A stretch of DNA of 64,000 nt from an uncultured Gemmatimonadales bacterium (lineage in GTDB: Bacteria > Gemmatimonadota > Gemmatimonadetes > Gemmatimonadales > GWC2-71-9), in the NCBI GenBank assembly GCA_947259405.1, contig CAMYLY010000009.1, positions 18,020 to 82,019 of the forward strand. Reading direction: 5' to 3'. Position numbers and translations under genes: made by a program. Shown in pieces: positions 1-64,000 of this stretch. Position 1 is the stretch's first letter, and every line of letters starts with the position of its first letter. The notes under the pieces were generated by a model that was given only the letters and a program-made list of their open reading frames with translations, was not told the DNA's origin and ran no database searches.

Positions 1-259
1 GAGCCGCACCGTCGTTGATCCAGCGTGGGCGCGTAGTGTAGGCCTCGCGGTAGGCCAAACGGACACTGTTGCCGTCGGAGAGATCGAGTTGGGAGGGGCA
101 GTGTTCCACGTGAGCGACGCGAAGCCCGTCGGGCTCGGCGGGATCGACCCGAGTTTGCCGGCGCCACTTGTGCTGAGCCTGGGCTCTGACTCGCTGTCTC
201 GCTTCATCCTGACTGTTGACTATGCCCGTGGGCTCGTGCTGCTATGGGAAGCAGAGTGA
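1..259 (+). CDS. 3' end of a probable retropepsin-like aspartic protease (partial)
   Basis: Frame 2 reads SRTVVDPAWA...LSLGSDSLSRFILTVDYARGLVLLWEAE*; LGxDxLxRFxLTVDY resembles the retropepsin C-terminal motif. Confidence 0.5.
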   Translation, partial: SRTVVDPAWARSVGLAVGQTDTVAVGEIELGGAVFHVSDAKPVGLGGIDPSLPAPLVLSLGSDSLSRFILTVDYARGLVLLWEAE

Positions 260-269
260 CACGAGCGCC

Positions 270-414
270 GTTTCACACGCGTTAGGAGCTGACAGACACG
301 GGCGGTTTTGACGGAAGGCGTTGCTATGGGCGCAACCCAGCCTCATCGTTACGGTGGGGAAGCCACCCGCCCTGCGGGCGGGTTGTTTGCAGCTCAAACG
401 CAGGGACGTTAGGC
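270..414 (+). mobile_element. attC-like recombination site (complete, degenerate R'')
   Basis: R'' GTTTCAC 270-276; L'' GCGTTAGGAGCTG pairs with L' CAGCTCAAACGC with an extra G; internal hairpin ACCCGCCC-TGC-GGGCGGGT; R' GTTAGGC 408-414 just before the next gene. Confidence 0.75.
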
Positions 415-443
415 GGCTGCCGGAAGAATTGGAGCAAGCGACT

Positions 444-1094
444 ATGCTCTCGCCCGTTGAGGCACGTCGAGTCTACGATCGAATCGGATCGCTTCAGGAT
501 TCTCAGGCGTTCTACGAAGATCGCGCTACCGAGTTGCTTCTGCGCAACGGGGCCTTCGGATCGGCGGAGGCCGTGTTCGAGTTTGGCTGCGGGACCGGGC
601 GCTTTGCGCTGCGGCTATTCACGGAGTGCCTTCAGCCGGAGGCCCGGTATCGTGGAGTAGACGTGAGTCCGAAGATGGTCCATCTGGCACGGCAGCGCCT
701 TGCCCGGTACTCGGCCCGCGCCGCGGTGCTCCTTACCGAGGGTGGCCCTCCCGTCGGCGAGGCAGAGGGCTCCTGTGATCGCTTCCTCTCCAATTACGTC
801 TTCGACCTGCTCTCGGAAGAGGACATCCGATCGACCTTGCGAGAAGCTCGGCGTATGCTCCGTCCGGACGGCTTGGTGTGCCTCACAGGCCTTTCGACGG
901 GTGTTGGTCCGCTTTCACGGGCGGTGGCCGGGGTGTTGAGCTGGGTTCAGGTTCATCGACCATCCGCGGTTGGCGGTTGCAGGCCCATCGATCTGCTACC
1001 CTTCCTACGTGGATCCGACTGGGATGTTCGCTTCCACCAGAAAGTGGTAGCGTTCACCATCACGTCGGAGGCACTTGTCGCCCAACGGTGCTGA
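444..1094 (+). CDS. Class I SAM-dependent methyltransferase (gene cassette)
   Basis: VFEFGCGTG motif I, GVDVSPKM motif II; bounded by GTTAGGC (408) and GCCTAAC (1105). Confidence 0.85.
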   Translation: MLSPVEARRVYDRIGSLQDSQAFYEDRATELLLRNGAFGSAEAVFEFGCGTGRFALRLFTECLQPEARYRGVDVSPKMVHLARQRLARYSARAAVLLTEGGPPVGEAEGSCDRFLSNYVFDLLSEEDIRSTLREARRMLRPDGLVCLTGLSTGVGPLSRAVAGVLSWVQVHRPSAVGGCRPIDLLPFLRGSDWDVRFHQKVVAFTITSEALVAQRC

Positions 1095-1104
1095 TCGGTC
1101 AGCC

Positions 1105-1135
1105 GCCTAACAGGCAAATGGACTTGGCGAGCGTC
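1105..1135 (+). mobile_element. attC left half (R'' GCCTAAC); right half missing
   Basis: GCCTAAC 10 nt after the stop, complementary to GTTAGGC at 408. Confidence 0.6.
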
Positions 1136-1270
1136 GCACGTATTGTAAGGAATACACAGCATACTCGCTTTCCCCTTCGGAGTCTTACAGGATCGCGATT
1201 TGCGGGTGCGCGTGCGCATTCCTATCGTTCAACGCGACACCGGCGCACACCCTCAAAAGCGGGAGGCTCC

Positions 1271-1747
1271 ATGCGTTCTCACATTCTCGTGACGGTCTTT
1301 CTCGTTGGCTGTGCTGGAGGGACGTCCTTCCCGGCCGTTGATGTCGAAGCGGACAAGGCCGCCATCCGTGCCCAGATCGCCGATGCCGTCGCAGCTCACA
1401 ATGCGGCTGATGCCGAGGCGTGGGCGAACGTATCGGCAGAGGACATCGTTTTCATGGTCGACGGCGGCCCGAGCATCTCCGGGCGTGCCGCGATAACCGA
1501 CTGGATCAGAGAGTTCTACGCGGCCAACAGAGTGTCGGACATGACAGCGGAAGCTCTGGAGATCGAGATTGCAGGTGACTGGGCGTATTCGCGAGACCAC
1601 GTCTCCGCTATGCTCACCCCCCCTGCTGGTGGCGAGCCGGTGCGTCTGGACGTGAAAGAAATCGTGATTTGGCGGCGGCAGGCTGACGGAACGTGGCGTG
1701 CTTGGCGGAGCATCTTCAATTCCAATACTCCGCCCGAGGTCCCGTAG
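1271..1747 (+). CDS. SnoaL/NTF2-like (DUF4440, YybH-type) lipoprotein
   Basis: GGAGG RBS, lipobox LVGC, GDWAY and WRRQADGTWR motifs. Confidence 0.8.
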   Translation: MRSHILVTVFLVGCAGGTSFPAVDVEADKAAIRAQIADAVAAHNAADAEAWANVSAEDIVFMVDGGPSISGRAAITDWIREFYAANRVSDMTAEALEIEIAGDWAYSRDHVSAMLTPPAGGEPVRLDVKEIVIWRRQADGTWRAWRSIFNSNTPPEVP

Positions 1748-1929
1748 CTGTAACCGGAGCGCCCAGGCACGGCGAACCGTCTCTCAGATCCGTCGCGCTC
1801 TTTCGTCTCGAGAAGGCATGCGGTGCGTCCCGGTGGGCAGGCCGACGTCGCTGGGCATGTGGCGTCCCACGGGTGTATGGTTGCTTGCCGGCGATTGTGC
1901 ACGTTTAAGTCAACCATAGCAGCCTGCGG

Positions 1930-1979
1930 CTGCCCGCCTGGTGGCGGGTCGCCCGCTGGTGATTCGCAGGGCGTTAGAT
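1930..1979 (+). mobile_element. attC right half (R' GTTAGAT)
   Basis: CCCGCC..GGCGGG hairpin then CGCAGGGCGTTAGAT, same layout as 365-414; lies 14 nt before the ATG at 1993. Confidence 0.6.
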
Positions 1980-1992
1980 AGACGAGCGACAT

Positions 1993-2241
1993 ATGGCTGG
2001 TGTTAAGCGAGTAGACTTGGGACCGCGGGGCAAGGCGGTCACGTGGGTTGCAGCCGTCGTCTTGGCAATTGGCGCCGTCGTAGCGGCTGTGCTCCGCTCT
2101 TGGGTCGGTGCCGGCGCGGCGGTCTTCCTGGCTGCGCTATTTAGGTACGTCGGCTGGCTCGGCGTTCACAAGGCCGATGGCGAGCCACACCGATCGTTCC
2201 GTCATAGCGACGGCGATCACGACGCCACCGAATCTGGGTAG
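1993..2241 (+). CDS. Small hypothetical membrane protein (cassette)
   Basis: 82 aa, two hydrophobic helices, flanked by attC-like sites. Confidence 0.6.
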   Translation: MAGVKRVDLGPRGKAVTWVAAVVLAIGAVVAAVLRSWVGAGAAVFLAALFRYVGWLGVHKADGEPHRSFRHSDGDHDATESG

Positions 2242-2258
2242 TGGGTTCCGCTGTTGCT

Positions 2259-2319
2259 GCCTAACAAGGACCTGAAAGCTTGCGGCGTGGCCGCGCAACA
2301 GAATCGCGTGACGTTAGGC
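2259..2319 (+). mobile_element. Short attC-like site (61 bp)
   Basis: GCCTAAC 2259-2265 and GTTAGGC 2313-2319 are perfectly complementary; imperfect inner stem TTGCGGC/GCCGCGCAA. Confidence 0.75.
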
Positions 2320-2341
2320 GGACAAGACCGAAGAGCGACTG

Positions 2342-2938
2342 ATGACACCTGATCGCAAACCGTCGTGGATCCTCGTCCCGCTGGGGCTGCTGGGTGGCCT
2401 GGCCCTCATCGTTTTCATTTCTCTCGTCGCGTATCGGCCAGACCGTCCTGTCGCCACGATCGTCCCGGGATCTTCGTCGGGCCCGGCGTTCGTGGTGCAG
2501 ATCATCCGGCCGCGCCTCGGCCTGCCGCTCGGCGGGATCCTTCCGCCACAGCTCTTTGGGCTCGAGGCGCACTTGGGGTTCGACTCGCAGAGCGCTGGCG
2601 CCTCCATCGGCAGCGTCGACCCCAGGCGCATCGCGCTCGGTGCCGACAACTGGGAGCTGGTCCTCGTTCTCGACGGCGACGGGCGGGTGTCGACCGAGAC
2701 CCGGGTGGCCTTCGAACTCATGTTCGAGGGGCGCCTCATTGGTATGCAGTGCCAGCCCGCCGATCCGGCCATCGGCACCCTGACCGTCAGTGCGCTGGCT
2801 GAGACAGGAGAACTCAGCGGCCGCTTCGACATCGAGGTCCGCAACTGCGAGAATGCCGAGACGGGAGAGCCCCTTACTTGGCCGACGACGCCCCTCGTCC
2901 TCCACGGAAGCTTCGACCGGCTCCCGCTCAACAACTGA
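2342..2938 (+). CDS. Hypothetical protein with N-terminal membrane anchor
   Basis: 198-aa ORF directly after an attC R'; N-terminal TM helix, beta-rich body. Confidence 0.7.
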   Translation: MTPDRKPSWILVPLGLLGGLALIVFISLVAYRPDRPVATIVPGSSSGPAFVVQIIRPRLGLPLGGILPPQLFGLEAHLGFDSQSAGASIGSVDPRRIALGADNWELVLVLDGDGRVSTETRVAFELMFEGRLIGMQCQPADPAIGTLTVSALAETGELSGRFDIEVRNCENAETGEPLTWPTTPLVLHGSFDRLPLNN

Positions 2939-3102
2939 GCGAAGCGACGCCGAGCCTCTGGCGAGCAGCCTTTGCACCGAGCGGCGAGTAGTCAGCTTTA
3001 CCGGTAGCCTAGTGCTAGGTGGATTCTTCCTCACACCGGGCACCGCCTGACACACTGCGGATCTGGTGTCCGCGTTTCTTCACAAGAAAGGGTGTGATTG
3101 AA

Positions 3103-3576
3103 ATGAAGCCGATTGTTCCCGTGCTGGTCGCTCTCGTCCTGGTCAACTCCGCACCGGTATCGGCGCAGAGTTCCACTACGCCGCGGGATAGGGACGCGGA
3201 ACAGGAAATACTGGATCTTTCGAGGATGAAGTGGCGCTGGATGGCAGAGCAAAACGCGGACACGCTTGCTGCACTGTTCCACGAAAAGGCGCGATTTGTC
3301 CACATGAGCGGCACCTGGGGGACGGCCGCGGAGATCGAGATAATCAGAAGCGGGAGCATCCACTACAAGCACGCCGATGTCCACGAAGTTGTCGTAGAAG
3401 TTATTGACGACACTGCCATCCTGTGGAACCGCATTACTCTCGTGGCTGTGGTGCGAGGCAATGAGGTAACGAACCAGTTTACGGTTACCGAGGTCTACAA
3501 GAGGCAAGCGGATGGGTGGAAGATGTTGGCCATGACGTTTAGCAGCGTGCGAAGCGAGCATCGCATTGAGCGCTAA
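3103..3576 (+). CDS. Secreted NTF2-like/DUF4440 protein
   Basis: Signal peptide MKPIVPVLVALVLVNSAPVSA; C-terminal TEVYKRQADGWK motif. Confidence 0.8.
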   Translation: MKPIVPVLVALVLVNSAPVSAQSSTTPRDRDAEQEILDLSRMKWRWMAEQNADTLAALFHEKARFVHMSGTWGTAAEIEIIRSGSIHYKHADVHEVVVEVIDDTAILWNRITLVAVVRGNEVTNQFTVTEVYKRQADGWKMLAMTFSSVRSEHRIER

Positions 3577-3671
3577 GGGTTGTCAGCTCTTGCCCATCGT
3601 GGTCGTTGCCGATGGCTTGCTCAGGTCGTCGCGCCCGAGTCGCCGCAGTGGCTTGCATCGTGCTGGTGACC

Positions 3672-3703
3672 CTGTCGCCGCCTAACGCACGTTAGGCGGA
3701 CAG
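3672..3703 (+). mobile_element. Collapsed attC: R'' and R' separated by only 4 nt
   Basis: CTGTCGCCGCCTAAC-GCAC-GTTAGGCGGACAG; GCCTAAC 3680-3686, GTTAGGC 3691-3697. Confidence 0.7.
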
Positions 3704-3713
3704 CTCCGAACCC

Positions 3714-4136
3714 ATGAGCAAGATCTTCTTCTACGGCCTGTTCATGGATCGGTCTCTTCTCACTGAGAAGGGTCTTCACCCAGAGATTATCGGGTCAGCA
3801 GTGCTACCCGACTACCGCATCCACATCGGCGAGCGAGCAACATTGCTGCGATCCGCTTCGAGTCGCGCCTATGGAATCGTGATGGAGCTCGCCGACCATG
3901 AAGCTCGCGCGCTCTACTCGGAACCGAGTGTTCGCGAGTACATACGAGAACGTGTACGGGTGGAGCTGTTGGACACAAGCGAAGCTGTCGAGGCGTACTG
4001 CTACAACCTGCCGCACGAGTTGGGCCTAGCCGGGGCGAATCCCGCGTACGCGACCGAGCTATCACAGTTGGTTGAGACGCTGCAGTTCGATTCAGCATAC
4101 GTGGAAGAAATCGCTGCGTTTGGCAAGGTGTCGTAG
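3714..4136 (+). CDS. Gamma-glutamylcyclotransferase family protein
   Basis: N-terminal IFFYGLFMD (FxYGx motif), 140 aa. Confidence 0.8.
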   Translation: MSKIFFYGLFMDRSLLTEKGLHPEIIGSAVLPDYRIHIGERATLLRSASSRAYGIVMELADHEARALYSEPSVREYIRERVRVELLDTSEAVEAYCYNLPHELGLAGANPAYATELSQLVETLQFDSAYVEEIAAFGKVS

Positions 4137-4182
4137 TTTCGTATCTGCGGCCCCTCGAGAACCTCAAATGGTGGAGAAGTCG

Positions 4183-4293
4183 ATGAGGCGACCTTCTGCC
4201 CGATCCGTTTGGATGACCCTCGCACTGGCCGGGTGTGCCGACGAGGACGCACCGTATCTTGAGGAAGTCGTCGATACGAGCAGCAGGTATTGA
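4183..4293 (+). pseudogene. N-terminal lipoprotein fragment
   Basis: GGAG RBS then MRRPSARSVWMTLALAGC (lipobox LAGC), stopping 18 aa later. Confidence 0.4.
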
Positions 4294-4385
4294 TATGAGT
4301 GCCACACTAGTGCCACTGAACCACAACCTGCGGGGTTCTTCACAGCGAAATGCGCCCGCACTTTGGAACCGTGAGGACGAGGCAA

Positions 4386-4904
4386 ATGAATGGGAAAAAT
4401 GAAACCGGTTGCTGTCCACGATTCAACCCTGCGCGATGGGACGACCAAGAGATCAGTTGGCAAGACAAGCTCTTCGTACGAGACCGGGTACGGAGCCTGT
4501 TTCACGTGCCTCTGAACTTCGGCCGTGTGATGCAGAGGAACATGCAGGGTATCGAGGCTGCGGGCGCCTTGGATCCTGACCATCTGATGCTCAGCGACGA
4601 GAACTCCCTCTGGGGTGCCGACGTGTACATCGCTGTGTCAAAGGAAATTCCGGGCGCACAGATGGAACGCATTTCCGGTGTCTTCTTCACCAAAGCCTTC
4701 GAGGGGCCGTACAGCAAGGCGAGACAGTGGGCCAAAGAGGTGACGACCCTCATGGAACAACGGGGTCGCCCGCCGAAGAACCTGTATTTTTGGTATACCA
4801 CGTGTCCAAGGTGCGCCAAGGCCTATGGCGAGAACTACGTTGTCCTGGTTGCCGAGCACGCGACAGACGCTCCACCACCATGCGCACAGGCAGACAATGG
4901 CTAG
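4386..4904 (+). CDS. Conserved protein annotated as hydrolase (GyrI-like fold)
   Basis: TGCCPRFNP..WD, FEGPY and YTTCPRCAKAYGENYVV motifs of a conserved family. Confidence 0.75.
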   Translation: MNGKNETGCCPRFNPARWDDQEISWQDKLFVRDRVRSLFHVPLNFGRVMQRNMQGIEAAGALDPDHLMLSDENSLWGADVYIAVSKEIPGAQMERISGVFFTKAFEGPYSKARQWAKEVTTLMEQRGRPPKNLYFWYTTCPRCAKAYGENYVVLVAEHATDAPPPCAQADNG

Positions 4905-5316
4905 CCTACCAGATCCAACCGATCCCATCCGTCAGAAGGCGGTCACGTACCCTGGTGTTGCGAAGGGAACCTCTTGTACCCAAAGCTCGTTTAAGGCCGG
5001 GTCCGGTACCTTCCTGTTCATCGGCCCAGGGCCAAGGGGCCAAGGATTCAAAGCGATGTTCAAGCTGAGACGGTCGATGCCGCAAGCGGAGAAGCTTGCG
5101 GCAAAGGATCCGAGCCGATTTGAGATTGGTTCGACGGGATGGGTCACCACGCGTTTCACGAAGGAGCAGCCGCTTCCCAAAACCATTTGGCAAAAGTGGT
5201 TGGAGGAATCCTACGAAGTCACGTACGGCCCCAAGGCGGCCACCAGTAAGCGTGAAGCCGGAGCAACCCAACGCCAGCGTGCCCGGCACAAGGGGAAACC
5301 CAAGTCAAAGCAGTAA
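4897..5316 (+). CDS. MmcQ/YjbR-like protein
   Basis: GSTGWVT and WLEESY motifs; overlaps the upstream gene by 8 nt. Confidence 0.6.
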   Translation: MASLPDPTDPIRQKAVTYPGVAKGTSCTQSSFKAGSGTFLFIGPGPRGQGFKAMFKLRRSMPQAEKLAAKDPSRFEIGSTGWVTTRFTKEQPLPKTIWQKWLEESYEVTYGPKAATSKREAGATQRQRARHKGKPKSKQ

Positions 5317-5386
5317 GCCGACAAGCGCTTAATGTTGATGGGAGTGAGGAATGCGTCGCATGGCGCGCAGTCGGTGCGCACCCGCG

Positions 5387-7093
5387 TTACGGGAACAAAC
5401 GACGGAAGGCCTCGCGTTGGTGCGCGCTGCCGACGGCGACCAGCGCTGACCCCCTTGCCAGACGCTGATCAGGCCTCGGGTGCGTCACGACCCCACCGTC
5501 CGTCTGGAGTGCGATGACGTTGAGACCGGTGCGCCCGCCCACGTCGGCGTCGCCCAGTGTCTGGCCATCCAGCGTATCCGGGCAAGGCACATAGAACAAG
5601 TCGACGCTCTCACCCATGATGATCAGTTCACGTCCCTGCACGATCGAGAACACCGCCTGCACGCCGAGAAACGCATAGCTCAGCACGAAGTCGGCGCCGG
5701 CCCGATGAATCGCTTCGACGTTGCGCTCGTGCGTGACGCGCGTCAGGATGCGCGCGTCAGGATTGAGCCGCCGGCAATAGACGGTCAAATAGACGTTCAT
5801 CGCGTCATCGTGCGTGGTGAGCAGAATGGTCGGCGCCTCGGCGATGCCGGCTCGGTCGAGTACCGTCCGGTCTGCTGCGTCACCGACGATGAAGCGGTTC
5901 GGGACACCGAGGCTCTTGTCTTCGAGTTCGGGGTTCCGTTCGACGATATTGACGGGGACGCCACGAGCGTGGAGCGCGCGAGCCGCCGAGCGTCCCACCT
6001 TGCCGCCCCCAACGATCAACACCGGGTTGGGATTGGCGTCGTAGATGACGAGCACCTCGTTCAGCTCGTCGATCTGCTCTTCCGTACCGATCACGACAGG
6101 CACGGAGAGAGGCGACAGCGTGAAATCTGGGGCCGCCGGCTGAAACCGGCCGCGTTCCCACACACCCACGATCGTCACCCCCGTGAATTCGCGCAGACTC
6201 GTTTCCTGAATGGTCTTGCCCTGGAGCGGCGTGTTGTGGACCGGAAACTCCGCAAGCACCAAATCGTGGAACTTGCCGATCCGGTTGGCCTGCGCTGAGC
6301 CGGCACTCACGCGGTTCGCAAGATGCTCGCCGAGCTGCCGCTTGAGCGGCAGCACGTGCGTGGCCCCGCTGAGCTCTAGCACATCGATCGAATCGTCAGA
6401 GTCGGCAAGCGCCACGACGGCGACGGAGTCGGATAGCTCCCGCAGCGTGAGGACGATGTTGGAATTGACCGTATCCGAGTCGTTCGCCAACACCAGACGG
6501 GAGCTGGCGGCGCGAGCCGCCTTGTACGTTTCCACTGCGTCAATCTCGCCAATCACGACGGGCAGGTCGGCGTCCTCCATCCGCATCGCGAGCTCGGGGT
6601 CTGCCTCGATCAGGTACGTTGGAACACCCGCTAATTCGAGCCGCTGCAGCAGCCCGAGCGCGATCGGGTCGTTCGCACAGATCAAGACATGACCCGAAAT
6701 CTCCGCTGGTACGGCTTGCAGCCCTTTGATGCGTGACCGGCTCCGTTGTTCGAGCCACGGCGCGTACACGATCCTGATGAAGAGGAACGGCAGAATGACG
6801 AGCAGGAGGATGACCCCAGTGATCAGGACGATCGAGCTGAAGAGGCGTCCGAGATCCGACTCGAACGTGATGTCACCAAAGCCCAGGGTGCTCATCACTG
6901 TCAACGCCCAGTAGACGCCTGTGAACCAGGAATGATTCTGGCCCTCCCACGCCATGATGACGTGAAACAGCCAGCCGTACACCAAGACCACCGCGACGAG
7001 GAGGACGACGTAGCGGCCGAAGGGAACCAGCCGCCTCCGGACTCCGGCACCACCCTCGAGCAGTGTGGCGAGGTGAGATCCGACGGTCTTCAT
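5387..7093 (-). CDS. Potassium channel with tandem RCK (TrkA-N/TrkA-C) domains
   Basis: TVMSTLGFGDI selectivity filter, two TM helices, IVGGGKVG Rossmann motif; start placed at MKTVG. Confidence 0.9.
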   Translation of the reverse strand: MKTVGSHLATLLEGGAGVRRRLVPFGRYVVLLVAVVLVYGWLFHVIMAWEGQNHSWFTGVYWALTVMSTLGFGDITFESDLGRLFSSIVLITGVILLLVILPFLFIRIVYAPWLEQRSRSRIKGLQAVPAEISGHVLICANDPIALGLLQRLELAGVPTYLIEADPELAMRMEDADLPVVIGEIDAVETYKAARAASSRLVLANDSDTVNSNIVLTLRELSDSVAVVALADSDDSIDVLELSGATHVLPLKRQLGEHLANRVSAGSAQANRIGKFHDLVLAEFPVHNTPLQGKTIQETSLREFTGVTIVGVWERGRFQPAAPDFTLSPLSVPVVIGTEEQIDELNEVLVIYDANPNPVLIVGGGKVGRSAARALHARGVPVNIVERNPELEDKSLGVPNRFIVGDAADRTVLDRAGIAEAPTILLTTHDDAMNVYLTVYCRRLNPDARILTRVTHERNVEAIHRAGADFVLSYAFLGVQAVFSIVQGRELIIMGESVDLFYVPCPDTLDGQTLGDADVGGRTGLNVIALQTDGGVVTHPRPDQRLARGSALVAVGSAHQREAFRRLFP

Positions 7094-7307
7094 GGCTCTT
7101 AGTCTAACGCCGGGAGTTGGAACTGGACACGGGTTGAGCGCCGGAGCACCCTCATGGCGGTAATGCGGTCGGCCAGAACTCAGCGTGAGGTGAATGGTCA
7201 CCGCTCCGCTGGTCAGTCCCTTAGCGCGTCGCTTGGGCCTGTGGACCACGCAGCAGAATTCGCGAGACGTTCGACGGCATGCGACATTGGAACTGGAGGG
7301 CACCACT

Positions 7308-7757
7308 TTGCAGCCGACCATCGTTACCTGGGTACTCATCGTATTTGGTGCGATTACCTTGGCACCACTTGTATTGGCCCAAGTCGTCATGCTAACAAAG
7401 CCGCATAGTCAACAGGCAAAAGACATCCTGGTCGCGAAAGGTGAAGACTGGCGAGACAAGACGCACTTTCGATCCGCTCTGGGGTTCGCCTGGGCGGATT
7501 GGCTGCTTGTTGTCCCATTGGTGATTTCGGGAAGCATCGGTGTGATTCTTGGGCATGCCTGGGGTTATGTCCTTTGGGGTGCGGCTGGATCGATTTCTCT
7601 GTACATCAACATCGTGTTGTGGATCATGGAGAAGGAATACGTTTATCCTTCTCGTGGAGCGCTTGCCTACTACACCTACTATTGGGGTTTCTTTGTGTAT
7701 TGGGGGGCTCTTGCTTTAGCATACGCAGCCATGCGTCTCGGCGGCGTAGAACTCTAG
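7308..7757 (+). CDS. Hypothetical multi-pass membrane protein
   Basis: GGAGG RBS with TTG start; four hydrophobic helices; AT-richer than neighbours. Confidence 0.7.
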   Translation: MQPTIVTWVLIVFGAITLAPLVLAQVVMLTKPHSQQAKDILVAKGEDWRDKTHFRSALGFAWADWLLVVPLVISGSIGVILGHAWGYVLWGAAGSISLYINIVLWIMEKEYVYPSRGALAYYTYYWGFFVYWGALALAYAAMRLGGVEL

Positions 7758-7803
7758 ACCCGATATGGTGATGGCGGCAGACGAGTAGGAAGTAACTCGA
7801 TAG

Positions 7804-8208
7804 ATGCCTGTGAACCGACTCATGCGTTTCCCCAGTGCGGTCAAGCGAGATCCCGACATCGACAGTTGGATGAATGAGCAATCGGATGAGCTGGGGCCAA
7901 TTGCGCGGTATTGGTTTGACGTCATGCGCGAGCGTGGAGACGATGTTCGCGAACTCTTGCATGACGGCCATCCGACCGCGTGCATCGCGGACGCGGCATT
8001 CGCCTACGTCAACGCGTTCAAGGCTCACGTCAACGTTGGGTTCTTCCATGGTGCCGAGCTTTTGGATCCAGACCGTCTGCTAGAAGGCACTGGCAAATTC
8101 ATGCGCCACGTGAAGCTCAGGCCCGAACATGAGGTCGATGCGGCGTCGCTGATCAAGCTGATCGAGACTGCTTACGCTGATATGAGGAGACGTCTGCGGG
8201 CCGAGTAG
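7804..8208 (+). CDS. DUF1801 domain protein
   Basis: HVNVGFFHGAEL.DPDRLLEGTGKFMRHVKL signature. Confidence 0.85.
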   Translation: MPVNRLMRFPSAVKRDPDIDSWMNEQSDELGPIARYWFDVMRERGDDVRELLHDGHPTACIADAAFAYVNAFKAHVNVGFFHGAELLDPDRLLEGTGKFMRHVKLRPEHEVDAASLIKLIETAYADMRRRLRAE

Positions 8209-8249
8209 TGCGTGGATATCCTGGGAGGCCCGTAGCTCATGGCACGCTC

Positions 8250-8392
8250 CTGCCTCCCGCGACCATTCCCCCGCTTCGGAAAGCCATTTCGAAGCTTCGG
8301 CATAGCGTACGGGAGCTTCGGCATAGCGTACTGAAGCTTCGGCACGGCCTGTCGGAAATGGGTTCCAAACAATGCAAATGGCTTTCTGGCAG
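8250..8392. repeat. 21-bp-period tandem repeat element, copy A
   Basis: GCTTCGG at 8273, 8294, 8315 and 8336, followed by a ~50-bp tail homologous to copy B. Confidence 0.85.
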
Positions 8393-8529
8393 ACACTTGA
8401 GCCTCCTTCGGGCCCATCGCACCTCGTGCACTCGCTAGCGCCTTGCGGTTCCCGGCGGCAGAATTCCGAGTCGCTGGACAGCGGATGTCCGCGCATCTTG
8501 TCGAACCGTCGCAAATGGAGCTTCGAACC

Positions 8530-9009
8530 ATGACCACCCCAAGGTTGTCCGCGTACGTCGCGTTGCTGGGAGTTGTTACCGCCTGCGCCCCTACGATCGA
8601 CCTCGAAGCAGAACGGGCCGCGCTTCGCGAGACGGACGAGGCCTGGGCCGCCGCCGCCTCGGCCGGAACAGACGTCGAGTTGATGGCGTCATATTGGTCC
8701 GATGATGCCACCGTCTATCCCAATGACGCGCCCATGGCACAGGGTACGGACGCGATTCTCGCGTTCGTGCGATCGAGCCTCGAGATACCCGGCTTTTCCG
8801 TGAACTGGCAGCCGCAGGAAGTTGTCGTGGCAGAAAGTGGCGACCTCGGATGGACCTCGGGCACGAATGAATTCACGGTTCCGAATCCCGAAGGAGGGAC
8901 GATGACGATCCGCGGCCACTACGTGGCGGTCTGGCAGAAGGACGCCGACGGCAATTGGAAGTGCGTGGTCGATATGTTCAACACGAGGTCGCCGGGCGGG
9001 ACCGGATGA
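8530..9009 (+). CDS. SnoaL/DUF4440 (YybH-type) lipoprotein
   Basis: Lipobox VTAC; SGDLGW and GHYVAVWQKDADGNWKCVVD motifs. Confidence 0.85.
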   Translation: MTTPRLSAYVALLGVVTACAPTIDLEAERAALRETDEAWAAAASAGTDVELMASYWSDDATVYPNDAPMAQGTDAILAFVRSSLEIPGFSVNWQPQEVVVAESGDLGWTSGTNEFTVPNPEGGTMTIRGHYVAVWQKDADGNWKCVVDMFNTRSPGGTG

Positions 9010-9054
9010 CCGCGGACCGCGGACGCACGGGATCGTAGTACGCGAGGAATTCTC

Positions 9055-9801
9055 GTGCGCTTAGGATTCGTTCTCCTCGTTGCAGCGGTGAGCGGAATCG
9101 CCAGCTCACCCGGGCCACAGCACGACTTGCGCACCTACGTGATCGTCCACGGGGCATGGGGCGGTGGCTGGGATTGGCGCGCCGTGGACTCCCTGCTCAC
9201 GCTGCGCGGTCATCGCGCCGTGCGAGTCACGCTCACCGGTCAGGGCGAGCGGGTACACCTGGCCTCTCCAAGTATTGGTCTGTCGACTCACGTGGACGAC
9301 GTCGTGAACACGATTCTCTGGGAGGATCTGCGCGACGTAGTGCTCGTCGGGCACAGCTACGGTGGCATGGTGATCACGGGGGCGGCCGACCGAATACCGG
9401 ATCGGATACGCCACGTCGTCTACGTCGATGCGTTCTTGCCCAACTCCGGGGAGAGTCTTTTAGGCATGTTCGACTCTTCCTCTGCGGCTTCCTTTCGACA
9501 AACAGTGCGGGACGGCATGAGCGTCCCTCCGTGGGTCACCGACACGCTGGCCATACCCCGTGACGTTCCTCACTCTTTTCGCACCCTTACAGACACACTG
9601 CGGCTCATGTCCCCAGCCAGTCGGCGCGCGCCGGGCACCTACATCCTCACTGTCGAGTCCACCGTGGAGACCGACGCGTTCCAGCAGTTCGCTGACCGCG
9701 CCGCCGCGCGTGGGTGGCCGGTCTACACGATTCAGTCCGACCACAATGCGCAGCGCACGGCGCGGGGGCCACTCGTCGAGTTACTCGATGCCGTGCCGTA
9801 G
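9055..9801 (+). CDS. Alpha/beta hydrolase (esterase-like)
   Basis: VHGAWGGGW oxyanion motif, GHSYGG nucleophile, C-terminal His (SDH). Confidence 0.9.
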   Translation: MRLGFVLLVAAVSGIASSPGPQHDLRTYVIVHGAWGGGWDWRAVDSLLTLRGHRAVRVTLTGQGERVHLASPSIGLSTHVDDVVNTILWEDLRDVVLVGHSYGGMVITGAADRIPDRIRHVVYVDAFLPNSGESLLGMFDSSSAASFRQTVRDGMSVPPWVTDTLAIPRDVPHSFRTLTDTLRLMSPASRRAPGTYILTVESTVETDAFQQFADRAAARGWPVYTIQSDHNAQRTARGPLVELLDAVP

Positions 9802-9802
9802 A

Positions 9803-9958
9803 CTCGCGAGGAATAGCAGGCGTCCAGCCCACAGGGAAGACGAGCGCCGTGGCCGCCATGAACGTCGAGCGCGTCGTCGACGGCCGCATAGCAGAGAACG
9901 GGGCGCCGCAAACCTCTTGGACCTTTGATGGAGACCGGTGCGGTCGCGCCGCAACGCT
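9803..9958 (+). pseudogene. C-terminal fragment of a SnoaL-like ester cyclase, frameshifted
   Basis: GVQPTGKTSAVAAMNVERVVDGRIAE continues as GAANLL in another frame. Confidence 0.6.
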
Positions 9959-9959
9959 T

Positions 9960-10754
9960 CTAGTACACGAACACAACCGGCCGTACGATCATCCCATCAC
10001 CATCCTCAATGTTCAGCGGCACGCCGACGAAGTACATGCTCTCCTTGTCCAACAGCCTGTCGACGTTGAAGAGCTGCTCGTAGATGGGGATACCGCGCGA
10101 CAGGAACGAGTGGTGGATGGGGACGGCCCTCGCCGTTTCGCTTTCCGCGTCAACCGCGGTCGTATCCATTGATGCCACACTAAAGGCATCAGTCCCGAAC
10201 GCTCGCACCGGCACGGTCGCCAGAAACTCCGACGCGGCTCGGGTCAACGCGATCGTCTCGGGCATCGCGTCGTCCGTGGTTGGCGGCGAGTACCCCGTGT
10301 AGATGAGGACCACGTCGCCAGGGCTCACGAATTCACCGAACACCCCTGGAGGCACCGTACGGCCCTTCGCGAAGTCTCGCACATCGAACACCTTCAGGGG
10401 CCCAGCAAACGCCTCGATGGGATAGCTATCCAGGCCGGCTCCTACACTAACGTGGTTTGGCGCATCCACGTGCGGGCCGCCATGATTGGACAGCGTGTAG
10501 TAGGCGTTCGATCCCGTTGCTGTCCCGGTACCCGTTTCAAACTCCCAATCGATGACATCGAACGCGTTGGGGCGCTCGAGTCCCGCTGCGGCAAGCATCG
10601 CCTTTCCCCACACGAGTTCGGGTAGGTTCTCGGTGACGAGTGCGCCAAGATCGACGACCTCCACGGGTTCCCGCATTCCTGCCTCTGGAGCGCAGGCCGC
10701 GCACAATACGATGGAGAAGACAGGACCCATCAACACGTGTGACTGCGGCTTCAT
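9960..10754 (-). CDS. Cyclase/kynurenine-formamidase family lipoprotein
   Basis: HGGPHVDAPNH metal motif, GDVVLIYTG, H..L..GIPIYEQL. Confidence 0.85.
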   Translation of the reverse strand: MKPQSHVLMGPVFSIVLCAACAPEAGMREPVEVVDLGALVTENLPELVWGKAMLAAAGLERPNAFDVIDWEFETGTGTATGSNAYYTLSNHGGPHVDAPNHVSVGAGLDSYPIEAFAGPLKVFDVRDFAKGRTVPPGVFGEFVSPGDVVLIYTGYSPPTTDDAMPETIALTRAASEFLATVPVRAFGTDAFSVASMDTTAVDAESETARAVPIHHSFLSRGIPIYEQLFNVDRLLDKESMYFVGVPLNIEDGDGMIVRPVVFVY

Positions 10755-10893
10755 CGTTCACCTCCCACCGGTTTCCACTAGCGCCAAGATGTTGCCCGAC
10801 TGCGCCCGGCGCCAGCGATTCGGGTGGAGCTCCCGGGAGCCTTGACCTTCCCCTTCACTTTGCGCAAATCACACGGACACCCCATGGAATCCC

Positions 10894-11496
10894 ATGCCAC
10901 TCGCCGTCGTCCTGTACCCATCGATCGCAAGTGATCTACTGGGCCGGATCCGCCGAGCTCACGATCCCTCGGTCCACGCAATCGCGCCACATGTCACGGT
11001 ACTCTTTCCGATACCCGAAACAGGGCAATCTCTGACGCAACACGTCGCACGCGCGGCGAAGCAGATCCAGCCCTTCGAGATCTCGTTCGACGGGTTCCAC
11101 ACGGCGCCCGACCACTGGCTGTTTCTCAGGCTCGGCCGGGGAGCCGACCAATGCCGACAACTCCACACCGCCCTCTATGCCGGTGACTTCGCGCAGTATC
11201 GGCGCACCGACATCGAGTACGTACCGCACCTCGCGCTGGGACTCTTTCTTCGCGCCCGCGTGTGGTACGATGCGCGGTCGCCGAATGCTGACGATCGTGA
11301 CGTGGTCCGCTACGATCGCGTTCTCGGTCAGGCGCGTCCGCTATTGGATCTTCCTGCCACGACTGTGACTTCCCTGCACCTCATCGAGATTCCGAGTTCG
11401 CTCATGGCGTGGTTCGATGGCGGAGGGGGATCCTACCCGGAGGGTGAGGTCGTGGAGAACGTCGGGGAGGTCACGCTCGGTACGCCGACGGGTTGA
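10894..11496 (+). CDS. 2H phosphoesterase (2'-5' RNA ligase family)
   Basis: PHVTVLFP and YVPHLALG motifs (second HxT degenerate). Confidence 0.8.
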   Translation: MPLAVVLYPSIASDLLGRIRRAHDPSVHAIAPHVTVLFPIPETGQSLTQHVARAAKQIQPFEISFDGFHTAPDHWLFLRLGRGADQCRQLHTALYAGDFAQYRRTDIEYVPHLALGLFLRARVWYDARSPNADDRDVVRYDRVLGQARPLLDLPATTVTSLHLIEIPSSLMAWFDGGGGSYPEGEVVENVGEVTLGTPTG

Positions 11497-11669
11497 CTAG
11501 CGCCGTGAAAATCCCCTCGCAGTACCTTGGCACATCCCGCGAGTAGAAGCGCATCGGCGCTGTCAGGATCGATGTCGCGAAGCTGCGGGGCATACTCGCT
11601 CACTTGATCGATAAGCGACTCGTCATGCTAGTAAAGCCGTACCGCGGCAGAGCGTCGCCGATCCCAAGA

Positions 11670-11815
11670 GGAGCACCGGACAGGTATAGTGACGTTTCGG
11701 CACACCATGCCGAAGCTTCGGGATGGCGTACCTCAGCTTCGGTACGGCCTACCCGAGCTTCGGAACGACGTACCGGAATGGGGTCGGATGAAGTGCAACT
11801 GGTTTCCCTACAGGT
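11670..11815. repeat. 21-bp-period tandem repeat element, copy B
   Basis: GTTTCGG at 11694 and GCTTCGG at 11715, 11736, 11757; tail aligns without gaps to copy A. Confidence 0.85.
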
Positions 11816-11929
11816 AGTCCAGCCGTTTTGGGACCTAGAGTGGCAACCCTGCGGCGGGTGACGCCGCAACCTCACGGTCGGTCGCCGCGCACGACGCCGC
11901 ACCCGGCCGGCAGAATCAGCAGACGTGCG

Positions 11930-12667
11930 TTAGACAGCCTCCCTTTCGAGTCGGCCCCGCGCCGCCTTCGCAAACAACACGGCCGATCCCACGAACAGCG
12001 CAACGAAGGCTCCGTTGATCGCGATGATCTCAAATGGCCCGCTGTACGGGGCACCCAACCGCCCGACCAGCGCGATCACGGCAACTAACGTCTGAGCGAG
12101 CGCCGTCGCGAACAACGCGCGCGCCATTCCTTCGGGTTTGAGCCGCGCGATGATGGCACCGATCGCTCCGACAAGGAGCACCCCGCCATACATGAGGTTG
12201 GCGTTGTTGTTCTCGGATCCGATGATGCCGACGGCTCCGTTCACCCACACGAGGAGCACCGCTGCGCCGAGCGCAAGACCAATGGCGGTTCGGTACGCGG
12301 CGTTCAGGGTCGTCCTGGATACCAGCTCAACAGTGATACCAATGCCGATGAGCAGGGCCCCGGTCTGCGCAAGAGTGCCGATCCAGTTCGGTTCACCCAC
12401 GAACTGCTTTGCCACCAGCGCGGTCACTAGCATGAGCGCTCCGGCGGCCCAGCACGCTAGCCCCCAGCGACTCCACGCCGGCCCGTCACTTTTTGCTCCG
12501 TTTCCTCCCATGGTCTGCACCTCCGATACCATGTCCTTGTTCGTCGTGCGGGAGAGTGCTCTGACACTCGCAACGGCGCCGCCGAGCATGAAGCCGAACT
12601 CCAGGAACCGAGAGATCGATGCCTGTCCGGGCGTGTGCTTGTTCATTGCTTCCTCATGCCGCATCAC
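11930..12667 (-). CDS. Hypothetical multi-pass membrane protein
   Basis: AYRTAIGLALGAAVLLVWVNGAVGIIGSENNNANLMY region; TAA stop lies inside a minus-strand GTCTAAC (R''-like). Confidence 0.75.
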   Translation of the reverse strand: MMRHEEAMNKHTPGQASISRFLEFGFMLGGAVASVRALSRTTNKDMVSEVQTMGGNGAKSDGPAWSRWGLACWAAGALMLVTALVAKQFVGEPNWIGTLAQTGALLIGIGITVELVSRTTLNAAYRTAIGLALGAAVLLVWVNGAVGIIGSENNNANLMYGGVLLVGAIGAIIARLKPEGMARALFATALAQTLVAVIALVGRLGAPYSGPFEIIAINGAFVALFVGSAVLFAKAARGRLEREAV

Positions 12668-14074
12668 TCACTGCCTCCTAAGAATCATGTGCGCGCCCGG
12701 CATACTAAACCGTAGCTCCGTCACCTCTCCACTGTCGCCGTTCGCTCGGCGGAAGATGAACCGCGGGAGTCCGGCGCCGAACGTCAAACCCTCGATCCAG
12801 GGGATCGGACGCGACGGCCTACCGTCGATGGAGAAGGCGGGTCCCTGCGGTGTCTCCGTCACCTCGACGACCATCTCTTCACCCCGTCCCGGCCCGACAT
12901 ACCGGCCTACGAGCGGTGCGGGGTCGCCGGTGAATCGCTTGGGCGGCGGCGGCGTCCGGCCAAGCACCTCGTTGGCGAGGTTGGTCACCACTTCCTGCGG
13001 ATCGAGCGGGCCGACGTTGTTGATCATGACGACGACCCCCATCTGCGCCTCCGGATACCAACCCACCTCGACCCAGAAGCCAGGGGCCCTGCCGCCGTGG
13101 CCGATGTACATGAGGCCGCTGGGGTCCGGACCCACCTGAAGGCCCATGCCATAACGGAGCGGCGTCCCATCGTTCAGCCTTCCGGGCGCGATGAACTCCG
13201 TGTAGGACGCGGGTGAAAGTACGCGGCCGCCGTGGAGGGCCTGGAGCCAGGTGACCATATCGCCCACGCTCGAGCACAGCGAACCGGCGGCGAAGGGCCA
13301 GGTATGCCAGATAGTCCACGCGCGGCGGATGACACTGTCGCGCGTGACGAAGTAGCCATGCGCGCGGCGCGGGATGTTCTCCTCGCTGTGGCAGTACATC
13401 GACCGCGTCATGCCCAGCGGTTCGAAGATGTGCTGCTCGATGTAGTCCTCGTACGTCATCCCGCTCGCCTTTTCGATGACGAGCCCCAGGAGCCAGAACC
13501 CCGCGTTGTTGTAGATCTGCATCCCGCCCGGCGCGAACTGCGGAGGTTGCCGCTGTTGCAGTGCATACGCGGAATCGCGGGGGAAGCGGATGTTCGTCGA
13601 CAGGCTGCCGAACTCCCGCGCCTCCGTGAAGTCGCCGATCCCTGCCGTGTGCGCGAGCAGGTGGCGCAGCGTCACCGCGTGACCGTGTGTGTCGAAGTCG
13701 GGGAGCCACTCGGTGATGTCGTCGTCCAGGCTGAGCTTCCCCTCGTCGCGGAGCTGGAGCACGGCCGCGCCAGTGAACTGCTTGGTGACCGAGCCGATCA
13801 CGAACATGGCATCGAGCGGCATCGGGACGTCCCACTCGACGTCGGCCCGGCCATAGGATTTGTGGAGTAGCGTTTCGTCGCCTTTGACCACCGCCGCGAC
13901 GATGCCGACGGCGTAGTTCCTCTGGACCCAGTGCCCGGCGATGGAATCGAGCCGCTGGGCGAGGGCTGAGTCCGTTTGCGCGGCCGCTTGGGTGGCCGCG
14001 ATGGAGACGAGGGCAACGGTGCCGAGGAAGAAGCGGAGACCGGGCCGCGCGAGCGCGGGATGAAGGAGCGACAC
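12668..14074 (-). CDS. Serine hydrolase, beta-lactamase/PBP-like (class C-like peptidase)
   Basis: SVTK (SxxK), YNN (YxN), HGG triad, LLAHTAG; signal peptide; AAGGAG RBS before the GTG at 14074. Confidence 0.9.
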   Translation of the reverse strand: MSLLHPALARPGLRFFLGTVALVSIAATQAAAQTDSALAQRLDSIAGHWVQRNYAVGIVAAVVKGDETLLHKSYGRADVEWDVPMPLDAMFVIGSVTKQFTGAAVLQLRDEGKLSLDDDITEWLPDFDTHGHAVTLRHLLAHTAGIGDFTEAREFGSLSTNIRFPRDSAYALQQRQPPQFAPGGMQIYNNAGFWLLGLVIEKASGMTYEDYIEQHIFEPLGMTRSMYCHSEENIPRRAHGYFVTRDSVIRRAWTIWHTWPFAAGSLCSSVGDMVTWLQALHGGRVLSPASYTEFIAPGRLNDGTPLRYGMGLQVGPDPSGLMYIGHGGRAPGFWVEVGWYPEAQMGVVVMINNVGPLDPQEVVTNLANEVLGRTPPPPKRFTGDPAPLVGRYVGPGRGEEMVVEVTETPQGPAFSIDGRPSRPIPWIEGLTFGAGLPRFIFRRANGDSGEVTELRFSMPGAHMILRRQ

Positions 14075-14110
14075 GGGATTGAACTCCTTGACAAGGCAGC
14101 TGTATGAGTA

Positions 14111-14135
14111 CAGAGTACTTTGTAACGCAAAGCTT
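14111..14135. promoter_or_regulatory. Putative palindromic operator ACTTTG-N5-CAAAG
   Basis: AGTACTTTGTAACGCAAAGC about 45 bp upstream of the serine hydrolase start, in an AT-rich patch. Confidence 0.5.
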
Positions 14136-14421
14136 AGCAACCCTGGCCTAGGAGCCGCTGCTCGGCCGCGGTGCGATCACAAGATCCTCGGCACAGGTAT
14201 ACAATCGCCATCCTGCCACGACCCAGCTCCCGCTCGATGGCGTAGCGGTCGGAGAGAGCTTAGCTGAGACGATCGCTGATATCAGTCACCGGTACCACCC
14301 AACGTTATTCCGGCGTTGAAACGCCGGCTCGGCGCTGCGCGACGCGTTCTGAAGAACGTCGTCACCGAGTTGCCCTTCAGCGCACGTCGGCGCGAAAGCG
14401 CCCCCGAGCCTGGCTTTCAGG

Positions 14422-14508
14422 TCAGGAACATCGACTGATGGCTACTTGTCGGTGGAGTCTAAGGTCGTCGGCGAGGGCGGTCTTGAGGCGAGCAACGGTA
14501 TCGCTCAT
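14422..14508 (-). pseudogene. N-terminal stub of a Ser/Thr kinase gene
   Basis: MSDTVARLKTALAD resembles the pre-kinase helix that precedes the Gly-rich loop (compare VRSALDDEYRIERLLGRGG in the 23095 kinase), then unrelated sequence and a stop. Confidence 0.6.
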
Positions 14509-14576
14509 GAGATCCTAACCTAGGCTCCAATCGTTCTGTTGGCGAGACGAAGGAAGATGTAGCGGGGGAGCAGGGA

Positions 14577-15731
14577 TCAGACGATTTCTCCCCTCCACAG
14601 TCGTTTCACAAAGGCCTTGGCTGGTAGGATTTCGATGCCGTCATCCGTCTTACGTGACTTGCGTTCGCTGCAGACTACTATTCGCCGAGCCACACGTGGA
14701 TGATCCACTGCCAGGCTACGCAGTCCCTTGAGATGGTCCCGCGTGATCTTCGCGCTCGACTTCGCTTCTATCGCCGCCTCCATATCGCCCAACACGAAGT
14801 CCACCTCAATGCCACTGGCAAGTCGCCAGTATGATAGAGCCGTGTCGTGCCCGCGGTAGCTCCCATAGGCTGTGAGCTCGTGGAACACCCAGTTCTCGAA
14901 CGCCTTGCCATAGAGCTCGGAACCGGGTTGCAGCTCCCCCCGCCGCGCCAACCGATTCACGACCCCGACATCGACGAAGTAGAACTTGGGCGCACCGATG
15001 ACGCGGCGTTTGGGTCGTTTGCGGTACGCCGGCAGCCACCTCCCGAGCAGCGTGTCTTCCAGAATCTCAAAGTGGTTCTTGGTCGTGTGGCTCGACACAC
15101 CGCACTCGCGGGCGAGGTTGGAGAAGTTGACGATCTCACAATCACTGAGCGCCGCAACATCCAGGAAGTCTGAGAACGTCGGGAGATTGCGCACCAGCCC
15201 TTCGGCGGCGACTTCCTCCTTCAGGTAACCGGCGATGTACGCATCGAGCAATCGCTTTGGCCGATTCGACTCATAGATGCGTGGCAGGTAGCCATGATTC
15301 AACATCCGATCGAGAGCGAAGTCGCCGCCGAGCTCGGCCGCTGTCAGTCCATGCAACTCATAGCGCACGGCGCGACCGCCCAACAGATTGGCGGCGCCAC
15401 GTTTCACCTTGCGGGCGCTCGAGCCGCAAAGTGCGAAGTGAAGGCCGCGATTCTCCAGCAGCCAATGCACTTCATCTAGCAGCGCGGGGACCTTCTGAAT
15501 CTCGTCAATGACAATCTGACGCCCAGGATCGAGTGGTTCTGCCTCGATCTCCTGACGCAGCAGCTCGGGCCGAGCCACGTAACGGCGGAACTCCTCCGCC
15601 TTTAAGAGATCCACCCAACGGGCGTCACCGTAGGTCTGCCTCAACAGGGTAGTCTTACCAGTCTGCCGAGGACCCCAGAGGAAAAAGGTCTCGACTCCTG
15701 ACGCCGGGAGGACCAAGCTCCGATTGAACAT
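14577..15731 (-). CDS. AAA+ ATPase with DUF4143 (AAA_14-DUF4143)
   Basis: GPRQTGKT Walker A, IDEIQK Walker B, GSS, LLGGRA, PKFYFVDVG, C-terminal EVDFV...IEAK PD-(D/E)XK-like motif; start MFNRSL. Confidence 0.92.
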   Translation of the reverse strand: MFNRSLVLPASGVETFFLWGPRQTGKTTLLRQTYGDARWVDLLKAEEFRRYVARPELLRQEIEAEPLDPGRQIVIDEIQKVPALLDEVHWLLENRGLHFALCGSSARKVKRGAANLLGGRAVRYELHGLTAAELGGDFALDRMLNHGYLPRIYESNRPKRLLDAYIAGYLKEEVAAEGLVRNLPTFSDFLDVAALSDCEIVNFSNLARECGVSSHTTKNHFEILEDTLLGRWLPAYRKRPKRRVIGAPKFYFVDVGVVNRLARRGELQPGSELYGKAFENWVFHELTAYGSYRGHDTALSYWRLASGIEVDFVLGDMEAAIEAKSSAKITRDHLKGLRSLAVDHPRVARRIVVCSERKSRKTDDGIEILPAKAFVKRLWRGEIV

Positions 15732-15734
15732 GTA

Positions 15735-15760
15735 GTTCAATATATCATGATAACTTGAAC
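15735..15760. promoter_or_regulatory. 26-bp near-perfect palindrome abutting the ATPase start codon
   Basis: GTTCAA-TA-TATCATGATA-AC-TTGAAC, 3 nt from the ATG at 15731. Confidence 0.65.
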
Positions 15761-15780
15761 CGTCAACTCGTATTGGGGGA

Positions 15781-16008
15781 AAGGGCCACGACTCCTGGGT
15801 ACCCGAGCACAAGCCTGGCGTCGGCGTATCGATCTGTTTCATATGCCGCGACGCGGTGGCCCTCTATCGCGAGTTCATCGCTCGCGGCGTTGCGGTGAAG
15901 CGCCCCTTTGTTGGCAACGGCATGTGGGTGGCTTCTCTCGAGGATCCGGACGGCTACGAGCTGCAGAGCCCGACGGACGCGCCGGAAGAGAGCCAGTACG
16001 AGGAGTAA
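15781..16008 (+). pseudogene. C-terminal half of a VOC/glyoxalase family gene
   Basis: KGHDSWVPEHKPGVGVSICFICRDAVALYREF...PFVGNGMWVASLEDPDGYEL; no N-terminal half; followed by GCCTAAC at 16058. Confidence 0.75.
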
Positions 16009-16112
16009 AAGCTGGACTGGCCTTGGTGCCCACCATATCGCTCTTGACTTGCGTGCAGCCTAACACCGGCCGATTGTGAGCAGACTGTTCCGATCTTTGC
16101 ACACGCGTTTCG

Positions 16113-16613
16113 TTGACCATGAGGACAGCCATGAACCGTTTAGGCATTGTCGTGCACACCGTGCTGTTGCTCTCCCTGACACTAGACAGTGTCCAAGCCC
16201 AAGGAACACTCATGACTCAAACCGCAAAAGGAACATTTGTCGTCTCCTTGCAGCCCATGGCGTTTGAAGGTGTCGACCCCGAGGTCAAGCTTGGCCGAAT
16301 GTCAATTGACAAACAGATCTCCGGCGACCTCACAGCGCGCACAAACGGTCAGATGCTCAGCGCCATGACACGCACCGATGGGTCCGCCGGCTACGTGGCA
16401 ATCGAGTGGGTGGCCGGTACGCTAAACGGAAAGCGAGGGACTTTCGTGCTGCAACACTCGGGCACCATGAACCGCGGGGTACCGTCCCTGTCGGTGACCG
16501 TCGTGCCGGACTCGGGCACTGAGGAATTGGTCGGACTCGAAGGCGAGTTCAAGATCAACATCGTAGACGGTGAACACTATTATGAGTTTACCTATCGGTT
16601 GCCTGCACCGTGA
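16113..16613 (+). CDS. DUF3224 domain protein
   Basis: GSAGYVAIEWVAGTLNGKRGTFVLQH and VVPDSGTEEL.GLEG signature; start uncertain. Confidence 0.9.
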   Translation: MTMRTAMNRLGIVVHTVLLLSLTLDSVQAQGTLMTQTAKGTFVVSLQPMAFEGVDPEVKLGRMSIDKQISGDLTARTNGQMLSAMTRTDGSAGYVAIEWVAGTLNGKRGTFVLQHSGTMNRGVPSLSVTVVPDSGTEELVGLEGEFKINIVDGEHYYEFTYRLPAP

Positions 16614-16685
16614 AGAGCGTGTGGTACTGCCCACGGTACGGCGGAGTCGAGCAGGGACTTTGACAGGTTGCATGAACCGGCTGTT

Positions 16686-16751
16686 GCCTAGCAAGCGCCG
16701 GCGGCGGACAGTCCGCTGCCCGGCCCATAGGTGACGCGCAAGTCGTAGGGC
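16686..16751 (+). mobile_element. Degenerate attC-like site
   Basis: GCCTAGC..GTAGGGC (each one change from consensus), inner stem GGCGGCGGAC/GTCCGCTGCC. Confidence 0.45.
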
Positions 16752-16773
16752 AGACTTGTGGATGAGAGGAGCG

Positions 16774-17265
16774 ATGCGAGAAATCCACCTCGACGCCTTC
16801 GATCAGAGCCTGCATTCCGACAGACTCCGCGGCTGGCTGCGCCGACCGCACGTTGCCAGGTGGTGGGGAGACGCGCAACAGGCGATGGCACACGCGGTGC
16901 AGTGCCGTCCGGACGCGCACGCGGTCATCGTCGTAGACGGAACGCCCGTAGGCTATCTCTGCTGGCAGACACCAAGTCCGGTGGAGCTTGCGGATGCCCG
17001 CCTCACTGACCTGCCGGAGGGGTTGGTGGATATCGACATCCTCATAGGCGAGCCGGAACTGCTTGGCCAGGGAGTTGGTTCGCAGGCCCTCAAGCTGCTG
17101 CTAGCCCAATTGCACACGGAGTCGTCGTTCGCATACGCCGGCTTGGGTATGTCGGTGTCGAACGTACGTGCCATCCGGGCCTGTGAGCGAGCGGGGTTTC
17201 GTCTGTTTCGGGAGTTCCAGCATCCGGAATGGGGTCAATGCCGGTACATGGTGGCAGATGTGTGA
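16774..17265 (+). CDS. GNAT N-acetyltransferase (Acetyltransf_8/AAC(6')-Ib-like fold)
   Basis: WLRRPHVARWWG, IDILIGEPELLGQGVG, NVRAIRACERAGF. Confidence 0.85.
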   Translation: MREIHLDAFDQSLHSDRLRGWLRRPHVARWWGDAQQAMAHAVQCRPDAHAVIVVDGTPVGYLCWQTPSPVELADARLTDLPEGLVDIDILIGEPELLGQGVGSQALKLLLAQLHTESSFAYAGLGMSVSNVRAIRACERAGFRLFREFQHPEWGQCRYMVADV

Positions 17266-17791
17266 GGCGTCGCGACATTCCCTGCGCATTGGCGCCCCAG
17301 CGCTGGTCGGACTGCTTGGTGCGGGATGCTGCGACGACTGCGATGGCTTCTTTGGCGAAACCTGGATCGTCGTCGATGCGACCACCGTTAACGGGGCGTC
17401 CGTCTCGGATGTCACGATTCGCGCCGATAGGCTGAGGACCATGGAGGGGTGGACGGACACGACGCGTGCAAACGGGCGGGCGGTTCTCCATCTTTTCACG
17501 GCGAATTTCCCCGACTCCGTACGGGTATCGGCTGACCCGCCGGCGGAGTTCACGATTCCTGAGTCCGTGGCCGTGAGGGCAGTCTATGGGGATTCCGTGA
17601 CTGTTGTGTTCACTCTCGAACCGCTGACCAGTATGGCCGGCTGGGTTACTTGGTTCTTTTGGCGGTCGGCTACGGCTGGTCCGAGTGAGTCCGTGCGGGC
17701 TTATGCGCTTTGCGTATGCAAGGTGATAGCGCCGCAGCTGAGGCGCAGAGCCGTTCGCCAGTCCAAAGGTGGCATCCATCAAATCGCGTGA
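17258..17791 (+). pseudogene. Probable lipoprotein remnant running into an attC right half
   Basis: LVGLLGAGC lipobox and beta-rich domain; 3' part overlaps GCAGCTGAGGCGCAGAGCCGTTCGCC (17734-17759). Confidence 0.4.
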
Positions 17792-18587
17792 CAGGCCTTT
17801 CCGATTAGACCCTATTCCCCGGTATCGGCGTTTCTCCATCGATGCCGGACGCCTCGGGCGTCGGAAACATGTCATCCACGGTCTCATAGAAGTCGATGTC
17901 ACCGACGCCAGGCGCGTCTTTCGTGCTTACCATGCCAAGACTGGAGAGAGGCCTTCCCTCACCGCTTTCATAATCTCTTGCCTCGCCAGGGCCATCGAAT
18001 CCAACGATCACCTTCACGCCTACAAGGATTGGCGCAACCGTCTTGTGATCTATGACGACGTCAATATCAACGTTCTTCTCGAAGGAACCATCGATGGAGT
18101 GACGGCACCGGTCCCACATCTCCTCAAGGGCGTCAACAAGAAGAGTTATCTCGACATCCACGCAGAAATTCGCAGTGCCCAAGCGAGTCCGAAGGACACA
18201 CCAGAGGCCGGGTTCATGCGGTGGTTCTTATGGCTGCCATGGATCCTCCGGCGACCCTTCTACTGGTTTGCCCTGAGGGTGCCCCGGCTCTCTCGCGAGA
18301 TCTCAACCCCAGTCTTGGTGACGGCAGTTGGGATGTTTGGCAGAGGACCCGGTTGGGGAATACCCATGGCGAATTTCACTCTCACGGTGACGCTCGGTGG
18401 CATCTCAGAGAAGCCCGCAGTGGTGAACGGAGAAATCACGCCACGAGAGCTCTTGGACATGACGATCTCTATCGACCACGACGTTGTCGATGGGGCACCC
18501 GCGGCACGGTTCGTCGGCCGCTTCCGCCAGTTGATCGAAGCGTCCGACGGACTTGATGAATTGCTTTCGGCGGTGCAACCCACTTGA
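17769..18587 (+). CDS. Stand-alone 2-oxoacid dehydrogenase E2-like acyltransferase catalytic domain
   Basis: IDHDVVDGAPAARF catalytic motif, EVDVT; no lipoyl or E3-binding domain. Confidence 0.9.
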   Translation: MASIKSRDRPFRLDPIPRYRRFSIDAGRLGRRKHVIHGLIEVDVTDARRVFRAYHAKTGERPSLTAFIISCLARAIESNDHLHAYKDWRNRLVIYDDVNINVLLEGTIDGVTAPVPHLLKGVNKKSYLDIHAEIRSAQASPKDTPEAGFMRWFLWLPWILRRPFYWFALRVPRLSREISTPVLVTAVGMFGRGPGWGIPMANFTLTVTLGGISEKPAVVNGEITPRELLDMTISIDHDVVDGAPAARFVGRFRQLIEASDGLDELLSAVQPT

Positions 18588-18604
18588 GGCGCGCCAATGA
18601 GGCC

Positions 18605-18693
18605 CGCTAACAACTTGCTGGAGCGGCCGCAGCCTCAGCGCGCTACCATGTCTGGCGCAGCTCTGCTGCACCGCTCAGCTCCGGCCGTTAGGC
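18605..18693 (+). mobile_element. attC site (89 bp, best preserved)
   Basis: R'' CGCTAAC; L'' GCTGGAGCGG pairs with L' CCGCTCAGC with the single extrahelical G; R' GTTAGGC 18687-18693. Confidence 0.85.
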
Positions 18694-18718
18694 GCCAGCA
18701 CCATCGACGCACCATTGG

Positions 18719-19408
18719 ATGAAGATGTCAGGCATCGGATTGCTGAATGAAAAACCACTGCACGCATCACTGAAGGCGTGGTGCGCACAACCGGGCGATC
18801 GATTTGAAGTGGCCGTTGATGGGTTTGTGATTGATATTGCCCGAGATGGTCTATTGCTAGAAATCCAGACCGGCAGTTTCGCGTCCATCAAGTCGAAGCT
18901 GACAACTCTGGTGCGTTCACATCAGGTACGATTGATATACCCGATAGCGTGCGAGAAATGGATTGTCAAACTGGCAAAGGCTGACGGTAGCGGTGGAGTC
19001 ACACGCCGTAAGTCGCCCAAGCGAGGACGGGAGGAGGATCTGTTCTGGGAAATGGTGAGTTTTCCACGGTTGCTGGCGAACCGCAACTTCTCGATAGCAG
19101 TATTGATGATTCGGGAAGAAGAGGTGAGACGGTATGAAGGGAAGCGGCAATGGCGAAGGAGAGGGTGGGTGACTGAGGAACGCCGGCTGGTGGAGGTCGT
19201 AGATCAGCGGTTGTTTGAGGAGCCGGCAGATTGGCTCGCGTTTCTTCCAGAGGGGCTGGAGTCATTTACGGCGAGCGAGCTGGCGGAAGCGATAGCGGTA
19301 CGGAAAGAACTGGCACAGAAGATAGCATATTGTCTACGAAAAGCAGACGTAATTCAGTTGGTTGGTAAGCAGGGACGAGCCAACCTGTACAGAGTGGCTC
19401 GCGCCTAA
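18719..19408 (+). CDS. Putative PD-(D/E)XK nuclease-fold protein (cassette)
   Basis: EKPLH..LK, FEV..DGFVIDI, LLEIQT; C-terminal wHTH-like FTASELAEAI; TAA stop inside GCCTAAC 19403-19409. Confidence 0.7.
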   Translation: MKMSGIGLLNEKPLHASLKAWCAQPGDRFEVAVDGFVIDIARDGLLLEIQTGSFASIKSKLTTLVRSHQVRLIYPIACEKWIVKLAKADGSGGVTRRKSPKRGREEDLFWEMVSFPRLLANRNFSIAVLMIREEEVRRYEGKRQWRRRGWVTEERRLVEVVDQRLFEEPADWLAFLPEGLESFTASELAEAIAVRKELAQKIAYCLRKADVIQLVGKQGRANLYRVARA

Positions 19409-19571
19409 CACAGTTTTCGGGCTCCTTTGTCAGATGAGTCGGAAGTCGTTCCGGCGGCGGAATGCCGAAGCGCATCAGAGGAGACAGACGTGACGCACTA
19501 CCTCATTTTGGGCACCGTGAAAAGTCACCCTCATGGGACACTTGGTTGGCCACGCACGGTCTGACAGAGCC

Positions 19572-20681
19572 ATGAGACGCACTGCGGCCCCGCTTCTCGC
19601 GGCTGTGGCGGTCGGCGCATCCCACGCTCGTGCCCAGACCACGTTTGTCGAAGCCCGACTGATCACCGAGCTACCGCGCCCGGCCGACGCGGACACGGCG
19701 TTCCTGCAGCATCCCGCAGGGGCAACACGCTTTGCCAACGGCACCATCGCCGTGGCCGACGGCATGGCGCCCACCGTTCGGTTCTTCGATGCGGATGGGA
19801 ACCTCATTCGAACCGCCGGTCGATCGGGTGAGGGCCCCAACGAATTCGTCAACTTGAATTGGCTGGGACAGTGCGGGCATGACACGGCAACGGTGTACGA
19901 TTTCAGCCTGATGCGATTCACCAACCTGGACGCGACCGGCCGTTTTGTCGGGCAGTTCCCGTTGCGCGACCGATTCGACCTCCCCCGGCCGCCAGCCAGG
20001 CTTTCGTGTTCTCGAAGTGGACATCTGGTGGTGCTACTGAGAATCAGTGGCGACCGCATTCGCGGCCGCGAGGTCAGCATCATGACGGCGCCCTTGTTCT
20101 TACTCCCATTGATTGGGGACGCTACGCCCATACTCGAGGCAACACCCATCATCGAGTGGATCAACGAGGAGGCAACGTACCGACCTGTCTCGTTCACGAC
20201 CGCGTTCGCCGTCTCGGACTCGTTGGTGTATGTCTCACGCACGGACTCGGCCGTGGTACGGACGTACGATTTTGCGGGGGATCTCGCGTCGACGATGACC
20301 CTGGATCTGAAGCGGCGCACGCCCAGCGACCTCCACGTGCGCCGCAATGCCGAGGAGCTGACGGCCTTTCTGACGAATCTCGACGGACGCAATCAGATCA
20401 TCGAGCGCTACATGGGGATGGACCGTCCCGAATACCTACCGTATCACAATGGACTCCACCTCGATCGCGTCGGGCGGCTCTGGGTGGTCCTGTCATTCCC
20501 TGGCGACTCGATGACCGTTCTCAGGGCGTTCGACGGTCGGGGCGTGGCCATTGGTGAAGTCAGAGTGCCTGCCGATATTCGAGTGCTCGAAGTGGGCGAG
20601 GATTATGTTCTTGGAGCTCTCTTGGACGCACGCACGCTGGAACCGAGAGTAGCGCTGTACGGCTTCCAGCTGGACAACTGA
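19572..20681 (+). CDS. Secreted 6-bladed beta-propeller protein
   Basis: Signal peptide, GRSGEGPNEF motif, LDRVGRLWV, VLEVGEDYVLG. Confidence 0.8.
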   Translation: MRRTAAPLLAAVAVGASHARAQTTFVEARLITELPRPADADTAFLQHPAGATRFANGTIAVADGMAPTVRFFDADGNLIRTAGRSGEGPNEFVNLNWLGQCGHDTATVYDFSLMRFTNLDATGRFVGQFPLRDRFDLPRPPARLSCSRSGHLVVLLRISGDRIRGREVSIMTAPLFLLPLIGDATPILEATPIIEWINEEATYRPVSFTTAFAVSDSLVYVSRTDSAVVRTYDFAGDLASTMTLDLKRRTPSDLHVRRNAEELTAFLTNLDGRNQIIERYMGMDRPEYLPYHNGLHLDRVGRLWVVLSFPGDSMTVLRAFDGRGVAIGEVRVPADIRVLEVGEDYVLGALLDARTLEPRVALYGFQLDN

Positions 20682-20711
20682 TTCCCGACCTCTCCATTCG
20701 AGGGAACGATC

Positions 20712-21167
20712 GTGGGCCAACGCCTTTGGATTCGAGTGGGAATCGCGATTGCCATTCTCACACCGCTGACGAGTTGCGACTCCGGATCTGAGGAACCGGG
20801 TCCCGACCCCGGTGCGGAAGAGTCTCCGGCTCAGATCACCGTTTACCTCTCGGATGAGCAGGGCATCCAGATCGACTGCGCCGCTGTGCGGGCCGAGTCG
20901 TGGACGCTGCCTGAGCCACGACCCGATGACGTTCCCTCGGCGGCCGTTCGCCGAATAATCCGAGACGTACACCCGTCCCCGACCTTGCACGATCCGGGCA
21001 CGCGACCTTTGATCGAGTACTTCCGCGGTGTGAGAATAGAGCGCGGTACGGCAATTGTGGCCTTCGAGGGAAAGGCGCTCGAGTACCTGAACGCCGCTGC
21101 GTGCATGCACGTGAACGACGTCTTGTGGGAGATCGATGGAAAGATCTTCACCGAGTGGGACGCATAG
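20712..21167 (+). CDS. GerMN-like lipoprotein, possibly internally deleted
   Basis: Lipobox LTSC; GVRIERGTAIVAF and VNDVLWEIDGK flank a shortened helix region. Confidence 0.55.
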   Translation: MGQRLWIRVGIAIAILTPLTSCDSGSEEPGPDPGAEESPAQITVYLSDEQGIQIDCAAVRAESWTLPEPRPDDVPSAAVRRIIRDVHPSPTLHDPGTRPLIEYFRGVRIERGTAIVAFEGKALEYLNAAACMHVNDVLWEIDGKIFTEWDA

Positions 21168-21172
21168 GAGAT

Positions 21173-21616
21173 ATGGAACTCTTCCTGGTGCAACACGGTC
21201 ACGCCATGGCCAAAGCCCAGGATCCCGATCGGCCGCTCACCCCGGAGGGTGCGGAGACCGTCCGACGGATGGCGCGCTGGGCCCGCGATGCCGGCCTCAC
21301 TGTCGCGGCCATCCACCACAGTGGGAAGCTCCGGGCCGAACAGACGGCCCAACTGTTGGCCGACGAACTGACGCCCAGCCAAGGCGTAAGCATCCGACCC
21401 GGACTCGCACCGAATGATGACGTTGCGCCCGTGGCTCGCGGCGCCGACGAGCTGGCGGGATCAATGGTAGTCGGGCACCTGCCGTTTCTGAGCCGTTTGA
21501 CCGCACTCCTTGTCGCCGGAGATCCGGAAACCATTGTCGTTCGATTCCGGAATGCGGGAATCATCTGTCTCGGGAAGGAGAACGGCGACTGGTCCGTCAG
21601 CTGGGTCATGCGGTAG
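21173..21616 (+). CDS. sixA: Phosphohistidine phosphatase SixA
   Basis: LVQHGHA, DRPLT, HSGKLRAEQTA, VVGHLPFL. Confidence 0.85.
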   Translation: MELFLVQHGHAMAKAQDPDRPLTPEGAETVRRMARWARDAGLTVAAIHHSGKLRAEQTAQLLADELTPSQGVSIRPGLAPNDDVAPVARGADELAGSMVVGHLPFLSRLTALLVAGDPETIVVRFRNAGIICLGKENGDWSVSWVMR

Positions 21617-21621
21617 CGGCT

Positions 21622-22182
21622 GTGGTGGCCGTGCTCCATGAGTCATTTTTCGATTACCCCGTCATGCGATTCGTGCTCGGTGCTGACGCTCCAGATTACG
21701 ACAATCAGTTGGCCACGCTCATCAATCTCTTCGTCATGGCGCGCGTGCTGCGACAGGAAACCCTGCTTGGAGTCGGCGACGCAGGGCACCTGCAAGGTGC
21801 CGCGGTCGTTTCACGACCTGACGGGGTGAGCCCACCGGAACTCGGGCGATTTCGTGAACGCGTTTGGGAGGAGCTTGGAGATGCGGCCCGCGAGAGGTAC
21901 GAGGCGTTCGGCGCAGCGTGGGCGCCGTTTCAAGTAGACGCCCCGCACATCCACCTCAACATGATCGGTGTGCGACGCACCGCACAAGGCACAGGGGTGG
22001 GCCGCATATTGATCGATCACGTTCATCTTATGTCTCGAGTGGATCCGCAGTCGGAAGGTGTCACCCTAACAACCGAGGATGCGGCCAATCTGCCTCTCTA
22101 CGAGCATCTCGGCTACGAACTCGTAGGCCAGGCGACCGTGGCTCCGGGATTGACGACGTGGGCGTTCTACAGACCGGACTGA
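21622..22182 (+). CDS. GNAT N-acetyltransferase (5' end possibly truncated)
   Basis: IGVRRTAQGTGVG acetyl-CoA motif, NLPLYEHLGY. Confidence 0.8.
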   Translation: MVAVLHESFFDYPVMRFVLGADAPDYDNQLATLINLFVMARVLRQETLLGVGDAGHLQGAAVVSRPDGVSPPELGRFRERVWEELGDAARERYEAFGAAWAPFQVDAPHIHLNMIGVRRTAQGTGVGRILIDHVHLMSRVDPQSEGVTLTTEDAANLPLYEHLGYELVGQATVAPGLTTWAFYRPD

Positions 22183-22256
22183 CAAGGTCTGGATACCCGT
22201 CGTACGGCCTCAACGCCGACAAAGACCGAGAGCTACTGTCGCCGAGTTGATCGGCG

Positions 22257-22877
22257 TTGCAGCAAGAGGAGAAAGGACCCGTGAGCTTTCACTTTACACA
22301 GACCGCGCGTAGCCCCAGAACAATCCGCGCGATCGCCCTGTCGGTGTCTCTCGTGGCGCTAGGGTGCGCGGAGGAGGAGCGTATCATTCGGCCAGCGACG
22401 GGTGATTCCATCATCGTGGCAGTCATCACACCGGCCGGAGCCGTCGTGGAATTCCCGGGGGTGGCGCAGCTCCGCTTTAGTAGCGGGTCTTTCACGAGTC
22501 CGGAGACGGTAACGGTGTGGCTCAGCGGTCTGCCGGCTACGGACAAAGGACTCGAGTACTACAGACTCGGGCGCGGCGGCAGCCCCCCATACCTTCCGAG
22601 GGACATGGCGGTCCGAGGAACGACGCAGCCGCGTCTGGAGCTCGAAGTCATGTTCATGTCAGCTGCGTCCCTGGATTGTACTCACGCTAACGCCATCCCA
22701 CACATCTTCCGAGCATTCATCGGCGGCGGGTCGATGGAGGCGCTCGGCATGTACCAAGCGCTTCCTTCGATCGTTGACGCAAAGGGGCAGGCGATCCATG
22801 CCCCGGTGATTGCGCCGCCGATCGAGCAGGACACGTTGCTCGATGAGGTGTTCCATGTTGGTTGCTTCACACCGTAG
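22257..22877 (+). CDS. Hypothetical lipoprotein
   Basis: Lipobox ALGC; start uncertain. Confidence 0.55.
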   Translation: MQQEEKGPVSFHFTQTARSPRTIRAIALSVSLVALGCAEEERIIRPATGDSIIVAVITPAGAVVEFPGVAQLRFSSGSFTSPETVTVWLSGLPATDKGLEYYRLGRGGSPPYLPRDMAVRGTTQPRLELEVMFMSAASLDCTHANAIPHIFRAFIGGGSMEALGMYQALPSIVDAKGQAIHAPVIAPPIEQDTLLDEVFHVGCFTP

Positions 22878-22878
22878 T

Positions 22879-22959
22879 GATAGCTGGGTCGTCGGCGACG
22901 AACCCTACGTCTCGCTGCATTTCACTGGTGCCTCCAAGTACGCCAAGGCGGACGCGTGA
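22879..22959 (+). pseudogene. C-terminal cupin gene fragment
   Basis: DSWVVGDEPYVSLHFTGASKYAK* resembles the end of a conserved cupin family. Confidence 0.65.
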
Positions 22960-23094
22960 CGCGGGGCATTCGCATCTAGGCCGGCACCGAGATGGGCCGC
23001 ATGGGAGGGCCCAACTACCCAATCGCTCGCATTTCTGACAAGGAAGTTGCTAGTTTGGGTGGCGCGTTTGACAAGGAACTCGGCGGAGCCGAGC

Positions 23095-24372
23095 ATGAGC
23101 CCATCAGAAACGAGCCCAACCGCGATTGACGAGATCGAGGCCGCCGTACGGTCGGCCCTCGACGACGAGTATCGGATCGAACGACTACTCGGACGCGGCG
23201 GCATGTCAGTCGTCTTCCTTGCCCAAGAAAAAGCGCTCAAACGGCCGGTGGCCCTCAAGGTCTTTCCCCTGTCGCTCGCCCTGGAGAAATTGGCCGCCGA
23301 TCGGTTCCAGCAAGAGGCGCGGATCGCAGCGTCATTGGACCATCCGCACATCGGGCCAATCCACCGCTACGGCACCGAGAGCAGCTTCCTGTGGTACACG
23401 ATGAAGTACATCCAGGGGAGTTCCCTGAAGGAGACGCTCCGTGGCCTTGGGCGCCTGGGCCTGCACAGCGTGCTCAGTCTCGCTGAGCAAACCGCGAGCG
23501 CGCTTTACCACGCCCACGAGCGCGGCATCGTGCATCGCGATATGAAGCCAGCCAACGTGATGCTGGACGAGAACAACTGGGCGTACGTGTGTGATTTCGG
23601 CGTCGCAAAGACAACTGACACCAAGCTGACGCAAACTGGTGGCACCATAGGGACACCGGCCTACATGTCGCCCGAACAACTCTACGGCCGACCGCTCGAC
23701 GGTCGATCGGATCAGTATTCGCTTGCCGTGATGGTGTTCGAGTTGCTGTCCGGCCGGCATCCGTTCGAAGCCGACTCGGTGGCAGACATTATTCAAATGC
23801 ATTGTACGGCGCCGCCACCGCTCCTATCCGAGTTCCGGGCGGACTTGCCTGACCGCGCGGTGCAGGGCATTGCCCGCGCAATGAGCAAAGATCCAGACGA
23901 CCGGTTCGACTCGGTGCTCACCTTTCTCACATCGATCGGTGGGCGGCGACCGCCGCAGGCGCCGGAGGCGCGCGTCTCCACGCACGATACGGAGGCCGTC
24001 ACCGAGCGGCTGGACTCCCTGCCTGCACCAGTGCCTCAGCGCACGCGGAAGTACTGGCCCTTTGCTGCCAGTGCTACTGGAGGGGCGCTTCTGACCTGGG
24101 CCGTCCTCTCCTTCGCGGGGATCGGGCCGACACCCCAACCCGTCGCACCGGTCGAGCCTGGGCACCTCTGGGTCAGCGCTGACCCATGGGGTGAGTTGTA
24201 TATTGACGGGACCTACGCTGGTAATACCCCAGCACTCAATCTGCCGCTGGGGGCCGGCGAGCATGTCCTGCGCATCCAACGCGAGGGGTACGCACCGTTC
24301 GAGCGTCGCATCGAGTTGATTCCAGGCGAGGAAATGCGGCTGACGGGCATTGTGCTCGAACCCTTGCCGTGA
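23095..24372 (+). CDS. Membrane Ser/Thr protein kinase with PEGA domain
   Basis: LGRGGMS, VALK, HRDMKPAN, DFG, GTPAYMSPE; TM helix; C-terminal PEGA. Confidence 0.92.
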   Translation: MSPSETSPTAIDEIEAAVRSALDDEYRIERLLGRGGMSVVFLAQEKALKRPVALKVFPLSLALEKLAADRFQQEARIAASLDHPHIGPIHRYGTESSFLWYTMKYIQGSSLKETLRGLGRLGLHSVLSLAEQTASALYHAHERGIVHRDMKPANVMLDENNWAYVCDFGVAKTTDTKLTQTGGTIGTPAYMSPEQLYGRPLDGRSDQYSLAVMVFELLSGRHPFEADSVADIIQMHCTAPPPLLSEFRADLPDRAVQGIARAMSKDPDDRFDSVLTFLTSIGGRRPPQAPEARVSTHDTEAVTERLDSLPAPVPQRTRKYWPFAASATGGALLTWAVLSFAGIGPTPQPVAPVEPGHLWVSADPWGELYIDGTYAGNTPALNLPLGAGEHVLRIQREGYAPFERRIELIPGEEMRLTGIVLEPLP

Positions 24373-25385
24373 TCCGACAAGCGCTCGTCGCCGTCGCCGT
24401 CGTGGTCTCGTTGAACACACCGGCGACGGCGCAGACCGCCCGGGAGCTACTCGATGGCGGTCTCACGGCGTATCGCGCGCTCGAAATGGAAGCGGCCGCC
24501 CGATTCTTCCGCCGGGCGCTCGAGTCCCTCGACCTGTCCGAAGCCGAGGTGCCTTCAACCCTCGCATATCTTGGCGCGGCTGAGCACTTCCGGAACAGAC
24601 AAAACCCATCCCGTGAGGCGTTCCAACGCCTCGTGTATCTCGACCCGCGCTATCGCCTCGATCCACTCACCTTCCCGCCGGATGTCACAAGGGCCTTCGA
24701 TGCCGTGCGACTCGCGACCTTGGCGGTGGCCGTCGAGGCACCGCAACGGGTTTCGTTCGAACCGGGTCGTGGTGGGCTCACCGCTCGCGTGTACCCGAGC
24801 GGACCGCATGTCGTGCGAATCCGGATCGAAGACTCAGACGGAAACGTCGTCAGAGCGCTGCACGACGACGAGGTCGCAGACAGCCTGGCGATCACATGGG
24901 ACGGCACGGGAGACGACGGGGCAACGCTCGAGAGCGCACTGTATGTCATGAGCTTTGCATCCACCGATCGGGGGGGGAGGATTAGGAGGACCCTCGACGT
25001 TCCGGTACGCCTGGGCCGCACCACCGTGGACGGGCAGCCACTCCCACCCCGCCCCGCCCTGCTCCCCGAGACCGCCACCGCCGGACCCGCGTTGGTTCGC
25101 CTAGGACTTGGGCTCGGCGCGGCAGCGTTGTCCTGGGTCGTGACACCGGCATTCACCGACAACGACACGCCGCGCGTCGCCCTGACGGTGGGATTCTCCG
25201 CTGCCGGCATCATCGGCTTCATCGACAAGCGCCCCGGTAAACCGCTGACAGACAATATCGAAGCCAACCGAGCGACCCTCGCCGCCTGGGAAGCCCAGGT
25301 TCAGCGGGTCAACGCAAACAATCGAGGGCGCCGTCCTGGAATTCGCATCGTGCTCGAAACAGGTCGGCCCAGTATCCGCGGCTAG
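24369..25385 (+). CDS. Secreted TPR plus FlgD-Ig-like protein with C-terminal hydrophobic hairpin
   Basis: Signal peptide, TPR-like helices, ITWDGTGDDGATLESALY FlgD motif; GTGA overlap with the kinase. Confidence 0.7.
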   Translation: MIRQALVAVAVVVSLNTPATAQTARELLDGGLTAYRALEMEAAARFFRRALESLDLSEAEVPSTLAYLGAAEHFRNRQNPSREAFQRLVYLDPRYRLDPLTFPPDVTRAFDAVRLATLAVAVEAPQRVSFEPGRGGLTARVYPSGPHVVRIRIEDSDGNVVRALHDDEVADSLAITWDGTGDDGATLESALYVMSFASTDRGGRIRRTLDVPVRLGRTTVDGQPLPPRPALLPETATAGPALVRLGLGLGAAALSWVVTPAFTDNDTPRVALTVGFSAAGIIGFIDKRPGKPLTDNIEANRATLAAWEAQVQRVNANNRGRRPGIRIVLETGRPSIRG

Positions 25386-25423
25386 CGTTGCGCGTTCGCC
25401 TTGGAGCACACGAGGTACATCCC

Positions 25424-26197
25424 ATGACGTCCCGTCCGAAGTTCCCGTATACGATGATCGGCTGCGCGATTCTGGTCGTCGGCTGTACCGATCGATCGGA
25501 GACGCAAGAGGGACCCTCACAGGAACCAGAGTACCTCGGCGTGCCAGCCTGGATCGGCTTGTACACGACCGAGCAGCTCGGCTGGCTGGAAAACGAGAAC
25601 CGGCTGACGCAAATCTGTGGTGCGCGTGACGCCACTCCCAACGACGAGTGGACACGCTGCGCCAATGAGGCTCGCCAACCGAAGACTCACACAGTCCCCG
25701 TCTACGACGGCCCGTCCGCGGACGCACCACGCCTCGGTGAGATCGAGACCGTCGCCACCCCGGGGCAGGGATTGACCGTGAGCTATCGCCCCAGTGAAAG
25801 GGAACCCATTCCCTTCACGCCGGATCTCTATCTGCAGGACTGGGGGTACGGCCCCTACTTTCACCTGAGCGTTCTCACAAAGGACGAGAACTGGGTCATG
25901 CTGCCGGCGGACCCGTTTGCCCGACCGGTGTGGATGGACGTGAGCACACTGCACGAATACGCGTTCCTAGAGCCCTATCTCGAACAAATCGTCACCACCG
26001 GTGACGGTGACTGGGTCATTCTCGGCTTCGAGCACGACGGTGTGTGGCTCCGGCCGGAACAGCCGGCCGACATGTGGTGCGGCGGCGGCGATCCTCCACC
26101 CCTCCAGCCGACAGATTCCGTGTTTTGGTCTGGGGAAGACCTCCGTGATGAGCGTGATCATCTGACCATCCGGCCAAAATACATGAAAGGCTGTTGA
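25424..26197 (+). CDS. Hypothetical lipoprotein
   Basis: Lipobox VVGC, conserved-looking DWGYGPYFH, DMWC and terminal KGC. Confidence 0.7.
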   Translation: MTSRPKFPYTMIGCAILVVGCTDRSETQEGPSQEPEYLGVPAWIGLYTTEQLGWLENENRLTQICGARDATPNDEWTRCANEARQPKTHTVPVYDGPSADAPRLGEIETVATPGQGLTVSYRPSEREPIPFTPDLYLQDWGYGPYFHLSVLTKDENWVMLPADPFARPVWMDVSTLHEYAFLEPYLEQIVTTGDGDWVILGFEHDGVWLRPEQPADMWCGGGDPPPLQPTDSVFWSGEDLRDERDHLTIRPKYMKGC

Positions 26198-26199
26198 GC

Positions 26200-26233
26200 G
26201 TAGGGAAGAAATTGCCGGCCCTCCCCGTCTAAT
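26200..26233 (+). promoter_or_regulatory. ECF-type promoter upstream of the ECF sigma gene
   Basis: GTAGGGAAGAAATT-N12-CGTCTAAT, repeated at 28403. Confidence 0.75.
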
Positions 26234-26242
26234 CTTTCAGAA

Positions 26243-26827
26243 ATGGGAATCCCACTCGTGGCGCAGCCGGAATCCGACGCAGTCGCGCTCGAGGGTTGCC
26301 GCCAAGGTGATCCCGAAGCGCAGCGTCGTGTGTTCGAGCGCTACAAGGACCGCGTGTTCTCGATCGCTCTGAACTACCTGAAGGGCGACGAGCAGGCCGC
26401 ACAAGATGTCACGCAGGAGGTCTTCGTGAAGGTGTTTCGGGCTGCCCGGTCGTTTCGAGAAGACGCCAGGGTATCCACCTGGCTCTATCGAATCGTCGCC
26501 AACACCTGCATGGACGAGTTGCGACGGGGTCGGCGACTTGTGCTGTTTGGCGACGTTCCGTCGAGCATGCATCCGCGCGTCGCGCCGACCGAACCAGCCG
26601 AACCGAATCGCGAACTCAGCGAGGCGCTGGGACGGCTGTCCCCCAAACTGCGGATGGCAGTGCTGCTGCGGTATTTCGACGACCTCTCCTACGACGAGAT
26701 CGCGGAGGCGCTCGGCGTGTCTGCCGGAACGGTGGCCTCGCGTCTGAACCGCGCACACAAATTCCTGGCCCGCGAGCTGGCCCATCTAGCGCCGGCCCAC
26801 GTGACCGCACGAGGAGAAATCGCATGA
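26243..26827 (+). CDS. ECF RNA polymerase sigma factor
   Basis: AQDVTQEVF, STWLYRIVAN (region 2); LSYDEIAEALGVSAGTVASRLNRA (region 4). Confidence 0.95.
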   Translation: MGIPLVAQPESDAVALEGCRQGDPEAQRRVFERYKDRVFSIALNYLKGDEQAAQDVTQEVFVKVFRAARSFREDARVSTWLYRIVANTCMDELRRGRRLVLFGDVPSSMHPRVAPTEPAEPNRELSEALGRLSPKLRMAVLLRYFDDLSYDEIAEALGVSAGTVASRLNRAHKFLARELAHLAPAHVTARGEIA

Positions 26828-27882
26828 AGCCCGAGCTCGAACCCGAACACGTCGAACGGCTCCTGCGACAACTGCCTGTCGCGGAAGCACCCGATGCGCT
26901 TTGGGTCGACATTCGATCGAAACTCGACCGACCGGTGGCCAAATCCGTGACACCGTTCAAACGCCCCGTCCGGTCGCCGGTACTCGCTGCGGCGGCGGTC
27001 GTTCTTGCAGTGGTGGGAGGCACGTACATCGGAGTCCTCCGCGCCTACGGCGCCCCCAACGAATGGCAGGTCCTTCCTCTCACCGGGGTCCCGACCGTCG
27101 CTGGCGCGACACTCACGCAGACAAGCGACCTCGCGACGGGCGAGTGGTTGATCACCGACTCGGTCTCCTCCGCCCAGCTTGCCGTCGGTCGTATTGGCAC
27201 GGCGGAGATTGGACCCAACAGCAGGGTGCGGTTGGATCGGGGAGGGCGCACGCAGCACCGACTGTCCCTCCAAGAGGGGTCGCTGGATGCGGTGATCGAC
27301 GCCCCGCCCCGGCTCTTCTTCGTGGAGACTCCTACCGCCCTCGCGACCGACCTGGGATGCGCCTACACCATGGAGGTCGACAGTACGGGCGCATCTCGGA
27401 TTCATGTCACGGCGGGTTGGGTTGAGTTGCGACAAGGCGAGCGGGTATCGCTGGTTGCCGCCGGACTCAAGGCCGAGGTCGACACTGGCACCGGACCTGG
27501 GACACCCTATCCCGAAGCATTCTCGATCGAGGCCCGCGAGGCGCTCGAGAGACTGGATCGCGGCGGGGGCGGCATGGCCGAACTCGAGACCGTTCTTGCG
27601 GCGCTCTACCCAGCCACGGGCTTCGTGACCGCACGCCAACCGAGCGCGATTACGATGTGGCACCTCATCCAGCGGTTGGATGGGGATCTCCGAGCGGCCG
27701 TGTATGACCGACTGGCCGCACTCTCCCCTCCACCGGCTAGGGTGAGCAGGGAAGGCATTCTGGCCCTTGAACGTCCTATGCTCGAACGTTGGCGACGGGA
27801 CCTGAACCCCATGTGGTCCGAAGAGACGCTGCCATTGGTGGTGCGTGCCGCCCGCCGGTTCTGGGAATGGGCCGTTCGTTGA
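26824..27882 (+). CDS. Membrane anti-sigma factor with FecR-like domain
   Basis: ATGA overlap with sigma; TM helix; FFVETPTALATDLGCAY and VTAGWVEL FecR motifs. Confidence 0.85.
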   Translation: MKPELEPEHVERLLRQLPVAEAPDALWVDIRSKLDRPVAKSVTPFKRPVRSPVLAAAAVVLAVVGGTYIGVLRAYGAPNEWQVLPLTGVPTVAGATLTQTSDLATGEWLITDSVSSAQLAVGRIGTAEIGPNSRVRLDRGGRTQHRLSLQEGSLDAVIDAPPRLFFVETPTALATDLGCAYTMEVDSTGASRIHVTAGWVELRQGERVSLVAAGLKAEVDTGTGPGTPYPEAFSIEAREALERLDRGGGGMAELETVLAALYPATGFVTARQPSAITMWHLIQRLDGDLRAAVYDRLAALSPPPARVSREGILALERPMLERWRRDLNPMWSEETLPLVVRAARRFWEWAVR

Positions 27883-27911
27883 ATGGAAGGCAAAGCGGTG
27901 AACCGGCGACC

Positions 27912-28391
27912 ATGAGCGTCGAAAACCAGGTCGACGAACTCGAGCGCTGCGTCGACGCGTTCGCCAACTCCATCGCCTCGTTGGAGGAGCGTCGCCTGTT
28001 CGAAACCGTCACCGGCAGCTGGAGCGCGCGAGACATCGTCGCTCACCTGATTGGATGGAACCGAAATGTAGTGCGGGGTGCGAGCCAAATTCTATGCGGC
28101 GAGCTTCCGTTCTACGACGTTGATCCTGGGCCCAACTACGCGAGCGTGAACGCTAGCTTGGTGCGCGAGATCGACGATACGGACCGATCGCTGCTGCTGG
28201 AGAAGCTGGCCGCTTCGACTGGGGAATTGACGGCCTTTCTCCGGACAGTTGATCCCGGAGCGTGGGATCACGATTTCGGGGTCCGTCACGAGCGCGAGTC
28301 GCTGACGGTGAAGAGCACCGTCGATGACTTGATTGCTGACTACCATCACCATCGAGTCCAGCTTGAGCAGTTCCAGGCGACGGCTGAGTGA
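27912..28391 (+). CDS. DinB-superfamily protein
   Basis: WSARDIVAHLIGWN and C-terminal YHHH. Confidence 0.8.
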   Translation: MSVENQVDELERCVDAFANSIASLEERRLFETVTGSWSARDIVAHLIGWNRNVVRGASQILCGELPFYDVDPGPNYASVNASLVREIDDTDRSLLLEKLAASTGELTAFLRTVDPGAWDHDFGVRHERESLTVKSTVDDLIADYHHHRVQLEQFQATAE

Positions 28392-28402
28392 CAAGCACCC
28401 GA

Positions 28403-28436
28403 GTAGGGAAGAAATTCCAGCCTGCCAACGTCCAAT
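28403..28436 (+). promoter_or_regulatory. Second copy of the ECF-type promoter
   Basis: GTAGGGAAGAAATT-N12-CGTCCAAT. Confidence 0.75.
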
Positions 28437-28502
28437 ACTCAAATGCCGGCGACGGCAGTCGGCTCTAGGATTGGACTGTTGACCAGAAGTGGAGGAGGCC
28501 TC

Positions 28503-29207
28503 ATGCGACGCGTACTTGGTGTGTTGTTACTGGGAACTGTGCTGATTGCGGCCACCCCAACCGCGTTCGGCGGGTGGGCGGTCGTTACGCTGTTGGACGT
28601 TCCTGAATACCTCGTGGCCGGCGAGGAAACGACGATCGCGTTCAAGATCCGCCAACACGGGAGGCAGCTGCTGGACGACCGCCAACCGACGGTGGCACTG
28701 CGCGACGGTGAGGAGGGCTTTCTGTCGAAGCTGTTTCGCCTCCGCACGGTACGGGCGACGCCCGGCGCCGATCCGACGATCTACCAAGCCAGCATCACGC
28801 CAACCGATACTGGCGAGGTCACGCTCCACATCGATACCGATCTTTTCCGGTGGAAGGTCAAGCTGTTGCCGATGCGCGTCATCGCCGCCGGGCACCAACC
28901 GGCTGGCTTGTCCCCACCTGATCGTGGGCAGCAGCTTTTCGCTGCCAAGGGGTGCGCGACCTGTCACACGAAGTATGACGATCCTGCCTTCGCGGATTAC
29001 CGAGTCGTTCAGGCGGGACCGGGCCTCGGTGAGCGCACGTTCCCTGCCGGCTGGCTGGCGCAAAAGCTCGCGAACCCCGCACTGTCACGCAGTGGATCAG
29101 CGAACGGCAACATCATGCCGACCCTCGAGCTTGACGAAGAGGAGATCGCTGCGCTGGTGAGTTACATCAACGGCGGCAGGACGACCGTGGAGACTGGCGA
29201 TCGCTGA
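28503..29207 (+). CDS. Exported Ig-like plus c-type cytochrome protein
   Basis: GGAGG RBS, signal peptide, CATCH heme motif, distal MP..L, IAALVSYIN. Confidence 0.85.
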   Translation: MRRVLGVLLLGTVLIAATPTAFGGWAVVTLLDVPEYLVAGEETTIAFKIRQHGRQLLDDRQPTVALRDGEEGFLSKLFRLRTVRATPGADPTIYQASITPTDTGEVTLHIDTDLFRWKVKLLPMRVIAAGHQPAGLSPPDRGQQLFAAKGCATCHTKYDDPAFADYRVVQAGPGLGERTFPAGWLAQKLANPALSRSGSANGNIMPTLELDEEEIAALVSYINGGRTTVETGDR

Positions 29208-29256
29208 AGAGCCGCCCGCATCCCTGCGGACAGTACGGCATCAAGAGCTGGATCGT

Positions 29257-29295
29257 GAGGGTGGAGTGCACTAACTATAGAGGCACTCCACCCTC
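29257..29295. terminator. 13-bp perfect inverted repeat (terminator-like or REP-like hairpin)
   Basis: GAGGGTGGAGTGC-N13-GCACTCCACCCTC; no U tract. Confidence 0.4.
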
Positions 29296-29351
29296 GTGCA
29301 CTATGACCGTTTGCACTTGTGCTCCATACCCCGCCGAGCGGGAGGTCGCCC

Positions 29352-29744
29352 ATGCTTGACCAACTCCTGCTCACGGCTGCCGGTGTGGCGATCGGCTTCC
29401 TCGTCGCGTATGTCGTGCACCTTGGCTGGCGCCTTCGCTACACGAGCGCCATCCGTCGCGACGCGGTGAAGCGCAGTCAGGCCGTGACCAGTGGCAAAGC
29501 CCACGAGCAATTGGTCCCCTACCTCCCGAACTTCGCGTTTAATCCCAGGGATGTCCGTTTCCTCGGCTCCCCCGTCGATCTCGTCGTATTCGACGGATTG
29601 AGCAACGGCCACGTGAACAGGGTGGTCTTCGTGGAAATCAAGACCGGTGCCTCGCGTCTGTCTGACCGCGAGCGCCAGGTGCGTGACACCATCGAGGCGA
29701 GACGCGTCGAATGGCTCGAACACCACCACGAGGTCACCACATGA
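29352..29744 (+). CDS. Holliday-junction-resolvase-like endonuclease (Endonuc_Holl type) with TM anchor
   Basis: EQLVPYLP.F.FNPRDVRFLGSPVDLVVFDG..FVEIKTG. Confidence 0.9.
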   Translation: MLDQLLLTAAGVAIGFLVAYVVHLGWRLRYTSAIRRDAVKRSQAVTSGKAHEQLVPYLPNFAFNPRDVRFLGSPVDLVVFDGLSNGHVNRVVFVEIKTGASRLSDRERQVRDTIEARRVEWLEHHHEVTT

Positions 29745-29784
29745 CCAGGTGGCAACGAGACGGAGTTCCTACCGAGGGGGGCCG

Positions 29785-30198
29785 ATGAGGGTCCTAGCGA
29801 TCATTGCGATGACCGTTGGCGCAGCGATCCTCGTCGCCGCGTGGCCGGTCTACCGGTATCAGTCGAGACTCCTCGAGCAGGATTTCGCCGCGATTGCCAG
29901 CTTCGAACAAGACATCACTGAGTCGCAGGCCAACCTCGCGGTCGCCACTTCGCGGGCCGATTCAACAACCTTGCAGGACCTGATTTCCGGCAGGCAGGCC
30001 GCCGTCCGCAGCCGTGCGTATCACGCCGCCGCTCGCCAGACGACCATCGCCAATTGGTGGAGCCTCACTGGTTCGGGATCGAGCATGATCGGCGCCGCAA
30101 CTCTGCTCCTGGTGCTAGGGACCATCGCGCTGCGGCGTGCGCTAACCGCACCCTGGAATCTCCCGCCCGTCGACGCGGCTCAGGGCCCCCACGGATAG
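29785..30198 (+). CDS. Hypothetical membrane protein
   Basis: Two TM helices flanking a helical region; GAGG RBS. Confidence 0.55.
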   Translation: MRVLAIIAMTVGAAILVAAWPVYRYQSRLLEQDFAAIASFEQDITESQANLAVATSRADSTTLQDLISGRQAAVRSRAYHAAARQTTIANWWSLTGSGSSMIGAATLLLVLGTIALRRALTAPWNLPPVDAAQGPHG

Positions 30199-30316
30199 GA
30201 AGCGGGCGCGGGACGAGCGCATGGGCTGACCTCGCAAGACACGATACCTCCCGATACTTTAGGGAGCGTGATCACGACTGATGCCAATCCAACCATCAGC
30301 CAACGAGCAGAGTTTC

Positions 30317-30514
30317 ATGACAGCGTACACGTGTGAGCAATGCGGCATGAGCGTCGGGACAATCACTTGCGGACAGTGTGGCAAGGAGCTGGTCCATTCC
30401 ACGCTCACCAAACCCGACGGGACCTCAGTCGCGATTTCCGAATGCCCAGACGGGCATGGGAAGATCAAATCCCCGCAATGCTGCGGGGCTGATATGATGT
30501 GTCCGATCGCCTGA
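30317..30514 (+). CDS. Small Cys-rich Zn-ribbon-like protein
   Basis: CEQC, CGQC, CPDGH, CC..MMC in 65 aa. Confidence 0.75.
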   Translation: MTAYTCEQCGMSVGTITCGQCGKELVHSTLTKPDGTSVAISECPDGHGKIKSPQCCGADMMCPIA

Positions 30515-30667
30515 TCGACATCCGCGCGTTACTGACGCGTGCCCAACCGTACGGTTTTCGGTCATCTTGAAGCTGTTGAACGTTCCGGGGAGAAGTGGGT
30601 AACGCTCTATGTGAGCGACGGCGGAACACCCGTTGTGGTTGTCATCGTGTCGTAGGAGGATACGAGC

Positions 30668-31552
30668 ATGCACCGCGTACTGAGCGCCTTTTCACTTCTG
30701 GTTGCCCTTGCTCCGCCGACGCTTCAGGCACAGCGTCCCGAGCTGCCGTTCTTCCAGTCGATCGCCTGGGCCCCTGACGGAAGCGCCTTGGTATTCTGTG
30801 CGGTGCTCGAGACATGGGATGATGGATTCCGTCTGTACCGGATCGACCTCGATGGTCGGAACCTGCGGCTTATCGAGACGGGAGGGCAACGCCATTTGTA
30901 CCCGGCCTGGTCGCCCGACGGTCAGCTCATTGCGTTCGGCGGCCGCGTTGCTGGAGCAACGAACGTCCTCGTGACCTCACCAAACGGCGGCTCAGCCCGA
31001 GCACTCACGAGTGCGCCGGAGGGCGGGGGCGCCCCCAGTTGGTCGCCCAACGGTGACCGAATTGCGTTTCACTCCAATTGGGAGGGAGAATACCAGGTGT
31101 ACGTGATGAACGCCGATGGCTCCCGAGTCCGTCGCGTGACACGGGAGGCCGGAAACAACCTCAACCCGCAGTGGTCCCCGACCGGAGACGCGATTCTCTA
31201 CTACTCGGATCGCCAGGGCGGTGGCGCACACGACACACTGTATGTCGTCGATCAGGACGGAACGAATGAGCGCAAACTGACCGGCGGTGTGTTTCCGACG
31301 TGGGCCGCCGACGGTAATACGATTCTGTTCACGGACGCGGCGGACGGATTGTCCCACCTGTTCGCGGTTTACGCGGATGGCCGGAACCGTCGGCTCATCG
31401 CCGAGAACATTGTCTACGCCATCCAGTCACCCGACGGCGGCCGCATTGCCGCCATTTCGGTTGAGACGCCCGCATCGGGCCCCCGCCGGTACGGCGTTCA
31501 GCTCATGCAAACGGATGGATCGGGCCGTCACACAATCTTCCCGACTCCATGA
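30668..31552 (+). CDS. TolB-like PD40 beta-propeller protein
   Basis: Repeated PxWSPDG motifs, signal peptide. Confidence 0.9.
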   Translation: MHRVLSAFSLLVALAPPTLQAQRPELPFFQSIAWAPDGSALVFCAVLETWDDGFRLYRIDLDGRNLRLIETGGQRHLYPAWSPDGQLIAFGGRVAGATNVLVTSPNGGSARALTSAPEGGGAPSWSPNGDRIAFHSNWEGEYQVYVMNADGSRVRRVTREAGNNLNPQWSPTGDAILYYSDRQGGGAHDTLYVVDQDGTNERKLTGGVFPTWAADGNTILFTDAADGLSHLFAVYADGRNRRLIAENIVYAIQSPDGGRIAAISVETPASGPRRYGVQLMQTDGSGRHTIFPTP

Positions 31553-32352
31553 CGCTCACGACAGTGCTCCGACTTTGGCCAGTCGTTTGCCTGGCGGCCT
31601 GTAGCGGAACAGCCCCGAAGGAAGACCTGATCTTCGTCGACGGACGCGCCGTAGCCGCGGCTGGCGACTCACTGCTCGCCATGACCCGCCAAGGATCCTC
31701 GGCAATAACGGTGCGGGATCGCATCACGGGAGAGATAAGCGTGCACGCCGCTGCGGACCTCCGGACCCCCCTACACATTCAAGAATCGGGTGGACTCTGG
31801 TACGTGTCCGACGTTGTCGATGGGGAAGCGATCATCGTCGTCTTCTCCGCCGATTGGGAGGTACGCGACCGCATCGGTGTCGACAGCGTCGCCGCCGTCC
31901 CACATCAGTTTGCGGTCTTGCCGGATGGCACGCTGGTGCTCGAGAGCGTGGACGGTCGCTTGCTCGCGTTGCGCGACGACTCGTTGACCACCTTCGCATT
32001 GACGGAACAGAGCTCGCGCAACGGGATGCTCGTTGCGGCACAAGGGGGCGTGTTGCACACGATACCGGACAAGACGCTGACACTCTACAACGCAAGGGGC
32101 AACCTCCGGTGGCGTCAGGCATGGCCGTGGCACGAAGGGGCGTATATCGCGGACCTCTCCGTAGACGCCAACGGTCGCGTGCACGTTTTGGCGGGTGCGG
32201 AGGGAACAAACGTGTTCTACGCCTTTACCCTATCGCCCGTGACGGGCGAGGCAGTCAGGTGGACGGCGCCATCCCTGATGGCCACGTTCGTCGTCAAGCA
32301 GTTGGGAGAGATTCGGCCGGACAGTACCGAACGCTGGATTGGGGGACCCTAG
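31549..32352 (+). CDS. Hypothetical beta-propeller lipoprotein
   Basis: Lipobox LAAC; ATGA overlap with the upstream gene. Confidence 0.7.
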   Translation: MTLTTVLRLWPVVCLAACSGTAPKEDLIFVDGRAVAAAGDSLLAMTRQGSSAITVRDRITGEISVHAAADLRTPLHIQESGGLWYVSDVVDGEAIIVVFSADWEVRDRIGVDSVAAVPHQFAVLPDGTLVLESVDGRLLALRDDSLTTFALTEQSSRNGMLVAAQGGVLHTIPDKTLTLYNARGNLRWRQAWPWHEGAYIADLSVDANGRVHVLAGAEGTNVFYAFTLSPVTGEAVRWTAPSLMATFVVKQLGEIRPDSTERWIGGP

Positions 32353-33440
32353 TGCGGTAACCCGACCTCGTCCGCGAATTGCTTCAGCAACTCCTGCTGT
32401 TCCGCCGACAGCTTCTCCGGAATCCCCACTTCGATCTGGACGTACTGGTCGCCTTTCTTCCCACTCTTCTCGACACCCTGCCCTTTGAGTCGGAATTTTC
32501 GACCAGGTTGTGTCCCCGCAGGAATGTTCAACACGACGCGGCGACCATGCACCGTCCGGACCTTCACCTTCGTCCCCAGCGTAGCCTGCGCAAAGTTGAT
32601 GGGGATGGTGCAAAGAATGTCCAGACCGTCGCGAGAGAAGAACCGATCCGGCTTGACGGTGAACGTGACAAGAAGGTCGCCTGCAGGACCGCTGTCGCGA
32701 CTGCGTTGCCCCTGGCCTTTGAGGCGCACCTTGTGGCCGTCATCGGTCCCCGCTGGCACCGTCACCAGCAATCGCTTTGAGACCTTCACCCAGCCGTCGC
32801 CACCGCACCGCGTGCATGACTCGCTTGCCACCCGCCCCCGGCCACGACACGCCGGGCACGGACGCGTTACGCCAAATCCTCCCTGTCCGAACGTGACCGT
32901 GCCACGCCCTTTGCACTCCGAACAGGAGTCGACACTGGCGCCCGGGGCCGCGCCCGACCCACCACATGTCGGGCACGCTTCCTCCACGGCGACCGTGATC
33001 GGGATCTTCCCGCCCAGAACGGCAGTGCGGAAGGGGATCTCGACGGTCGACTCGATCGGCTCCGCGGTCTCCCCACCTTTGCTTCCCTTTCCGAAAATCG
33101 ACGAAAACAAATCGCCCAGTCCGCCGAATCCGGACAGGCCGCCGAAGTCGAATTCTTCGAACCGTTGCGAGGTGCCGCCGCCCGGACTGCGCGTCGAGAA
33201 CCCTCCGCCGGAGAAGGCCCCGAAGCGACGCATGTTGTCGTACTTCTTCCGTTGTGCGGAGTCGCTCAAGACCGAATACGCTTCCGAGATCTCCTTGAAA
33301 CGCTCGGCCGCGGAATGGTCGTTCGGGTTCGCATCGGGATGGTATTGCTTGGCAAGCCGCCGGTAGGATTTCTTGATCTCGTCCTCGGACGCCTTGTCCG
33401 CGACGCCCAGGATCTTGTAGTAATCCTTCGCGCCGGTCAT
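32349..33440 (-). CDS. dnaJ: Chaperone DnaJ
   Basis: HPD J-domain, G/F region, four CxxCxGxG repeats. Confidence 0.97.
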   Translation of the reverse strand: MTGAKDYYKILGVADKASEDEIKKSYRRLAKQYHPDANPNDHSAAERFKEISEAYSVLSDSAQRKKYDNMRRFGAFSGGGFSTRSPGGGTSQRFEEFDFGGLSGFGGLGDLFSSIFGKGSKGGETAEPIESTVEIPFRTAVLGGKIPITVAVEEACPTCGGSGAAPGASVDSCSECKGRGTVTFGQGGFGVTRPCPACRGRGRVASESCTRCGGDGWVKVSKRLLVTVPAGTDDGHKVRLKGQGQRSRDSGPAGDLLVTFTVKPDRFFSRDGLDILCTIPINFAQATLGTKVKVRTVHGRRVVLNIPAGTQPGRKFRLKGQGVEKSGKKGDQYVQIEVGIPEKLSAEQQELLKQFADEVGLPH

Positions 33441-33443
33441 CGG

Positions 33444-34100
33444 TTAGGAATCGCCTTCCTCGTCCGCGGTGGTCATATGCACCAGCACCTTGGCCGGTCG
33501 CAACAACGTATTTCCGAACCGATACCCCACCTGCACTACCGTTGCCACCGTGCCGTCGGCATCAGGAGACGGGGCCGCAACCATCCCGAGCGCCTCGTGG
33601 TCGTTGGGGTCAAATCGCTCGCCCTCGGCCCCGACACGCTGCAGTCCGGTCGCCTCCAGATGCTGCAGCAGCTTCCGCTCGACCATCTCCACACCGTCCA
33701 CCACGTCCTGCGTCGATGCCTCGGTCAGGTCCATGCTCACGACCCGATTCAGATCGTCCAATGCCTCGAGGACGTTGAGGGCCAGGTCTGCCTGGGCCCG
33801 GGCGCGCATGTCCTGCCGTTCGCGCGCGGTCCGCTTGCGGAAGTTGTCGAACTCGGCAGCGGTGCGTAGGAGCTGATCCTTGAGCGTCCCCACCTCCTCC
33901 TCGAGCCTCTCTATCGCCTGGTCGGGTGGCTCGACGAGCTCGAGACCCTCGCTCAGGGGACCGTCGGCACCGCCCGCCGGTGGCGGCGGCGATTCTTCGG
34001 AATCGGCCAAGGGGCCTTCCGCTCCGGCACCGGGATCCGCCCCCTGGGCGTCGACCTGGCCCTGGTCCGGCTCCAGAATCTGCTTCTTGTGCCTCTTCAT
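33444..34100 (-). CDS. grpE: Nucleotide exchange factor GrpE
   Basis: AEFDNFRKR, FDPNDHEA, GY..LLRPAKVLV. Confidence 0.95.
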   Translation of the reverse strand: MKRHKKQILEPDQGQVDAQGADPGAGAEGPLADSEESPPPPAGGADGPLSEGLELVEPPDQAIERLEEEVGTLKDQLLRTAAEFDNFRKRTARERQDMRARAQADLALNVLEALDDLNRVVSMDLTEASTQDVVDGVEMVERKLLQHLEATGLQRVGAEGERFDPNDHEALGMVAAPSPDADGTVATVVQVGYRFGNTLLRPAKVLVHMTTADEEGDS

Positions 34101-34208
34101 ACGTCTCACGGGTCAAGTGTCTGATGATTCGAGAATTCCAAACATAGGTTACAGAGCGAGGATTATACCAACTCGCCCTGCCGTTCTGACAGCGCGGATG
34201 GCGACCGC

Positions 34209-35450
34209 TCAGTCCGCCAGCAGACGCCGCAGGAGATCCAACGCCGCCTGAGCCGCCCGGCGCCGCACCTCATAACGCGTCCCCGGGAGATGGCGTTTCA
34301 CGGCAGCGACATCCCCGGCCATGGCCGCCCCGATCCAGACGGTTCCCACGGGCTTATCCGCTGTGCCGCCGCTAGGTCCTGCTATCCCAGTGATCGCGAC
34401 ACCGGCCGTCGCCCCGAACCGCGCTTGGACGCCCAAGGCCATGGCCCGCACCGCCTCCTCGCTCACGGCCCCGGCAGCTGTCAGGACATCCCAATCCACA
34501 TGGACCTCGCGAATCTTGGCGGCATTCGCGTAGGCTGTGACACCGCCCAGAAAGACGTCAGAAGACCCCGGAATCTCCGTGAGCCTCGCCCCGATCAGCC
34601 CTCCAGTACAGGATTCGGCCACGGCGAGAGAGGCGCCCCGCGAGCGCAGCATGCTGAGCACGAGGGCGGCCAGGTCGTCGTCATCAGTTCCATAGCAGTG
34701 CGCTCCGAGTACGGGCCGCAGAACGGCCTCCGCCGCGTCCAATGCGAGGCTGACCACGGTACGTGGTCCCGCCGCGGTGAGGCGGACGTCCACGCCCTCG
34801 AGCGACGGCAGGAAAGCAACCTCGACTTCGGTCACTGCTTGGAGCCTGTCATCCAGCAGGTTCGCCAGGGCGGATTCACTGATCCCGGTCGTGCGGAGCA
34901 CGCGCGATGCGACCACGCGCGCGGCCTCACCGGTGGACTGGATTCGCGGGATCACATGCGCTCGCACGAGTTCGTTCAACTCCCGTGGCACGCCAGGAAG
35001 AAGCACCACGACCTGGCCGTCCCGATCGATCCATAACCCCGGGGCCGTCCCACGACTGTTTTCCAACACCTGCGCGCCCGCCGGGACGGCGGCCTGCTTG
35101 CGATTGGATTGTGGCATGGGCTGTCCCGGCCGGACCCGGGCGAACCGAGCTTCAATGCTCCGCAGGACATGCGGATCGATCTCGAGAGGTAGCCCGAACG
35201 CCTCCGCGACCGCTTCGCGCGTGAGATCGTCGGCCGTGGGACCCAACCCGCCACTCACGATGACGAATCCGGTGCGATCGAGCGCCGAGACGACGGCGTC
35301 CTGGATCTCGGCGGCGGTGTCACCAACGGTGACATGCCGAACCACCCTCACCCCGGCGGGCGCCAAGGTGCGGGCAAGATCACGAGCGTTGGTATTGAGG
35401 GTGAAACCGAGCAGCAGCTCGTTTCCGACCGTTACGAGTTCAAGATCCAT
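34209..35450 (-). CDS. cinA: CinA (MoCF-like domain plus NMN deamidase)
   Basis: GNELLLG, GGLGPTADDLT, AESCTGG, GAVSEE, TGIAGP. Confidence 0.95.
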   Translation of the reverse strand: MDLELVTVGNELLLGFTLNTNARDLARTLAPAGVRVVRHVTVGDTAAEIQDAVVSALDRTGFVIVSGGLGPTADDLTREAVAEAFGLPLEIDPHVLRSIEARFARVRPGQPMPQSNRKQAAVPAGAQVLENSRGTAPGLWIDRDGQVVVLLPGVPRELNELVRAHVIPRIQSTGEAARVVASRVLRTTGISESALANLLDDRLQAVTEVEVAFLPSLEGVDVRLTAAGPRTVVSLALDAAEAVLRPVLGAHCYGTDDDDLAALVLSMLRSRGASLAVAESCTGGLIGARLTEIPGSSDVFLGGVTAYANAAKIREVHVDWDVLTAAGAVSEEAVRAMALGVQARFGATAGVAITGIAGPSGGTADKPVGTVWIGAAMAGDVAAVKRHLPGTRYEVRRRAAQAALDLLRRLLAD

Positions 35451-36099
35451 CACCAGCGGCGCGCTTGACCGACGCCCCAAAGAGGCCGCGGTAGCGCGAC
35501 ACGTACACGCCGAGAGAATAGGCGGTGAGAATCACGGCGACCGCCAACGAGAAGGCGATCGCTGCGCCAAGGAGCCACTCCCACGCGTTGGCGATCCCGA
35601 CGTCAAGTCCGAACTCTTCGCGTAAGTCCATCCAGAAGAACCACCCTAGTGCCGTGCCCAGGAAGATGTCTTGGAAGATGGTCTTGAGCTTCCCGGCTCC
35701 CGCTGCTGCGATCACCACCCCGCGGCGTTTGGCGACCTGTCGCATGATCGTCATCAACGCCTCACGCCCGACGAGAAGGATGGCGACCCAGGTGGGGAGC
35801 ACGCCCCACCCCCATGGGATCTGGTACTGCTGGGCGGCGCGTGTCAGGAAGTAGATGGGGACGAGTGACGCGACCAGCAATAATTTGTCGGCTAACGGAT
35901 CGAGAATCTTTCCGAGTTCGGTAATCTCACCGCGCTCGCGCGCGATCCGTCCATCGTAGATGTCGCTGACCGCGGCCGCAACGAAGATCAGCACTGCGAT
36001 CAGCTTCGGCAGGTAGCCGTTGAAGAAAGGCAACAGGGCTATGACCGGTGCGAGTACGATCCTGCCAACCGTCAGGATGTTTGGAAGCGTCCAGGTCAT
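35440..36099 (-). CDS. pgsA: CDP-alcohol phosphatidyltransferase (PgsA-like)
   Basis: LPNILT, DIYDGRIARERG..GKILDPLADK. Confidence 0.9.
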   Translation of the reverse strand: MTWTLPNILTVGRIVLAPVIALLPFFNGYLPKLIAVLIFVAAAVSDIYDGRIARERGEITELGKILDPLADKLLLVASLVPIYFLTRAAQQYQIPWGWGVLPTWVAILLVGREALMTIMRQVAKRRGVVIAAAGAGKLKTIFQDIFLGTALGWFFWMDLREEFGLDVGIANAWEWLLGAAIAFSLAVAVILTAYSLGVYVSRYRGLFGASVKRAAGDGS

Positions 36100-36109
36100 C
36101 TGGATGGCG

Positions 36110-36784
36110 TCAGCTCAACGTCTTGAGCACCATCTTCGCGACTGCGCGGAGCGTGTCAAACACTCCTTCACCGGTGAGCGCGACCGATTCGAAATACGGT
36201 GCGCGAGCGATCCACTCCCCGTCGACCTGCTCGCGCAGCATGCGCCCATCGTTGTACGGGTCGGGTTCTGGGCTCTGCCGCGAGGGATCATCAATCGGCC
36301 ACCCAGGATTGAGCTGCGCCTCGAGGTCGGCGACAGGGGCCGCGTTGGGCAAATCTCGCTTGTTGTACTGCACGGCGAACGGAATCTTCGTCAGATCGTA
36401 CCCGTATTCCGACATGTTGTCGTAGAGATTCTGCATGGATTCGACGTTGGCCTCCATGCGCTCGACTTGACTGTCCGCCACGAACACGATGCCGTCGACG
36501 CCCTTCAAGATCAGCTTGCGGGAAGCGTTGTAGTACACCTGACCGGGCACTGTATAGAGGTGGAACCGCGTCTTGAAGCCTCGGATCGTTCCGAGATCGA
36601 CAGGCAGAAAGTCAAAAAAAAGTGTCCGCTCCGTCTCGGTTGCGAGCGACACCATTTTGCCACGTGCGTCGGGATTGACCTTTCCGTACACGTGCTCGAG
36701 GTTCGTCGTCTTCCCGCCGAGGCCCGGCCCGTAGTACACGAGCTTGCAGTTGATCTCGCGAGAGGCGTAGTTGATCATCGACAT
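36110..36784 (-). CDS. mglA: MglA small GTPase
   Basis: [34 protein letters not shown]. Confidence 0.95.
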
Positions 36785-36801
36785 CCGACGCCTACCTCCC
36801 G

Positions 36802-37305
36802 CTAATCCCCAAACAACCGGTCAATCTCGTCTTCGGCCCCTTCGAGCAGCCCGGATTCCGGCTGCCCCTGCATTCCACCAGATGCGGCACGATTGAACAT
36901 CTCCTCGAAAAGCTGATTGAGGTCGCCTACGGTCTGTTTCACACGCAACCGGACCATCCCGACCGTCGTGCGATTGTCGAACAACACGACAAGGATGACA
37001 CGGCGGGCAATATCCGCCAGATACATCGATTCCTTCTCACCCTGATGGAACAGTGACGCAAACTCCGGCTCGCCAATCATCTTCGCTAGCTGATCGTTGG
37101 CGCTGAAATCCGCGGCGGTCAGCGACGCGAACGTCGTCGGGTCGAAGGACAGCTGTTCACCAGCAGTCGCCAGCAGTTGCCCGGTCCGGTCCACGAGAAG
37201 GGCGCACCGAGCGCTCGACTCCTTCAGCAACGCTTGCAGATGCTCGGTGATCCGGTGGTAGTCACTCTCACCAAGCGACCAAGTTCCAGCTGAAGTCTCA
37301 GCCAA
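36802..37305 (-). CDS. mglB: MglB roadblock/LC7 protein (GAP of MglA)
   Basis: [30 protein letters not shown]; adjacent to mglA. Confidence 0.92.
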
Positions 37306-37567
37306 GCTTTGCCTCCATCCGACGGATAATCCCTTCGGCTCTCCGCCGAAGCATCGGGTGCGCCTCCCACGAGACGTAATCGCTCAGCAACCGTACCGCA
37401 TCGACGCTCGGTCGCCCGTTGAGATAGCCCAGCGCGGACAGTCGGCGCAAGGGGTGTGGACTGAACAAGTCACGCCGATGCTTCCCCATCGAATGCTGGG
37501 CGAGGACCGCACCGAGAACCGTTCCGAATCCCATCGCGACTAAGGCGACGCGAAGGCGCGAGTTCAC
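37298..37567 (-). CDS. Small membrane-anchored HEAT-like hypothetical protein
   Basis: N-terminal TM helix then helical pair; overlaps both recR and mglB. Confidence 0.75.
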   Translation of the reverse strand: MNSRLRVALVAMGFGTVLGAVLAQHSMGKHRRDLFSPHPLRRLSALGYLNGRPSVDAVRLLSDYVSWEAHPMLRRRAEGIIRRMEAKLG

Positions 37568-38160
37568 GACGACATCTCACGCCTGGCAGTGAGTGCCTGA
37601 GCCACCGTGACCGCGTCTGCATACTCGAGGTCACCGCCGACTGGGAGCCCCTGCGCGAGGCGCGACACCCGAATCGCGGGGTTCGCGATGACACCCCGCA
37701 CGAGTGTCGCTGTGGCTTCACCCTCCATCGACGGGTTGGTGGCCACGATAATTTCCCTGACCGGCGTCCCGTTTCCCACTCGCGCCTCGAGCGCCTGCAA
37801 CCGCAGGTCATCGGGACCAATGCCGTCCAGAGGAGACAGCCGACCACCCAAGACGTGATACAGGCCGCGGTATTCCCCAGACCGCTCGATGGCTGTGATG
37901 TCGGACGCCTCTTCTACCACGCAGAGCAACGAACCATCTCGTCGCGGGTCCGTGCAAATCTCGCACGGATCGACTTCACTCAGATTGCCGCACACCGAGC
38001 ATGGAGAGACGCGTTCCGCCACATGCTCGATCGTCGTGGCAAGTCGGCGCGAAGCTTCCGTCGGTTGCTTCAGCAGGAAATACGTCAATCTCGCCGCCGT
38101 TTTCCGGCCGATACCAGGAAGCTTGGCAAACTCGGTAATCAGCTCGTCGATCGCTGACAC
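37564..38160 (-). CDS. recR: Recombination mediator RecR
   Basis: LPGIGRKTA HhH, C4 zinc finger, TOPRIM, EGEATA. Confidence 0.97.
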   Translation of the reverse strand: MSAIDELITEFAKLPGIGRKTAARLTYFLLKQPTEASRRLATTIEHVAERVSPCSVCGNLSEVDPCEICTDPRRDGSLLCVVEEASDITAIERSGEYRGLYHVLGGRLSPLDGIGPDDLRLQALEARVGNGTPVREIIVATNPSMEGEATATLVRGVIANPAIRVSRLAQGLPVGGDLEYADAVTVAQALTARREMSS

Positions 38161-38165
38161 CGCAG

Positions 38166-38483
38166 CTAGAGCGGGAACTGGAATGGAAGAGACATGCCGC
38201 CGGTCAGTTTCTTGACCTCCGATCGGTACACCTCTTCTGCTTTCCGCTGGGCGTCGGCCACGGCGGCAACGACCAAGTCTTCGAGCATTTCCACGTCGCC
38301 GTCCGCCACAACCGTGGGATCGACCTTCACAGACTGCACTTGCCCTCGGCCGTCGGCAGTCACGGTCACCATGCCTCCACCCGCTGACCCGGTGACGGTC
38401 TGCTGTGCGAGCTCAGTCTGCATTTGGGTGAGCCGACCCTGGACTTGCTGCCCTAGTTGAAAAAGCTGTGAGATATCTGGCAT
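38166..38483 (-). CDS. ybaB: YbaB/EbfC nucleoid-associated protein
   Basis: AGGGMVTV, DVEMLEDLV; dnaX-ybaB-recR order. Confidence 0.95.
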   Translation of the reverse strand: MPDISQLFQLGQQVQGRLTQMQTELAQQTVTGSAGGGMVTVTADGRGQVQSVKVDPTVVADGDVEMLEDLVVAAVADAQRKAEEVYRSEVKKLTGGMSLPFQFPL

Positions 38484-38552
38484 GTGCTCTCGAATGATGG
38501 GACTTCTAACTCTATGAGTTGCAAGCTAATAGCGTGGACGAGAGCCCCGCAA

Positions 38553-40238
38553 CTACTCGAGGAGCTCAAGATCGAGGGCCTCGGCAACAGCATCCAAAGC
38601 CGGGTCTTTCTTGCGGTAATGCCGCAGACGTTCCTCCCGATCCTTGTCTCGATCCAGCCGTTGAGGTTCCTCCGATCGCGGGACGGATTCGCCGCTCTCG
38701 GCAGGCCGGTACGCCACGGTGAACGCTCCCCCAATCACAGTGGCGATCGCCCCAGCCACCACCGCCTTGTTGCGCTCCAATCCCTCGAGGTGGACGGATG
38801 TATCGGCAACGTCGAGCGTAATGACCGATCCTTCGACCGTGGCCGGCCTCGCGTGCGTAAGCGCTTCTCTGACCACCCGCCGCTGTTTGCCGGCAGCCTC
38901 AAGTACCGCGGGCCACGACGCGCGCAACGTCTCCACCGACGTCGACGCAGGGTCCGCCGGTCCTGGCGCCGGTGCGGTGGGAACACGGGCCGCCGGTGCC
39001 CTGGCTTTGGCCGGCGCAGGCGGGCGCTGGCGCGCGGAAGCCCGCTCGGGACTCCGAGGGGGAGCGCTCCGTTCCGACTCGTGGACGCCCAAGCGGAGGG
39101 CCGTGATGACATCCTCGAGTTCCACGGTACGATCCAGCAGCGTCCACTCCAAGAGCAACGTCTCGACGTGAAGCCGGACGTTCGGACTGCGGCGGACGGC
39201 CTGTTCCGCCTCCGCCAGGAGTTTGAGCATCCTGAGCACGTCACCCTGAGCGAAGGATGCCGCATGATGGTCCACGGCACGACGAAGCTCGTCCGTCAAC
39301 CCAGCCGGCTCGTCTCCCAGAATGCGGACCATAAGGGCGCGAAGTACTTCGCCAGCACCGCCCACGAGTTCTGCCAGATCCGCCCCGGCCTCGACGATCT
39401 TGGAGACAAACGGAAACACATCGGTCGTGCGGTGTTGCGCCACGATGTCGAGGAGTTCCGCATAGAGCTCGTCGCTGATCAACCCCAGCGCCGATCGAAC
39501 GCGTTCCGCCGTGATGTCCTCGTCGCCAAACGCCAGCGCCTGGTCCAACAGCGACAGCCCGTCGCGCATACCGCCACGCGCCACGCGCGCGATCAACACC
39601 AGAGCATCCTCTTCCGCGCGGAGTTCTTCAGCCTCCACCACGTACCGCAGGCGCTCGACGATCGCACCGGGTCCGATCCGCCTGAAGTCGAAGCGCTGCA
39701 ACCGGCTCATGACCGGCGCGGCCGTGTTCGCGATCTTCTGCGGTTCGGTCGTCGCAAACACGAACACGACGCGTGGCGGCGGTTCCTCCAGGATCTTGAG
39801 GAGGGCGTTCCACGCTTCACGGGTGAGCATGTGCGCTTCATCGATGATGTAGATCTTGAAGCGATCTGCTCCAGAGGCGGCATACATCGCCCGCTCCCGA
39901 AGCTGCCGCGCGTCATCAACACCGCGGTTGGTGGCGGCGTCGATTTCGATGACATCCAGATTCGTCGATCCCGCCCAGATCCGCGAACACGACTCGCACA
40001 TCCCGCACGGTTCGCCGGCGTTCGCACCGTCCGCCGCGCGTTCGTCACAGTTCAGTGCCATTGCGAGGATTCGGGCGGCGGTCGTCTTGCCGACACCCCG
40101 CGGGCCCGTCAACAGATATCCGTGAGCCACGCGGTTCTTGACCACGGCGCCGGTCAGCCCCGCCGCCACATGTTCCTGGGCGACGAGGTCCGCAAAGCGC
40201 TTGGGGCGGTACTTACGGGCGAGAGCAGTATGACTCAT
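38553..40238 (-). CDS. dnaX: DNA polymerase III subunit gamma/tau
   Basis: ALARKYRP, GPRGVGKT, IIDEAHML, LEEPP. Confidence 0.97.
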   Translation of the reverse strand: MSHTALARKYRPKRFADLVAQEHVAAGLTGAVVKNRVAHGYLLTGPRGVGKTTAARILAMALNCDERAADGANAGEPCGMCESCSRIWAGSTNLDVIEIDAATNRGVDDARQLRERAMYAASGADRFKIYIIDEAHMLTREAWNALLKILEEPPPRVVFVFATTEPQKIANTAAPVMSRLQRFDFRRIGPGAIVERLRYVVEAEELRAEEDALVLIARVARGGMRDGLSLLDQALAFGDEDITAERVRSALGLISDELYAELLDIVAQHRTTDVFPFVSKIVEAGADLAELVGGAGEVLRALMVRILGDEPAGLTDELRRAVDHHAASFAQGDVLRMLKLLAEAEQAVRRSPNVRLHVETLLLEWTLLDRTVELEDVITALRLGVHESERSAPPRSPERASARQRPPAPAKARAPAARVPTAPAPGPADPASTSVETLRASWPAVLEAAGKQRRVVREALTHARPATVEGSVITLDVADTSVHLEGLERNKAVVAGAIATVIGGAFTVAYRPAESGESVPRSEEPQRLDRDKDREERLRHYRKKDPALDAVAEALDLELLE

Positions 40239-40250
40239 GAGATATGAAAA

Positions 40251-40351
40251 GTGCCCCAGGTTACCCGGAGCTGCGCGAAACATCGCTTAGCGCTGCTACC
40301 TTCACGGTCCTGACGCGGTTCACGCGCCCGCACCCTCCGGACCTGGGGCAT
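40251..40351 (-). ncRNA. ffs: Small SRP RNA (4.5S)
   Basis: GUCAGGACC-GUGAA-GGUAGCAGC domain IV; terminal helix UGCCCCAGGU/ACCUGGGGCA; canonical position upstream of dnaX. Confidence 0.92.
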
Positions 40352-40421
40352 GAGTAAGATAACTGATTGCGGATTGCTGAGTGCAGATCTGTCAGCCATC
40401 TGCATTCTGCATTCTGCGATC

Positions 40422-41870
40422 TCACAGATGCCCGCCCCCTTTGTCCCATGTTCCCGGAATGACCAACACAAGCAGCGCATAGAATTCGAGTCGGCCCAGG
40501 AGCATGAGCCCGGCGAGGAGCACGTGAGCACTGGCCCCAAGATCACCGTAGTTGCCCGCGGGCCCGACGGCACCGAGCCCGGGACCAATACTCGACAAGG
40601 CCGCCAGCGCAGCGCTCAACGCCGTGACGAGATCGATGCCCAGGGCCGCCAGCGCGGCAGTGCCCAGCGCGTGCGTGGTCATGTACAGGGCGAGGTACCC
40701 CAGCACGTTCAGCACTACGTCCGAACGAATGGGACGGGACCCCAACTTCGTGACGAGCACGGCTTGGGGATGGATCACTTTGCGCACTTCATCCATCGCG
40801 TGCTTCAGAACGACGGCGACGCGGACGACTTTGAATCCTCCTCCCGTCGATCCACCCATCGCGCCCGTGAACATGAGCCCCAACAGCACGACCTGTCCAA
40901 AAACCGGCCAAGCACCAAAGTCCGCCGTCGCGAAGCCGGTCGTGGAGAGAATCGCCGCCACATTGAAGACACTCTCGCGCACGGTCGTCGCACCGAGTCC
41001 CGTCCCCGCCATCCCCAGGGTCACCATCACCGCCACCGCGGAGAGGACGCCAAACGCCAAATACCACCGCCATTCTCGATCCCGCCATAGGCGGCCGGGC
41101 TCACCCGTCAGCGCCCTATAGTGCAGAGTGAAGTTGGTGCCAGCAGCAATCATGAAGATCACGGTGACCCACTGGATGGCGTGGGAGAACGCGGCAAGTG
41201 ACGCGGTGTGGGTCGAGAACCCGCCGGTCGCGAGACAGCTCATGGCGTGGTTGACCGCATCGAAGGCCGACATACCCAGACTGTAGTAGATGAGCGCCAG
41301 CAGGCTGGTAAAGCCGGCATAGATACCCCACAATCGCTGGGCCGTCGATGCGATGCGTGGAGTCAGTCGATCACTGCTGATGCCTGGTGCTTCCGCTCGG
41401 AAGAGCTGCGCCCCACCCATCCCAATGAGGGGCAGGATAGCTACGCCAAGGACGATGATGCCCATGCCGCCCAACCAATGCGAGATACTTCTCCATAAGA
41501 GGATGCTTCGAGGCAGATCCTCGACAGCGGGAAACACCGTCGCTCCCGTGGTCGTGAACCCCGAGACCGATTCGAAGAACGCTGCGGCGACGGAATCGGT
41601 GACGCCAGTGAACACGAAGGGCAGCATGCCGGCGGCGACGACAGCCAACCAGCCCAGACCGACCACCGCAAGCCCTTCTCGGGGATTGATCGAGACGCGG
41701 CGAGGAGTTAGCAGCCAGAGGCCACCGCCCACCAATCCCGTGACACCGATGCTGAAGACCCAGGGCGGAAGAAGGCCCTCACTCACCGCGAAGGTCGCTG
41801 GGAAAACCATCGCGGCGGCCGTCCAGGCCAGGAGGGCACCGACGATGTGGAGGACTTCCCGAACGTTCAC
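40422..41870 (-). CDS. trkH: Trk potassium uptake membrane protein
   Basis: FESVSGFTTTGAT, ATGGFS, STTGF, GSTGGGFK, GRLE. Confidence 0.95.
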   Translation of the reverse strand: MNVREVLHIVGALLAWTAAAMVFPATFAVSEGLLPPWVFSIGVTGLVGGGLWLLTPRRVSINPREGLAVVGLGWLAVVAAGMLPFVFTGVTDSVAAAFFESVSGFTTTGATVFPAVEDLPRSILLWRSISHWLGGMGIIVLGVAILPLIGMGGAQLFRAEAPGISSDRLTPRIASTAQRLWGIYAGFTSLLALIYYSLGMSAFDAVNHAMSCLATGGFSTHTASLAAFSHAIQWVTVIFMIAAGTNFTLHYRALTGEPGRLWRDREWRWYLAFGVLSAVAVMVTLGMAGTGLGATTVRESVFNVAAILSTTGFATADFGAWPVFGQVVLLGLMFTGAMGGSTGGGFKVVRVAVVLKHAMDEVRKVIHPQAVLVTKLGSRPIRSDVVLNVLGYLALYMTTHALGTAALAALGIDLVTALSAALAALSSIGPGLGAVGPAGNYGDLGASAHVLLAGLMLLGRLEFYALLVLVIPGTWDKGGGHL

Positions 41871-43216
41871 GACGGAAAGAGCTTGATGACGTCTTTGACA
41901 GCCTTGGGGAGCGCGAACACGATGACGGAGTCTCCGGCTCGAACACGATCTGCGCCGCGTGGAACTGTCACCCTCTTCCCGTGCACAATGGCCGCCACGA
42001 CCGCCCCTTCGGGAAAATCGATGTCCTTGAGTTCACGACCGACGACTGGTGCCTGTCGGTCGACGTAGAAGGCAATCGCCTCTGCCTCGCTTCCCTTGAA
42101 CGTCGCAACGCGCGTCACATTCCCGCGCCGGACCAAGCGGAGAATCGCGTTCGCCGCCGACAGTCGTGGGCTCACTGCAGCGTCCAACCCTATGCGTCTT
42201 GCCAAGGGTACGTATTCGCTCTTGTTCACCAGCGTGATGACCTGTTTGGCGCCCGAATGCTTTGCCACCAGCGACGACAGGATGTTGGTGTCGTCCTCGT
42301 CGGTGAGCGCCAGGAACGCATCGGTGCCTCCCACGCCTTCGAGTTCCAAGAGCTCGATGTCCGTGGCATCACCATGAAGGATGAGGGCCTTGTCGAGTTT
42401 TTCGGCGAGTTCCTGCGCCCGGGCGCGATCGGCTACCAACAGCGTGGACTGCACGCCGTGCTGGTGCAGGATCTGGGACAAGTAGAACGCCTCGACACTC
42501 CCACCCGCAATCATCACGCGCTTGAGTCTGGCCCGCTCATGCCCACAGAGTTGGAGCGCCCGCGGAATCTGATCTACCGTCGCAGCCACATAGAGTTGGT
42601 CGCCAGCCTGCACCATGGTTGAGCCCTTCGGCACCAAGGTCTCCCCATTTCGCTGCACGGCGACGGTGAGCAAATGCTGATTCTCCTCGGTGCCGACATC
42701 CTGCAGCGTGCGACCGGCAATGGGCGCATCGGCAGTGAGTTGGAGAGCCAGCAACTGGACCGCGCCATCGGCAAACACGGCGATGTCCGTGGCAGCGGTC
42801 GCCTGGAGGAGCCGAATAGTCTCCAACGCCAGCTCGCGCTCAGGGTTGATCAGCACGTCCACGCCGAACCGCTCTGGATGGAGGTGCTGCCCCTGCCCGT
42901 AGAAGTCCGGATTCGACACGCGCGCGACTTTGACGATCCGACTGGAGCTATGCGCGCTCATGCATGAAACGAGATTGACCTCGTCCATGTTGGTCACGGC
43001 GATCAGGAGTCCCGCACCATCGATCCCGGCTTGCTCGAGCACAACGGGACTCGTCCCACTTCCTTGGATGACGGCAACGTCGAGGTGGCTGGACACGTAC
43101 TCCAAGCGGTCCCTATCGACGTCGACGACGATGACGTCGTGACGTTCGTTCGTCAGCCGTTCGGAAACGTAATAGCCGACTTCCCCCGCCCCAACCACGA
43201 TGACTCTCATAGGCAC
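41867..43216 (-). CDS. trkA: Trk system regulatory subunit
   Basis: VVGAGEVG and tandem RCK domains. Confidence 0.95.
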   Translation of the reverse strand: MPMRVIVVGAGEVGYYVSERLTNERHDVIVVDVDRDRLEYVSSHLDVAVIQGSGTSPVVLEQAGIDGAGLLIAVTNMDEVNLVSCMSAHSSSRIVKVARVSNPDFYGQGQHLHPERFGVDVLINPERELALETIRLLQATAATDIAVFADGAVQLLALQLTADAPIAGRTLQDVGTEENQHLLTVAVQRNGETLVPKGSTMVQAGDQLYVAATVDQIPRALQLCGHERARLKRVMIAGGSVEAFYLSQILHQHGVQSTLLVADRARAQELAEKLDKALILHGDATDIELLELEGVGGTDAFLALTDEDDTNILSSLVAKHSGAKQVITLVNKSEYVPLARRIGLDAAVSPRLSAANAILRLVRRGNVTRVATFKGSEAEAIAFYVDRQAPVVGRELKDIDFPEGAVVAAIVHGKRVTVPRGADRVRAGDSVIVFALPKAVKDVIKLFPS

Positions 43217-43267
43217 CCAATCATGCCGGGGTCCGATCCAAAGCGCAATCGTGCCCGAGTGGGGAGG

Positions 43268-44287
43268 TCACCGGTCAACCACTCGGGCGATGGTGTCCGC
43301 CGCCTGCTCGACATCGTCTTTGGCAACGTCAAGGTGCATCACCGCACGCAGCGTGCGGGAACCGAACTCGACGACCCGCACTCCCGCCGCATCGAGCTGC
43401 GAGACCGCGTCAGCCGATCCCATCTCTCCAGTCAACTCGAGCATCAGGATGTTCGTCTCCGGTTCCCTCGCCGAGACGAACTCGTTGTCCGTCAGGCGGT
43501 GCGCGAGCAGCCGCGCGAGCCGGTGATCTTCCTCGAGGCGTTCTACATGGTGATCCAGCGCGTAGAGGCACGCGGCGGCGAGGATTCCGGTCTGCCGCAT
43601 CCCCCCGCCAAGTCGCTTTCGGATTTCCCACGCGCGTCCCAACACGTCGCGGCCGCCCACCAAACAGCTGCCGACTGGACAGCCAAGTCCCTTGGAGAAA
43701 GAGACCATGACGGTCGTCGCACCTCTCGTCAGACGCTCCAGTGGTATGTCTGCAGCCACTGCCGCATGCCAGATTCGCGCGCCGTCGAGGTGGATCGGCA
43801 CCCTGCGCTCGTCGGCGAGACGGACGAGGCCGTCCCAACACTCGAGCGGCAAGAGGCGACCCCCAGAGGCGTTATGGGTGTTCTCTGCGGCCATCATGCT
43901 TATACGCGGGAGGAATCGCGACGCCCGGCGCCACCCACGTCGAGCCGCGGAGGGGGTGAGGATGCCATCCGTCGTGGTTACGGGTCGAGCCTGCACGCCG
44001 GCGAGAGCGGCCAGCGCCCCCAACTCGTAGTGGATTAAATGCGCGTTCTCTTCGAGGAGAACTTCCGTCCCGGATTCGGACAGGACCCACACCGCGGTCT
44101 GATTGGCCTGGGTCCCCGAGGGAAAGAAGAGCGCTGCCTCTTGCCCGAACAGCCGCGCGACCCGTTCCTCGAGTCGCGCGGTCGTCGGATCGCCATCGAG
44201 CACGTCGTCACCTACCTCGGCGTCCATCATCGCACGTCGCATCGCGGCCGACGGGTGGGTAACCGTGTCACTGCGAAGATCGATCAC
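43268..44287 (-). CDS. ltaE: Low-specificity L-threonine aldolase
   Basis: IDLRSDTVT, ENTHN, HLDGAR, SKGLGCPVGS, GGGMRQ. Confidence 0.93.
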   Translation of the reverse strand: MIDLRSDTVTHPSAAMRRAMMDAEVGDDVLDGDPTTARLEERVARLFGQEAALFFPSGTQANQTAVWVLSESGTEVLLEENAHLIHYELGALAALAGVQARPVTTTDGILTPSAARRGWRRASRFLPRISMMAAENTHNASGGRLLPLECWDGLVRLADERRVPIHLDGARIWHAAVAADIPLERLTRGATTVMVSFSKGLGCPVGSCLVGGRDVLGRAWEIRKRLGGGMRQTGILAAACLYALDHHVERLEEDHRLARLLAHRLTDNEFVSAREPETNILMLELTGEMGSADAVSQLDAAGVRVVEFGSRTLRAVMHLDVAKDDVEQAADTIARVVDR

Positions 44288-45138
44288 GCCAGGATGGCAC
44301 GCTGCGCGCGTTGGCGTCGCATCAAATCGTAGGTCTCCGCCACTTCCCCTCCAACCAAAAAGACACAGGCGATCAGGTACAACCACAACAACCCGAGGAT
44401 CAATGCGATGGCGTTCGCATTCGACAGTAGGCGGTCGAACGTCGCGAAGCTCGCCAGATAGAGCGCGAACCCGAACTTCGCAACCTCGAAGCTGAGCGCG
44501 GCAACTGCGGAGGCAACGAGCGCGGTGTCCCACTTGATCGGTCGGCTTGGCAGGACGGTGTAGGCCAAGAAAAACAGGAAGACGCCGACGGCGAATACGG
44601 AGAGCTCCGACACGAAGCGACCAAGCCATGGCGAACGTGCGAAGACCACGGTCAACGCGGCGTTGGCCACGATCAAGACCAACGAGGCCAATACCATGGT
44701 AAGGTCCAGGGCCTTCCCGAAGAAGAACGGACGGTTCTCATCAGTGTCGAACACTTCGTTCAACGCGGCGCGAGCGCCAGCAAACAGGCGCATGGCAAGC
44801 CAGAGAAAGAGCGGGATACCCCAAAGGGAAAACTGGGTCCGGCTGTCAATCACGCCTTGGACGATGCTCTCGAGCCGCGTAAGTGACTCCACCGTGCCGG
44901 CGCCGGGCAGCAGCGCATCCATGATCTGGACGATGTCCGCCGTGCTCTGTTCGCCGGCGTGCAGGGCGAAGCCGAGCGCGGACAACACGAGAAAGGCGAA
45001 GGGCAGGAATGCGAGCAACGCGTCGAAGGTGAGCGCACTCGCGAGGAAGAGAATGTTGTCTTCGTAGGCGCCGATCAGGACGCGCCGAGCGAAGCCGCTG
45101 GGCGAGAACGCCCACCCGCGCCTCGGCTGTGTCGACAA
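44284..45138 (-). CDS. YihY/BrkB family membrane protein
   Basis: ASALTF..LLAFLP, LWLYL..LVGGE. Confidence 0.85.
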   Translation of the reverse strand: MSTQPRRGWAFSPSGFARRVLIGAYEDNILFLASALTFDALLAFLPFAFLVLSALGFALHAGEQSTADIVQIMDALLPGAGTVESLTRLESIVQGVIDSRTQFSLWGIPLFLWLAMRLFAGARAALNEVFDTDENRPFFFGKALDLTMVLASLVLIVANAALTVVFARSPWLGRFVSELSVFAVGVFLFFLAYTVLPSRPIKWDTALVASAVAALSFEVAKFGFALYLASFATFDRLLSNANAIALILGLLWLYLIACVFLVGGEVAETYDLMRRQRAQRAILA

Positions 45139-45159
45139 CGTGTTGTCAGGCTCGGGGTG

Positions 45160-45570
45160 TTACTCCGAAGCCTCTTCCGCCGTCGTCACTTTCCGGCGCG
45201 AACGCGTTTCCGACAGCCGTTTCTCAAGCTCATCGCGCGCCGTGCTCACGGCCGCCTTGCCCGCGTCGACCGCCTCGCGTGCTTCCCCGTGGCGCTCTTT
45301 GAGTGTCTTGCGAACCGACTCGAACCCGTTCTCGAACCGTTCCTTGGCCTGCTCGTACCTGCCTTCGACGCGCTCGGCGAGCTCGTCGGCCGCTTCGCTC
45401 GCGCGATCCCTCACGCGGCGGCCGCGGTCGCCTATCGCGCGTCGCGTATCCTCGCCACTCTGTGGCGCCATCAGCAGCGCCGCCACGGCACCCAGTGCCG
45501 CGCCGAAGAGGAACGCCCCAACTCCACTCGAACGTTCGACGATTATGACCGGTCGATCATCTTGACTCAT
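45160..45570 (-). CDS. YtxH domain protein
   Basis: FLFGAALGAVAALLMAPQSGEDTR. Confidence 0.9.
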   Translation of the reverse strand: MSQDDRPVIIVERSSGVGAFLFGAALGAVAALLMAPQSGEDTRRAIGDRGRRVRDRASEAADELAERVEGRYEQAKERFENGFESVRKTLKERHGEAREAVDAGKAAVSTARDELEKRLSETRSRRKVTTAEEASE

Positions 45571-45633
45571 CTGTCGCCCCTAACTCCTCTACGCCCTTGT
45601 TTAGCTTGAATTTAGTGCCCCACACTGGCGGCG

Positions 45634-46407
45634 TCAAAACGTCACTGCAAGCCCGTCATATGCCGGTGATACACCGTCCGGAAGCCGACTTTCCAGTGCG
45701 GCATGGGAGAATCGATGCGTCAGGTGGGTCAAGAAGACGCGGGAGGCTCCGATTCGCTCGGCAAGTTGCACGGCCTCATTGATCGAAAGATGCGTCGGAT
45801 GCGGCCGTTCGAACAACGCATTCAGCACCAAGACATCAATGCCCCGAAGCAATTCGACGGCCCTGTTGGAAACAGACTTGGCGTCCGTCACATAGGCCAT
45901 GTTCTCAACGCGGTACCCGAACACGGTCGTGCCCCCGTGGTCGACCTCAACAGGAAGTACCGAGAAGCCGGCGATGACCGTCTCCTCCCACGGCGCCAGG
46001 GCGTTCAAAACCAGTTCAGGTTTCGACGTTCCGGGAGGCGGGCGGACCGCCGGGTCGAAGATGTACCCAAACCGCGCCTGAATCTGATTGAGCGTGTCCT
46101 GCGCGCCGTAGAGTGCGAGGCCGCCTCGCCGGATGGAGATGGCGCGGAGATCGTCGATGCCGTGCAGGTGGTCCGCATGCTCATGCGTGTAGAGCACAGC
46201 GTCCACTCCGTCGACTTTGGCACCGAGCATCTGCAGGCGGAGTTCCGGTGGCGTGTCGATCAGTAGGCGGGCATCGTCGTCCCGTTCGATCAAGGCAGAG
46301 GTGCGCGTCCGGCGGTCGCGGGGGTCGTTCGAGGAACAGACGTCGCATCCACATCCCACGACAGGCACGCCAAACGACGTGCCCGACCCCAAGACCGTGA
46401 GACGCAC
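45634..46407 (-). CDS. MBL-fold phosphodiesterase (PhnP-like)
   Basis: LGSGTSFGVPVVGCGCDVC, THEHADHLHG. Confidence 0.9.
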   Translation of the reverse strand: MRLTVLGSGTSFGVPVVGCGCDVCSSNDPRDRRTRTSALIERDDDARLLIDTPPELRLQMLGAKVDGVDAVLYTHEHADHLHGIDDLRAISIRRGGLALYGAQDTLNQIQARFGYIFDPAVRPPPGTSKPELVLNALAPWEETVIAGFSVLPVEVDHGGTTVFGYRVENMAYVTDAKSVSNRAVELLRGIDVLVLNALFERPHPTHLSINEAVQLAERIGASRVFLTHLTHRFSHAALESRLPDGVSPAYDGLAVTF

Positions 46408-46410
46408 GGA

Positions 46411-47835
46411 CTACACCGACTCGACCTTCACCAGATTAGTCGTACCCGGAACGTCAAACGGTACTCCGGCGGTGACGACCACTCGGTCTTCGGGCGACGC
46501 GAGGCCGCGGGCGACGAGTTCCTCGCGGGCCCGACCCAACATTGCATCGTAGCTTGGGACGTCCTGCGCCAGCGCCGGGGACACACCCCACACCAACGCC
46601 AAGTAGCAGCACGTCTCCGGCTCGGTCGACAAGCCGAGAATGGGTGGCTCCGGCCGATGCGTGGAGATCTTGCGTGCGGTGAACCCACTCTTGGTGAAGC
46701 AAACGATTGCCGGCACGTTGAGCAGCGCTCCAGCGACGGTGGTCGCAAACGCGATCGCCTCGTCGACGCCGGCACGATCACCAAAACCCAGGTGCGTGGC
46801 CTGCCGAGCATGCGGGGGAAACTCACTGAACGACTTCTCGATCTCGATCACAATCCGAGCCATGGCCTTCACCGTCGCCACCGGATACTGCCCGATCGCG
46901 GTCTCCGCGGACAGCATGACGGCATCCGTCCCGTCCAGGATCGCATTCGCCACGTCCGAGGCTTCCGCCCGCGTCGGCCGTGGGTTGTGAATCATCGATT
47001 CCAACATCTGGGTCGCCGTGATCACCGGCTTGGCGCTGCTGTTTGCCAGCGCGATCAGCCGTTTCTGTGTGAGTGGGACCTCTTCGAAGGGGAGCTCAAC
47101 CCCAAGATCGCCCCGCGCGACCATCACCACGTCGCTCGCCTCGACAATGCGCGGCAGATCGGCAACGGCTGCCGCTTTCTCAATCTTGGCGACGACACGA
47201 ACCCCATCCGGCACCAACGATCGCACGGACTCGACGTCCTCCGCCCGCCGGACGAACGACACGCCAATGAAGTTGGCCCCCCAATCCGTGGCAATCTTCA
47301 CCGTTTCACGATCCGTCTCCGTGAGTACGGGGGCGCTGACTTGCACGCCTGGGAGGTTGATGCCCTTGCTACTCAGCAGCTGGCCCCCATGGCGTACGAC
47401 GGCATGCACACGGTCGTCTTTGACATCCTGGACCTCGACCCCAATGAGCCCGTCGTTGAGGAGGATCCGGGAACCAACTTTCACGTCGTCGGCTAGGGCA
47501 TCGTAGGTCGTGGGGATCTCGTCACCGGTAGCCACGGCCTCGTGGGCGAACACGATCTTGGCGCCATCCGCCAAGTCCCGCGGCGCAGCCATTGTCCCAA
47601 CTCGTATCCGCGGTCCCCGTAGGTCGACCAGAATGCCCACGTGGCGATCCAGATCGTCCGACAACTTGCGTACCCGGTCGATCCAGGTGGACCAAACCTT
47701 GGGATCCCCATGGGAGCTATTGACGCGGATGACGTCGACCCCGGCCTCCAGCATCTGCGCCAGGACCGCCTCTTCAGCCGAGGCAGGACCCAGGGTCGCG
47801 ACGATTTTCGTTCTGCGCACGTGGTCGATACTCAT
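46411..47835 (-). CDS. pyk: Pyruvate kinase
   Basis: RTKIVATLGP, AKIEK, MVARGDLGVE, TQMLESM, VMLSAETA. Confidence 0.97.
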   Translation of the reverse strand: MSIDHVRRTKIVATLGPASAEEAVLAQMLEAGVDVIRVNSSHGDPKVWSTWIDRVRKLSDDLDRHVGILVDLRGPRIRVGTMAAPRDLADGAKIVFAHEAVATGDEIPTTYDALADDVKVGSRILLNDGLIGVEVQDVKDDRVHAVVRHGGQLLSSKGINLPGVQVSAPVLTETDRETVKIATDWGANFIGVSFVRRAEDVESVRSLVPDGVRVVAKIEKAAAVADLPRIVEASDVVMVARGDLGVELPFEEVPLTQKRLIALANSSAKPVITATQMLESMIHNPRPTRAEASDVANAILDGTDAVMLSAETAIGQYPVATVKAMARIVIEIEKSFSEFPPHARQATHLGFGDRAGVDEAIAFATTVAGALLNVPAIVCFTKSGFTARKISTHRPEPPILGLSTEPETCCYLALVWGVSPALAQDVPSYDAMLGRAREELVARGLASPEDRVVVTAGVPFDVPGTTNLVKVESV

Positions 47836-48605
47836 TCGGCTCCTCCGCGCCGATCGAATCGGTCCGCCAACGCTGGGAGGGCCCTGCCTGCCCGATCGAG
47901 CCACCCAACGTCAGCCACCCTCGACAGGGGCGTCCGATCAGGGTTGATCTCAATCACGCTCGCACCACTGCGTTGCGCAACCAGCGGCAGCTCCACCGCA
48001 GGATAGACGACCGAAGACGTCCCCACGACGAGGACAGCGTCCGCCTGTTCGACGCTCCGCCATGCACGCTGGATCGCTCCCTCGGGCAGTGGTTCGCCGA
48101 ACCACACAACCCCGGGCCGTATCGGCATGCCGCATGTCTCACACGCGGGGGCATCCGCGGTGTCACCCATTGCGTGGTCCGCCCGGGCCTCCGCATCCCA
48201 CGGGTGACCAGCTCCACTACAGCGGAACGCATGCAGGGAACCGTGCAGCTCCAAGACCGGATCGGAGCCAGCCCGTTGATGCAGGCCATCAACATTCTGG
48301 GTCACGATCGTCAACGACGCGAAATGCATCGCGAGCCGAACGAGGGCGCGATGTCCATCGTGCGGCATCGCAGCACGCGCACGCTGCCACCGTTCCCAGT
48401 ACCAACGAAATACGCGGCCCGGATCAGTGGCGAACGCCTCTGGTGTCGCCAGCTCCATAGGGTCGTATTGGGACCAGAGCCCCGTGAGGGCGTCGCGGAA
48501 CGTTGGCACACCCGATTCCTTGGACATGCCTGCCCCGGTCAACACGACAACGTGCCGCGCGTTCTCGAGAATCTCGGAGGCCCGCGTGCAGGCGTCTCCG
48601 TTCAT
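47832..48605 (-). CDS. cobB: NAD-dependent deacylase (sirtuin)
   Basis: TGAGMSKESGVPTFR, TQNVDGLH, ELHGS, GTSSVVYPA. Confidence 0.93.
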   Translation of the reverse strand: MNGDACTRASEILENARHVVVLTGAGMSKESGVPTFRDALTGLWSQYDPMELATPEAFATDPGRVFRWYWERWQRARAAMPHDGHRALVRLAMHFASLTIVTQNVDGLHQRAGSDPVLELHGSLHAFRCSGAGHPWDAEARADHAMGDTADAPACETCGMPIRPGVVWFGEPLPEGAIQRAWRSVEQADAVLVVGTSSVVYPAVELPLVAQRSGASVIEINPDRTPLSRVADVGWLDRAGRALPALADRFDRRGGAE

Positions 48606-48620
48606 GACCGATGCCCCGCG

Positions 48621-49856
48621 TTATGACGCGGGAACCGGATCGCCGGCAGGGTAGGTGCGCGCCACGTACTCGTTGAGGATGTCGAGGAACTCGTCGACGA
48701 TGCGGTCGCCTTTGAGCGTGACCGACAGTTCGCCATCCACGTACACAGGAGCCTTGGGCTCTTCGGCCGTTCCAGGAAGCGAGATGCCGATATTCGCGTG
48801 CTTCGACTCGCCCGGACCGTTCACCACACACCCCATCACCGCAACCCGCATCCCTTCCACACCCGGATGTGCGCCGCGCCACACCGGCATCTGATGGCAA
48901 AGGTAGTCCTGAATCTGCTCGGCCATCTCCTGAAAGAACGTACTTGTCGTGCGCCCACACCCGGGGCATGCCGTCACCTGCGGTAGGAACGAGCGCAGGC
49001 CCAGCGACTGCAGAATCTGCTGCGCCACGCGTACCTCCTCGGCACGGGCGCCGCCAGGCGCGGGCGTGAGCGAAATCCTGATGGTGTCGCCAATGCCATC
49101 CAGAAGGAGCACGCCGACCGCGGCCGCGCTGGCCACGACTCCTTTCGTTCCCATTCCCGCCTCGGTCAGTCCGAGGTGGAGCACATGATCCGAAAGCGGG
49201 GCAAGCATCCGGTACACATCAACCAGATCCTGCACGAGCGACATCTTGACCGAGAGCACGATCTGATCGTGCCCAAGTCCGACAGTCTCCGCCAGCGCTG
49301 CCGAGCGCATCGCGCTCTCGACCATGGCCTCGAACATGACTTCCCGCGCGTCCCTGGGCGGGGACCGGTGCGCATTGGCGTCCATCAACTCCGTCAGCAG
49401 TGCCTTGTCCAGCGATCCCCAATTGACGCCGATCCGGACCGGTTTGTCGTGATCGATCGCAATCTGCACGATGGTACTGAAGTTTTCGTCGCGCCGTTTG
49501 GCGCCAACGTTCCCCGGATTGATACGGTATTTGGCGAGCGCAGCAGCGCACGCCGGATGTTTGGTAAGCAACAAGTGTCCGTTGTAATGGAAATCCCCGA
49601 TAATCGGGACGGTGACCCCATCGCCGCGTAGCTGATTCACGATCTCAGGCACGGCCAGCGCAGCCGCGTCATTGTTCACCGTGACCCGGACAAGTTCGCT
49701 GCCGGCCTCCACGAGCTCGGTGACTTGCCTAACGGTGCCGTCGACATCCGCCGTATCCGTATTCGTCATCGACTGGACCACGATGGGATGGCACGACCCG
49801 ACTGGAACGTCACCAATCCATACGGAAGGGGTCTGACGACGTGTGACGATCGGCAA
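48621..49856 (-). CDS. ispG: HMBPP synthase
   Basis: [30 protein letters not shown]. Confidence 0.97.
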
Positions 49857-49862
49857 TGACGC

Positions 49863-50225
49863 CTACCCGATGTCGTTCCAGTTTACGTCGAACGATCCCT
49901 GGCATTCGGGACAGGTAAGGCGTTCCGCATCCGGCGGAATCAGCCTCGCGCGAGCGTGGCACGCCGGGCACACGGCATAGGTGAGGCCGAGAATTTCCTC
50001 GCTTGCTCGCTGGGCGCCGCGTTCCGACTCATGCCACTGGACGACGGTCCACGTCGAGGGCGGTCCATCCAGCAACACGAGCATGTCGCGGGGCACGGGC
50101 ACGTTGTTCTTGCGCACGTCGAGGACGACCATCGAGTTCACCGCTTCATTGACGACCGGGTACCACGCGCCACGCCTAAGTCCATGTGTTCCCGGTTTCG
50201 CCCGCGCCCACTTTTCTACCTGCAT
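49863..50225 (-). CDS. Hypothetical protein with C-terminal Zn ribbon
   Basis: LRRGAWYPV, CPAC...CPEC. Confidence 0.7.
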   Translation of the reverse strand: MQVEKWARAKPGTHGLRRGAWYPVVNEAVNSMVVLDVRKNNVPVPRDMLVLLDGPPSTWTVVQWHESERGAQRASEEILGLTYAVCPACHARARLIPPDAERLTCPECQGSFDVNWNDIG

Positions 50226-50286
50226 GGCGGCTCCTGCGCGATCTGTTCGAATACCCAATCTAGCGCGGAGGGCCTGGGCGCCCAAC

Positions 50287-50313
50287 AAAAAGGGGGGCTG
50301 CTCGAGCCCCCCC
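50287..50313 (-). terminator. Rho-independent terminator after nrdJ
   Basis: Minus strand GGGGGGCT-CGAGC-AGCCCCCC followed by TTTTT. Confidence 0.8.
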
Positions 50314-50339
50314 ACACCTATCGGCCATGTGGTCGTGGG

Positions 50340-52832
50340 TCAGCCGCACTCCGAAAAGCCGCAGACGTGACACTTCTTGCATCCCTCCGCGAACTCCAAT
50401 TGCGATCCGCAGTCCGGGCAGGCACCCGCATGTTGTTCGGCGCTGGCGACGTCGAACGCGAACTGTTCACCGTTGTCCGTCGTGCCGGCTCGCGGTGCGA
50501 CAGGGGCCACAGACACATCCTTCTCCGCGGGCGCTTCGAGGAGATCCTGCTGGACGCCCTGCTTGTCTTGCATGTATCGCTCGATGGCAATCCCGATCGC
50601 GTCCGGCACCGATAGGACCTTGTTGGGGCCCAGGCCGGTGACGCGGTCAGACGAGATACCCCGAAGCTGCCGGTACACTTCCTGGAGCGGAATGCCGGAC
50701 CGAAGCGCCAAGGAAATCAGTCGTCCGATCGCTTCGACGTCGGCCATAAGGGCCCCGCCTGCTTTCCCGAGACTCATAAAGACCTCGAACGGCTGACCTC
50801 GGTCGTCTTCCGTGATCGTGACGTACATCGTGCCGAGTGGTGTCTCGATGCGGCGAGTCGCACCCTTGAGCAATTCGGGTCGTGAGCGCTTGGCCCGTCG
50901 CTGCAAGTTCTCGGATTCGACCTCGTGCAGTTGCCGCTTCGTCCTTCCGAGCTCGGCCTCCAGCTCCGCGATCGTGGCCTTGAGTTCAGCGTTCTGATCG
51001 CGGCCAGCCCCATCGGTCGTTCCTGCCCGTTCCTGGACTTTCTTGGCCGTCTTGCCGGTCGAGAGTACTTGCATGTCACGGCTGCCGTCACGATACACGG
51101 TGACGCCTTTGCAATTCAGCGCGAAAGCCATCTCGTAGATCTCGCGGACATACGATTCGCTGGCCTCGTTCGGGAAATTGCAGGTCTTGGAAATCGCGGA
51201 GTCCGTGTACTGTTGAAACGCTGCCTGCATCTTGATATGCCACTCGGGGGTTACATCGTGCGCCGTGACGAACACGCGTTGCCAGTGTTCCGGCACTTCG
51301 TCAAAATGGATATGGCCTTCCTCGGCGACGCGTGTCATGACCTGTTCGGAGTACCACCCCTCGCGTTTGGCGATATCAACGAAGTGGTCGTTCACGTCGG
51401 GCATCAACGCCCCTGCCTGGTTCCGCATGAACGCAACCGCAAACAACGGCTCGATGCCGGAGGAGCAGCCTGCAATAATAGAGATGGTCCCGGTCGGGGC
51501 GACCGTCGTCAGGTTGCAGTTGCGCAACCTACGCTCAGGACGGACGCGCTGACCGTCGGGGCGGCGCGCACACGTCGCGTCGGGTCCCCAGATGCTCTTT
51601 TCCCACTCCGGGAAGGTGCCACGCTCCGCGGCGAGCCGTGCACTCTCGGTCTTTGACTCGCGGTCCACGAACTCCATGAGCTTGTGGGCCCACTGAATCG
51701 CCTCGTCCGAATCGTAGGGCACGCCGAGCTCGATGAGGAAGTCCGCCCACCCCATGATACCCAACCCAATTCGTCGAATGCGTTGTGCCAGGTTGGTGAT
51801 CTCTGGCAGTGGGTATCTGTTCGCGTCGATCACATTGTCGAGGAAGTGCGTACAGAGGTGCACCGCCTTGCGGAGCCCATCCCAATCCACCTCACCGTGC
51901 CGAGCAAAGAGGCCGACATTGATCGAACCGAGGTTGCACACGTCATACGCTAGGAGGGGCTGCTCGCCACATGGGTTGGTCGCTTCGTAGTCGCCCAGGT
52001 GCGGGACCGGGTTGTACTCGTTCGCGCGGTCGATGAAGAACACACCTGGCTCTCCCGTCTTCCACGCCCCGTGTACGACCTTGTCGAACACTTCTCGCGC
52101 GTCCAGTTCTCCGACGACCGCCCCAGACCGCGGGTCGACGAGATCGTAAGAGGAGCCTGCGTTCACGGCGTCCATGAACGCATCGGTGACGGCCACCGAG
52201 ATGTTGAAGTTGGTGACCTTCGTGATGTCGTCCTTGCACGAGATGAAATCGAGGATGTCCGGGTGATCGACGCGGAGAATCCCCATGTTCGCACCGCGGC
52301 GCGTCCCACCTTGCTTCACCACTTCCGTCGACGCGTCGTAGAGCGACATGAACGAGACCGGCCCGGATGCCACCCCCATGGTCGATCGCACCACGTCGTT
52401 CTTGGGCCGCAAGCGCGAGAAGCTGAACCCGGTGCCGCCACCCGATTGGTGGACGAGCGCCATGTTGCGCAGGGTGTCGTAAATCCCGCTTGTCCCATCG
52501 GACAGGGCATCGTCAACCGGGAGCACGAAGCACGCGGACAACTGACCCAAGGGGCGCCCGGCGTTCATCAGGGTCGGGCTGTTGGGCATCCATACCCGTG
52601 TGGCCATGAGGTCGTAGAACGTCTCGGCCAATGCTTCAACCGCACCAGGGCTCGCTCCGTACCGGGCGTCCGCATAGGCAATGGTCTTGGCGACCCGCCA
52701 GAACAGGTCTTCTGGCCGCTCAACCGGATCTCCCTGGTCGTCCTTGACGAGATATCGCTTTTCGAGAACCGTGACGGCGTTGTCGTTGAGTTGCGGGGTT
52801 TTGTGCTGCCCAGTGTCGCCCGAAATGCCCAT
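50340..52832 (-). CDS. nrdJ: Class II (B12-dependent) ribonucleotide reductase with TSCPD and Zn-ribbon C-terminus
   Basis: PNSPTLMNAG, TNPCGEQ, APTGTIS, SAISKTCN, SVPD, CPDC..CHVC. Confidence 0.95.
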   Translation of the reverse strand: MGISGDTGQHKTPQLNDNAVTVLEKRYLVKDDQGDPVERPEDLFWRVAKTIAYADARYGASPGAVEALAETFYDLMATRVWMPNSPTLMNAGRPLGQLSACFVLPVDDALSDGTSGIYDTLRNMALVHQSGGGTGFSFSRLRPKNDVVRSTMGVASGPVSFMSLYDASTEVVKQGGTRRGANMGILRVDHPDILDFISCKDDITKVTNFNISVAVTDAFMDAVNAGSSYDLVDPRSGAVVGELDAREVFDKVVHGAWKTGEPGVFFIDRANEYNPVPHLGDYEATNPCGEQPLLAYDVCNLGSINVGLFARHGEVDWDGLRKAVHLCTHFLDNVIDANRYPLPEITNLAQRIRRIGLGIMGWADFLIELGVPYDSDEAIQWAHKLMEFVDRESKTESARLAAERGTFPEWEKSIWGPDATCARRPDGQRVRPERRLRNCNLTTVAPTGTISIIAGCSSGIEPLFAVAFMRNQAGALMPDVNDHFVDIAKREGWYSEQVMTRVAEEGHIHFDEVPEHWQRVFVTAHDVTPEWHIKMQAAFQQYTDSAISKTCNFPNEASESYVREIYEMAFALNCKGVTVYRDGSRDMQVLSTGKTAKKVQERAGTTDGAGRDQNAELKATIAELEAELGRTKRQLHEVESENLQRRAKRSRPELLKGATRRIETPLGTMYVTITEDDRGQPFEVFMSLGKAGGALMADVEAIGRLISLALRSGIPLQEVYRQLRGISSDRVTGLGPNKVLSVPDAIGIAIERYMQDKQGVQQDLLEAPAEKDVSVAPVAPRAGTTDNGEQFAFDVASAEQHAGACPDCGSQLEFAEGCKKCHVCGFSECG

Positions 52833-53005
52833 AATGCGTTCAGACTCCAAACCGGAGGGTTGCAGTGGTCGTTCGTAAGTTAATGCGCCAAGGGGATTCG
52901 GCTCTCGCGGAGCATGGGCGCGGGGTGGTCAAGGTAGAAATCGCCGGGTGCACATGCAAGTGCATGCAAGGCACCGCAAAATGACTCCGGGAACCAGTTT
53001 ACACA

Positions 53006-53515
53006 TCACAAATCTGTTGTCGGCCGCATTACCGGGAATTCGGCCTCGCGATGACGCGCCGCAAGCGCCGCGTAATGGCGAACAGTTGAGCCGATCCGCT
53101 TCCGCAAGTCATCGTCCACGCTGCCCACCACGCGCCCCGGCACGCCAAGCACGAGAGACCCGGGCGGTACCACCGTGCCTTCCGTCACCACGGCGCCCGC
53201 TCCAACCACCGATCCGGTACCGATGCGCACCCCGTTGAGCAGAATCGCACCCATACCGACGAGGCAGTCGTCGTCAATCGTGCATCCATGGACAATGGCC
53301 CGGTGCCCCACGGCGACCCGCTCTCCCACCGTGCAGGGGACACCTTCATCGACGTGAACCATGGTAAGATCTTGGATGTTGGTCTCCGCACCGATCACGA
53401 TGGCCTCCATATCGCCGCGAAGCACGCAGTTGTACCAGACCGACGCACGGGGACCCAACGAAACCGCCCCGAGAACCTGCGCTCCCGGGGCGATGAAGGC
53501 TGTGGGGTCGATCAT
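53006..53515 (-). CDS. Gamma carbonic anhydrase family protein
   Basis: Hexapeptide repeats, LRGD, NIQD..VH, GH..IVHGC. Confidence 0.92.
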   Translation of the reverse strand: MIDPTAFIAPGAQVLGAVSLGPRASVWYNCVLRGDMEAIVIGAETNIQDLTMVHVDEGVPCTVGERVAVGHRAIVHGCTIDDDCLVGMGAILLNGVRIGTGSVVGAGAVVTEGTVVPPGSLVLGVPGRVVGSVDDDLRKRIGSTVRHYAALAARHREAEFPVMRPTTDL

Positions 53516-55404
53516 CGAGCGCGGCAGGTCAACCGCAACCAGCTCGCGACCGGCTGACCGCCTTTGGAAGCCGGTGTGAAGGTCCCAGAACGAAGGTAGC
53601 GCTGGATCGCTGCCCCGAACCTGGGGTTGGTGGGTCGCTGGGTGAATCGGAACGTCGCAACGCTCCCGTCGTCCTCGAGGCTCACCCACAGTTGGGCCGG
53701 CTGGGGTTTGTCTGCACCCTGCAGTGGAATAACGCAGGCTTGATTTGCCGAAGCCGCCGTATCGAAACAGAAGTTATTCATGTTGTAGCGCGCCGCTTCT
53801 GGATTCGAACATTGCGGCTGCGGAATCCGCTCCATAGCGATGGTCACCGGCACCGTATCGCCGCGCGCAACCTGGATCGTCACATCGAACGGACGGTATC
53901 CGGAGCGTTGCGCCACCACGCGCTGCGCCCCCGGACTCACCTCGACGACGTCTTGATTCACCGGACTCCCGTTGATAGCGACCTCGGCACCACTCGGACG
54001 GCCCTCGATCGCCACCCAACCGGTGGTCGGCAGTGGAGGCACAACAACCGAATCTGGCACGGGCACCGAATCCACCGCGGCGGCGGTGTCGGCGAGCGCC
54101 GTGTCGACGGGTGTGGAGTCGGCAACCGGGAGGGAATCCGCGACCACCGCCGATGTCCGATTGAGGCCGATCTGGCTGAAATCCGGAGGCCACGTCGCCC
54201 CCATGAAGAAATACCAGAACCCTCCCGCGCCGCCGCCGCCCAAGATCAGGATGAGGAACATGCCGACCAACACGCTGCCGCGTTTTCGTTCCTTTGCCCG
54301 CTGGGGCTCGTGCTTCCCTGTCGGGTCGGCCATCGGAATGGGTGTCGTCGGCGTTGTCGGGAGCGAACCCGCCGGGAGAGCGGCCGACCCACGCGCCGGA
54401 GACGGCATGATGGTCGTGGGCAGATCCGAGACGGTCCGAGCCGCGGACGCATCGATCTCCGCCGTCGGCCGCCCCTCCAACCGCGCGACGAGCTCATTCG
54501 CCGTCTGGAATCGGTGGGTTGGGTCTTTGGCCATCATCACGTTGACGACCTCGAACAGCGCGCGTTGGTCCGGAGTAGTCAACTCGGGAACCGGCAACTC
54601 CTCCATGATGTGCTTGTATCCAATCGCGAACGCGTCCTCGCCGTCATACGGCACGTGCCCTGTGAGGCATTGGTAGGTCACCACGCCCAGCGAGTAGATG
54701 TCGCTGCGTCCATCGAGCGGCTGCGCCCGCGCTTGTTCCGGACTCATGTAATGAGGCGTCCCAATGGACATGCCAGTGCCGGTCAGCCGCGTTCCCGTGG
54801 CGGCTTTCGCGATTCCAAAATCCGTCAGGATCGCATGACCGATCTCGTCGAACATGATGTTGTCTGGCTTGATGTCACGGTGGACGATGCCATTCTGGTG
54901 CGCATAGCCAAGGGCGCCCGCGGTCTGTTTTAAGAACGAGCGGATCTCTTCGGGAGGAAGCGCGCCTCGCCGCTGAACCACTTCCGACAGCGACGATCCG
55001 CGCAAGTACTTCATCACGAAGTAGATCACGCGTCCCGACTTCCCGACGCGATAGATCGGGATGATGTAGGGGTGTTCGAGCTTGGCGGCGGTTCGCGCCT
55101 CGCGCTGGAATCGCTCGACAAACTCTTTGTCAAAGGCGAGCGAGAACGGTAGGGTCTTGACCGCGACCTCGCGGTCCAAGTGTTTTTCACGAGCGTGGAA
55201 CACGATCGCCATTCCACCGCGTCCGAGTTCCGAAATGATCTCGTATTCGTTCTTGAGCGCGTCGCGAACGAGGTCGATTTCGCTGACTTCACTGCGTTCC
55301 CCATCAGTCGGCGCCAATGGAGTACTCGTGGACAAATCCAGCCCGCACGACGGACAGAACTTTGCCTGATTCGCAACTTCAGTTCCGCAACGTGAACAGT
55401 ACAC
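53512..55404 (-). CDS. Zn-ribbon Ser/Thr kinase with TM, PEGA and TonB-C-like domain
   Basis: CSRC..FCPSC; LGRGGMA, HRDIKPDN, DFG, MSPE; TM; PEGA; C-terminal FTPASKGGQPV. Confidence 0.9.
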   Translation of the reverse strand: MYCSRCGTEVANQAKFCPSCGLDLSTSTPLAPTDGERSEVSEIDLVRDALKNEYEIISELGRGGMAIVFHAREKHLDREVAVKTLPFSLAFDKEFVERFQREARTAAKLEHPYIIPIYRVGKSGRVIYFVMKYLRGSSLSEVVQRRGALPPEEIRSFLKQTAGALGYAHQNGIVHRDIKPDNIMFDEIGHAILTDFGIAKAATGTRLTGTGMSIGTPHYMSPEQARAQPLDGRSDIYSLGVVTYQCLTGHVPYDGEDAFAIGYKHIMEELPVPELTTPDQRALFEVVNVMMAKDPTHRFQTANELVARLEGRPTAEIDASAARTVSDLPTTIMPSPARGSAALPAGSLPTTPTTPIPMADPTGKHEPQRAKERKRGSVLVGMFLILILGGGGAGGFWYFFMGATWPPDFSQIGLNRTSAVVADSLPVADSTPVDTALADTAAAVDSVPVPDSVVVPPLPTTGWVAIEGRPSGAEVAINGSPVNQDVVEVSPGAQRVVAQRSGYRPFDVTIQVARGDTVPVTIAMERIPQPQCSNPEAARYNMNNFCFDTAASANQACVIPLQGADKPQPAQLWVSLEDDGSVATFRFTQRPTNPRFGAAIQRYLRSGTFTPASKGGQPVASWLRLTCRAR

Positions 55405-55509
55405 GGACCGTCCTCTCTCGAGCCCTGAAGTGTTGGAAACCCCTCAGACCCTGTCAAGCAAGTCAGGGGCCATGGGACGACACGGGCCGGACTCGTTGTG
55501 CAACCAGGC

Positions 55510-58341
55510 TCAGAACGAGGTGCCGAAGGTCACGTAAGCCCTTATATCACCCCTACTTACACCGAGTCCATCAGTCAACGGAACGGCGGCACCTACCCGG
55601 ACCCGCGTGGGTACATCGTACAGGATCCCGAGGTCGGCAATGAGCTCGGTTCCCGCACTTTGCAAGTTGTTCTCGGTCCCACCATCAGAGGCGATTCGGG
55701 CCGTTCCGAACTCATAGAACAGAGTAGCCGAAACCCGGTCGAATACGATGGGGATGATCGGCATGCCGCGACCGATCAAGGCGATGGGGATCCGTGCCTC
55801 CGCGACAGCGGTGAGTGCGCGATCGAAGCCCCCAACTCTCGGGTACCCTCGCAGGGCAAATGCCCGCCTCCCGGTCCCTACGATCAATCCCGGCGCGACC
55901 TCGAAGCGGTCTCCCGACTCGCCACCAACCGCAATGGTCCGCGGTGCCGACCCACCGGCACCACCACCGGTTAGGCGGAGGGCCAGGACCCATCGCGCGA
56001 ATCCCGGGAGGCCAACACCCAGGAACCCGGCAACGGCGCCCCGGGTCTCAAACGACGACGCCCCATCCCTGAGACTCCATTGTCGCTCGTACAGTGCGTC
56101 GAGCCGGACGCCGTTTTCGACCGAAATGGCCAGTGCGGGACGCGAGCGATAGAACAGGCTTCCACTGATGGACGCGGCGAGCGAGGTGGGTCCTTCGAAG
56201 ATCAAAGCACCGGCCGACGACTCGTCGAAGAGCGAGAACTGTTCCAAGCCCGTCGCGAGCCGAACGACTGCGCCCGAACGCCACCAACGGCGCGCCAGCC
56301 TCACGCCCACCGTGGCCGCTTGCTCGCGCTCCCCAAAGGGAACGACCCCCGCATTGGTGAGGAGTCCGAAGCCCAACCATGACTGCCGCACGGAAACGTT
56401 CACGGCTGCCCCCTGCCACCGTTGATGCGCGACGGAGAGCACACCTTCCGTCCGGCCCGTGCTCGGTGCCACCGCAAGCGAGGCGAGGTACTGTGTGCGA
56501 CCGATTGGATCATCAGCAGACGTGAATGCGCCGAGGAACGTGCCCGTCTCACTCTCCACGTGGAGCACGGGATTCCAGTACTTCGGGACCAGAGCGGGCC
56601 AGGGATTGTATCCTCGCTCTTGCACAGCGGCTCGCGGGGCCACCTCCATCGAGGTAGTGGGTTGGGTGACCGTGGGCGCGTCCGCGAGCTGGTCTGGTGC
56701 GAGTTGCATCACGGCCATGCCGTCGTGAAAGACCGACGTGAACACGAGCGACCCATCAGGAAGCTCCTGTGGCGAGCGAGCGCCCCCCAACTCGGTGGTC
56801 AATCGACTGACACGGTCGCTGCCGCGGTCGTAGCGATAGACTTGCGGCAGCCCGGACACCTCACTGACGAACAGTACCGTTCCATCAGGGGCCCACGACA
56901 CATCGGAGAGCAATGCGTTTCCGAGCGTCACGCGGCGAGCTGCACTGGGGTCGGTAAGGGGCCACACAACCAGTTCGCGCCTCCCCTTCAGCAGCGCATC
57001 GCCCGCTCCCCAACCCTCACGCACCGCGATCTCTCCCCAATCGTCGGCGGGCGGAAGATTGACCGGTTCGTGACCGCCGTCGGGATCCAGCCAAAGCGGT
57101 CGGCGCCGACCGTCTTCCACTCGCACGCCGCCGACACGGGCGCCGTTACTGAACGGAGACGTGAAGCGCTCGGTGTTGGAAATGCGTTCCCACGTTTTGA
57201 GTTCACGCCACAGGTACAGGTGGCTGCGGATCGATGCCGGCGACGCGTAGTCCAACTGACCGATGATGAGGGACGTGCCGTGCCAAGCGATGCGGACACC
57301 GGCGTTGACCCGATGGCTCGCCGTCCGCGATGAATCCGCCAAGAGTACCCGGACAGTTGCATCTCGTCGGCCATCGGAATGCAGGTAGGCAAGGGCGTGC
57401 CCCGACGGCGACGCCACCGGTGCGGGTCGCGACAGTAGCCCGCGGGCGAGCACCGTCGCCAGCCCCGTCCCGCTCGGCGGCGTATACGACTCGCGCATGC
57501 GTTTCCACCCAGCGCGCACCGACGTGCCTCCGGCTTCCTGAAGCGGGCTGCCGACGGTCAGCGGCCAGAGTTTGCCAGCTGACCGCTCCACGAAGCGAGA
57601 CGGGAGGCTGTCACCACCGCTGGTAACCTGACTGGCGAAGAACCGCGATCCCCATGCATACGGCCGTTGCCCGCCTGGCCATCGCGGCGACACGAGCGTT
57701 GCGTCCTCAGACCGTGGCCAGACACCTGACGTCGCGGTTGACGCCAACAGCTGGGTGTGAAACGCGCCGCGGACACGACCGGCGTCGGTGAAGCGCGATT
57801 CGTAGTACGTCGCAAGTCCCTCTTTGACCCACGAGGACCGATAGGCATTGGGGAACGTCCACGGAGCCCGACCGAACATATACTGCATGCCGCGCCAGAA
57901 CCCGCGCGTGCGATCGAGATGGAAGACGTGCGTCAACTCGTGCACCAGAACCACGCGAACCCATTCGTCGTAGTGCGCGAGTGCCAGCTCCGTGGCAGGC
58001 GGGGCGAGGAAGATGAACAGCTTGTTGGACGGAAACACCGACGCAGCACCATTGCTGAAGTCCACGTTGTCGAACACGGCGATGTCCACCGTGCCTCGGG
58101 GCGGGACAAGTTCCGACGCCAGCAACCGGTAGGCACGTTCCGCTTCATCAGCCACGCGTTGGACAAGGTGCGCCCGTTCCCGTCGGATATGGATGCGAAA
58201 ATGCTCCGTCTGCCACGTGCTCCAGGTACCGGAAGGGTCGAGTTGCGCTGCGGCAGGCAACGGGGACAGCGCGAGCACGACGATTGGTAACCAGACGCGT
58301 AGCGGCCTGGCCGCCGGTCCTGGACAGCCCGAAAATCGCAT
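55510..58341 (-). CDS. Outer-membrane protein: gluzincin-like peptidase, beta-propeller and Omp85-like barrel
   Basis: Signal peptide; HELTH and EGLA zinc ligands; WAPDG repeat; LRGYP motif; terminal YVTFGTSF. Confidence 0.8.
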   Translation of the reverse strand: MRFSGCPGPAARPLRVWLPIVVLALSPLPAAAQLDPSGTWSTWQTEHFRIHIRRERAHLVQRVADEAERAYRLLASELVPPRGTVDIAVFDNVDFSNGAASVFPSNKLFIFLAPPATELALAHYDEWVRVVLVHELTHVFHLDRTRGFWRGMQYMFGRAPWTFPNAYRSSWVKEGLATYYESRFTDAGRVRGAFHTQLLASTATSGVWPRSEDATLVSPRWPGGQRPYAWGSRFFASQVTSGGDSLPSRFVERSAGKLWPLTVGSPLQEAGGTSVRAGWKRMRESYTPPSGTGLATVLARGLLSRPAPVASPSGHALAYLHSDGRRDATVRVLLADSSRTASHRVNAGVRIAWHGTSLIIGQLDYASPASIRSHLYLWRELKTWERISNTERFTSPFSNGARVGGVRVEDGRRRPLWLDPDGGHEPVNLPPADDWGEIAVREGWGAGDALLKGRRELVVWPLTDPSAARRVTLGNALLSDVSWAPDGTVLFVSEVSGLPQVYRYDRGSDRVSRLTTELGGARSPQELPDGSLVFTSVFHDGMAVMQLAPDQLADAPTVTQPTTSMEVAPRAAVQERGYNPWPALVPKYWNPVLHVESETGTFLGAFTSADDPIGRTQYLASLAVAPSTGRTEGVLSVAHQRWQGAAVNVSVRQSWLGFGLLTNAGVVPFGEREQAATVGVRLARRWWRSGAVVRLATGLEQFSLFDESSAGALIFEGPTSLAASISGSLFYRSRPALAISVENGVRLDALYERQWSLRDGASSFETRGAVAGFLGVGLPGFARWVLALRLTGGGAGGSAPRTIAVGGESGDRFEVAPGLIVGTGRRAFALRGYPRVGGFDRALTAVAEARIPIALIGRGMPIIPIVFDRVSATLFYEFGTARIASDGGTENNLQSAGTELIADLGILYDVPTRVRVGAAVPLTDGLGVSRGDIRAYVTFGTSF

Positions 58342-58546
58342 CGATGGCCGTGGTGGTTGGATCGCGGAACCTACACAATGGCAACGAACTACGCCATCGG
58401 AAGCCGGTTGCCCGGCTCTCAGGCGGGGTGTAGATTGGCCACCATCAGGCCGCTGGAAATCCCGTTGAAACGCAAGGTCACCTGGCCCGAGACTTGAACG
58501 GGAAGTGGCGTCCTTCATTCGTCCCTGAGGCGGGAGGAGCAAACGC

Positions 58547-59449
58547 GTGACGGGACCAGTACACCGAGCCGGCGGAGGGGCCGAGGGCTCGATCTCGCAG
58601 ATCGTGTGTTCGACGTGCGGCAGCACGGCCGTGGCGGGCCTTCCCTTCTGTCCGTCATGCGGCAAGAAGCTGGCTCAACCCGTCGAAGGACGCGCCTGTC
58701 CCCGTTGCGGGACGGCCGCGCCCGAAGATCGGAAATACTGCCCCGCCTGCGGACAGGGTCTGGACGGCATGCTCCGGCCGAGTCAAGCCGCAGCACAGAC
58801 GGCTGCGCAGCACGTGATCGTGGTCGTCGATGACGCCGGCGAGCCCCTGAGCAGACACCCACTCCAAACCGGCGAAACCACCTTGGGGCGCGAGGGCGCC
58901 GACATGGAGTTCGCCGAGGATCCGTATCTCTCGCCCGTGCACCTCAAGTTCACGGCCAAGGAGGAGCAGCTCTTCGTTCGCGACCTGGGGAGCCGCAACG
59001 GGACGTGGGTGTTCATTACCGAACCTCACCGGCTTAGCGACGGCGACCGCATCCTCTTGGGGTCACAGGTGCTCGTGTATCGACGACTCGGATATCCCGG
59101 ACCGCATCCCCCCGAGCGAGACGCTACGCGGCGGCTCGGGTCCTTGGTGCCCAGCGCGGATATCGCCAAGCTGACGCAGGTGCGCAGCGACGGATCGGAA
59201 CGCGACGTGATGCACTTGTCTCCTGGGCGCGACATCGCTCTCGGACGCGAGGACGGCGATTGGGTGTTCCCGTACGACCCGTCGATGAGCGGTCGGCATG
59301 CCGAGATACACTCGGAAGATGCAGATTTCGTCCTCATCGATTCCGGAAGTCGCAACGGCGTCGCCGTCGCCGCTCGCGGCGACGTACCTGCACCGCCCAA
59401 CACGCGCATTCTGGTGGGCGACAAGATGATCCGCGTCGAAGCATCATGA
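58547..59449 (+). CDS. Double Zn-ribbon plus two FHA domains
   Basis: Four CxxC pairs; GR..S..H..DLGSRNGT and GR..SGRH..DSGSRNG. Confidence 0.9.
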   Translation: MTGPVHRAGGGAEGSISQIVCSTCGSTAVAGLPFCPSCGKKLAQPVEGRACPRCGTAAPEDRKYCPACGQGLDGMLRPSQAAAQTAAQHVIVVVDDAGEPLSRHPLQTGETTLGREGADMEFAEDPYLSPVHLKFTAKEEQLFVRDLGSRNGTWVFITEPHRLSDGDRILLGSQVLVYRRLGYPGPHPPERDATRRLGSLVPSADIAKLTQVRSDGSERDVMHLSPGRDIALGREDGDWVFPYDPSMSGRHAEIHSEDADFVLIDSGSRNGVAVAARGDVPAPPNTRILVGDKMIRVEAS

Positions 59450-61230
59450 AGACCTGCACGGTCTGCGGCGCCGAGTGGCCCGACGAGACCAAGTTCTGTC
59501 CCAACGACGGAACGACGCTGCGCTCGACCGAAGGTGCCGACCTGGTCGGCAGTATCATCGGCGGCAACTACCATATCGAGAAGAAGCTTGGCGAGGGCGG
59601 CATGGGTTCCGTCTATCTTGGCGAACACGTCAAAATGGGCCGGAAGAGCGCCATCAAGGTTATGACGCAGTCCATGGCCAGCGATCATGATGCCATCGCT
59701 CGCTTCAACCGAGAAGCGACCAACGCCGCCCGGATCAACCACCCTAACGTGTGCGCCATTTACGATTTTGGCGAAACACCGGAAGGGTTGATCTTTCTGG
59801 CTATGGAGTTCATCGAAGGCGAAGCCTTGAGCGACATGCTGACTCGCGTAAGCATGATCACGCCGGGACGCGCCGCTTTCATTCTGGATCAATGCGCCGA
59901 CGCACTCCAGTCCGCTCACGAATTGGGCATCGTGCACCGCGATCTCAAACCTGACAACATCATGATCACGCAGAGTCGCGGGAAGGACGTGGTGAAGGTG
60001 GTCGACTTCGGGATTGCGAAGGCGATGGGCGGCGAAGAGGGCCAGAAGGTCACCAAGACAGGGCTCGTCGTCGGGACACCCGAATACATGAGCCCAGAGC
60101 AGTTGTCCGGTGACGTCCTCGACGGACGCAGCGACATCTACTCCCTCGGCCTGGTGTTCTTCCGCATGGTCACCGGCACGCTCCCGTTCCCGGCTGAGAG
60201 CGCGCAAGAAACGATGATCAAGCGCCTGACCGACGATCCGATGACGCTCGAGGCAGCGCAACCGGGCGGCAGATATCCGCCGGGACTGCAGGGTGCCATC
60301 GATCGGGCGCTGCAACGCATGCCGGGCGACCGGTACCAGCACGCCAACGAATTCGCTCGCGATGTCCGGCTGACCATTGGGAATGCGAAGGAGATCTTCG
60401 CGCCCCCGACCCTCGACACCGACGCCAAGACGCAGTTGATGGACGCGCAGACCGCCGTGGTCGATGAGAGTACCACGGTGGTCGATGAACATGCCACCGC
60501 TCCAGCGGCGGTGACCAAAGGCTTTACGCGGCAGCTTGCCCCGACCCAAACCACGCCGGCTCAGGCACGTCCTGCCGAAGTGTCGCCGACCACTCCCGCC
60601 ACGCCGGCTCCGATTCCGTCGCCAACAACGGTGACCAAGAAAAAAACGCCCGTCGTGCCAATCGCTGCTGCAGTGCTCGTTGTGGCAGCGGCCGGAACCA
60701 CAGCCGCGGTCATGATGACCGGAGGTAGCGAAAACGGAGCCTCAGAGCCAGTATCGATTCAGCCCCCCTTGGGGACCGACGATTCGACGCAGACCCTCCA
60801 ATCGGCCGCTGGCGATACGGGGGGAGTAGGTTCTCCCGTTGCGACGGGTTCCGAGACGGGTGGCACAACGCAAGCTAGTCCACAATTGGGTGGTGAACCG
60901 CTCGTGCTGGATACAGGTGGAACAGGAGATTCGGGCGTTGCGCCTCCTGCGACCACCGCCGATCCGGCGGAGGTGGACCGGGAGCTTGAGGCGCTGTTGG
61001 ATAGCATCAATGCTGATCCGCAGCAGGTGCGGCAGGCGGCAGAAGCACATTACCAGGATCGGACGCTGCCCAATTCGACACGTGCGTTCGCAGCTTTTGT
61101 AGTCGGTGACTCGTTCTTCGCGGAAGACCGAATGACCGAAGCCTGTCGTTGGCTGGAGGTGGCAATCAGCTTAGATCCGACGAACGCTGTATACCCGAAC
61201 TCGAAGACCCTGTACAGGTGCTCACCGTGA
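59446..61230 (+). CDS. Zn-ribbon membrane Ser/Thr kinase with C-terminal TPR-like helices
   Basis: CTVC..FCPNDG; LGEGGMG, HRDLKPDN, DFG, MSPE; TM; ATGA overlap. Confidence 0.92.
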   Translation: MKTCTVCGAEWPDETKFCPNDGTTLRSTEGADLVGSIIGGNYHIEKKLGEGGMGSVYLGEHVKMGRKSAIKVMTQSMASDHDAIARFNREATNAARINHPNVCAIYDFGETPEGLIFLAMEFIEGEALSDMLTRVSMITPGRAAFILDQCADALQSAHELGIVHRDLKPDNIMITQSRGKDVVKVVDFGIAKAMGGEEGQKVTKTGLVVGTPEYMSPEQLSGDVLDGRSDIYSLGLVFFRMVTGTLPFPAESAQETMIKRLTDDPMTLEAAQPGGRYPPGLQGAIDRALQRMPGDRYQHANEFARDVRLTIGNAKEIFAPPTLDTDAKTQLMDAQTAVVDESTTVVDEHATAPAAVTKGFTRQLAPTQTTPAQARPAEVSPTTPATPAPIPSPTTVTKKKTPVVPIAAAVLVVAAAGTTAAVMMTGGSENGASEPVSIQPPLGTDDSTQTLQSAAGDTGGVGSPVATGSETGGTTQASPQLGGEPLVLDTGGTGDSGVAPPATTADPAEVDRELEALLDSINADPQQVRQAAEAHYQDRTLPNSTRAFAAFVVGDSFFAEDRMTEACRWLEVAISLDPTNAVYPNSKTLYRCSP

Positions 61231-62261
61231 ATCTCTTCGGATCGAAGAACACCGGCATACGCATCAGCGTCTTCGGCAAGACGGATGTCGGCCGCACGCG
61301 GGAACACAACGAAGACTGCTTCATCGTGGCCGACCTCACGCGCCAGAACGCGTCGCTGCATCCAGACGTCCGACAACACGACGTGGGTGCGCATGGCACA
61401 CTCCTGGTCGTGGCGGACGGCATGGGCGGCGCAGCGGCGGGCGAAATCGCGTCGGACATGGCGACGCGCACGATCTACGATCACTTGTTGAGCACGTGGC
61501 TCAAGGACGATGAACCGAGCGCCCAGCAATTCGCCTTCCGGTTGAAAGAAGCGGTCGAAGAAGCCAACGACAAAATCCACCTGTACGCGAAGGAGCATCC
61601 GGACTTGCGCGGCATGGGCACGACTACGACTGCCGTCGGTGTGCTGGGGGATCAGCTGTACCTCACACAGGTGGGCGACTCACGTGCCTACTTGATCCGC
61701 AAAGGCGAAGGCATTCAACTCACCAAGGATCAGTCGCTCATGCAGCGCCTGGTCGACGCGGGAGAGCTCACAGAGGAAGAGGCGGAAAAGTCGGAGCGCC
61801 GCAATATCATCCTGCAGGCCCTCGGGCCCGATCCCAAGGTGCGCGTCGACCTCACCAACCAGCAGATTCGCCAAGGCGACGCCGTGGTTCTGTGCTCTGA
61901 TGGCCTTACAGGCCAAATCACGCGAGAGGAAATCGCCGAGATCGTGGCACAGGACAGCAAGGACCTCGTCGAAGTCTGCTCACAGCTCATTGAAATCGCT
62001 AACGAACGCGGTGGCCCGGACAACATCACCGTCGTGGTTGCTCGGTTCGGCGGCAAGCCGCTCAGAGATCCTAACGACGGGGACGAGGCCGGCCACCAGG
62101 TCTACCCGCTTCTGGACCCCGAATCCACCACGGAACCGGTACCGATCTATCGCGGAAGCCCACCGCCGATCCCGGAGAACAAGGTCGAGATGGTCTGGTC
62201 CGGAGGCCTCGCGGCAATCGTGACCGCCCTTGGCCTTTTCTTCGCGACCTTCGGTTTTTAG
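61227..62261 (+). CDS. PP2C-type Ser/Thr phosphatase (Stp1 family) with C-terminal anchor
   Basis: DVGRTREHNED, VADGMGG, GDSRAY, CSDGL, GGPDNIT; GTGA overlap. Confidence 0.95.
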   Translation: MNLFGSKNTGIRISVFGKTDVGRTREHNEDCFIVADLTRQNASLHPDVRQHDVGAHGTLLVVADGMGGAAAGEIASDMATRTIYDHLLSTWLKDDEPSAQQFAFRLKEAVEEANDKIHLYAKEHPDLRGMGTTTTAVGVLGDQLYLTQVGDSRAYLIRKGEGIQLTKDQSLMQRLVDAGELTEEEAEKSERRNIILQALGPDPKVRVDLTNQQIRQGDAVVLCSDGLTGQITREEIAEIVAQDSKDLVEVCSQLIEIANERGGPDNITVVVARFGGKPLRDPNDGDEAGHQVYPLLDPESTTEPVPIYRGSPPPIPENKVEMVWSGGLAAIVTALGLFFATFGF

Positions 62262-62267
62262 CAGGAC

Positions 62268-63737
62268 GTGAAGCCGCAGCTCAAAATCCTGAAGGGCGCG
62301 CGAACGGGTCACACCCAGGTCTTTTCCAAGTCTCCGATCGCTCTGGGACGTCACCCTGCGGCGGACCTCCAGTTCGATCCGGATCGGGACCTCCAGGTGT
62401 CCGCCCGCCATGCGTTGATCGTGCGTCGCGACGATCACTGGTATGTGCGCGATGTGGGAAGCCGCAACGGCACCTACGTCAACGGCCACAAGATTGCGAC
62501 TGACACTAGACTCGACGACACGGATCAAATCCGGCTCGGCGACGCACAGGGGCCCGTCTTCGAGGTGCGCTTGGTCCCCGACGGGTCACCGGACGGGATA
62601 ACCGCACCCGCACAGCCCATCCCGGCAACCCAGGATGGTGTAAGTTCGGGCGTCGTCACACCCGGCCGCGAACCCAGGCCAACGGCCGCCGGCCAGTCCG
62701 ACGAAGCACGGCCGGCCGGCCCCGCACCACGGGCGTCGAACACGGCAGAACGCATTCGCATAGAGGTCGGGAAGCAAACCCGCAAGCACCGAGCGATGAC
62801 ACTGACGGCCTTTGTCATGTTGCTCGGCGCGGCGACGACGTTCGTCGTCGTCTCGCAGCGCCAGGGAGCAGCCCGGAACGCCGAAGTCGCCGCCATGCGA
62901 GCCAGAACCGACAGCATCCTGCTCGCGGCCAACCAGGCCATGAACGACCTCCAGGGACAGGTCTCGGGTCTGGAGGCACGATTGCGGGAGTCGCTATCCG
63001 ACCTCACGAATCTCCAGGCGCAACTCGATCGCGCCGAGCGGTCGGGTACCGACGTCGAGGTCGACGAGCTACGAAGACAGCTAGCTGACGCGACGCAGGC
63101 CCTCATCTATCAACAGGCCGCAGCCCAAGTCGACTACGCCACGCTCGTCGAAGAGAGCCAACAGACCGTCGCGATGATTTGGGCGCGCTATGCGGACCGC
63201 AGCATCGCGTCGGGAACGGCGTTCGCCGTCCGGCCCAACGGGACATTGGTCACGAACCGGCACCTCGTCACCGGGCGAGACGGAAACCAGCGACCGGTAG
63301 AAATTGCCGTCAAGTTTGCCGATTCTCGACAGGTGTTCCGCGCGCGTCTCCTCGCCACCTCACCCGATGCGGACCTCGCAGTCATACGAGCCGAGGGGAT
63401 CACGACCGCCGTGCCAGTGGTGAAGGGGTTCGGCGGTCCGCCGACGCAGGGCGACCCCGTCGCCATTATAGGATTCCCCATGGGCAGCGAGTTGCCGGGG
63501 GCCGGCACGAATGAGTTCGCTCGGACGACTTTCATTCCCGGCTCGGTCTCAAAGGTCCTGCCCGATTTGATCCAGCTCGACGGCTACGGCGTGCAGGGCG
63601 CAAGTGGAAGCCCCATCTTCGACGAACAAGGGTTGGTCATCGGGGTGCTGTTTGGAGGCGAGGTTGCGAGTGCTGGGCGGATCGTATACGCCGTCCCGGC
63701 GGCACTTGTCGAGCAGCTTCTCAGATCGGTCCGCTAG
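62268..63737 (+). CDS. FHA-TM-coiled-coil-trypsin-like serine protease
   Basis: FHA (GR, SARHA, SRNGT); TM; coiled coil; triad TNRH, DLAVI, GASGSP. Confidence 0.9.
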   Translation: MKPQLKILKGARTGHTQVFSKSPIALGRHPAADLQFDPDRDLQVSARHALIVRRDDHWYVRDVGSRNGTYVNGHKIATDTRLDDTDQIRLGDAQGPVFEVRLVPDGSPDGITAPAQPIPATQDGVSSGVVTPGREPRPTAAGQSDEARPAGPAPRASNTAERIRIEVGKQTRKHRAMTLTAFVMLLGAATTFVVVSQRQGAARNAEVAAMRARTDSILLAANQAMNDLQGQVSGLEARLRESLSDLTNLQAQLDRAERSGTDVEVDELRRQLADATQALIYQQAAAQVDYATLVEESQQTVAMIWARYADRSIASGTAFAVRPNGTLVTNRHLVTGRDGNQRPVEIAVKFADSRQVFRARLLATSPDADLAVIRAEGITTAVPVVKGFGGPPTQGDPVAIIGFPMGSELPGAGTNEFARTTFIPGSVSKVLPDLIQLDGYGVQGASGSPIFDEQGLVIGVLFGGEVASAGRIVYAVPAALVEQLLRSVR

Positions 63738-64000
63738 CGTACCCTCGTCAGCTGACCGAGTACCCGAGGTGCACGCGCGCCCGTAGCAGCCGGCACATTC
63801 CCTGGTAGGCCTTTCATCGTCCGCCATCCCAAGTAGGCAAACGCGACCGCCTCTTTTGCGTCTCCATCGAAGAACATGTCATCGAACGCGCGCAGGGCAC
63901 GAGTGTCGAGAGCCTCGCGCAACGCGCGACACAGCGTGGGGTTGCGAGCGCCTCCGCCAGAGACGACCACGTCCGCCCCGTCCGGCGTCAACCAGCGAGT
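63734..64000 (-). CDS. anmK: Anhydro-N-acetylmuramic acid kinase (partial, 3' end)
   Basis: SGGGARNP, KEAVAFA, GNVPAATGA..VLG. Confidence 0.9.
   Translation of the reverse strand, partial: TRWLTPDGADVVVSGGGARNPTLCRALREALDTRALRAFDDMFFDGDAKEAVAFAYLGWRTMKGLPGNVPAATGARAPRVLGQLTRVR

Follow-up and report, generated by a model that had tools for sequence, protein, structure and literature searches.

A probable integrase-distal half of an eroding chromosomal integron cassette array in a Gemmatimonadota genome

Small ORFs that share one orientation, with imperfect palindromes between them, follow one another along the first 19.4 kb of the DNA analysed here (a stretch of 64,000 nucleotides, hereafter the window), and they raise the question of whether these ORFs are integron cassettes, in what state their attC sites are and where the corresponding integrase is to be found. 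The window begins 18 kb into contig C9 of a MAG of 29 contigs that is 61% complete. A sequence-only reading had seen in it an integrase-free, decaying cassette array from a little-studied phylum. The taxonomic assignment agrees, the phylum being Gemmatimonadota, and both the cassette anatomy and the erosion of the attC sites are borne out, whereas the integrase-free part falls, as the same genome carries intI on contig C6; within the organism's order, 23 of 41 genomes have an intI. In our interpretation, window positions 1-19,409 quite probably represent the integrase-distal half of an eroding cassette array, part of a chromosomal integron and 37 kb or more in length.

In principle, the repeats might be other intergenic palindromes, such as REP-like elements or terminators, rather than attC sites: they are intergenic, G+C-rich and imperfectly palindromic, and Rfam holds no family matching them, its sole match in the window being an SRP RNA. 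Such an origin is extremely improbable, as R2, a covariance model trained exclusively on 64 attC sites adjoining intI in other genomes, finds the repeats as well as class 1 attCs. Specifically, R2 recovered all four attCs that a class 1 integron from E. coli carries (plasmid NZ_CP098228.1, locus L114), on the cassette strand and at 22.7-41.8 bits, together with 27 sites on plasmid 1 of Gemmatirosa kalamazoonensis. Moreover, covariation is found in both alignments. In a compensatory-change test on the alignment of R2 (A2), 19 of the 26 stem pairs are altered on both sides, with 91.5% of cells pairing and 275 cells altered on both sides, either value being matched by 0 of 500 shuffles; in the alignment A1, 13 of 26 pairs are altered on both sides and 86.5% of cells are paired, a level attained by 0 of 500 shuffles.

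The core-box 7-mers, in a genome that encodes IntI, argue equally against unrelated palindromes. GCCTAAC or GTTAGGC was located by motif search at 408, 1105, 2259, 2313, 16058, 18687 and 19403, that is, wherever the sequence-only reading had placed them and including the pairs 408/1105 and 18687/19403, and also at 3680/3691. The window holds 11 of them against 2.68 expected, a number that 0 of 100 shuffles reach; nine of them are located at or 5' of 19409. Genome-wide, 17 of 94 fall within C9:1-37,428 and four more on the 2.8-kb contig C26; per kb, the array has about 0.45 copies and the rest of the genome 0.024, an enrichment of about 19-fold, so that the 7-mers are far from equally common outside the array. 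As had been described, R' boxes stand just ahead of start codons, 13-29 nt 5' of them at five boxes (408, 1973, 2313, 3691 and 18687), and R'' boxes lie past or span stop codons at three (1105, 2259 and 19403).

In the reference set, the 5' arm of the attC sites, read along the cassette strand, has two single-base bulges spaced by six bases, the first being G in 56 of 64 sites and the second A in 37 of 64; such unpaired bases on the R''-L'' side indicate which strand recombines. The layout of class 1 attCs is alike (R'', an L'' carrying two bulges at a spacing of six bases, loop, L' and R'), with lengths of 60-114 nt as compared with 89-147 nt here, where a few site types are common across the array. 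Approximately 19 cassette boundaries are expected in the window, and only two of them reach an R2 E-value below 1e-3:

270-414, plus strand: attC with L boxes and bulges intact and a degenerate R'' (GTTTCAC)
18605-18693, plus strand: attC, the best preserved of the window, keeping every invariant position, its L'' arm having an unpaired G

The former scores 35.0 bits with R2 (E about 1e-6, the E-values of both models being rough because of a shortened calibration) and 59.5 bits with R1, a model specific to the array's own site family. It is of the same type as the intact site C9:4957-5092, and its R'' has CAC in place of the AAC that is invariant in 64 of 64 reference sites. The latter reaches 33.1 bits with R2 (E about 3e-6) and 28.4 bits with R1, and the two outermost positions of its R'' are unpaired. 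Both sites are found with either covariance model. A third site that had been called near-complete, 2259-2319, does not share this standing, having 17.2 bits and no L stem. The extrahelical G noted at 18605 is real, but its place is the L'' arm, on the top strand, and not the interval between L'' and L'. Both bulges and the L''/L' stem are found at 270-414 and 18605-18693, and the stem is missing at 2259-2319 and 3680-3697. R boxes that are mutually complementary and follow 5' RYYYAAC (R'') and 3' GTTRRRY (R') are found at 2259-2319, 3680-3697 and 18605-18693 (inner five of seven positions), in addition to seven sites upstream of the window.

Parts of attC sites, or stretches resembling them, are seen at other boundaries:

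1105-1216, plus strand: attC left half (R'' and L''), the right arm and R' being mutated past recognition
1887-1979, plus strand: attC loop, right arm and R' (GTTAGAT), left arm lacking, by similarity to C9:5535-5679
2259-2319, plus strand: perfect R'' and R' boxes with a right arm of the C9:2481 type, to which the left arm does not pair
3680-3697, plus strand: collapsed attC, consisting of GCCTAAC, 4 nt and GTTAGGC, with the interior gone
4237-4346, plus strand: attC loop remnant between the GGACT-like and Bact_hydrolase ORFs
11905-11935, plus strand: attC right end whose R' is GTTAGAC, as judged by eye from the corresponding ends at C9:2481 and C9:4313
16058-16064, plus strand: isolated R'' box GCCTAAC, with no pairing partner and no R1 or R2 match
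16686-16751, plus strand: degenerate attC-like stretch (GCCTAGC ... GTAGGGC), R1 8.7 bits
17730-17759, plus strand: attC right half with L' CCGCAGCTGA and a mutated R' GTTCGCC, by eye against the R2 consensus

Several of these fragments can be matched to intact sites of the same array. The left half claimed at 1105 is a real fragment, since 1105-1133 shares 96.6% identity with the leftmost 29 nt of C26:2472-2618; the whole stretch 1105-1216 gives no R1 or R2 match and folds weakly (-16.5 kcal/mol). The right halves claimed at 1973 and 17753 are real as well. The first matches the loop and right arm of C9:5535-5679 (100% over 44 nt at 1887-1930 and 93% over 29 nt at 1943-1971), with an R1 match of 24.7 bits at 1832-1957; the second shows, by eye, the L' consensus followed by GTTCGCC, placed 10 nt ahead of the GTG at 17769. 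At 2259-2319 the R2 alignment (E 0.05) comprises the two R boxes and one more pair, with 38 nt of interior left unmodelled, which is why the site does not count as near-complete; the right end of C9:2481-2577 matches its 2291-2319 portion at 93% identity, and the fold is of -9.8 kcal/mol. At 3680-3697 R2 aligns the R boxes alone (14.6 bits), and a twin of this collapsed site exists at C9:16397-16415. The remnant at 4237-4346 has 24.2 bits with R1 over model positions 19-109 only, and matches the loops of C9:3290 and C9:15886 by blastn. The stretch 16686-16751 is non-significant (R1 E 3.7) and folds at -13.9 kcal/mol, while the boxes at 16058 and 19403 were identified by the 7-mer alone. Between 7194 and 11496 no attC scores with R2, and a degenerate site is discernible by eye at 8364-8479. 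Accordingly, the description of sites at different stages of erosion stands, with fragments that match intact array sites and two sites that align by their R boxes alone; erosion of attC has followed several distinct routes.

Part of this erosion could be an artefact, in the sense that some sites may be chimeras of the assembly or of mixed strains, or functional sites too divergent for the models. The MAG does break at attC repeats (C9:30-88 and C26:1943-2001 are 98% identical), at 2259-2319 an R'' box is combined with a right arm from a different site type, and R1 is specific to this array's site family. However, assembly joins do not account for point changes at invariant positions, such as AAC to CAC at 270-414 and GTT-AGG-C to GTT-CGC-C at 17753; R2, though sufficiently generic to recover class 1 attCs, misses the eroded boundaries with filters off; and the eroded stretches fold weakly. 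On these grounds an artefactual origin appears improbable, and genuine decay of attC sites is the reading we retain.

The anatomy of the intervening genes agrees with a cassette array. Window positions 1-19,409 hold 18 plus-strand ORFs of 50-272 aa, all co-oriented, with five reverse-strand genes interleaved. Those with Pfam assignments, and the last of the series, are the following:

444-1094, plus strand: SAM-dependent methyltransferase ORF (Pfam Methyltransf_12/25/11)
1271-1747, plus strand: SnoaL/DUF4440-like ORF (Pfam)
3103-3576, plus strand: DUF4440/SnoaL-like ORF (Pfam, profile positions 2-107 of 107)
3714-4136, plus strand: GGACT-like ORF (Pfam)
4386-4904, plus strand: Bact_hydrolase ORF (Pfam)
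7194-11496, plus strand: five cassette-like ORFs (unknown, DUF1801, SnoaL, alpha/beta hydrolase and LigT; Pfam)
16131-16613, plus strand: DUF3224 ORF (Pfam, profile positions 1-126 of 126)
16774-17265, plus strand: GNAT acetyltransferase ORF (Pfam)
17769-18587, plus strand: ORF with a 2-oxoacid_dh-type acyltransferase catalytic domain (Pfam, 67.9 bits)
18719-19409, plus strand: last cassette ORF, with no family and a GC3 of 0.57, its TAA stop lying within the R'' at 19403-19409

The methyltransferase cassette is bordered by GTTAGGC at 408 and GCCTAAC at 1105. Recurrent families are SnoaL/DUF4440 (three in the window and one upstream on C9), GNAT, glyoxalase, methyltransferase and hydrolases, and the cassette ORFs have low codon scores, of 0.09-0.24 per aa (genome median 0.221), and GC3 values of about 0.57-0.82. 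Homologues of the DUF3224 product exist in four relatives (G001, G004, G005 and G007; 51-74% aa), with attC nearby in G007 only. After the R'' at 19403-19409 no further attC is found and the array ends; from 23095 onward there are ordinary kinase and sigma-factor genes.

The reverse-strand genes are the following:

5387-7093, minus strand: native-looking TrkA-type K+ channel gene (Pfam)
9960-10676, minus strand: cyclase gene, among the five cassette-like plus-strand ORFs
11930-15731, minus strand: block of an unknown 244-aa gene, a beta-lactamase-fold serine hydrolase and an AAA_14/DUF4143 ATPase

The TrkA-type gene has a codon score of 0.275 per aa and a GC3 of 0.79, and its orthologues in G001, G003 and G004 (73-74% aa) lie on contig pieces in which no attC was found at E<0.1. 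The block at 11930-15731 has an R' on one side (11929) and an R'' on the other (16058), in swapped order, and the R' box GTTAGAC encloses the TAA stop of the minus-strand gene 11930-12664. Read on the minus strand, the block would show ordinary cassette anatomy, as an inversion between R' and R'' might leave it; in G001, a homologue of the 244-aa gene stands 3' of three attCs in the same orientation.

Native-looking genes interleaved with cassettes, and a TrkA gene whose orthologues sit on fetched contig pieces without attC, are what would be expected if the window held one or more true CALINs unlinked to the C6 integrase, either rearranged pieces of an old array or secondary-site insertions, in which case the C6 intI would serve another, unassembled array. 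Isolated attC sites occur also at C13:63735-63905 and at C7:28310-28415 and 29117-29180, so that scattered CALINs are a fact in this genome. Furthermore, Cury et al. 2016 (PMC4889954) name rearrangement and secondary-site insertion among the origins of CALINs and assign half of all CALINs to genomes encoding IntI; IntI-catalysed insertion of cassettes outside att sites has been reported in a preprint (10.1101/2022.09.11.507474).

The remainder of C9, however, speaks for a single array. The array reaches the first base of the contig, where C9:1-99 is the right part of an attC truncated by the contig end; C9:30-88 is 98.3% identical over 59 nt to C26:1943-2001. Upstream of the window, seven R2 sites lie within C9:705-6921, and these are the top-scoring ones (36.7-54.6 bits), followed by about 6.5 kb of native-looking genes (C9:7931-14477) and by a site of 25.9 bits at C9:15885-15980. 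The site types of the window are the same as those of this proximal part. In all, 11 matches at R2 E<1e-3 fall on C9 and C26 and three on C13 and C7; the number does not reach the more than 19 attC sites that, in a passage of PMC4889954, make a sedentary chromosomal integron (or else presence in all genomes of the species), and it is a lower bound because the assembly is incomplete.

No intI was found in the 18 kb upstream of the window or anywhere on C9. The genome-wide search for intI that the sequence-only reading had itself proposed gave, by contrast with its integrase-free claim, an intact gene at C6:414-1391 on the minus strand (TIGR02249, 415.9 bits against a cut-off of 265, no internal stops), the sole integron integrase found. 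Its product shares 53.3% identity with IntI1 and 60.1% with the IntI of Gemmatirosa, and keeps the IntI-specific insertion around W220-F226. R147, K164, H270, R273, H296 and Y305, which we take to be the catalytic residues, are invariant in the alignment with IntI1. A distance of 413 bp separates the gene from the contig edge, towards which its 3' end points; past the gene, C6 is core-genome-like and without an array. At the intI loci of relatives, 78 of 84 R1 matches are downstream of intI and co-oriented with it, as are six of six arrays from near-complete relatives, and the ends of C6 and C9 thus fit head to tail. That the two contigs derive from a single integron broken up in the assembly, with additional cassettes (e.g. 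contig C26) probably lying between them, is therefore somewhat probable; no contig-end overlap or conserved synteny in relatives links C6 to C9, no attI was recognised in this genome, and at 61% completeness another intI or array may exist. On the whole, true CALINs seem a rather doubtful account of the window, and the distal half of one array the better one.

The label itself depends on distance. With a CALIN defined as two or more attC that lie 4 kb or less from one another and have no integron integrase that close, C9:15885-15980 and 270-414, 2.3 kb apart, form one, and 18605-18693 stands alone; even with C6 and C9 joined, the window sites are more than 4 kb from any intI. In other words, by the 4-kb distance rule the window sites are formally CALIN. 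The likeness to the CALINs of PMC4889954, as that paper's passages outline them, lies in attC sites and cassettes without intI within 4 kb and with IntI encoded elsewhere in the genome. The same passages state that draft assemblies break one integron into "an integron and several CALIN", and here the label may only reflect the draft assembly and the interleaved native genes; the window sites are also far more decayed than those a detector normally lists, two scoring well across 19.4 kb. The orientations of the C6 intI and the C9 array fit the Treponema-type layout named there, with the difference that here they are on separate contigs and no attI is recognised.

A comparison of cassette order with relatives had been suggested; three same-genus genomes share none at the DNA level (to about 65% identity) and match single genes only. 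Large sedentary chromosomal integrons have the same attC architecture and small, mostly unknown cassettes, but better-preserved arrays: 40 kb in relative G023 hold 53 complete sites (47-72 bits) and 14 kb on Gemmatirosa kalamazoonensis plasmid 1 hold 27 (40-58 bits), as against two sites in 19.4 kb of the window; the array of relative G027 is intermediate, its scores dropping from 46.9 to 18 bits over 34 kb. Eroded Xanthomonas integrons were reportedly described by Gillings et al. in 2005. A recent preprint speaks of "widespread erosion of integron activity" in Xanthomonas (bioRxiv 10.1101/2025.06.18.660453), which is alike in that a chromosomal integron undergoes decay of activity or sites and cassettes become fixed in the chromosome. 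In Xanthomonas it is the integrase that is repeatedly inactivated, whereas here intI is intact and the decay concerns distal attC sites.

This kind of element is, then, already known, and the locus offers a clear erosion series that is unsurprising in kind. Each small plus-strand ORF would be a formerly mobile cassette with its terminal attC. IntI acts on the bottom strand of attC in its folded form, whose recombination excises or inserts a cassette; for this, R'' must pair with R' and L'' with L', and bases of the R''-L'' arm must stay unpaired. Nearly all window sites have lost one of these elements, in some cases by point changes in the R boxes, in others because an arm is gone, the site has collapsed to R''-N4-R' or nothing but the loop is left. 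With such elements lost, the substrate would no longer fold, and the cassettes would in effect be frozen in place by the decay of their attC sites. For this organism, the loss of hairpin arms may thus reasonably be regarded as a route by which a former cassette array becomes fixed into the chromosome.

The genome to which the window belongs comprises 29 contigs and 3.06 Mb, with an estimated completeness of 61%; the window occupies C9:18020-82019. The sequence-only reading had taken the first part of the window for an integron cassette array, and the heptamers GCCTAAC/GTTAGGC are present at all the coordinates that it claimed. GCCTAAC occurs 11 times in the window, both strands counted, against 2.68 copies expected, a number reached in none of 100 shuffles, with 9 of the 11 copies at or before position 19409. 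Genome-wide, 17 of the 94 copies fall within C9:1-37,428 (C9 being the contig of the window) and 4 within the 2.8-kb contig C26. Equal frequency of the heptamer at gene ends in the core half of the genome had been named as counting against this reading; the heptamer is in fact rare outside the array, with a density of about 0.45 per kb in the array versus 0.024 per kb in the remaining genome.

As Rfam holds no attC family (its sole match in the window is a bacterial small SRP RNA at 40250-40349 on the minus strand, 53 bits, in the ordinary core half), two covariance models were built, and these were used instead of our own motif-plus-fold scanner, which was noisy and missed known sites. The first model, R1, derives from nine attC sites of the genome, all outside the window; 86.5% of the cells in its alignment are paired and both sides changed in 13 of 26 pairs, which none of 500 shuffles equalled. 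Searched against 92 intI loci of other genomes, R1 returned 84 sites at E<=0.01, the E-values of both models being rough. The best 64 of these 84 sites, none from the genome under study, gave the second model, R2, with 91.5% of cells paired and 275 cells changed on both sides, neither value being reached in 500 shuffles. As a positive control, R2 was applied to a class 1 integron from E. coli and recovered all four attCs, each on the cassette strand (scores: aadA1 41.8, cmlA5 40.1, dfrA14 27.5 and arr-2 22.7 bits), and in plasmid 1 of Gemmatirosa kalamazoonensis it found 27 sites downstream of intI.

Within the window, two of the three sites first described as near-complete were recovered inside the range of the class 1 controls, namely 270-414 (R2 35.0 bits) and 18605-18693 (33.1 bits). 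The former carries CAC in place of an AAC that all 64 reference sites share, and the latter keeps all invariant positions; 18605-18693 is the sole attC of the window that looks fully competent. The third, 2259-2319, scores 17.2 bits only, with the R boxes alone aligned, and cannot be called near-complete. R2 gave zero matches at 1105, 1973, 16058, 16686, 17753 and 19403. Of the cassette boundaries expected in the window, about 19 in all, only 2 have good sites. Comparison with intact sites and reading of the sequence identify the following remnants.

Remnants of attC sites in the window, with the basis of each assignment
1105-1133: left end of a site of the C26 type (comparison with intact sites)
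1887-1971: loop and right arm, type of the site at C9:5535 (comparison with intact sites)
2291-2319: right end, type of the site at C9:2481 (comparison with intact sites)
4256-4302: loop alone (comparison with intact sites)
17730-17759: L' consensus followed by GTTCGCC (sequence reading)

The left half at 1105 and the right half at 1887-1979 were also considered as a single attC split by an inserted ORF, an arrangement rejected since the two belong to differing site types and their arms do not pair. The stretch 3680-3697 is a bare GCCTAAC-N4-GTTAGGC with a twin at C9:16397-16415; in both, the attC interior is all gone. Both bare palindromes of the genome lie in the array, and none of this TAAC/GTTA type occurs elsewhere in the 3.06 Mb. 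Comparable palindromes are seen in two other integron loci (L081 at 8001, L076 at 4772). Across the whole set, R'' and R' are separated by 2-8 nucleotides, and these structures may represent a recurrent deletion product of the hairpin. Altogether, the integron cassette array in the window is real, and its decayed attC sites form a clear series. A separate element is a tandem repeat, with a unit of about 21 nt similar to CCGAAGCTTCGGCAYGGCGTAC and 3-6 copies of it, at window 8268-8356 and 11690-11780, at C7:1081-1163 and at G002:C64:1309-1389 in a same-genus genome; in the window, each occurrence has a degenerate attC end about 100 nt after it, and the copy in the same-genus genome lies about 270 bp upstream of intI.

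The R2 alignment also bears on the unpaired base of the L'' arm. Textbook descriptions of attC refer to an extrahelical G of the bottom strand. Of the 64 soil-type sites, 56 have G as the conserved unpaired L'' base (alignment columns 17-18 and 239) on the cassette, or top, strand, meaning that the recombined bottom strand would carry C; as judged from the aligned sites, the textbook wording does not fit them. A peculiarity of the clade was considered and discarded: in the class 1 controls (L114 817-876 and 2662-2731) the aadA1 attC has C on top and the cmlA5 attC, from the same E. coli integron, also has G.

The array extends upstream of the window, where R2 detects seven sites of 36.7-54.6 bits in the interval C9:705-6921 and one more at C9:15885, and the first base of C9 itself falls inside an attC. 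Contig C26 is another array fragment, which carries one complete attC (2472-2618) and two right parts (1943-2012 and 1-33). The cassette ORFs belong to SnoaL/DUF4440, GNAT, glyoxalase, methyltransferase, alpha/beta hydrolase, DUF1428 and DUF3224 families, a set typical of integron cassettes, and in codon usage they depart from the rest of the genome. Five tightly packed plus-strand ORFs at window 19605-22877 were considered as fully eroded cassettes and set aside, as the models found no attC trace among them. Elsewhere in the genome, a lone attC (R2 42.2 bits) lies at C13:63735-63905 on the plus strand, between polyketide-cyclase-like and ADP-ribosylglycohydrolase genes, and two attCs at C7:28310-28415 and 29117-29180 on the minus strand flank one DUF998 cassette.

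Larger genes with native codon usage are also found inside the array, at C9:7931-14477 and at window 5387-7093, 9960-10676 and 11930-14074. The first of those in the window encodes TrkA, with orthologues of 73-74% amino acid identity in three relatives; the contig pieces retrieved for these orthologues contain no attC at E<0.1. Just upstream of its start codon is the motif GTCTAAC-N24-GTTGAGC (7102-7139); in minus-strand orientation it presents a GTTAGAC resembling R', 8 nt ahead of the ATG of an otherwise native-looking gene. The reverse-strand block 11930-15731 is flanked by GTTAGAC (11929-11935, containing the last stop codon of the block) and by GCCTAAC at 16058. Read on the minus strand, this organization would be normal cassette anatomy, and the G001 homologue of the 244-aa gene of the block follows three attCs in the same orientation. 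The block would have arisen by inversion between R boxes or by reversed insertion. Within it, 14182-14275 on the minus strand has matches of 75-85% identity in almost every genome of the order, dozens of them in all; it reads ...DRYAIERELGRGRMAIVYL..., with a stop codon before it. ARAGORN finds no tRNA in this segment, which is presumably the start of a Ser/Thr kinase gene (protein-kinase domain) left stranded there. Next to it, 14303-14427 is a hairpin-rich repeat with tandem-spaced copies in the same-genus genome G002 (C33, C44, C72) and also on C7.

The array had been described as integrase-free. At the genome level this does not hold, as an intact intI is located on the minus strand of another contig (C6:414-1391), with 413 bp between it and the contig start, and is the one gene above the cut-off in a TIGR02249 profile search of the genome (415.9 bits versus 265). 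Aligned with IntI1 and the Gemmatirosa IntI, its product shows R147, K164, H270, R273, H296 and Y305 invariant and the IntI-specific insertion present; its closest relatives, of 57-69% identity, are found in Gemmatimonadales and Gemmatimonadaceae genomes. A truncated hicA in opposite orientation separates intI from the contig edge, and beyond the 5' end of intI the contig is core-genome-like. Between intI and hicA neither model matches an attC or attI and no convincing fold is present (z -1.8), and no HicB family match was found among the neighbouring ORFs.

Among the 84 R1 matches in relatives, 80 share the strand of intI, 78 of them downstream and 2 upstream of it, and 4 are in the classical divergent arrangement; the arrays fetched from near-complete relatives are all (6/6) downstream and co-oriented. 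Given this layout, the reverse complement of the C6 start and the start of C9 fit head to tail. Many contigs of relatives stop, as C6 does, a few hundred bases past the 3' end of intI. A search for exact contig-end overlaps returned none for C6, C9 or C26, and synteny gave no link either: in G023 some 150 kb separate the core part of the window from intI, and in the other genomes the two are on different contigs. Cury et al. 2016 (PMC4889954) describe this artefact, in which draft assemblies split one integron into an integron and several CALINs. Most likely, the intact intI of the genome heads the same array as the cassettes of the window; by distance, this array is formally CALIN-like.

Integrons have already been reported in Gemmatimonadota (PMC8618304), and the locus is a further case of a known kind of element. 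An intI above the cut-off is found in 23 of the 41 genomes of the order, a total that counts the present genome and G017, an unpublished genome without intI. Their arrays range from pristine, as in G023 with 53 complete sites of 47-72 bits over 40 kb, to sparse; in G027, site scores drop over 34 kb, the highest being 46.9 bits and the lowest 18. The comparison of cassette order put forward with the sequence-only reading, made at the DNA level (to about 65% identity) with same-genus genomes, revealed matches of single genes, the window cassettes being otherwise not shared. The integrases of two same-genus species (L109, on G002:C64, and L006) are only 56% identical, and both lie at a contig edge. 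A complete Gemmatimonadota chromosome (CP070823.1) encodes an IntI 61% identical to that described here, with no attC detected by R1 within 10 kb on either side; it has either an integrase without cassettes or attCs too divergent for R1.

Most work on integrons concerns Proteobacteria, where they carry resistance genes, and the locus contributes a well-resolved case from Gemmatimonadota. A practical trap is apparent from it as well: the distal part of an integron appears integrase-free in draft genomes and in fixed windows. A single contig holds well-preserved attCs plus every kind of wreck, and is therefore useful material for studying how cassettes lose mobility and become fixed genes. It is possible, if rather unlikely, that the locus is a snapshot of an active integron whose cassettes are becoming ordinary genes of the chromosome, starting at the far end and proceeding inward, with site quality dropping away from the integrase end, decay following a few repeatable routes and native genes being interleaved meanwhile. 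These routes would consist of the loss of one arm, hairpin collapse that leaves a bare R''-N4-5-R' palindrome (two cases in this genome, and also known from one or more other integron loci) and the inversion of blocks between R' and R''. If the gradient and the routes recur across many Gemmatimonadota arrays, they would provide a measurable "clock" of cassette domestication.

Follow-up and report, generated by a model that had tools for sequence, protein, structure and literature searches.

The actinobacterial cluster fhaA-fhaB-pstP-rodA-pbpA-pknA-pknB brings two FHA proteins, a membrane PP2C phosphatase and two membrane Hanks kinases together in a locus of cell-wall genes, as set out in the accessible part of its description (PMC6554272). 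In T6SS, a membrane Hanks kinase, a PP2C and an FHA reader (PpkA, PppA and Fha1) serve as a post-translational envelope switch, and in Deinococcus radiodurans the operon vWA / STPK / FHA / FHA-PP2C is assigned to DNA-damage signalling in the available excerpt of a preprint (bioRxiv 10.64898/2026.01.23.701218). Two membrane-tethered proteases offer a further comparison: HtrA(-LppZ) of M. smegmatis acts against the amidase Ami3 (PMC6538288, in extract), and MarP, paired with RipA, is described as a membrane-anchored periplasmic serine protease controlling a wall hydrolase.

The locus described here lies in a window of 64,000 nucleotides, the whole stretch of DNA analysed, from an uncultured Gemmatimonadales bacterium. 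Like the actinobacterial cluster, it encodes two FHA proteins (C and F), a membrane PP2C (E) and two membrane Hanks kinases (B and D), and FhaB/FipA is the top-scoring model for the FHA domains of F (71 bits) and C (67 bits). Unlike that cluster, it has no rodA, pbpA or PASTA repeats, one of its FHA proteins is fused through a transmembrane segment (TM) to a predicted periplasmic S1 protease, and its host is a diderm, where it lies next to genes for an amidase, an Omp85-type protein (A) and recycling. F resembles HtrA-LppZ and MarP as a membrane-tethered S1 protease directed toward the wall compartment, with an Amidase_3 gene in the locus in 15 of 25 relatives, but those proteases lack the cytoplasmic FHA domain that F carries, and several F-bearing genomes lack the amidase. 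The D. radiodurans operon likewise co-encodes a kinase, an FHA protein and a PP2C as a signalling module, but the excerpt lists no protease, and there the phosphatase is the fusion partner of the FHA domain. We found no paper on an FHA-tethered protease operon. The best reading of the locus, to which we give a probability of about 0.55, is a phospho-switch with periplasmic proteolysis as its output, inserted into a cell-wall-turnover neighbourhood, with A and B as unproven partners.

Gene map and the right-arm operon

Open reading frames and Pfam bear out the six genes, their domains and the ATGA and GTGA overlaps given in an earlier note on this DNA, and the divergent gap put there at about 200 bp measures 205 bp (Table 1). 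Topology was judged by eye from hydrophobic stretches and flanking charges.

Table 1. Features of the divergent locus, in window coordinates
Feature	Coordinates	Strand	Basis
Gamma-carbonic-anhydrase-like (gammaCA-like) hexapeptide-repeat protein, 169 aa	53006..53515	-	Pfam Hexapep E 1.8e-16
Kinase B, 630 aa: Zn-ribbon, Hanks kinase, TM, predicted periplasmic PEGA, TonB-C-like	53512..55404	-	Pfam, AF2
Protein A, 943 aa: HExxH domain, TolB-like propeller, Omp85-type barrel	55510..58341	-	AF2, alignment
Divergent intergenic region A/C, 205 bp	58342..58546		ORF map
Protein C: cytoplasmic double Zn-ribbon and two FHA domains	58547..59449	+	Pfam
Kinase D: Zn-ribbon, Hanks kinase, TM, predicted periplasmic low-complexity stretch, TPR-like tail	59446..61230	+	Pfam
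Protein E: PP2C Ser/Thr phosphatase, C-terminal membrane anchor	61227..62261	+	NCBIfam Stp1/IreP
Protein F: cytoplasmic FHA, single TM, coiled-coil-like stretch, predicted periplasmic Trypsin_2 protease	62268..63737	+	Pfam, alignment
anmK (anhydro-MurNAc kinase), 3' end, convergent flank outside operon	63734..64000	-	

In the right arm, C and D overlap as ATGA (59446-59449), D and E as GTGA (61227-61230), and E and F are separated by 6 nt (62262-62267). A and B share the opposite strand with 105 nt between them. A seventh gene, absent from the earlier note, encodes the gammaCA-like protein; its ATG (53515-53513) overlaps the stop codon of B (53514-53512) as ATGA. It is the last gene of the left arm, with predicted translational coupling to B, which it adjoins in most relatives. 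It scores 149.9 bits against the NCBIfam gamma carbonic anhydrase model, below the cut-off of 250.

Protein C has a DZR domain (Pfam E 4e-8) and FHA matches across two stretches (E 1.4e-22, 80.4 bits versus a cut-off of 20.7). Against PF00069 (cut-off 31.7 bits), B reaches 178.6 bits (E 2e-52) and D 173 bits (E 1e-50), with the Zn-ribbon of D below threshold; together with the catalytic motifs in their translations (VAVK/SAIK, HRDIKPDN/HRDLKPDN and DFG), these scores identify both as predicted Hanks-type Ser/Thr kinases. Both score best against the PknB/Stk1 model NF033483, yet at 342.6 and 318.1 bits they fall short of its cut-off of 450 and match in the kinase part only; Pfam finds no PASTA repeats in either, and we rejected their assignment as PASTA kinases. 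Behind the kinase domain of D, a threonine in the motif TQ[LV][LMIV] is conserved in 21 of 23 sequences. E carries the motifs DGMGG, GDS and DN and matches Stp1/IreP (NF033484) at 243.2 bits (cut-off 230), with model positions 1-231 of 232 covered.

Protein F joins an FHA domain (Pfam E 2.7e-18, 66.6 bits versus 20.7) to a Trypsin_2 domain (E 1.4e-21, 78.1 bits) across its only hydrophobic span, at residues ~178-197. In an alignment of 36 sequences, G27 and the phosphothreonine-binding R28, S45 and H48 do not vary, and the fourth binding residue, N67, and each member of the triad H332, D369 and S446 occur in at least 90%. F is thus predicted to be a bitopic protein in which a cytoplasmic FHA domain is joined through one TM to a periplasmic S1 protease. 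F has lost the His and Ser of its triad in G019 and G021; three genomes lack both C and D, and these are two of them. F is not HtrA proper, because Pfam finds no PDZ domain in it; HtrA/DegP (S1C) equivalogs reach only 38-41 bits against cut-offs of 416-470. Members of the MarP family have a four-helix membrane anchor. F, with its one span, scores 55.7 bits against that family (NF033740), far under the cut-off of 250, and this assignment was also set aside.

Of the 151 genomes from the phylum Gemmatimonadota, 62 carry an F orthologue (E<=1e-25), every one of them in a single order; the same threshold gives 0 of 46 genomes outside the phylum. In all 30 Gemmatimonadales loci E lies directly upstream of F; D is present in 25 of the 28 loci where it could be determined and C in 22 of 26. 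On this conservation and the overlapping junctions, C-D-E-F is a genuine predicted operon in Gemmatimonadales, as the earlier note had proposed for a tightly coupled kinase/FHA/PP2C unit. Its core appears to be a three-gene module, C / E / F. The gene order C-E-F recurs in genome G292 of another phylum, and G172 has FHA / PP2C / FHA-protease. Among 17 metagenome loci, mapped by matches to the query proteins only, E lies upstream of F in all 12 that have 1 kb or more of flank, and C lies upstream of E in 11/11. The core stands without A, B or any kinase gene in the other phylum and without a kinase gene in the metagenome loci, and the PP2C of the other-phylum triad shares 47% identity with E.

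In other bacteria FHA, PpkA and PppA sets gate T6SS (PMC12607579, in part), and the locus might likewise control a T6SS or Tad/Kil-like pilus machine encoded elsewhere. A 76-residue chain of the RtkS-PpkA complex 9k1u is similar to the PEGA part of B (Z 8.0). The FHA domains of F and C do match the T6SS protein TagH, but weakly (39.8 and 32.1 bits, far below the TIGR03354 cut-off of 120), and the stretches read between matched genes in Gemmatimonadota hold only the named locus genes, none of them from T6SS. The mapped loci do not place the right arm in a known secretion or pilus cluster, and none of the loci read has a gene for secretion or a pilus next to it, in keeping with what had been noted for this DNA; here the output would be a protease. 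We regard secretion gating as extremely implausible. Scarcely better is an anti-phage or abortive-infection system with a kinase sensor and a protease effector, even though B and D match the PADLOC kinase models PD-T4-6 and mad6 (E down to 1e-93) and the protease part of F matches RT-Protease_XI at 59 bits. These matches cover only the kinase and trypsin domains, which are generic, no PADLOC model matches A or C, and the locus keeps a fixed chromosomal place beside housekeeping genes over three families of the order, with no mobile-element gene seen in the loci read.

The left arm and its possible link to the operon

The outer-membrane protein A combines a signal peptide, a HELTH motif, a weak PD40 match and a C-terminal ...GTSF (Pfam and translation). 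H134, E135 and H138 of the HExxH motif, along with E174 and E181, are invariant in 93/93 aligned homologues. The Pfam matches of the N-terminal domain are at motif level alone (M61, YgjP-like and WLM, E 0.03-0.27), and we describe it as a putative gluzincin-like HExxH metallopeptidase. In the AF2 model (pLDDT 92.8), the six-bladed propeller aligns with TolB (Z 23.1) and the 16-stranded barrel with BamA (Z 24.5, rmsd 4.0, 310 aligned) and TamA (Z 20.2), with a Foldseek E of 4e-9 for the barrel fold. This bears out the suggested architecture of a putative peptidase, a propeller and a barrel. The family comprises 4218 representatives (E<=1e-3), and its profile matches TolB sequences at E 3.5e-39; A is not TolB proper, as the likeness is limited to the propeller and the TIGR02800 equivalog scores 28.4 bits (cut-off 343). 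A has no hit to Pfam Omp85. The barrel is of the kind found in the Omp85 superfamily (BamA, TamA, Sam50, TpsB), but the AF2 model contains no POTRA domains, and the periplasmic part consists of the HExxH domain and propeller in their place. A full-text literature search for 'Omp85' with 'PD40' returned no paper on this architecture.

In kinase B, one hydrophobic span precedes PEGA (Pfam E 1.3e-5), and the AF2 model of residues 441-630 has a pLDDT of 90. By VIA-align, the PEGA part matches a transthyretin-like domain (Z 8.3). Residues ~544-630 match the TonB C-terminal domain 6i97_E (Z 7.5, rmsd 2.6, 83/90 aligned), followed by 9ddz_A (Z 7.4), 1xx3 (Z 6.0) and TolA 4g7x_B (Z 5.4), values under 8 that can stem from a common arrangement. 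Pfam TonB_C (PF03544) reaches 15.7 bits (E 0.021; cut-off 24.6), so that the TonB-C-like domain claimed for B is favored by fold and falls below threshold by sequence profile. Counted by eye, about 17 of the 19 orthologues with a readable linker carry the motif TTP[LI]P.

The earlier note took the six genes to form one self-contained trans-envelope system. In its strongest form, A and the TonB-C-like domain of B would bridge the membranes and the right arm would control the bridge. Several observations point that way. A and F are divergent and 4-9 kb apart in 36 genomes, that is, on every contig holding both, so the arms do not come apart in relatives; A and B share a strand and a short gap; the fold of the C-terminus of B contacts outer-membrane proteins in known systems; and the A/C intergenic region is unusually conserved, with 83% identity between G000 and G001 although the flanking A proteins are 55% identical. 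That region has no Rfam match and no sigma-70-like promoter match. However, the left arm is a varying combination of amidase, A, a GWxTD-TPR protein and kinase B, found in 15, 14, 18 and 22 of 25 relatives, respectively, and the 11 relatives without A keep the right arm and mostly also B. The C-terminal domain of B is retained in genomes without A (L010, L012, L016) and divergent in genomes with it (L014, L019, L023). Outside the order, A sits in murQ-anmK-(amidase)-A-RNR neighbourhoods in 8/8 loci, each of which carries anmK, RNR or both but lacks B, C, D, E, F and GWxTD-TPR, a distribution by which A predates the right-arm module; C-E-F in turn is found in another phylum with neither A nor B. 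Within the order, linkage of the arms is weak evidence of shared function because the unrelated RNR gene is equally syntenic. A single six-gene machine is therefore unlikely, and the claim of a self-contained system is unsupported; coupling of the right arm to A and B is unproven, and we treat both as neighbours and possible partners.

A proposed phospho-switch in a cell-wall neighbourhood

The flanking anmK had been taken as a hint of cell-wall turnover, and the relatives strengthen it. An Amidase_3 gene heads the left arm where present, the other flank carries murQ-anmK or anmK / GH3 / MFS, and in most relatives anmK is a direct neighbour or at most a few kb away; on the contig itself, a murQ-like SIS gene lies upstream of anmK (L048:843-1823). 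Synteny is high overall, with RNR equally conserved in place, and the neighbourhood is thus weak evidence for a cell-wall role. An amidase orthologue was not found genome-wide in G001, G002 and G016 (95-96% complete), all of which have F, so the amidase cannot be the only target of F.

These facts leave some room for a general phospho-signalling and protease module, serving for instance quality control or sensor processing, that came to this site by accident. In the other phylum the triad adjoins an FHA-GAF-adenylate-cyclase gene and not cell-wall genes, and in G002, where no gene lies between C and B and the amidase, A and GWxTD-TPR are absent from the locus, F persists; the high background synteny also fits. 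Against it, the insertion site lies between peptidoglycan hydrolase genes and recycling genes throughout the order, the same locus also took in a second kinase and a secreted TPR protein, and in Actinobacteria wall growth and division are under the control of membrane PP2C/FHA/Hanks kinase sets (PMC6554272). We consider this reading doubtful.

We thus favor the phospho-switch, whose binding and activation steps are all inferred from domain content and conserved motifs. The kinases would autophosphorylate conserved juxtamembrane threonines (TQLM in D, TTPIP in B), the FHA domains of F and C would dock on those phosphothreonines, docking would alter the position, clustering or activity of the periplasmic protease of F, and E would remove the phospho-mark. 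Cytoplasmic phosphorylation would then control periplasmic proteolysis, making the output inside-out. Of the writer/reader/eraser circuit proposed earlier, the right-arm operon with its bitopic FHA-protease is retained and the six-gene circuit is not. Gemmatimonadales may have added the membrane Hanks kinase D inside the operon and the second kinase B across the divergent gap, with the module, B and the GWxTD-TPR gene inserted into an older murQ-anmK / amidase - A - gammaCA - RNR neighbourhood. Given that insertion into genes of cell-wall turnover, the module most likely acts in remodelling of the envelope or peptidoglycan. For soil Gemmatimonadales, the operon would represent a conserved, unstudied route from cytoplasmic phosphorylation to proteolysis beyond the cell membrane, probably in the service of envelope upkeep.

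Genes of the cluster

The earlier note had put forward six genes, A to F, as a self-contained trans-envelope writer, reader and eraser circuit. All six are genuine open frames with strong domain matches, and the ATGA and GTGA overlaps and 6-nucleotide gap reported for the right arm (C-D-E-F) are as claimed. The left boundary at kinase gene B was drawn too tightly, leaving out a seventh gene, gammaCA, whose start codon overlaps the B stop codon by an ATGA (translational coupling). Across the order gammaCA adjoins B or, in loci without B, adjoins A. It is followed by a gene for a class II ribonucleotide reductase (RNR); in three relatives RNR matches are split into two to five adjacent pieces (L016:15357-17820, L027:17871-19411 and L028:15301-17860), which could be frameshifts, assembly errors or insertions.

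Genes of the cluster, in window coordinates
Gene	Position	Strand	Features
gammaCA	53006-53515	-	gamma-carbonic-anhydrase-like hexapeptide protein
B	53512-55404	-	Zn-ribbon, Pkinase, one hydrophobic span, PEGA
A	55510-58341	-	signal peptide, HELTH, weak PD40, terminal ...GTSF
C	58547-59449	+	double Zn-ribbon, two FHA domains
D	59446-61230	+	Zn-ribbon, Pkinase, TM
E	61227-62261	+	PP2C, C-terminal hydrophobic tail; Stp1/IreP equivalog met (243 bits versus cut-off 230)
F	62268-63737	+	FHA, one TM, coiled-coil-like stretch, Trypsin_2

The divergent gap between A and C is 205 bp. This intergenic region (window 58342-58546; L009:9184-9387) is 83% identical between the window's own genome and G001, with unchanged blocks of 25-40 nucleotides, and the A proteins beside it are just 55% identical. 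The region is a candidate for a regulatory element common to both genomes. An Rfam search of 53000-64000 and a sigma-70-like promoter search gave no match. Cys-rich zinc ribbons start B, C and D alike (window 55344-55404, 58547-58760 and 59446-59510), and C has a faint match to the '4-Cys prefix' kinase domain. An N-terminal zinc-ribbon module is common to the writers (B, D) and a reader (C).

In protein A, which represents a large uncharacterised outer-membrane family, an Omp85 barrel is joined to a propeller like that of TolB and to a zinc-peptidase motif that is invariant. By exhaustive HMMER search the family comprises 4218 representative clusters at E<=1e-3, of which 762 pass E<=1e-30; most are 930-1050 amino acids long and match over their whole length. 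Gemmatimonadota is the commonest phylum in the Atlas clusters of both A and F. H134, E135, H138, E174 and E181 are invariant in the window protein and 92 homologues picked for full length from 150 listed matches. In a confident AlphaFold2 model (pLDDT 92.8, pTM 0.92) the middle of A is a six-bladed, TolB-like propeller (Z 23.1, rmsd 2.6, 230 residues aligned), and the A-family profile matches TolB sequences (E 3.5e-39). By structure alignment and Foldseek, the C-terminal part is a barrel resembling BamA (Z 24.5), Sam50 and TamA. The match lists of whole-A fold searches were filled by the propeller and the barrel. The proposed 'peptidase/propeller/barrel' architecture therefore stands, the last two parts by modelled fold and the peptidase by invariant motif only. 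A full-text literature search for 'Omp85' with 'PD40' returned no paper on the subject. The A orthologue of the single-contig genome G149 (G149:C1:735009-737832) is broken by one TAG and one TAA, with F intact nearby, and is probably a pseudogene.

The periplasmic part of kinase B (residues 441-630) was modelled from 11 sequences (pLDDT 90). Its first domain is transthyretin/PEGA-like (Z 8.3, VIA-align on the model), and the last ~87 residues resemble TonB C-terminal domains (Z 7.5, rmsd 2.6, 83 of 90 aligned), with further TonB matches at Z 7.4 and 6.0 and TolA at Z 5.4. These matches came from VIA-align: Foldseek with the C-terminal model found nothing at E<=1e-3, and the Pfam TonB_C score falls below its cut-off. 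The idea that this TonB-like domain tracks the presence of A was dropped, as it does not do so across relatives. Any bridge across the envelope through A and B is hypothetical.

Linkage of the two arms and their likely order of assembly

Whether the two arms are linked in relatives had been set beforehand as the first refuting test, and linked they are. A and F were searched for twice: in the window's own genome with 40 relatives (41 genomes), and in that genome together with 150 others sampled evenly across the phylum (151 genomes). They lie on one contig in 36 genomes, divergent and 4-9 kb apart, and in no genome of either search are they far apart on one contig. Seven further genomes, all fragmented assemblies, have them on different contigs (G017, G022, G039, G068, G074, G077 and G122); contig ends fall inside the cluster in G022 and G039, and G017, an unpublished genome, is counted only in these linkage tallies.

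Gene maps, made by tblastn of the window proteins onto 40 fetched loci with open reading frames read only in the gaps, show a syntenic block over three families of the order: anmK, then F, E, D and C reading towards it, then, reading away, Y, A, X, B, gammaCA and RNR. Since this long block includes RNR, a housekeeping gene without evident envelope tie that is yet placed as constantly as both arms, the linkage of A and F is weaker evidence for a common function than it looks.

Y and X were found in the gaps between B and C of relatives. Y encodes a secreted protein of ~655 amino acids with a C-terminal Amidase_3 domain (E 1.7e-36), and X a secreted protein of ~750 amino acids that carries a GWxTD domain (39.5 bits versus a cut-off of 28) as well as TPR repeats. 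The left arm varies considerably: of the 25 relatives whose left side could be read, 22 have B, 18 have X, 15 have Y and 14 have A. The complete Y-A-X-B series occurs in G006, G022, G030, G038 and G040, the ends of matched genes in G038 (L024) being 23 to 71 nucleotides apart. In the window and in G001 only A-B is left of this series, and in G002 no gene separates C from B. Searches of G001, G002 and G016 (95-96% complete) gave no Y at any position, and neither did the assembled part of the window's own genome, G000, a metagenome-assembled genome that is 61% complete and in which the window spans C9:18020-82019. X lies just upstream of B in all 18 relatives that have it (for example, L014:4002-6260) and is tandemly duplicated in G020 and G021; a full-text literature search for 'GWxTD' returned no paper on the subject.

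Some genomes of family f2 (L040-L042, L046) have just E, or C and E, beside Y-A. Outside the order, eight loci from families f4, f5 and f7 of the same class, selected for holding A, have none of B, C, D, E, F and X; RNR is adjacent in seven of them, anmK lies within a few kilobases in five, and Y is adjacent in two. One (L051) reads murQ-anmK-A, all on one strand. The simplest reading of these gene orders is an ancestral neighbourhood murQ-anmK-(Y)-A-(gammaCA)-RNR, which the C-D-E-F operon, B and X would have entered in the ancestor of the order. That this was a gain and not a loss is inferred from the distribution among loci. The self-contained circuit of the earlier note survives in part: the writer, reader and eraser operon is real and a periplasmic protease is its probable output, but the six genes are not one unit; they combine an insert specific to the order with an envelope neighbourhood that is older.

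The same note had taken the flanking anmK as a hint at cell-wall turnover. Its neighbours strengthen that hint, although it is still guilt by association. The right flank of the window holds a convergent anmK fragment, with a murQ-like SIS gene just upstream of anmK on the contig, and on the F side of relatives a NagZ-like gene (GH3) and an AmpG-like one (MFS) accompany anmK. Amidase Y lies on the opposite side in relatives, which places the module between peptidoglycan-cleaving genes on one side and recycling genes on the other. Processing of the locus amidase by F was dropped as the sole mechanism, as the amidase is absent from genomes keeping F.

A C-E-F core within and beyond Gemmatimonadales

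Among 30 fetched loci holding F, E lies directly upstream of F in every one. A kinase occupies the D position in 25 of 28 (absent from L027, L028 and L032; undeterminable at contig ends in L036 and L037), and C is present in 22 of 26 (absent from L027, L028, L029 and L032; undeterminable in L013 and L036-L038). F orthologues occur in 62 of the 151 genomes, all within families f1-f3 of one order, and none was found at E<=1e-25 in the 46 genomes from the remaining families of the phylum. In an alignment of 36 sequences the phosphothreonine-binding residues of the F FHA domain are invariant or nearly so, and the triad H332, D369 and S446 is kept in at least 90%. In G019 (L028) and G021 (L032) the catalytic His and Ser are replaced, and L032 has lost the Asp too. 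Both belong to the three genomes in which C and D are missing as well, and their F orthologues may be pseudo-proteases or decaying genes. The window's own genome encodes a second FHA-protease of 742 amino acids (G000:C8:31267-33495; L002:148-2376), in which two FHA domains are followed by a long linker and Trypsin_2; its protease part shares 33% identity with F. Many relatives have similar matches, which cover F residues ~205-485 at ~31-34% identity and lie in frames ~650-780 amino acids long.

A contig search with F alone found only four weak loci. One of them, L006, from a metagenome-assembled genome titled 'uncultured delta proteobacterium' (G172), encodes FHA, PP2C and FHA-TM-Trypsin proteins in succession. 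G292 (L050), of the same phylum as G172, encodes Zn-ribbon-FHA-FHA, PP2C (47% identical to E) and FHA-TM-Trypsin, then FHA-GAF-adenylate cyclase. The FHA-TM-Trypsin protein is rare in that phylum, where 2 of 121 genomes gave a full-length match and one more a partial match. When metagenomes were scanned with the two non-Gemmatimonadota proteins, 17 loci came up, five of them too short for a gene-order call. The other 12 have 1 kb or more of sequence before F, and in each of them the PP2C gene is directly upstream of F; the Zn-ribbon-FHA-FHA gene precedes PP2C in all 11 with room; a kinase match occurs in only one of the 17, on the opposite strand.

Because the triad recurs outside Gemmatimonadota, nearly always without a kinase match, C-E-F is the conserved unit. 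This core predates the order and extends beyond it, and in Gemmatimonadales a kinase gene is placed between C and E. An FHA-GAF-adenylate/guanylate cyclase gene follows the triad in G292 (L050:11155-12981) and in nine metagenome loci (L059-L067), which suggests that the triad is tied to cyclic-nucleotide signalling in that lineage. No cell-wall genes stand beside the triad in the other phylum among the genes mapped.

A possible inside-out route to periplasmic proteolysis

Both kinases, the phosphatase, the FHA domains and the protease have their active-site or ligand-binding residues, and the right-arm genes are translationally coupled. The N-terminal FHA domain of F is predicted to be cytoplasmic, since it must meet phosphothreonine, and the basic residues before the single hydrophobic span, with the protease after it, would place the protease in the periplasm. 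D orthologues carry a threonine in TQ[LV][LMIV] 25-40 residues past the kinase domain (21 of 23 sequences), and B orthologues carry TTP[LI]P in the linker (about 17 of 19). Both motifs have a hydrophobic residue at +3, which, given the established specificity of FHA domains, suits FHA binding, and we infer that these threonines could be docking sites for FHA domains. Kinase autophosphorylation would then recruit F and C, recruitment of F would alter the periplasmic protease, and E would reset the switch. As a guess, the signal might cross the single helix by oligomerisation through the coiled-coil-like stretch; a complex prediction for three copies of F residues 200-489 scored 0.01 against a mark of 0.42, a 'no answer' that counts neither for nor against this guess.

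Circuits of Hanks kinases, PP2C phosphatases and FHA proteins are known to control growth of the wall, division and secretion, and the outputs known for them are cytoplasmic or membrane proteins. The known system closest in composition is the actinobacterial fhaA-fhaB-pstP-rodA-pbpA-pknA-pknB cluster (PMC6554272), although the present locus is without PASTA, RodA and PbpA. In output it resembles HtrA-LppZ against Ami3 (PMC6538288) and MarP with RipA, in which a membrane-tethered serine protease restrains or activates a wall hydrolase; F fails the HtrA and MarP models. Membership in a type VI secretion gating system was excluded by model scores. PADLOC matches of the locus are to generic kinase and trypsin domains. 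Full-text literature searches, which covered neither subscription journals nor supplements, returned no paper on an FHA-protease fusion; the eLife paper PMC7159879, in the passages covered, has FHA and trypsin-like domains solely in unrelated conflict systems. Within that same literature, the C-E-F triad as a signalling device is undescribed.

We give roughly one chance in four to the full reading, in which the triad is an inside-out signalling device of at least two phyla. Any Hanks kinase could put phosphothreonine on cytoplasmic or membrane partners, the dedicated PP2C would remove it, and the bitopic protease would sense it with its FHA domain; carried through the membrane by a change of assembly, this signal would start or stop proteolysis of envelope enzymes in the periplasm. 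In Gemmatimonadales the device would have captured two kinases of its own and, seated in the cell-wall turnover locus, could time wall hydrolases in division. By joining a cytoplasmic phosphothreonine reader to a periplasmic protease, the FHA-protease would link phosphorylation directly to extracytoplasmic proteolysis, the reverse of the usual outside-in regulated proteolysis, through a three-gene core that is simple, recurs in distant lineages and is testable with purified domains.
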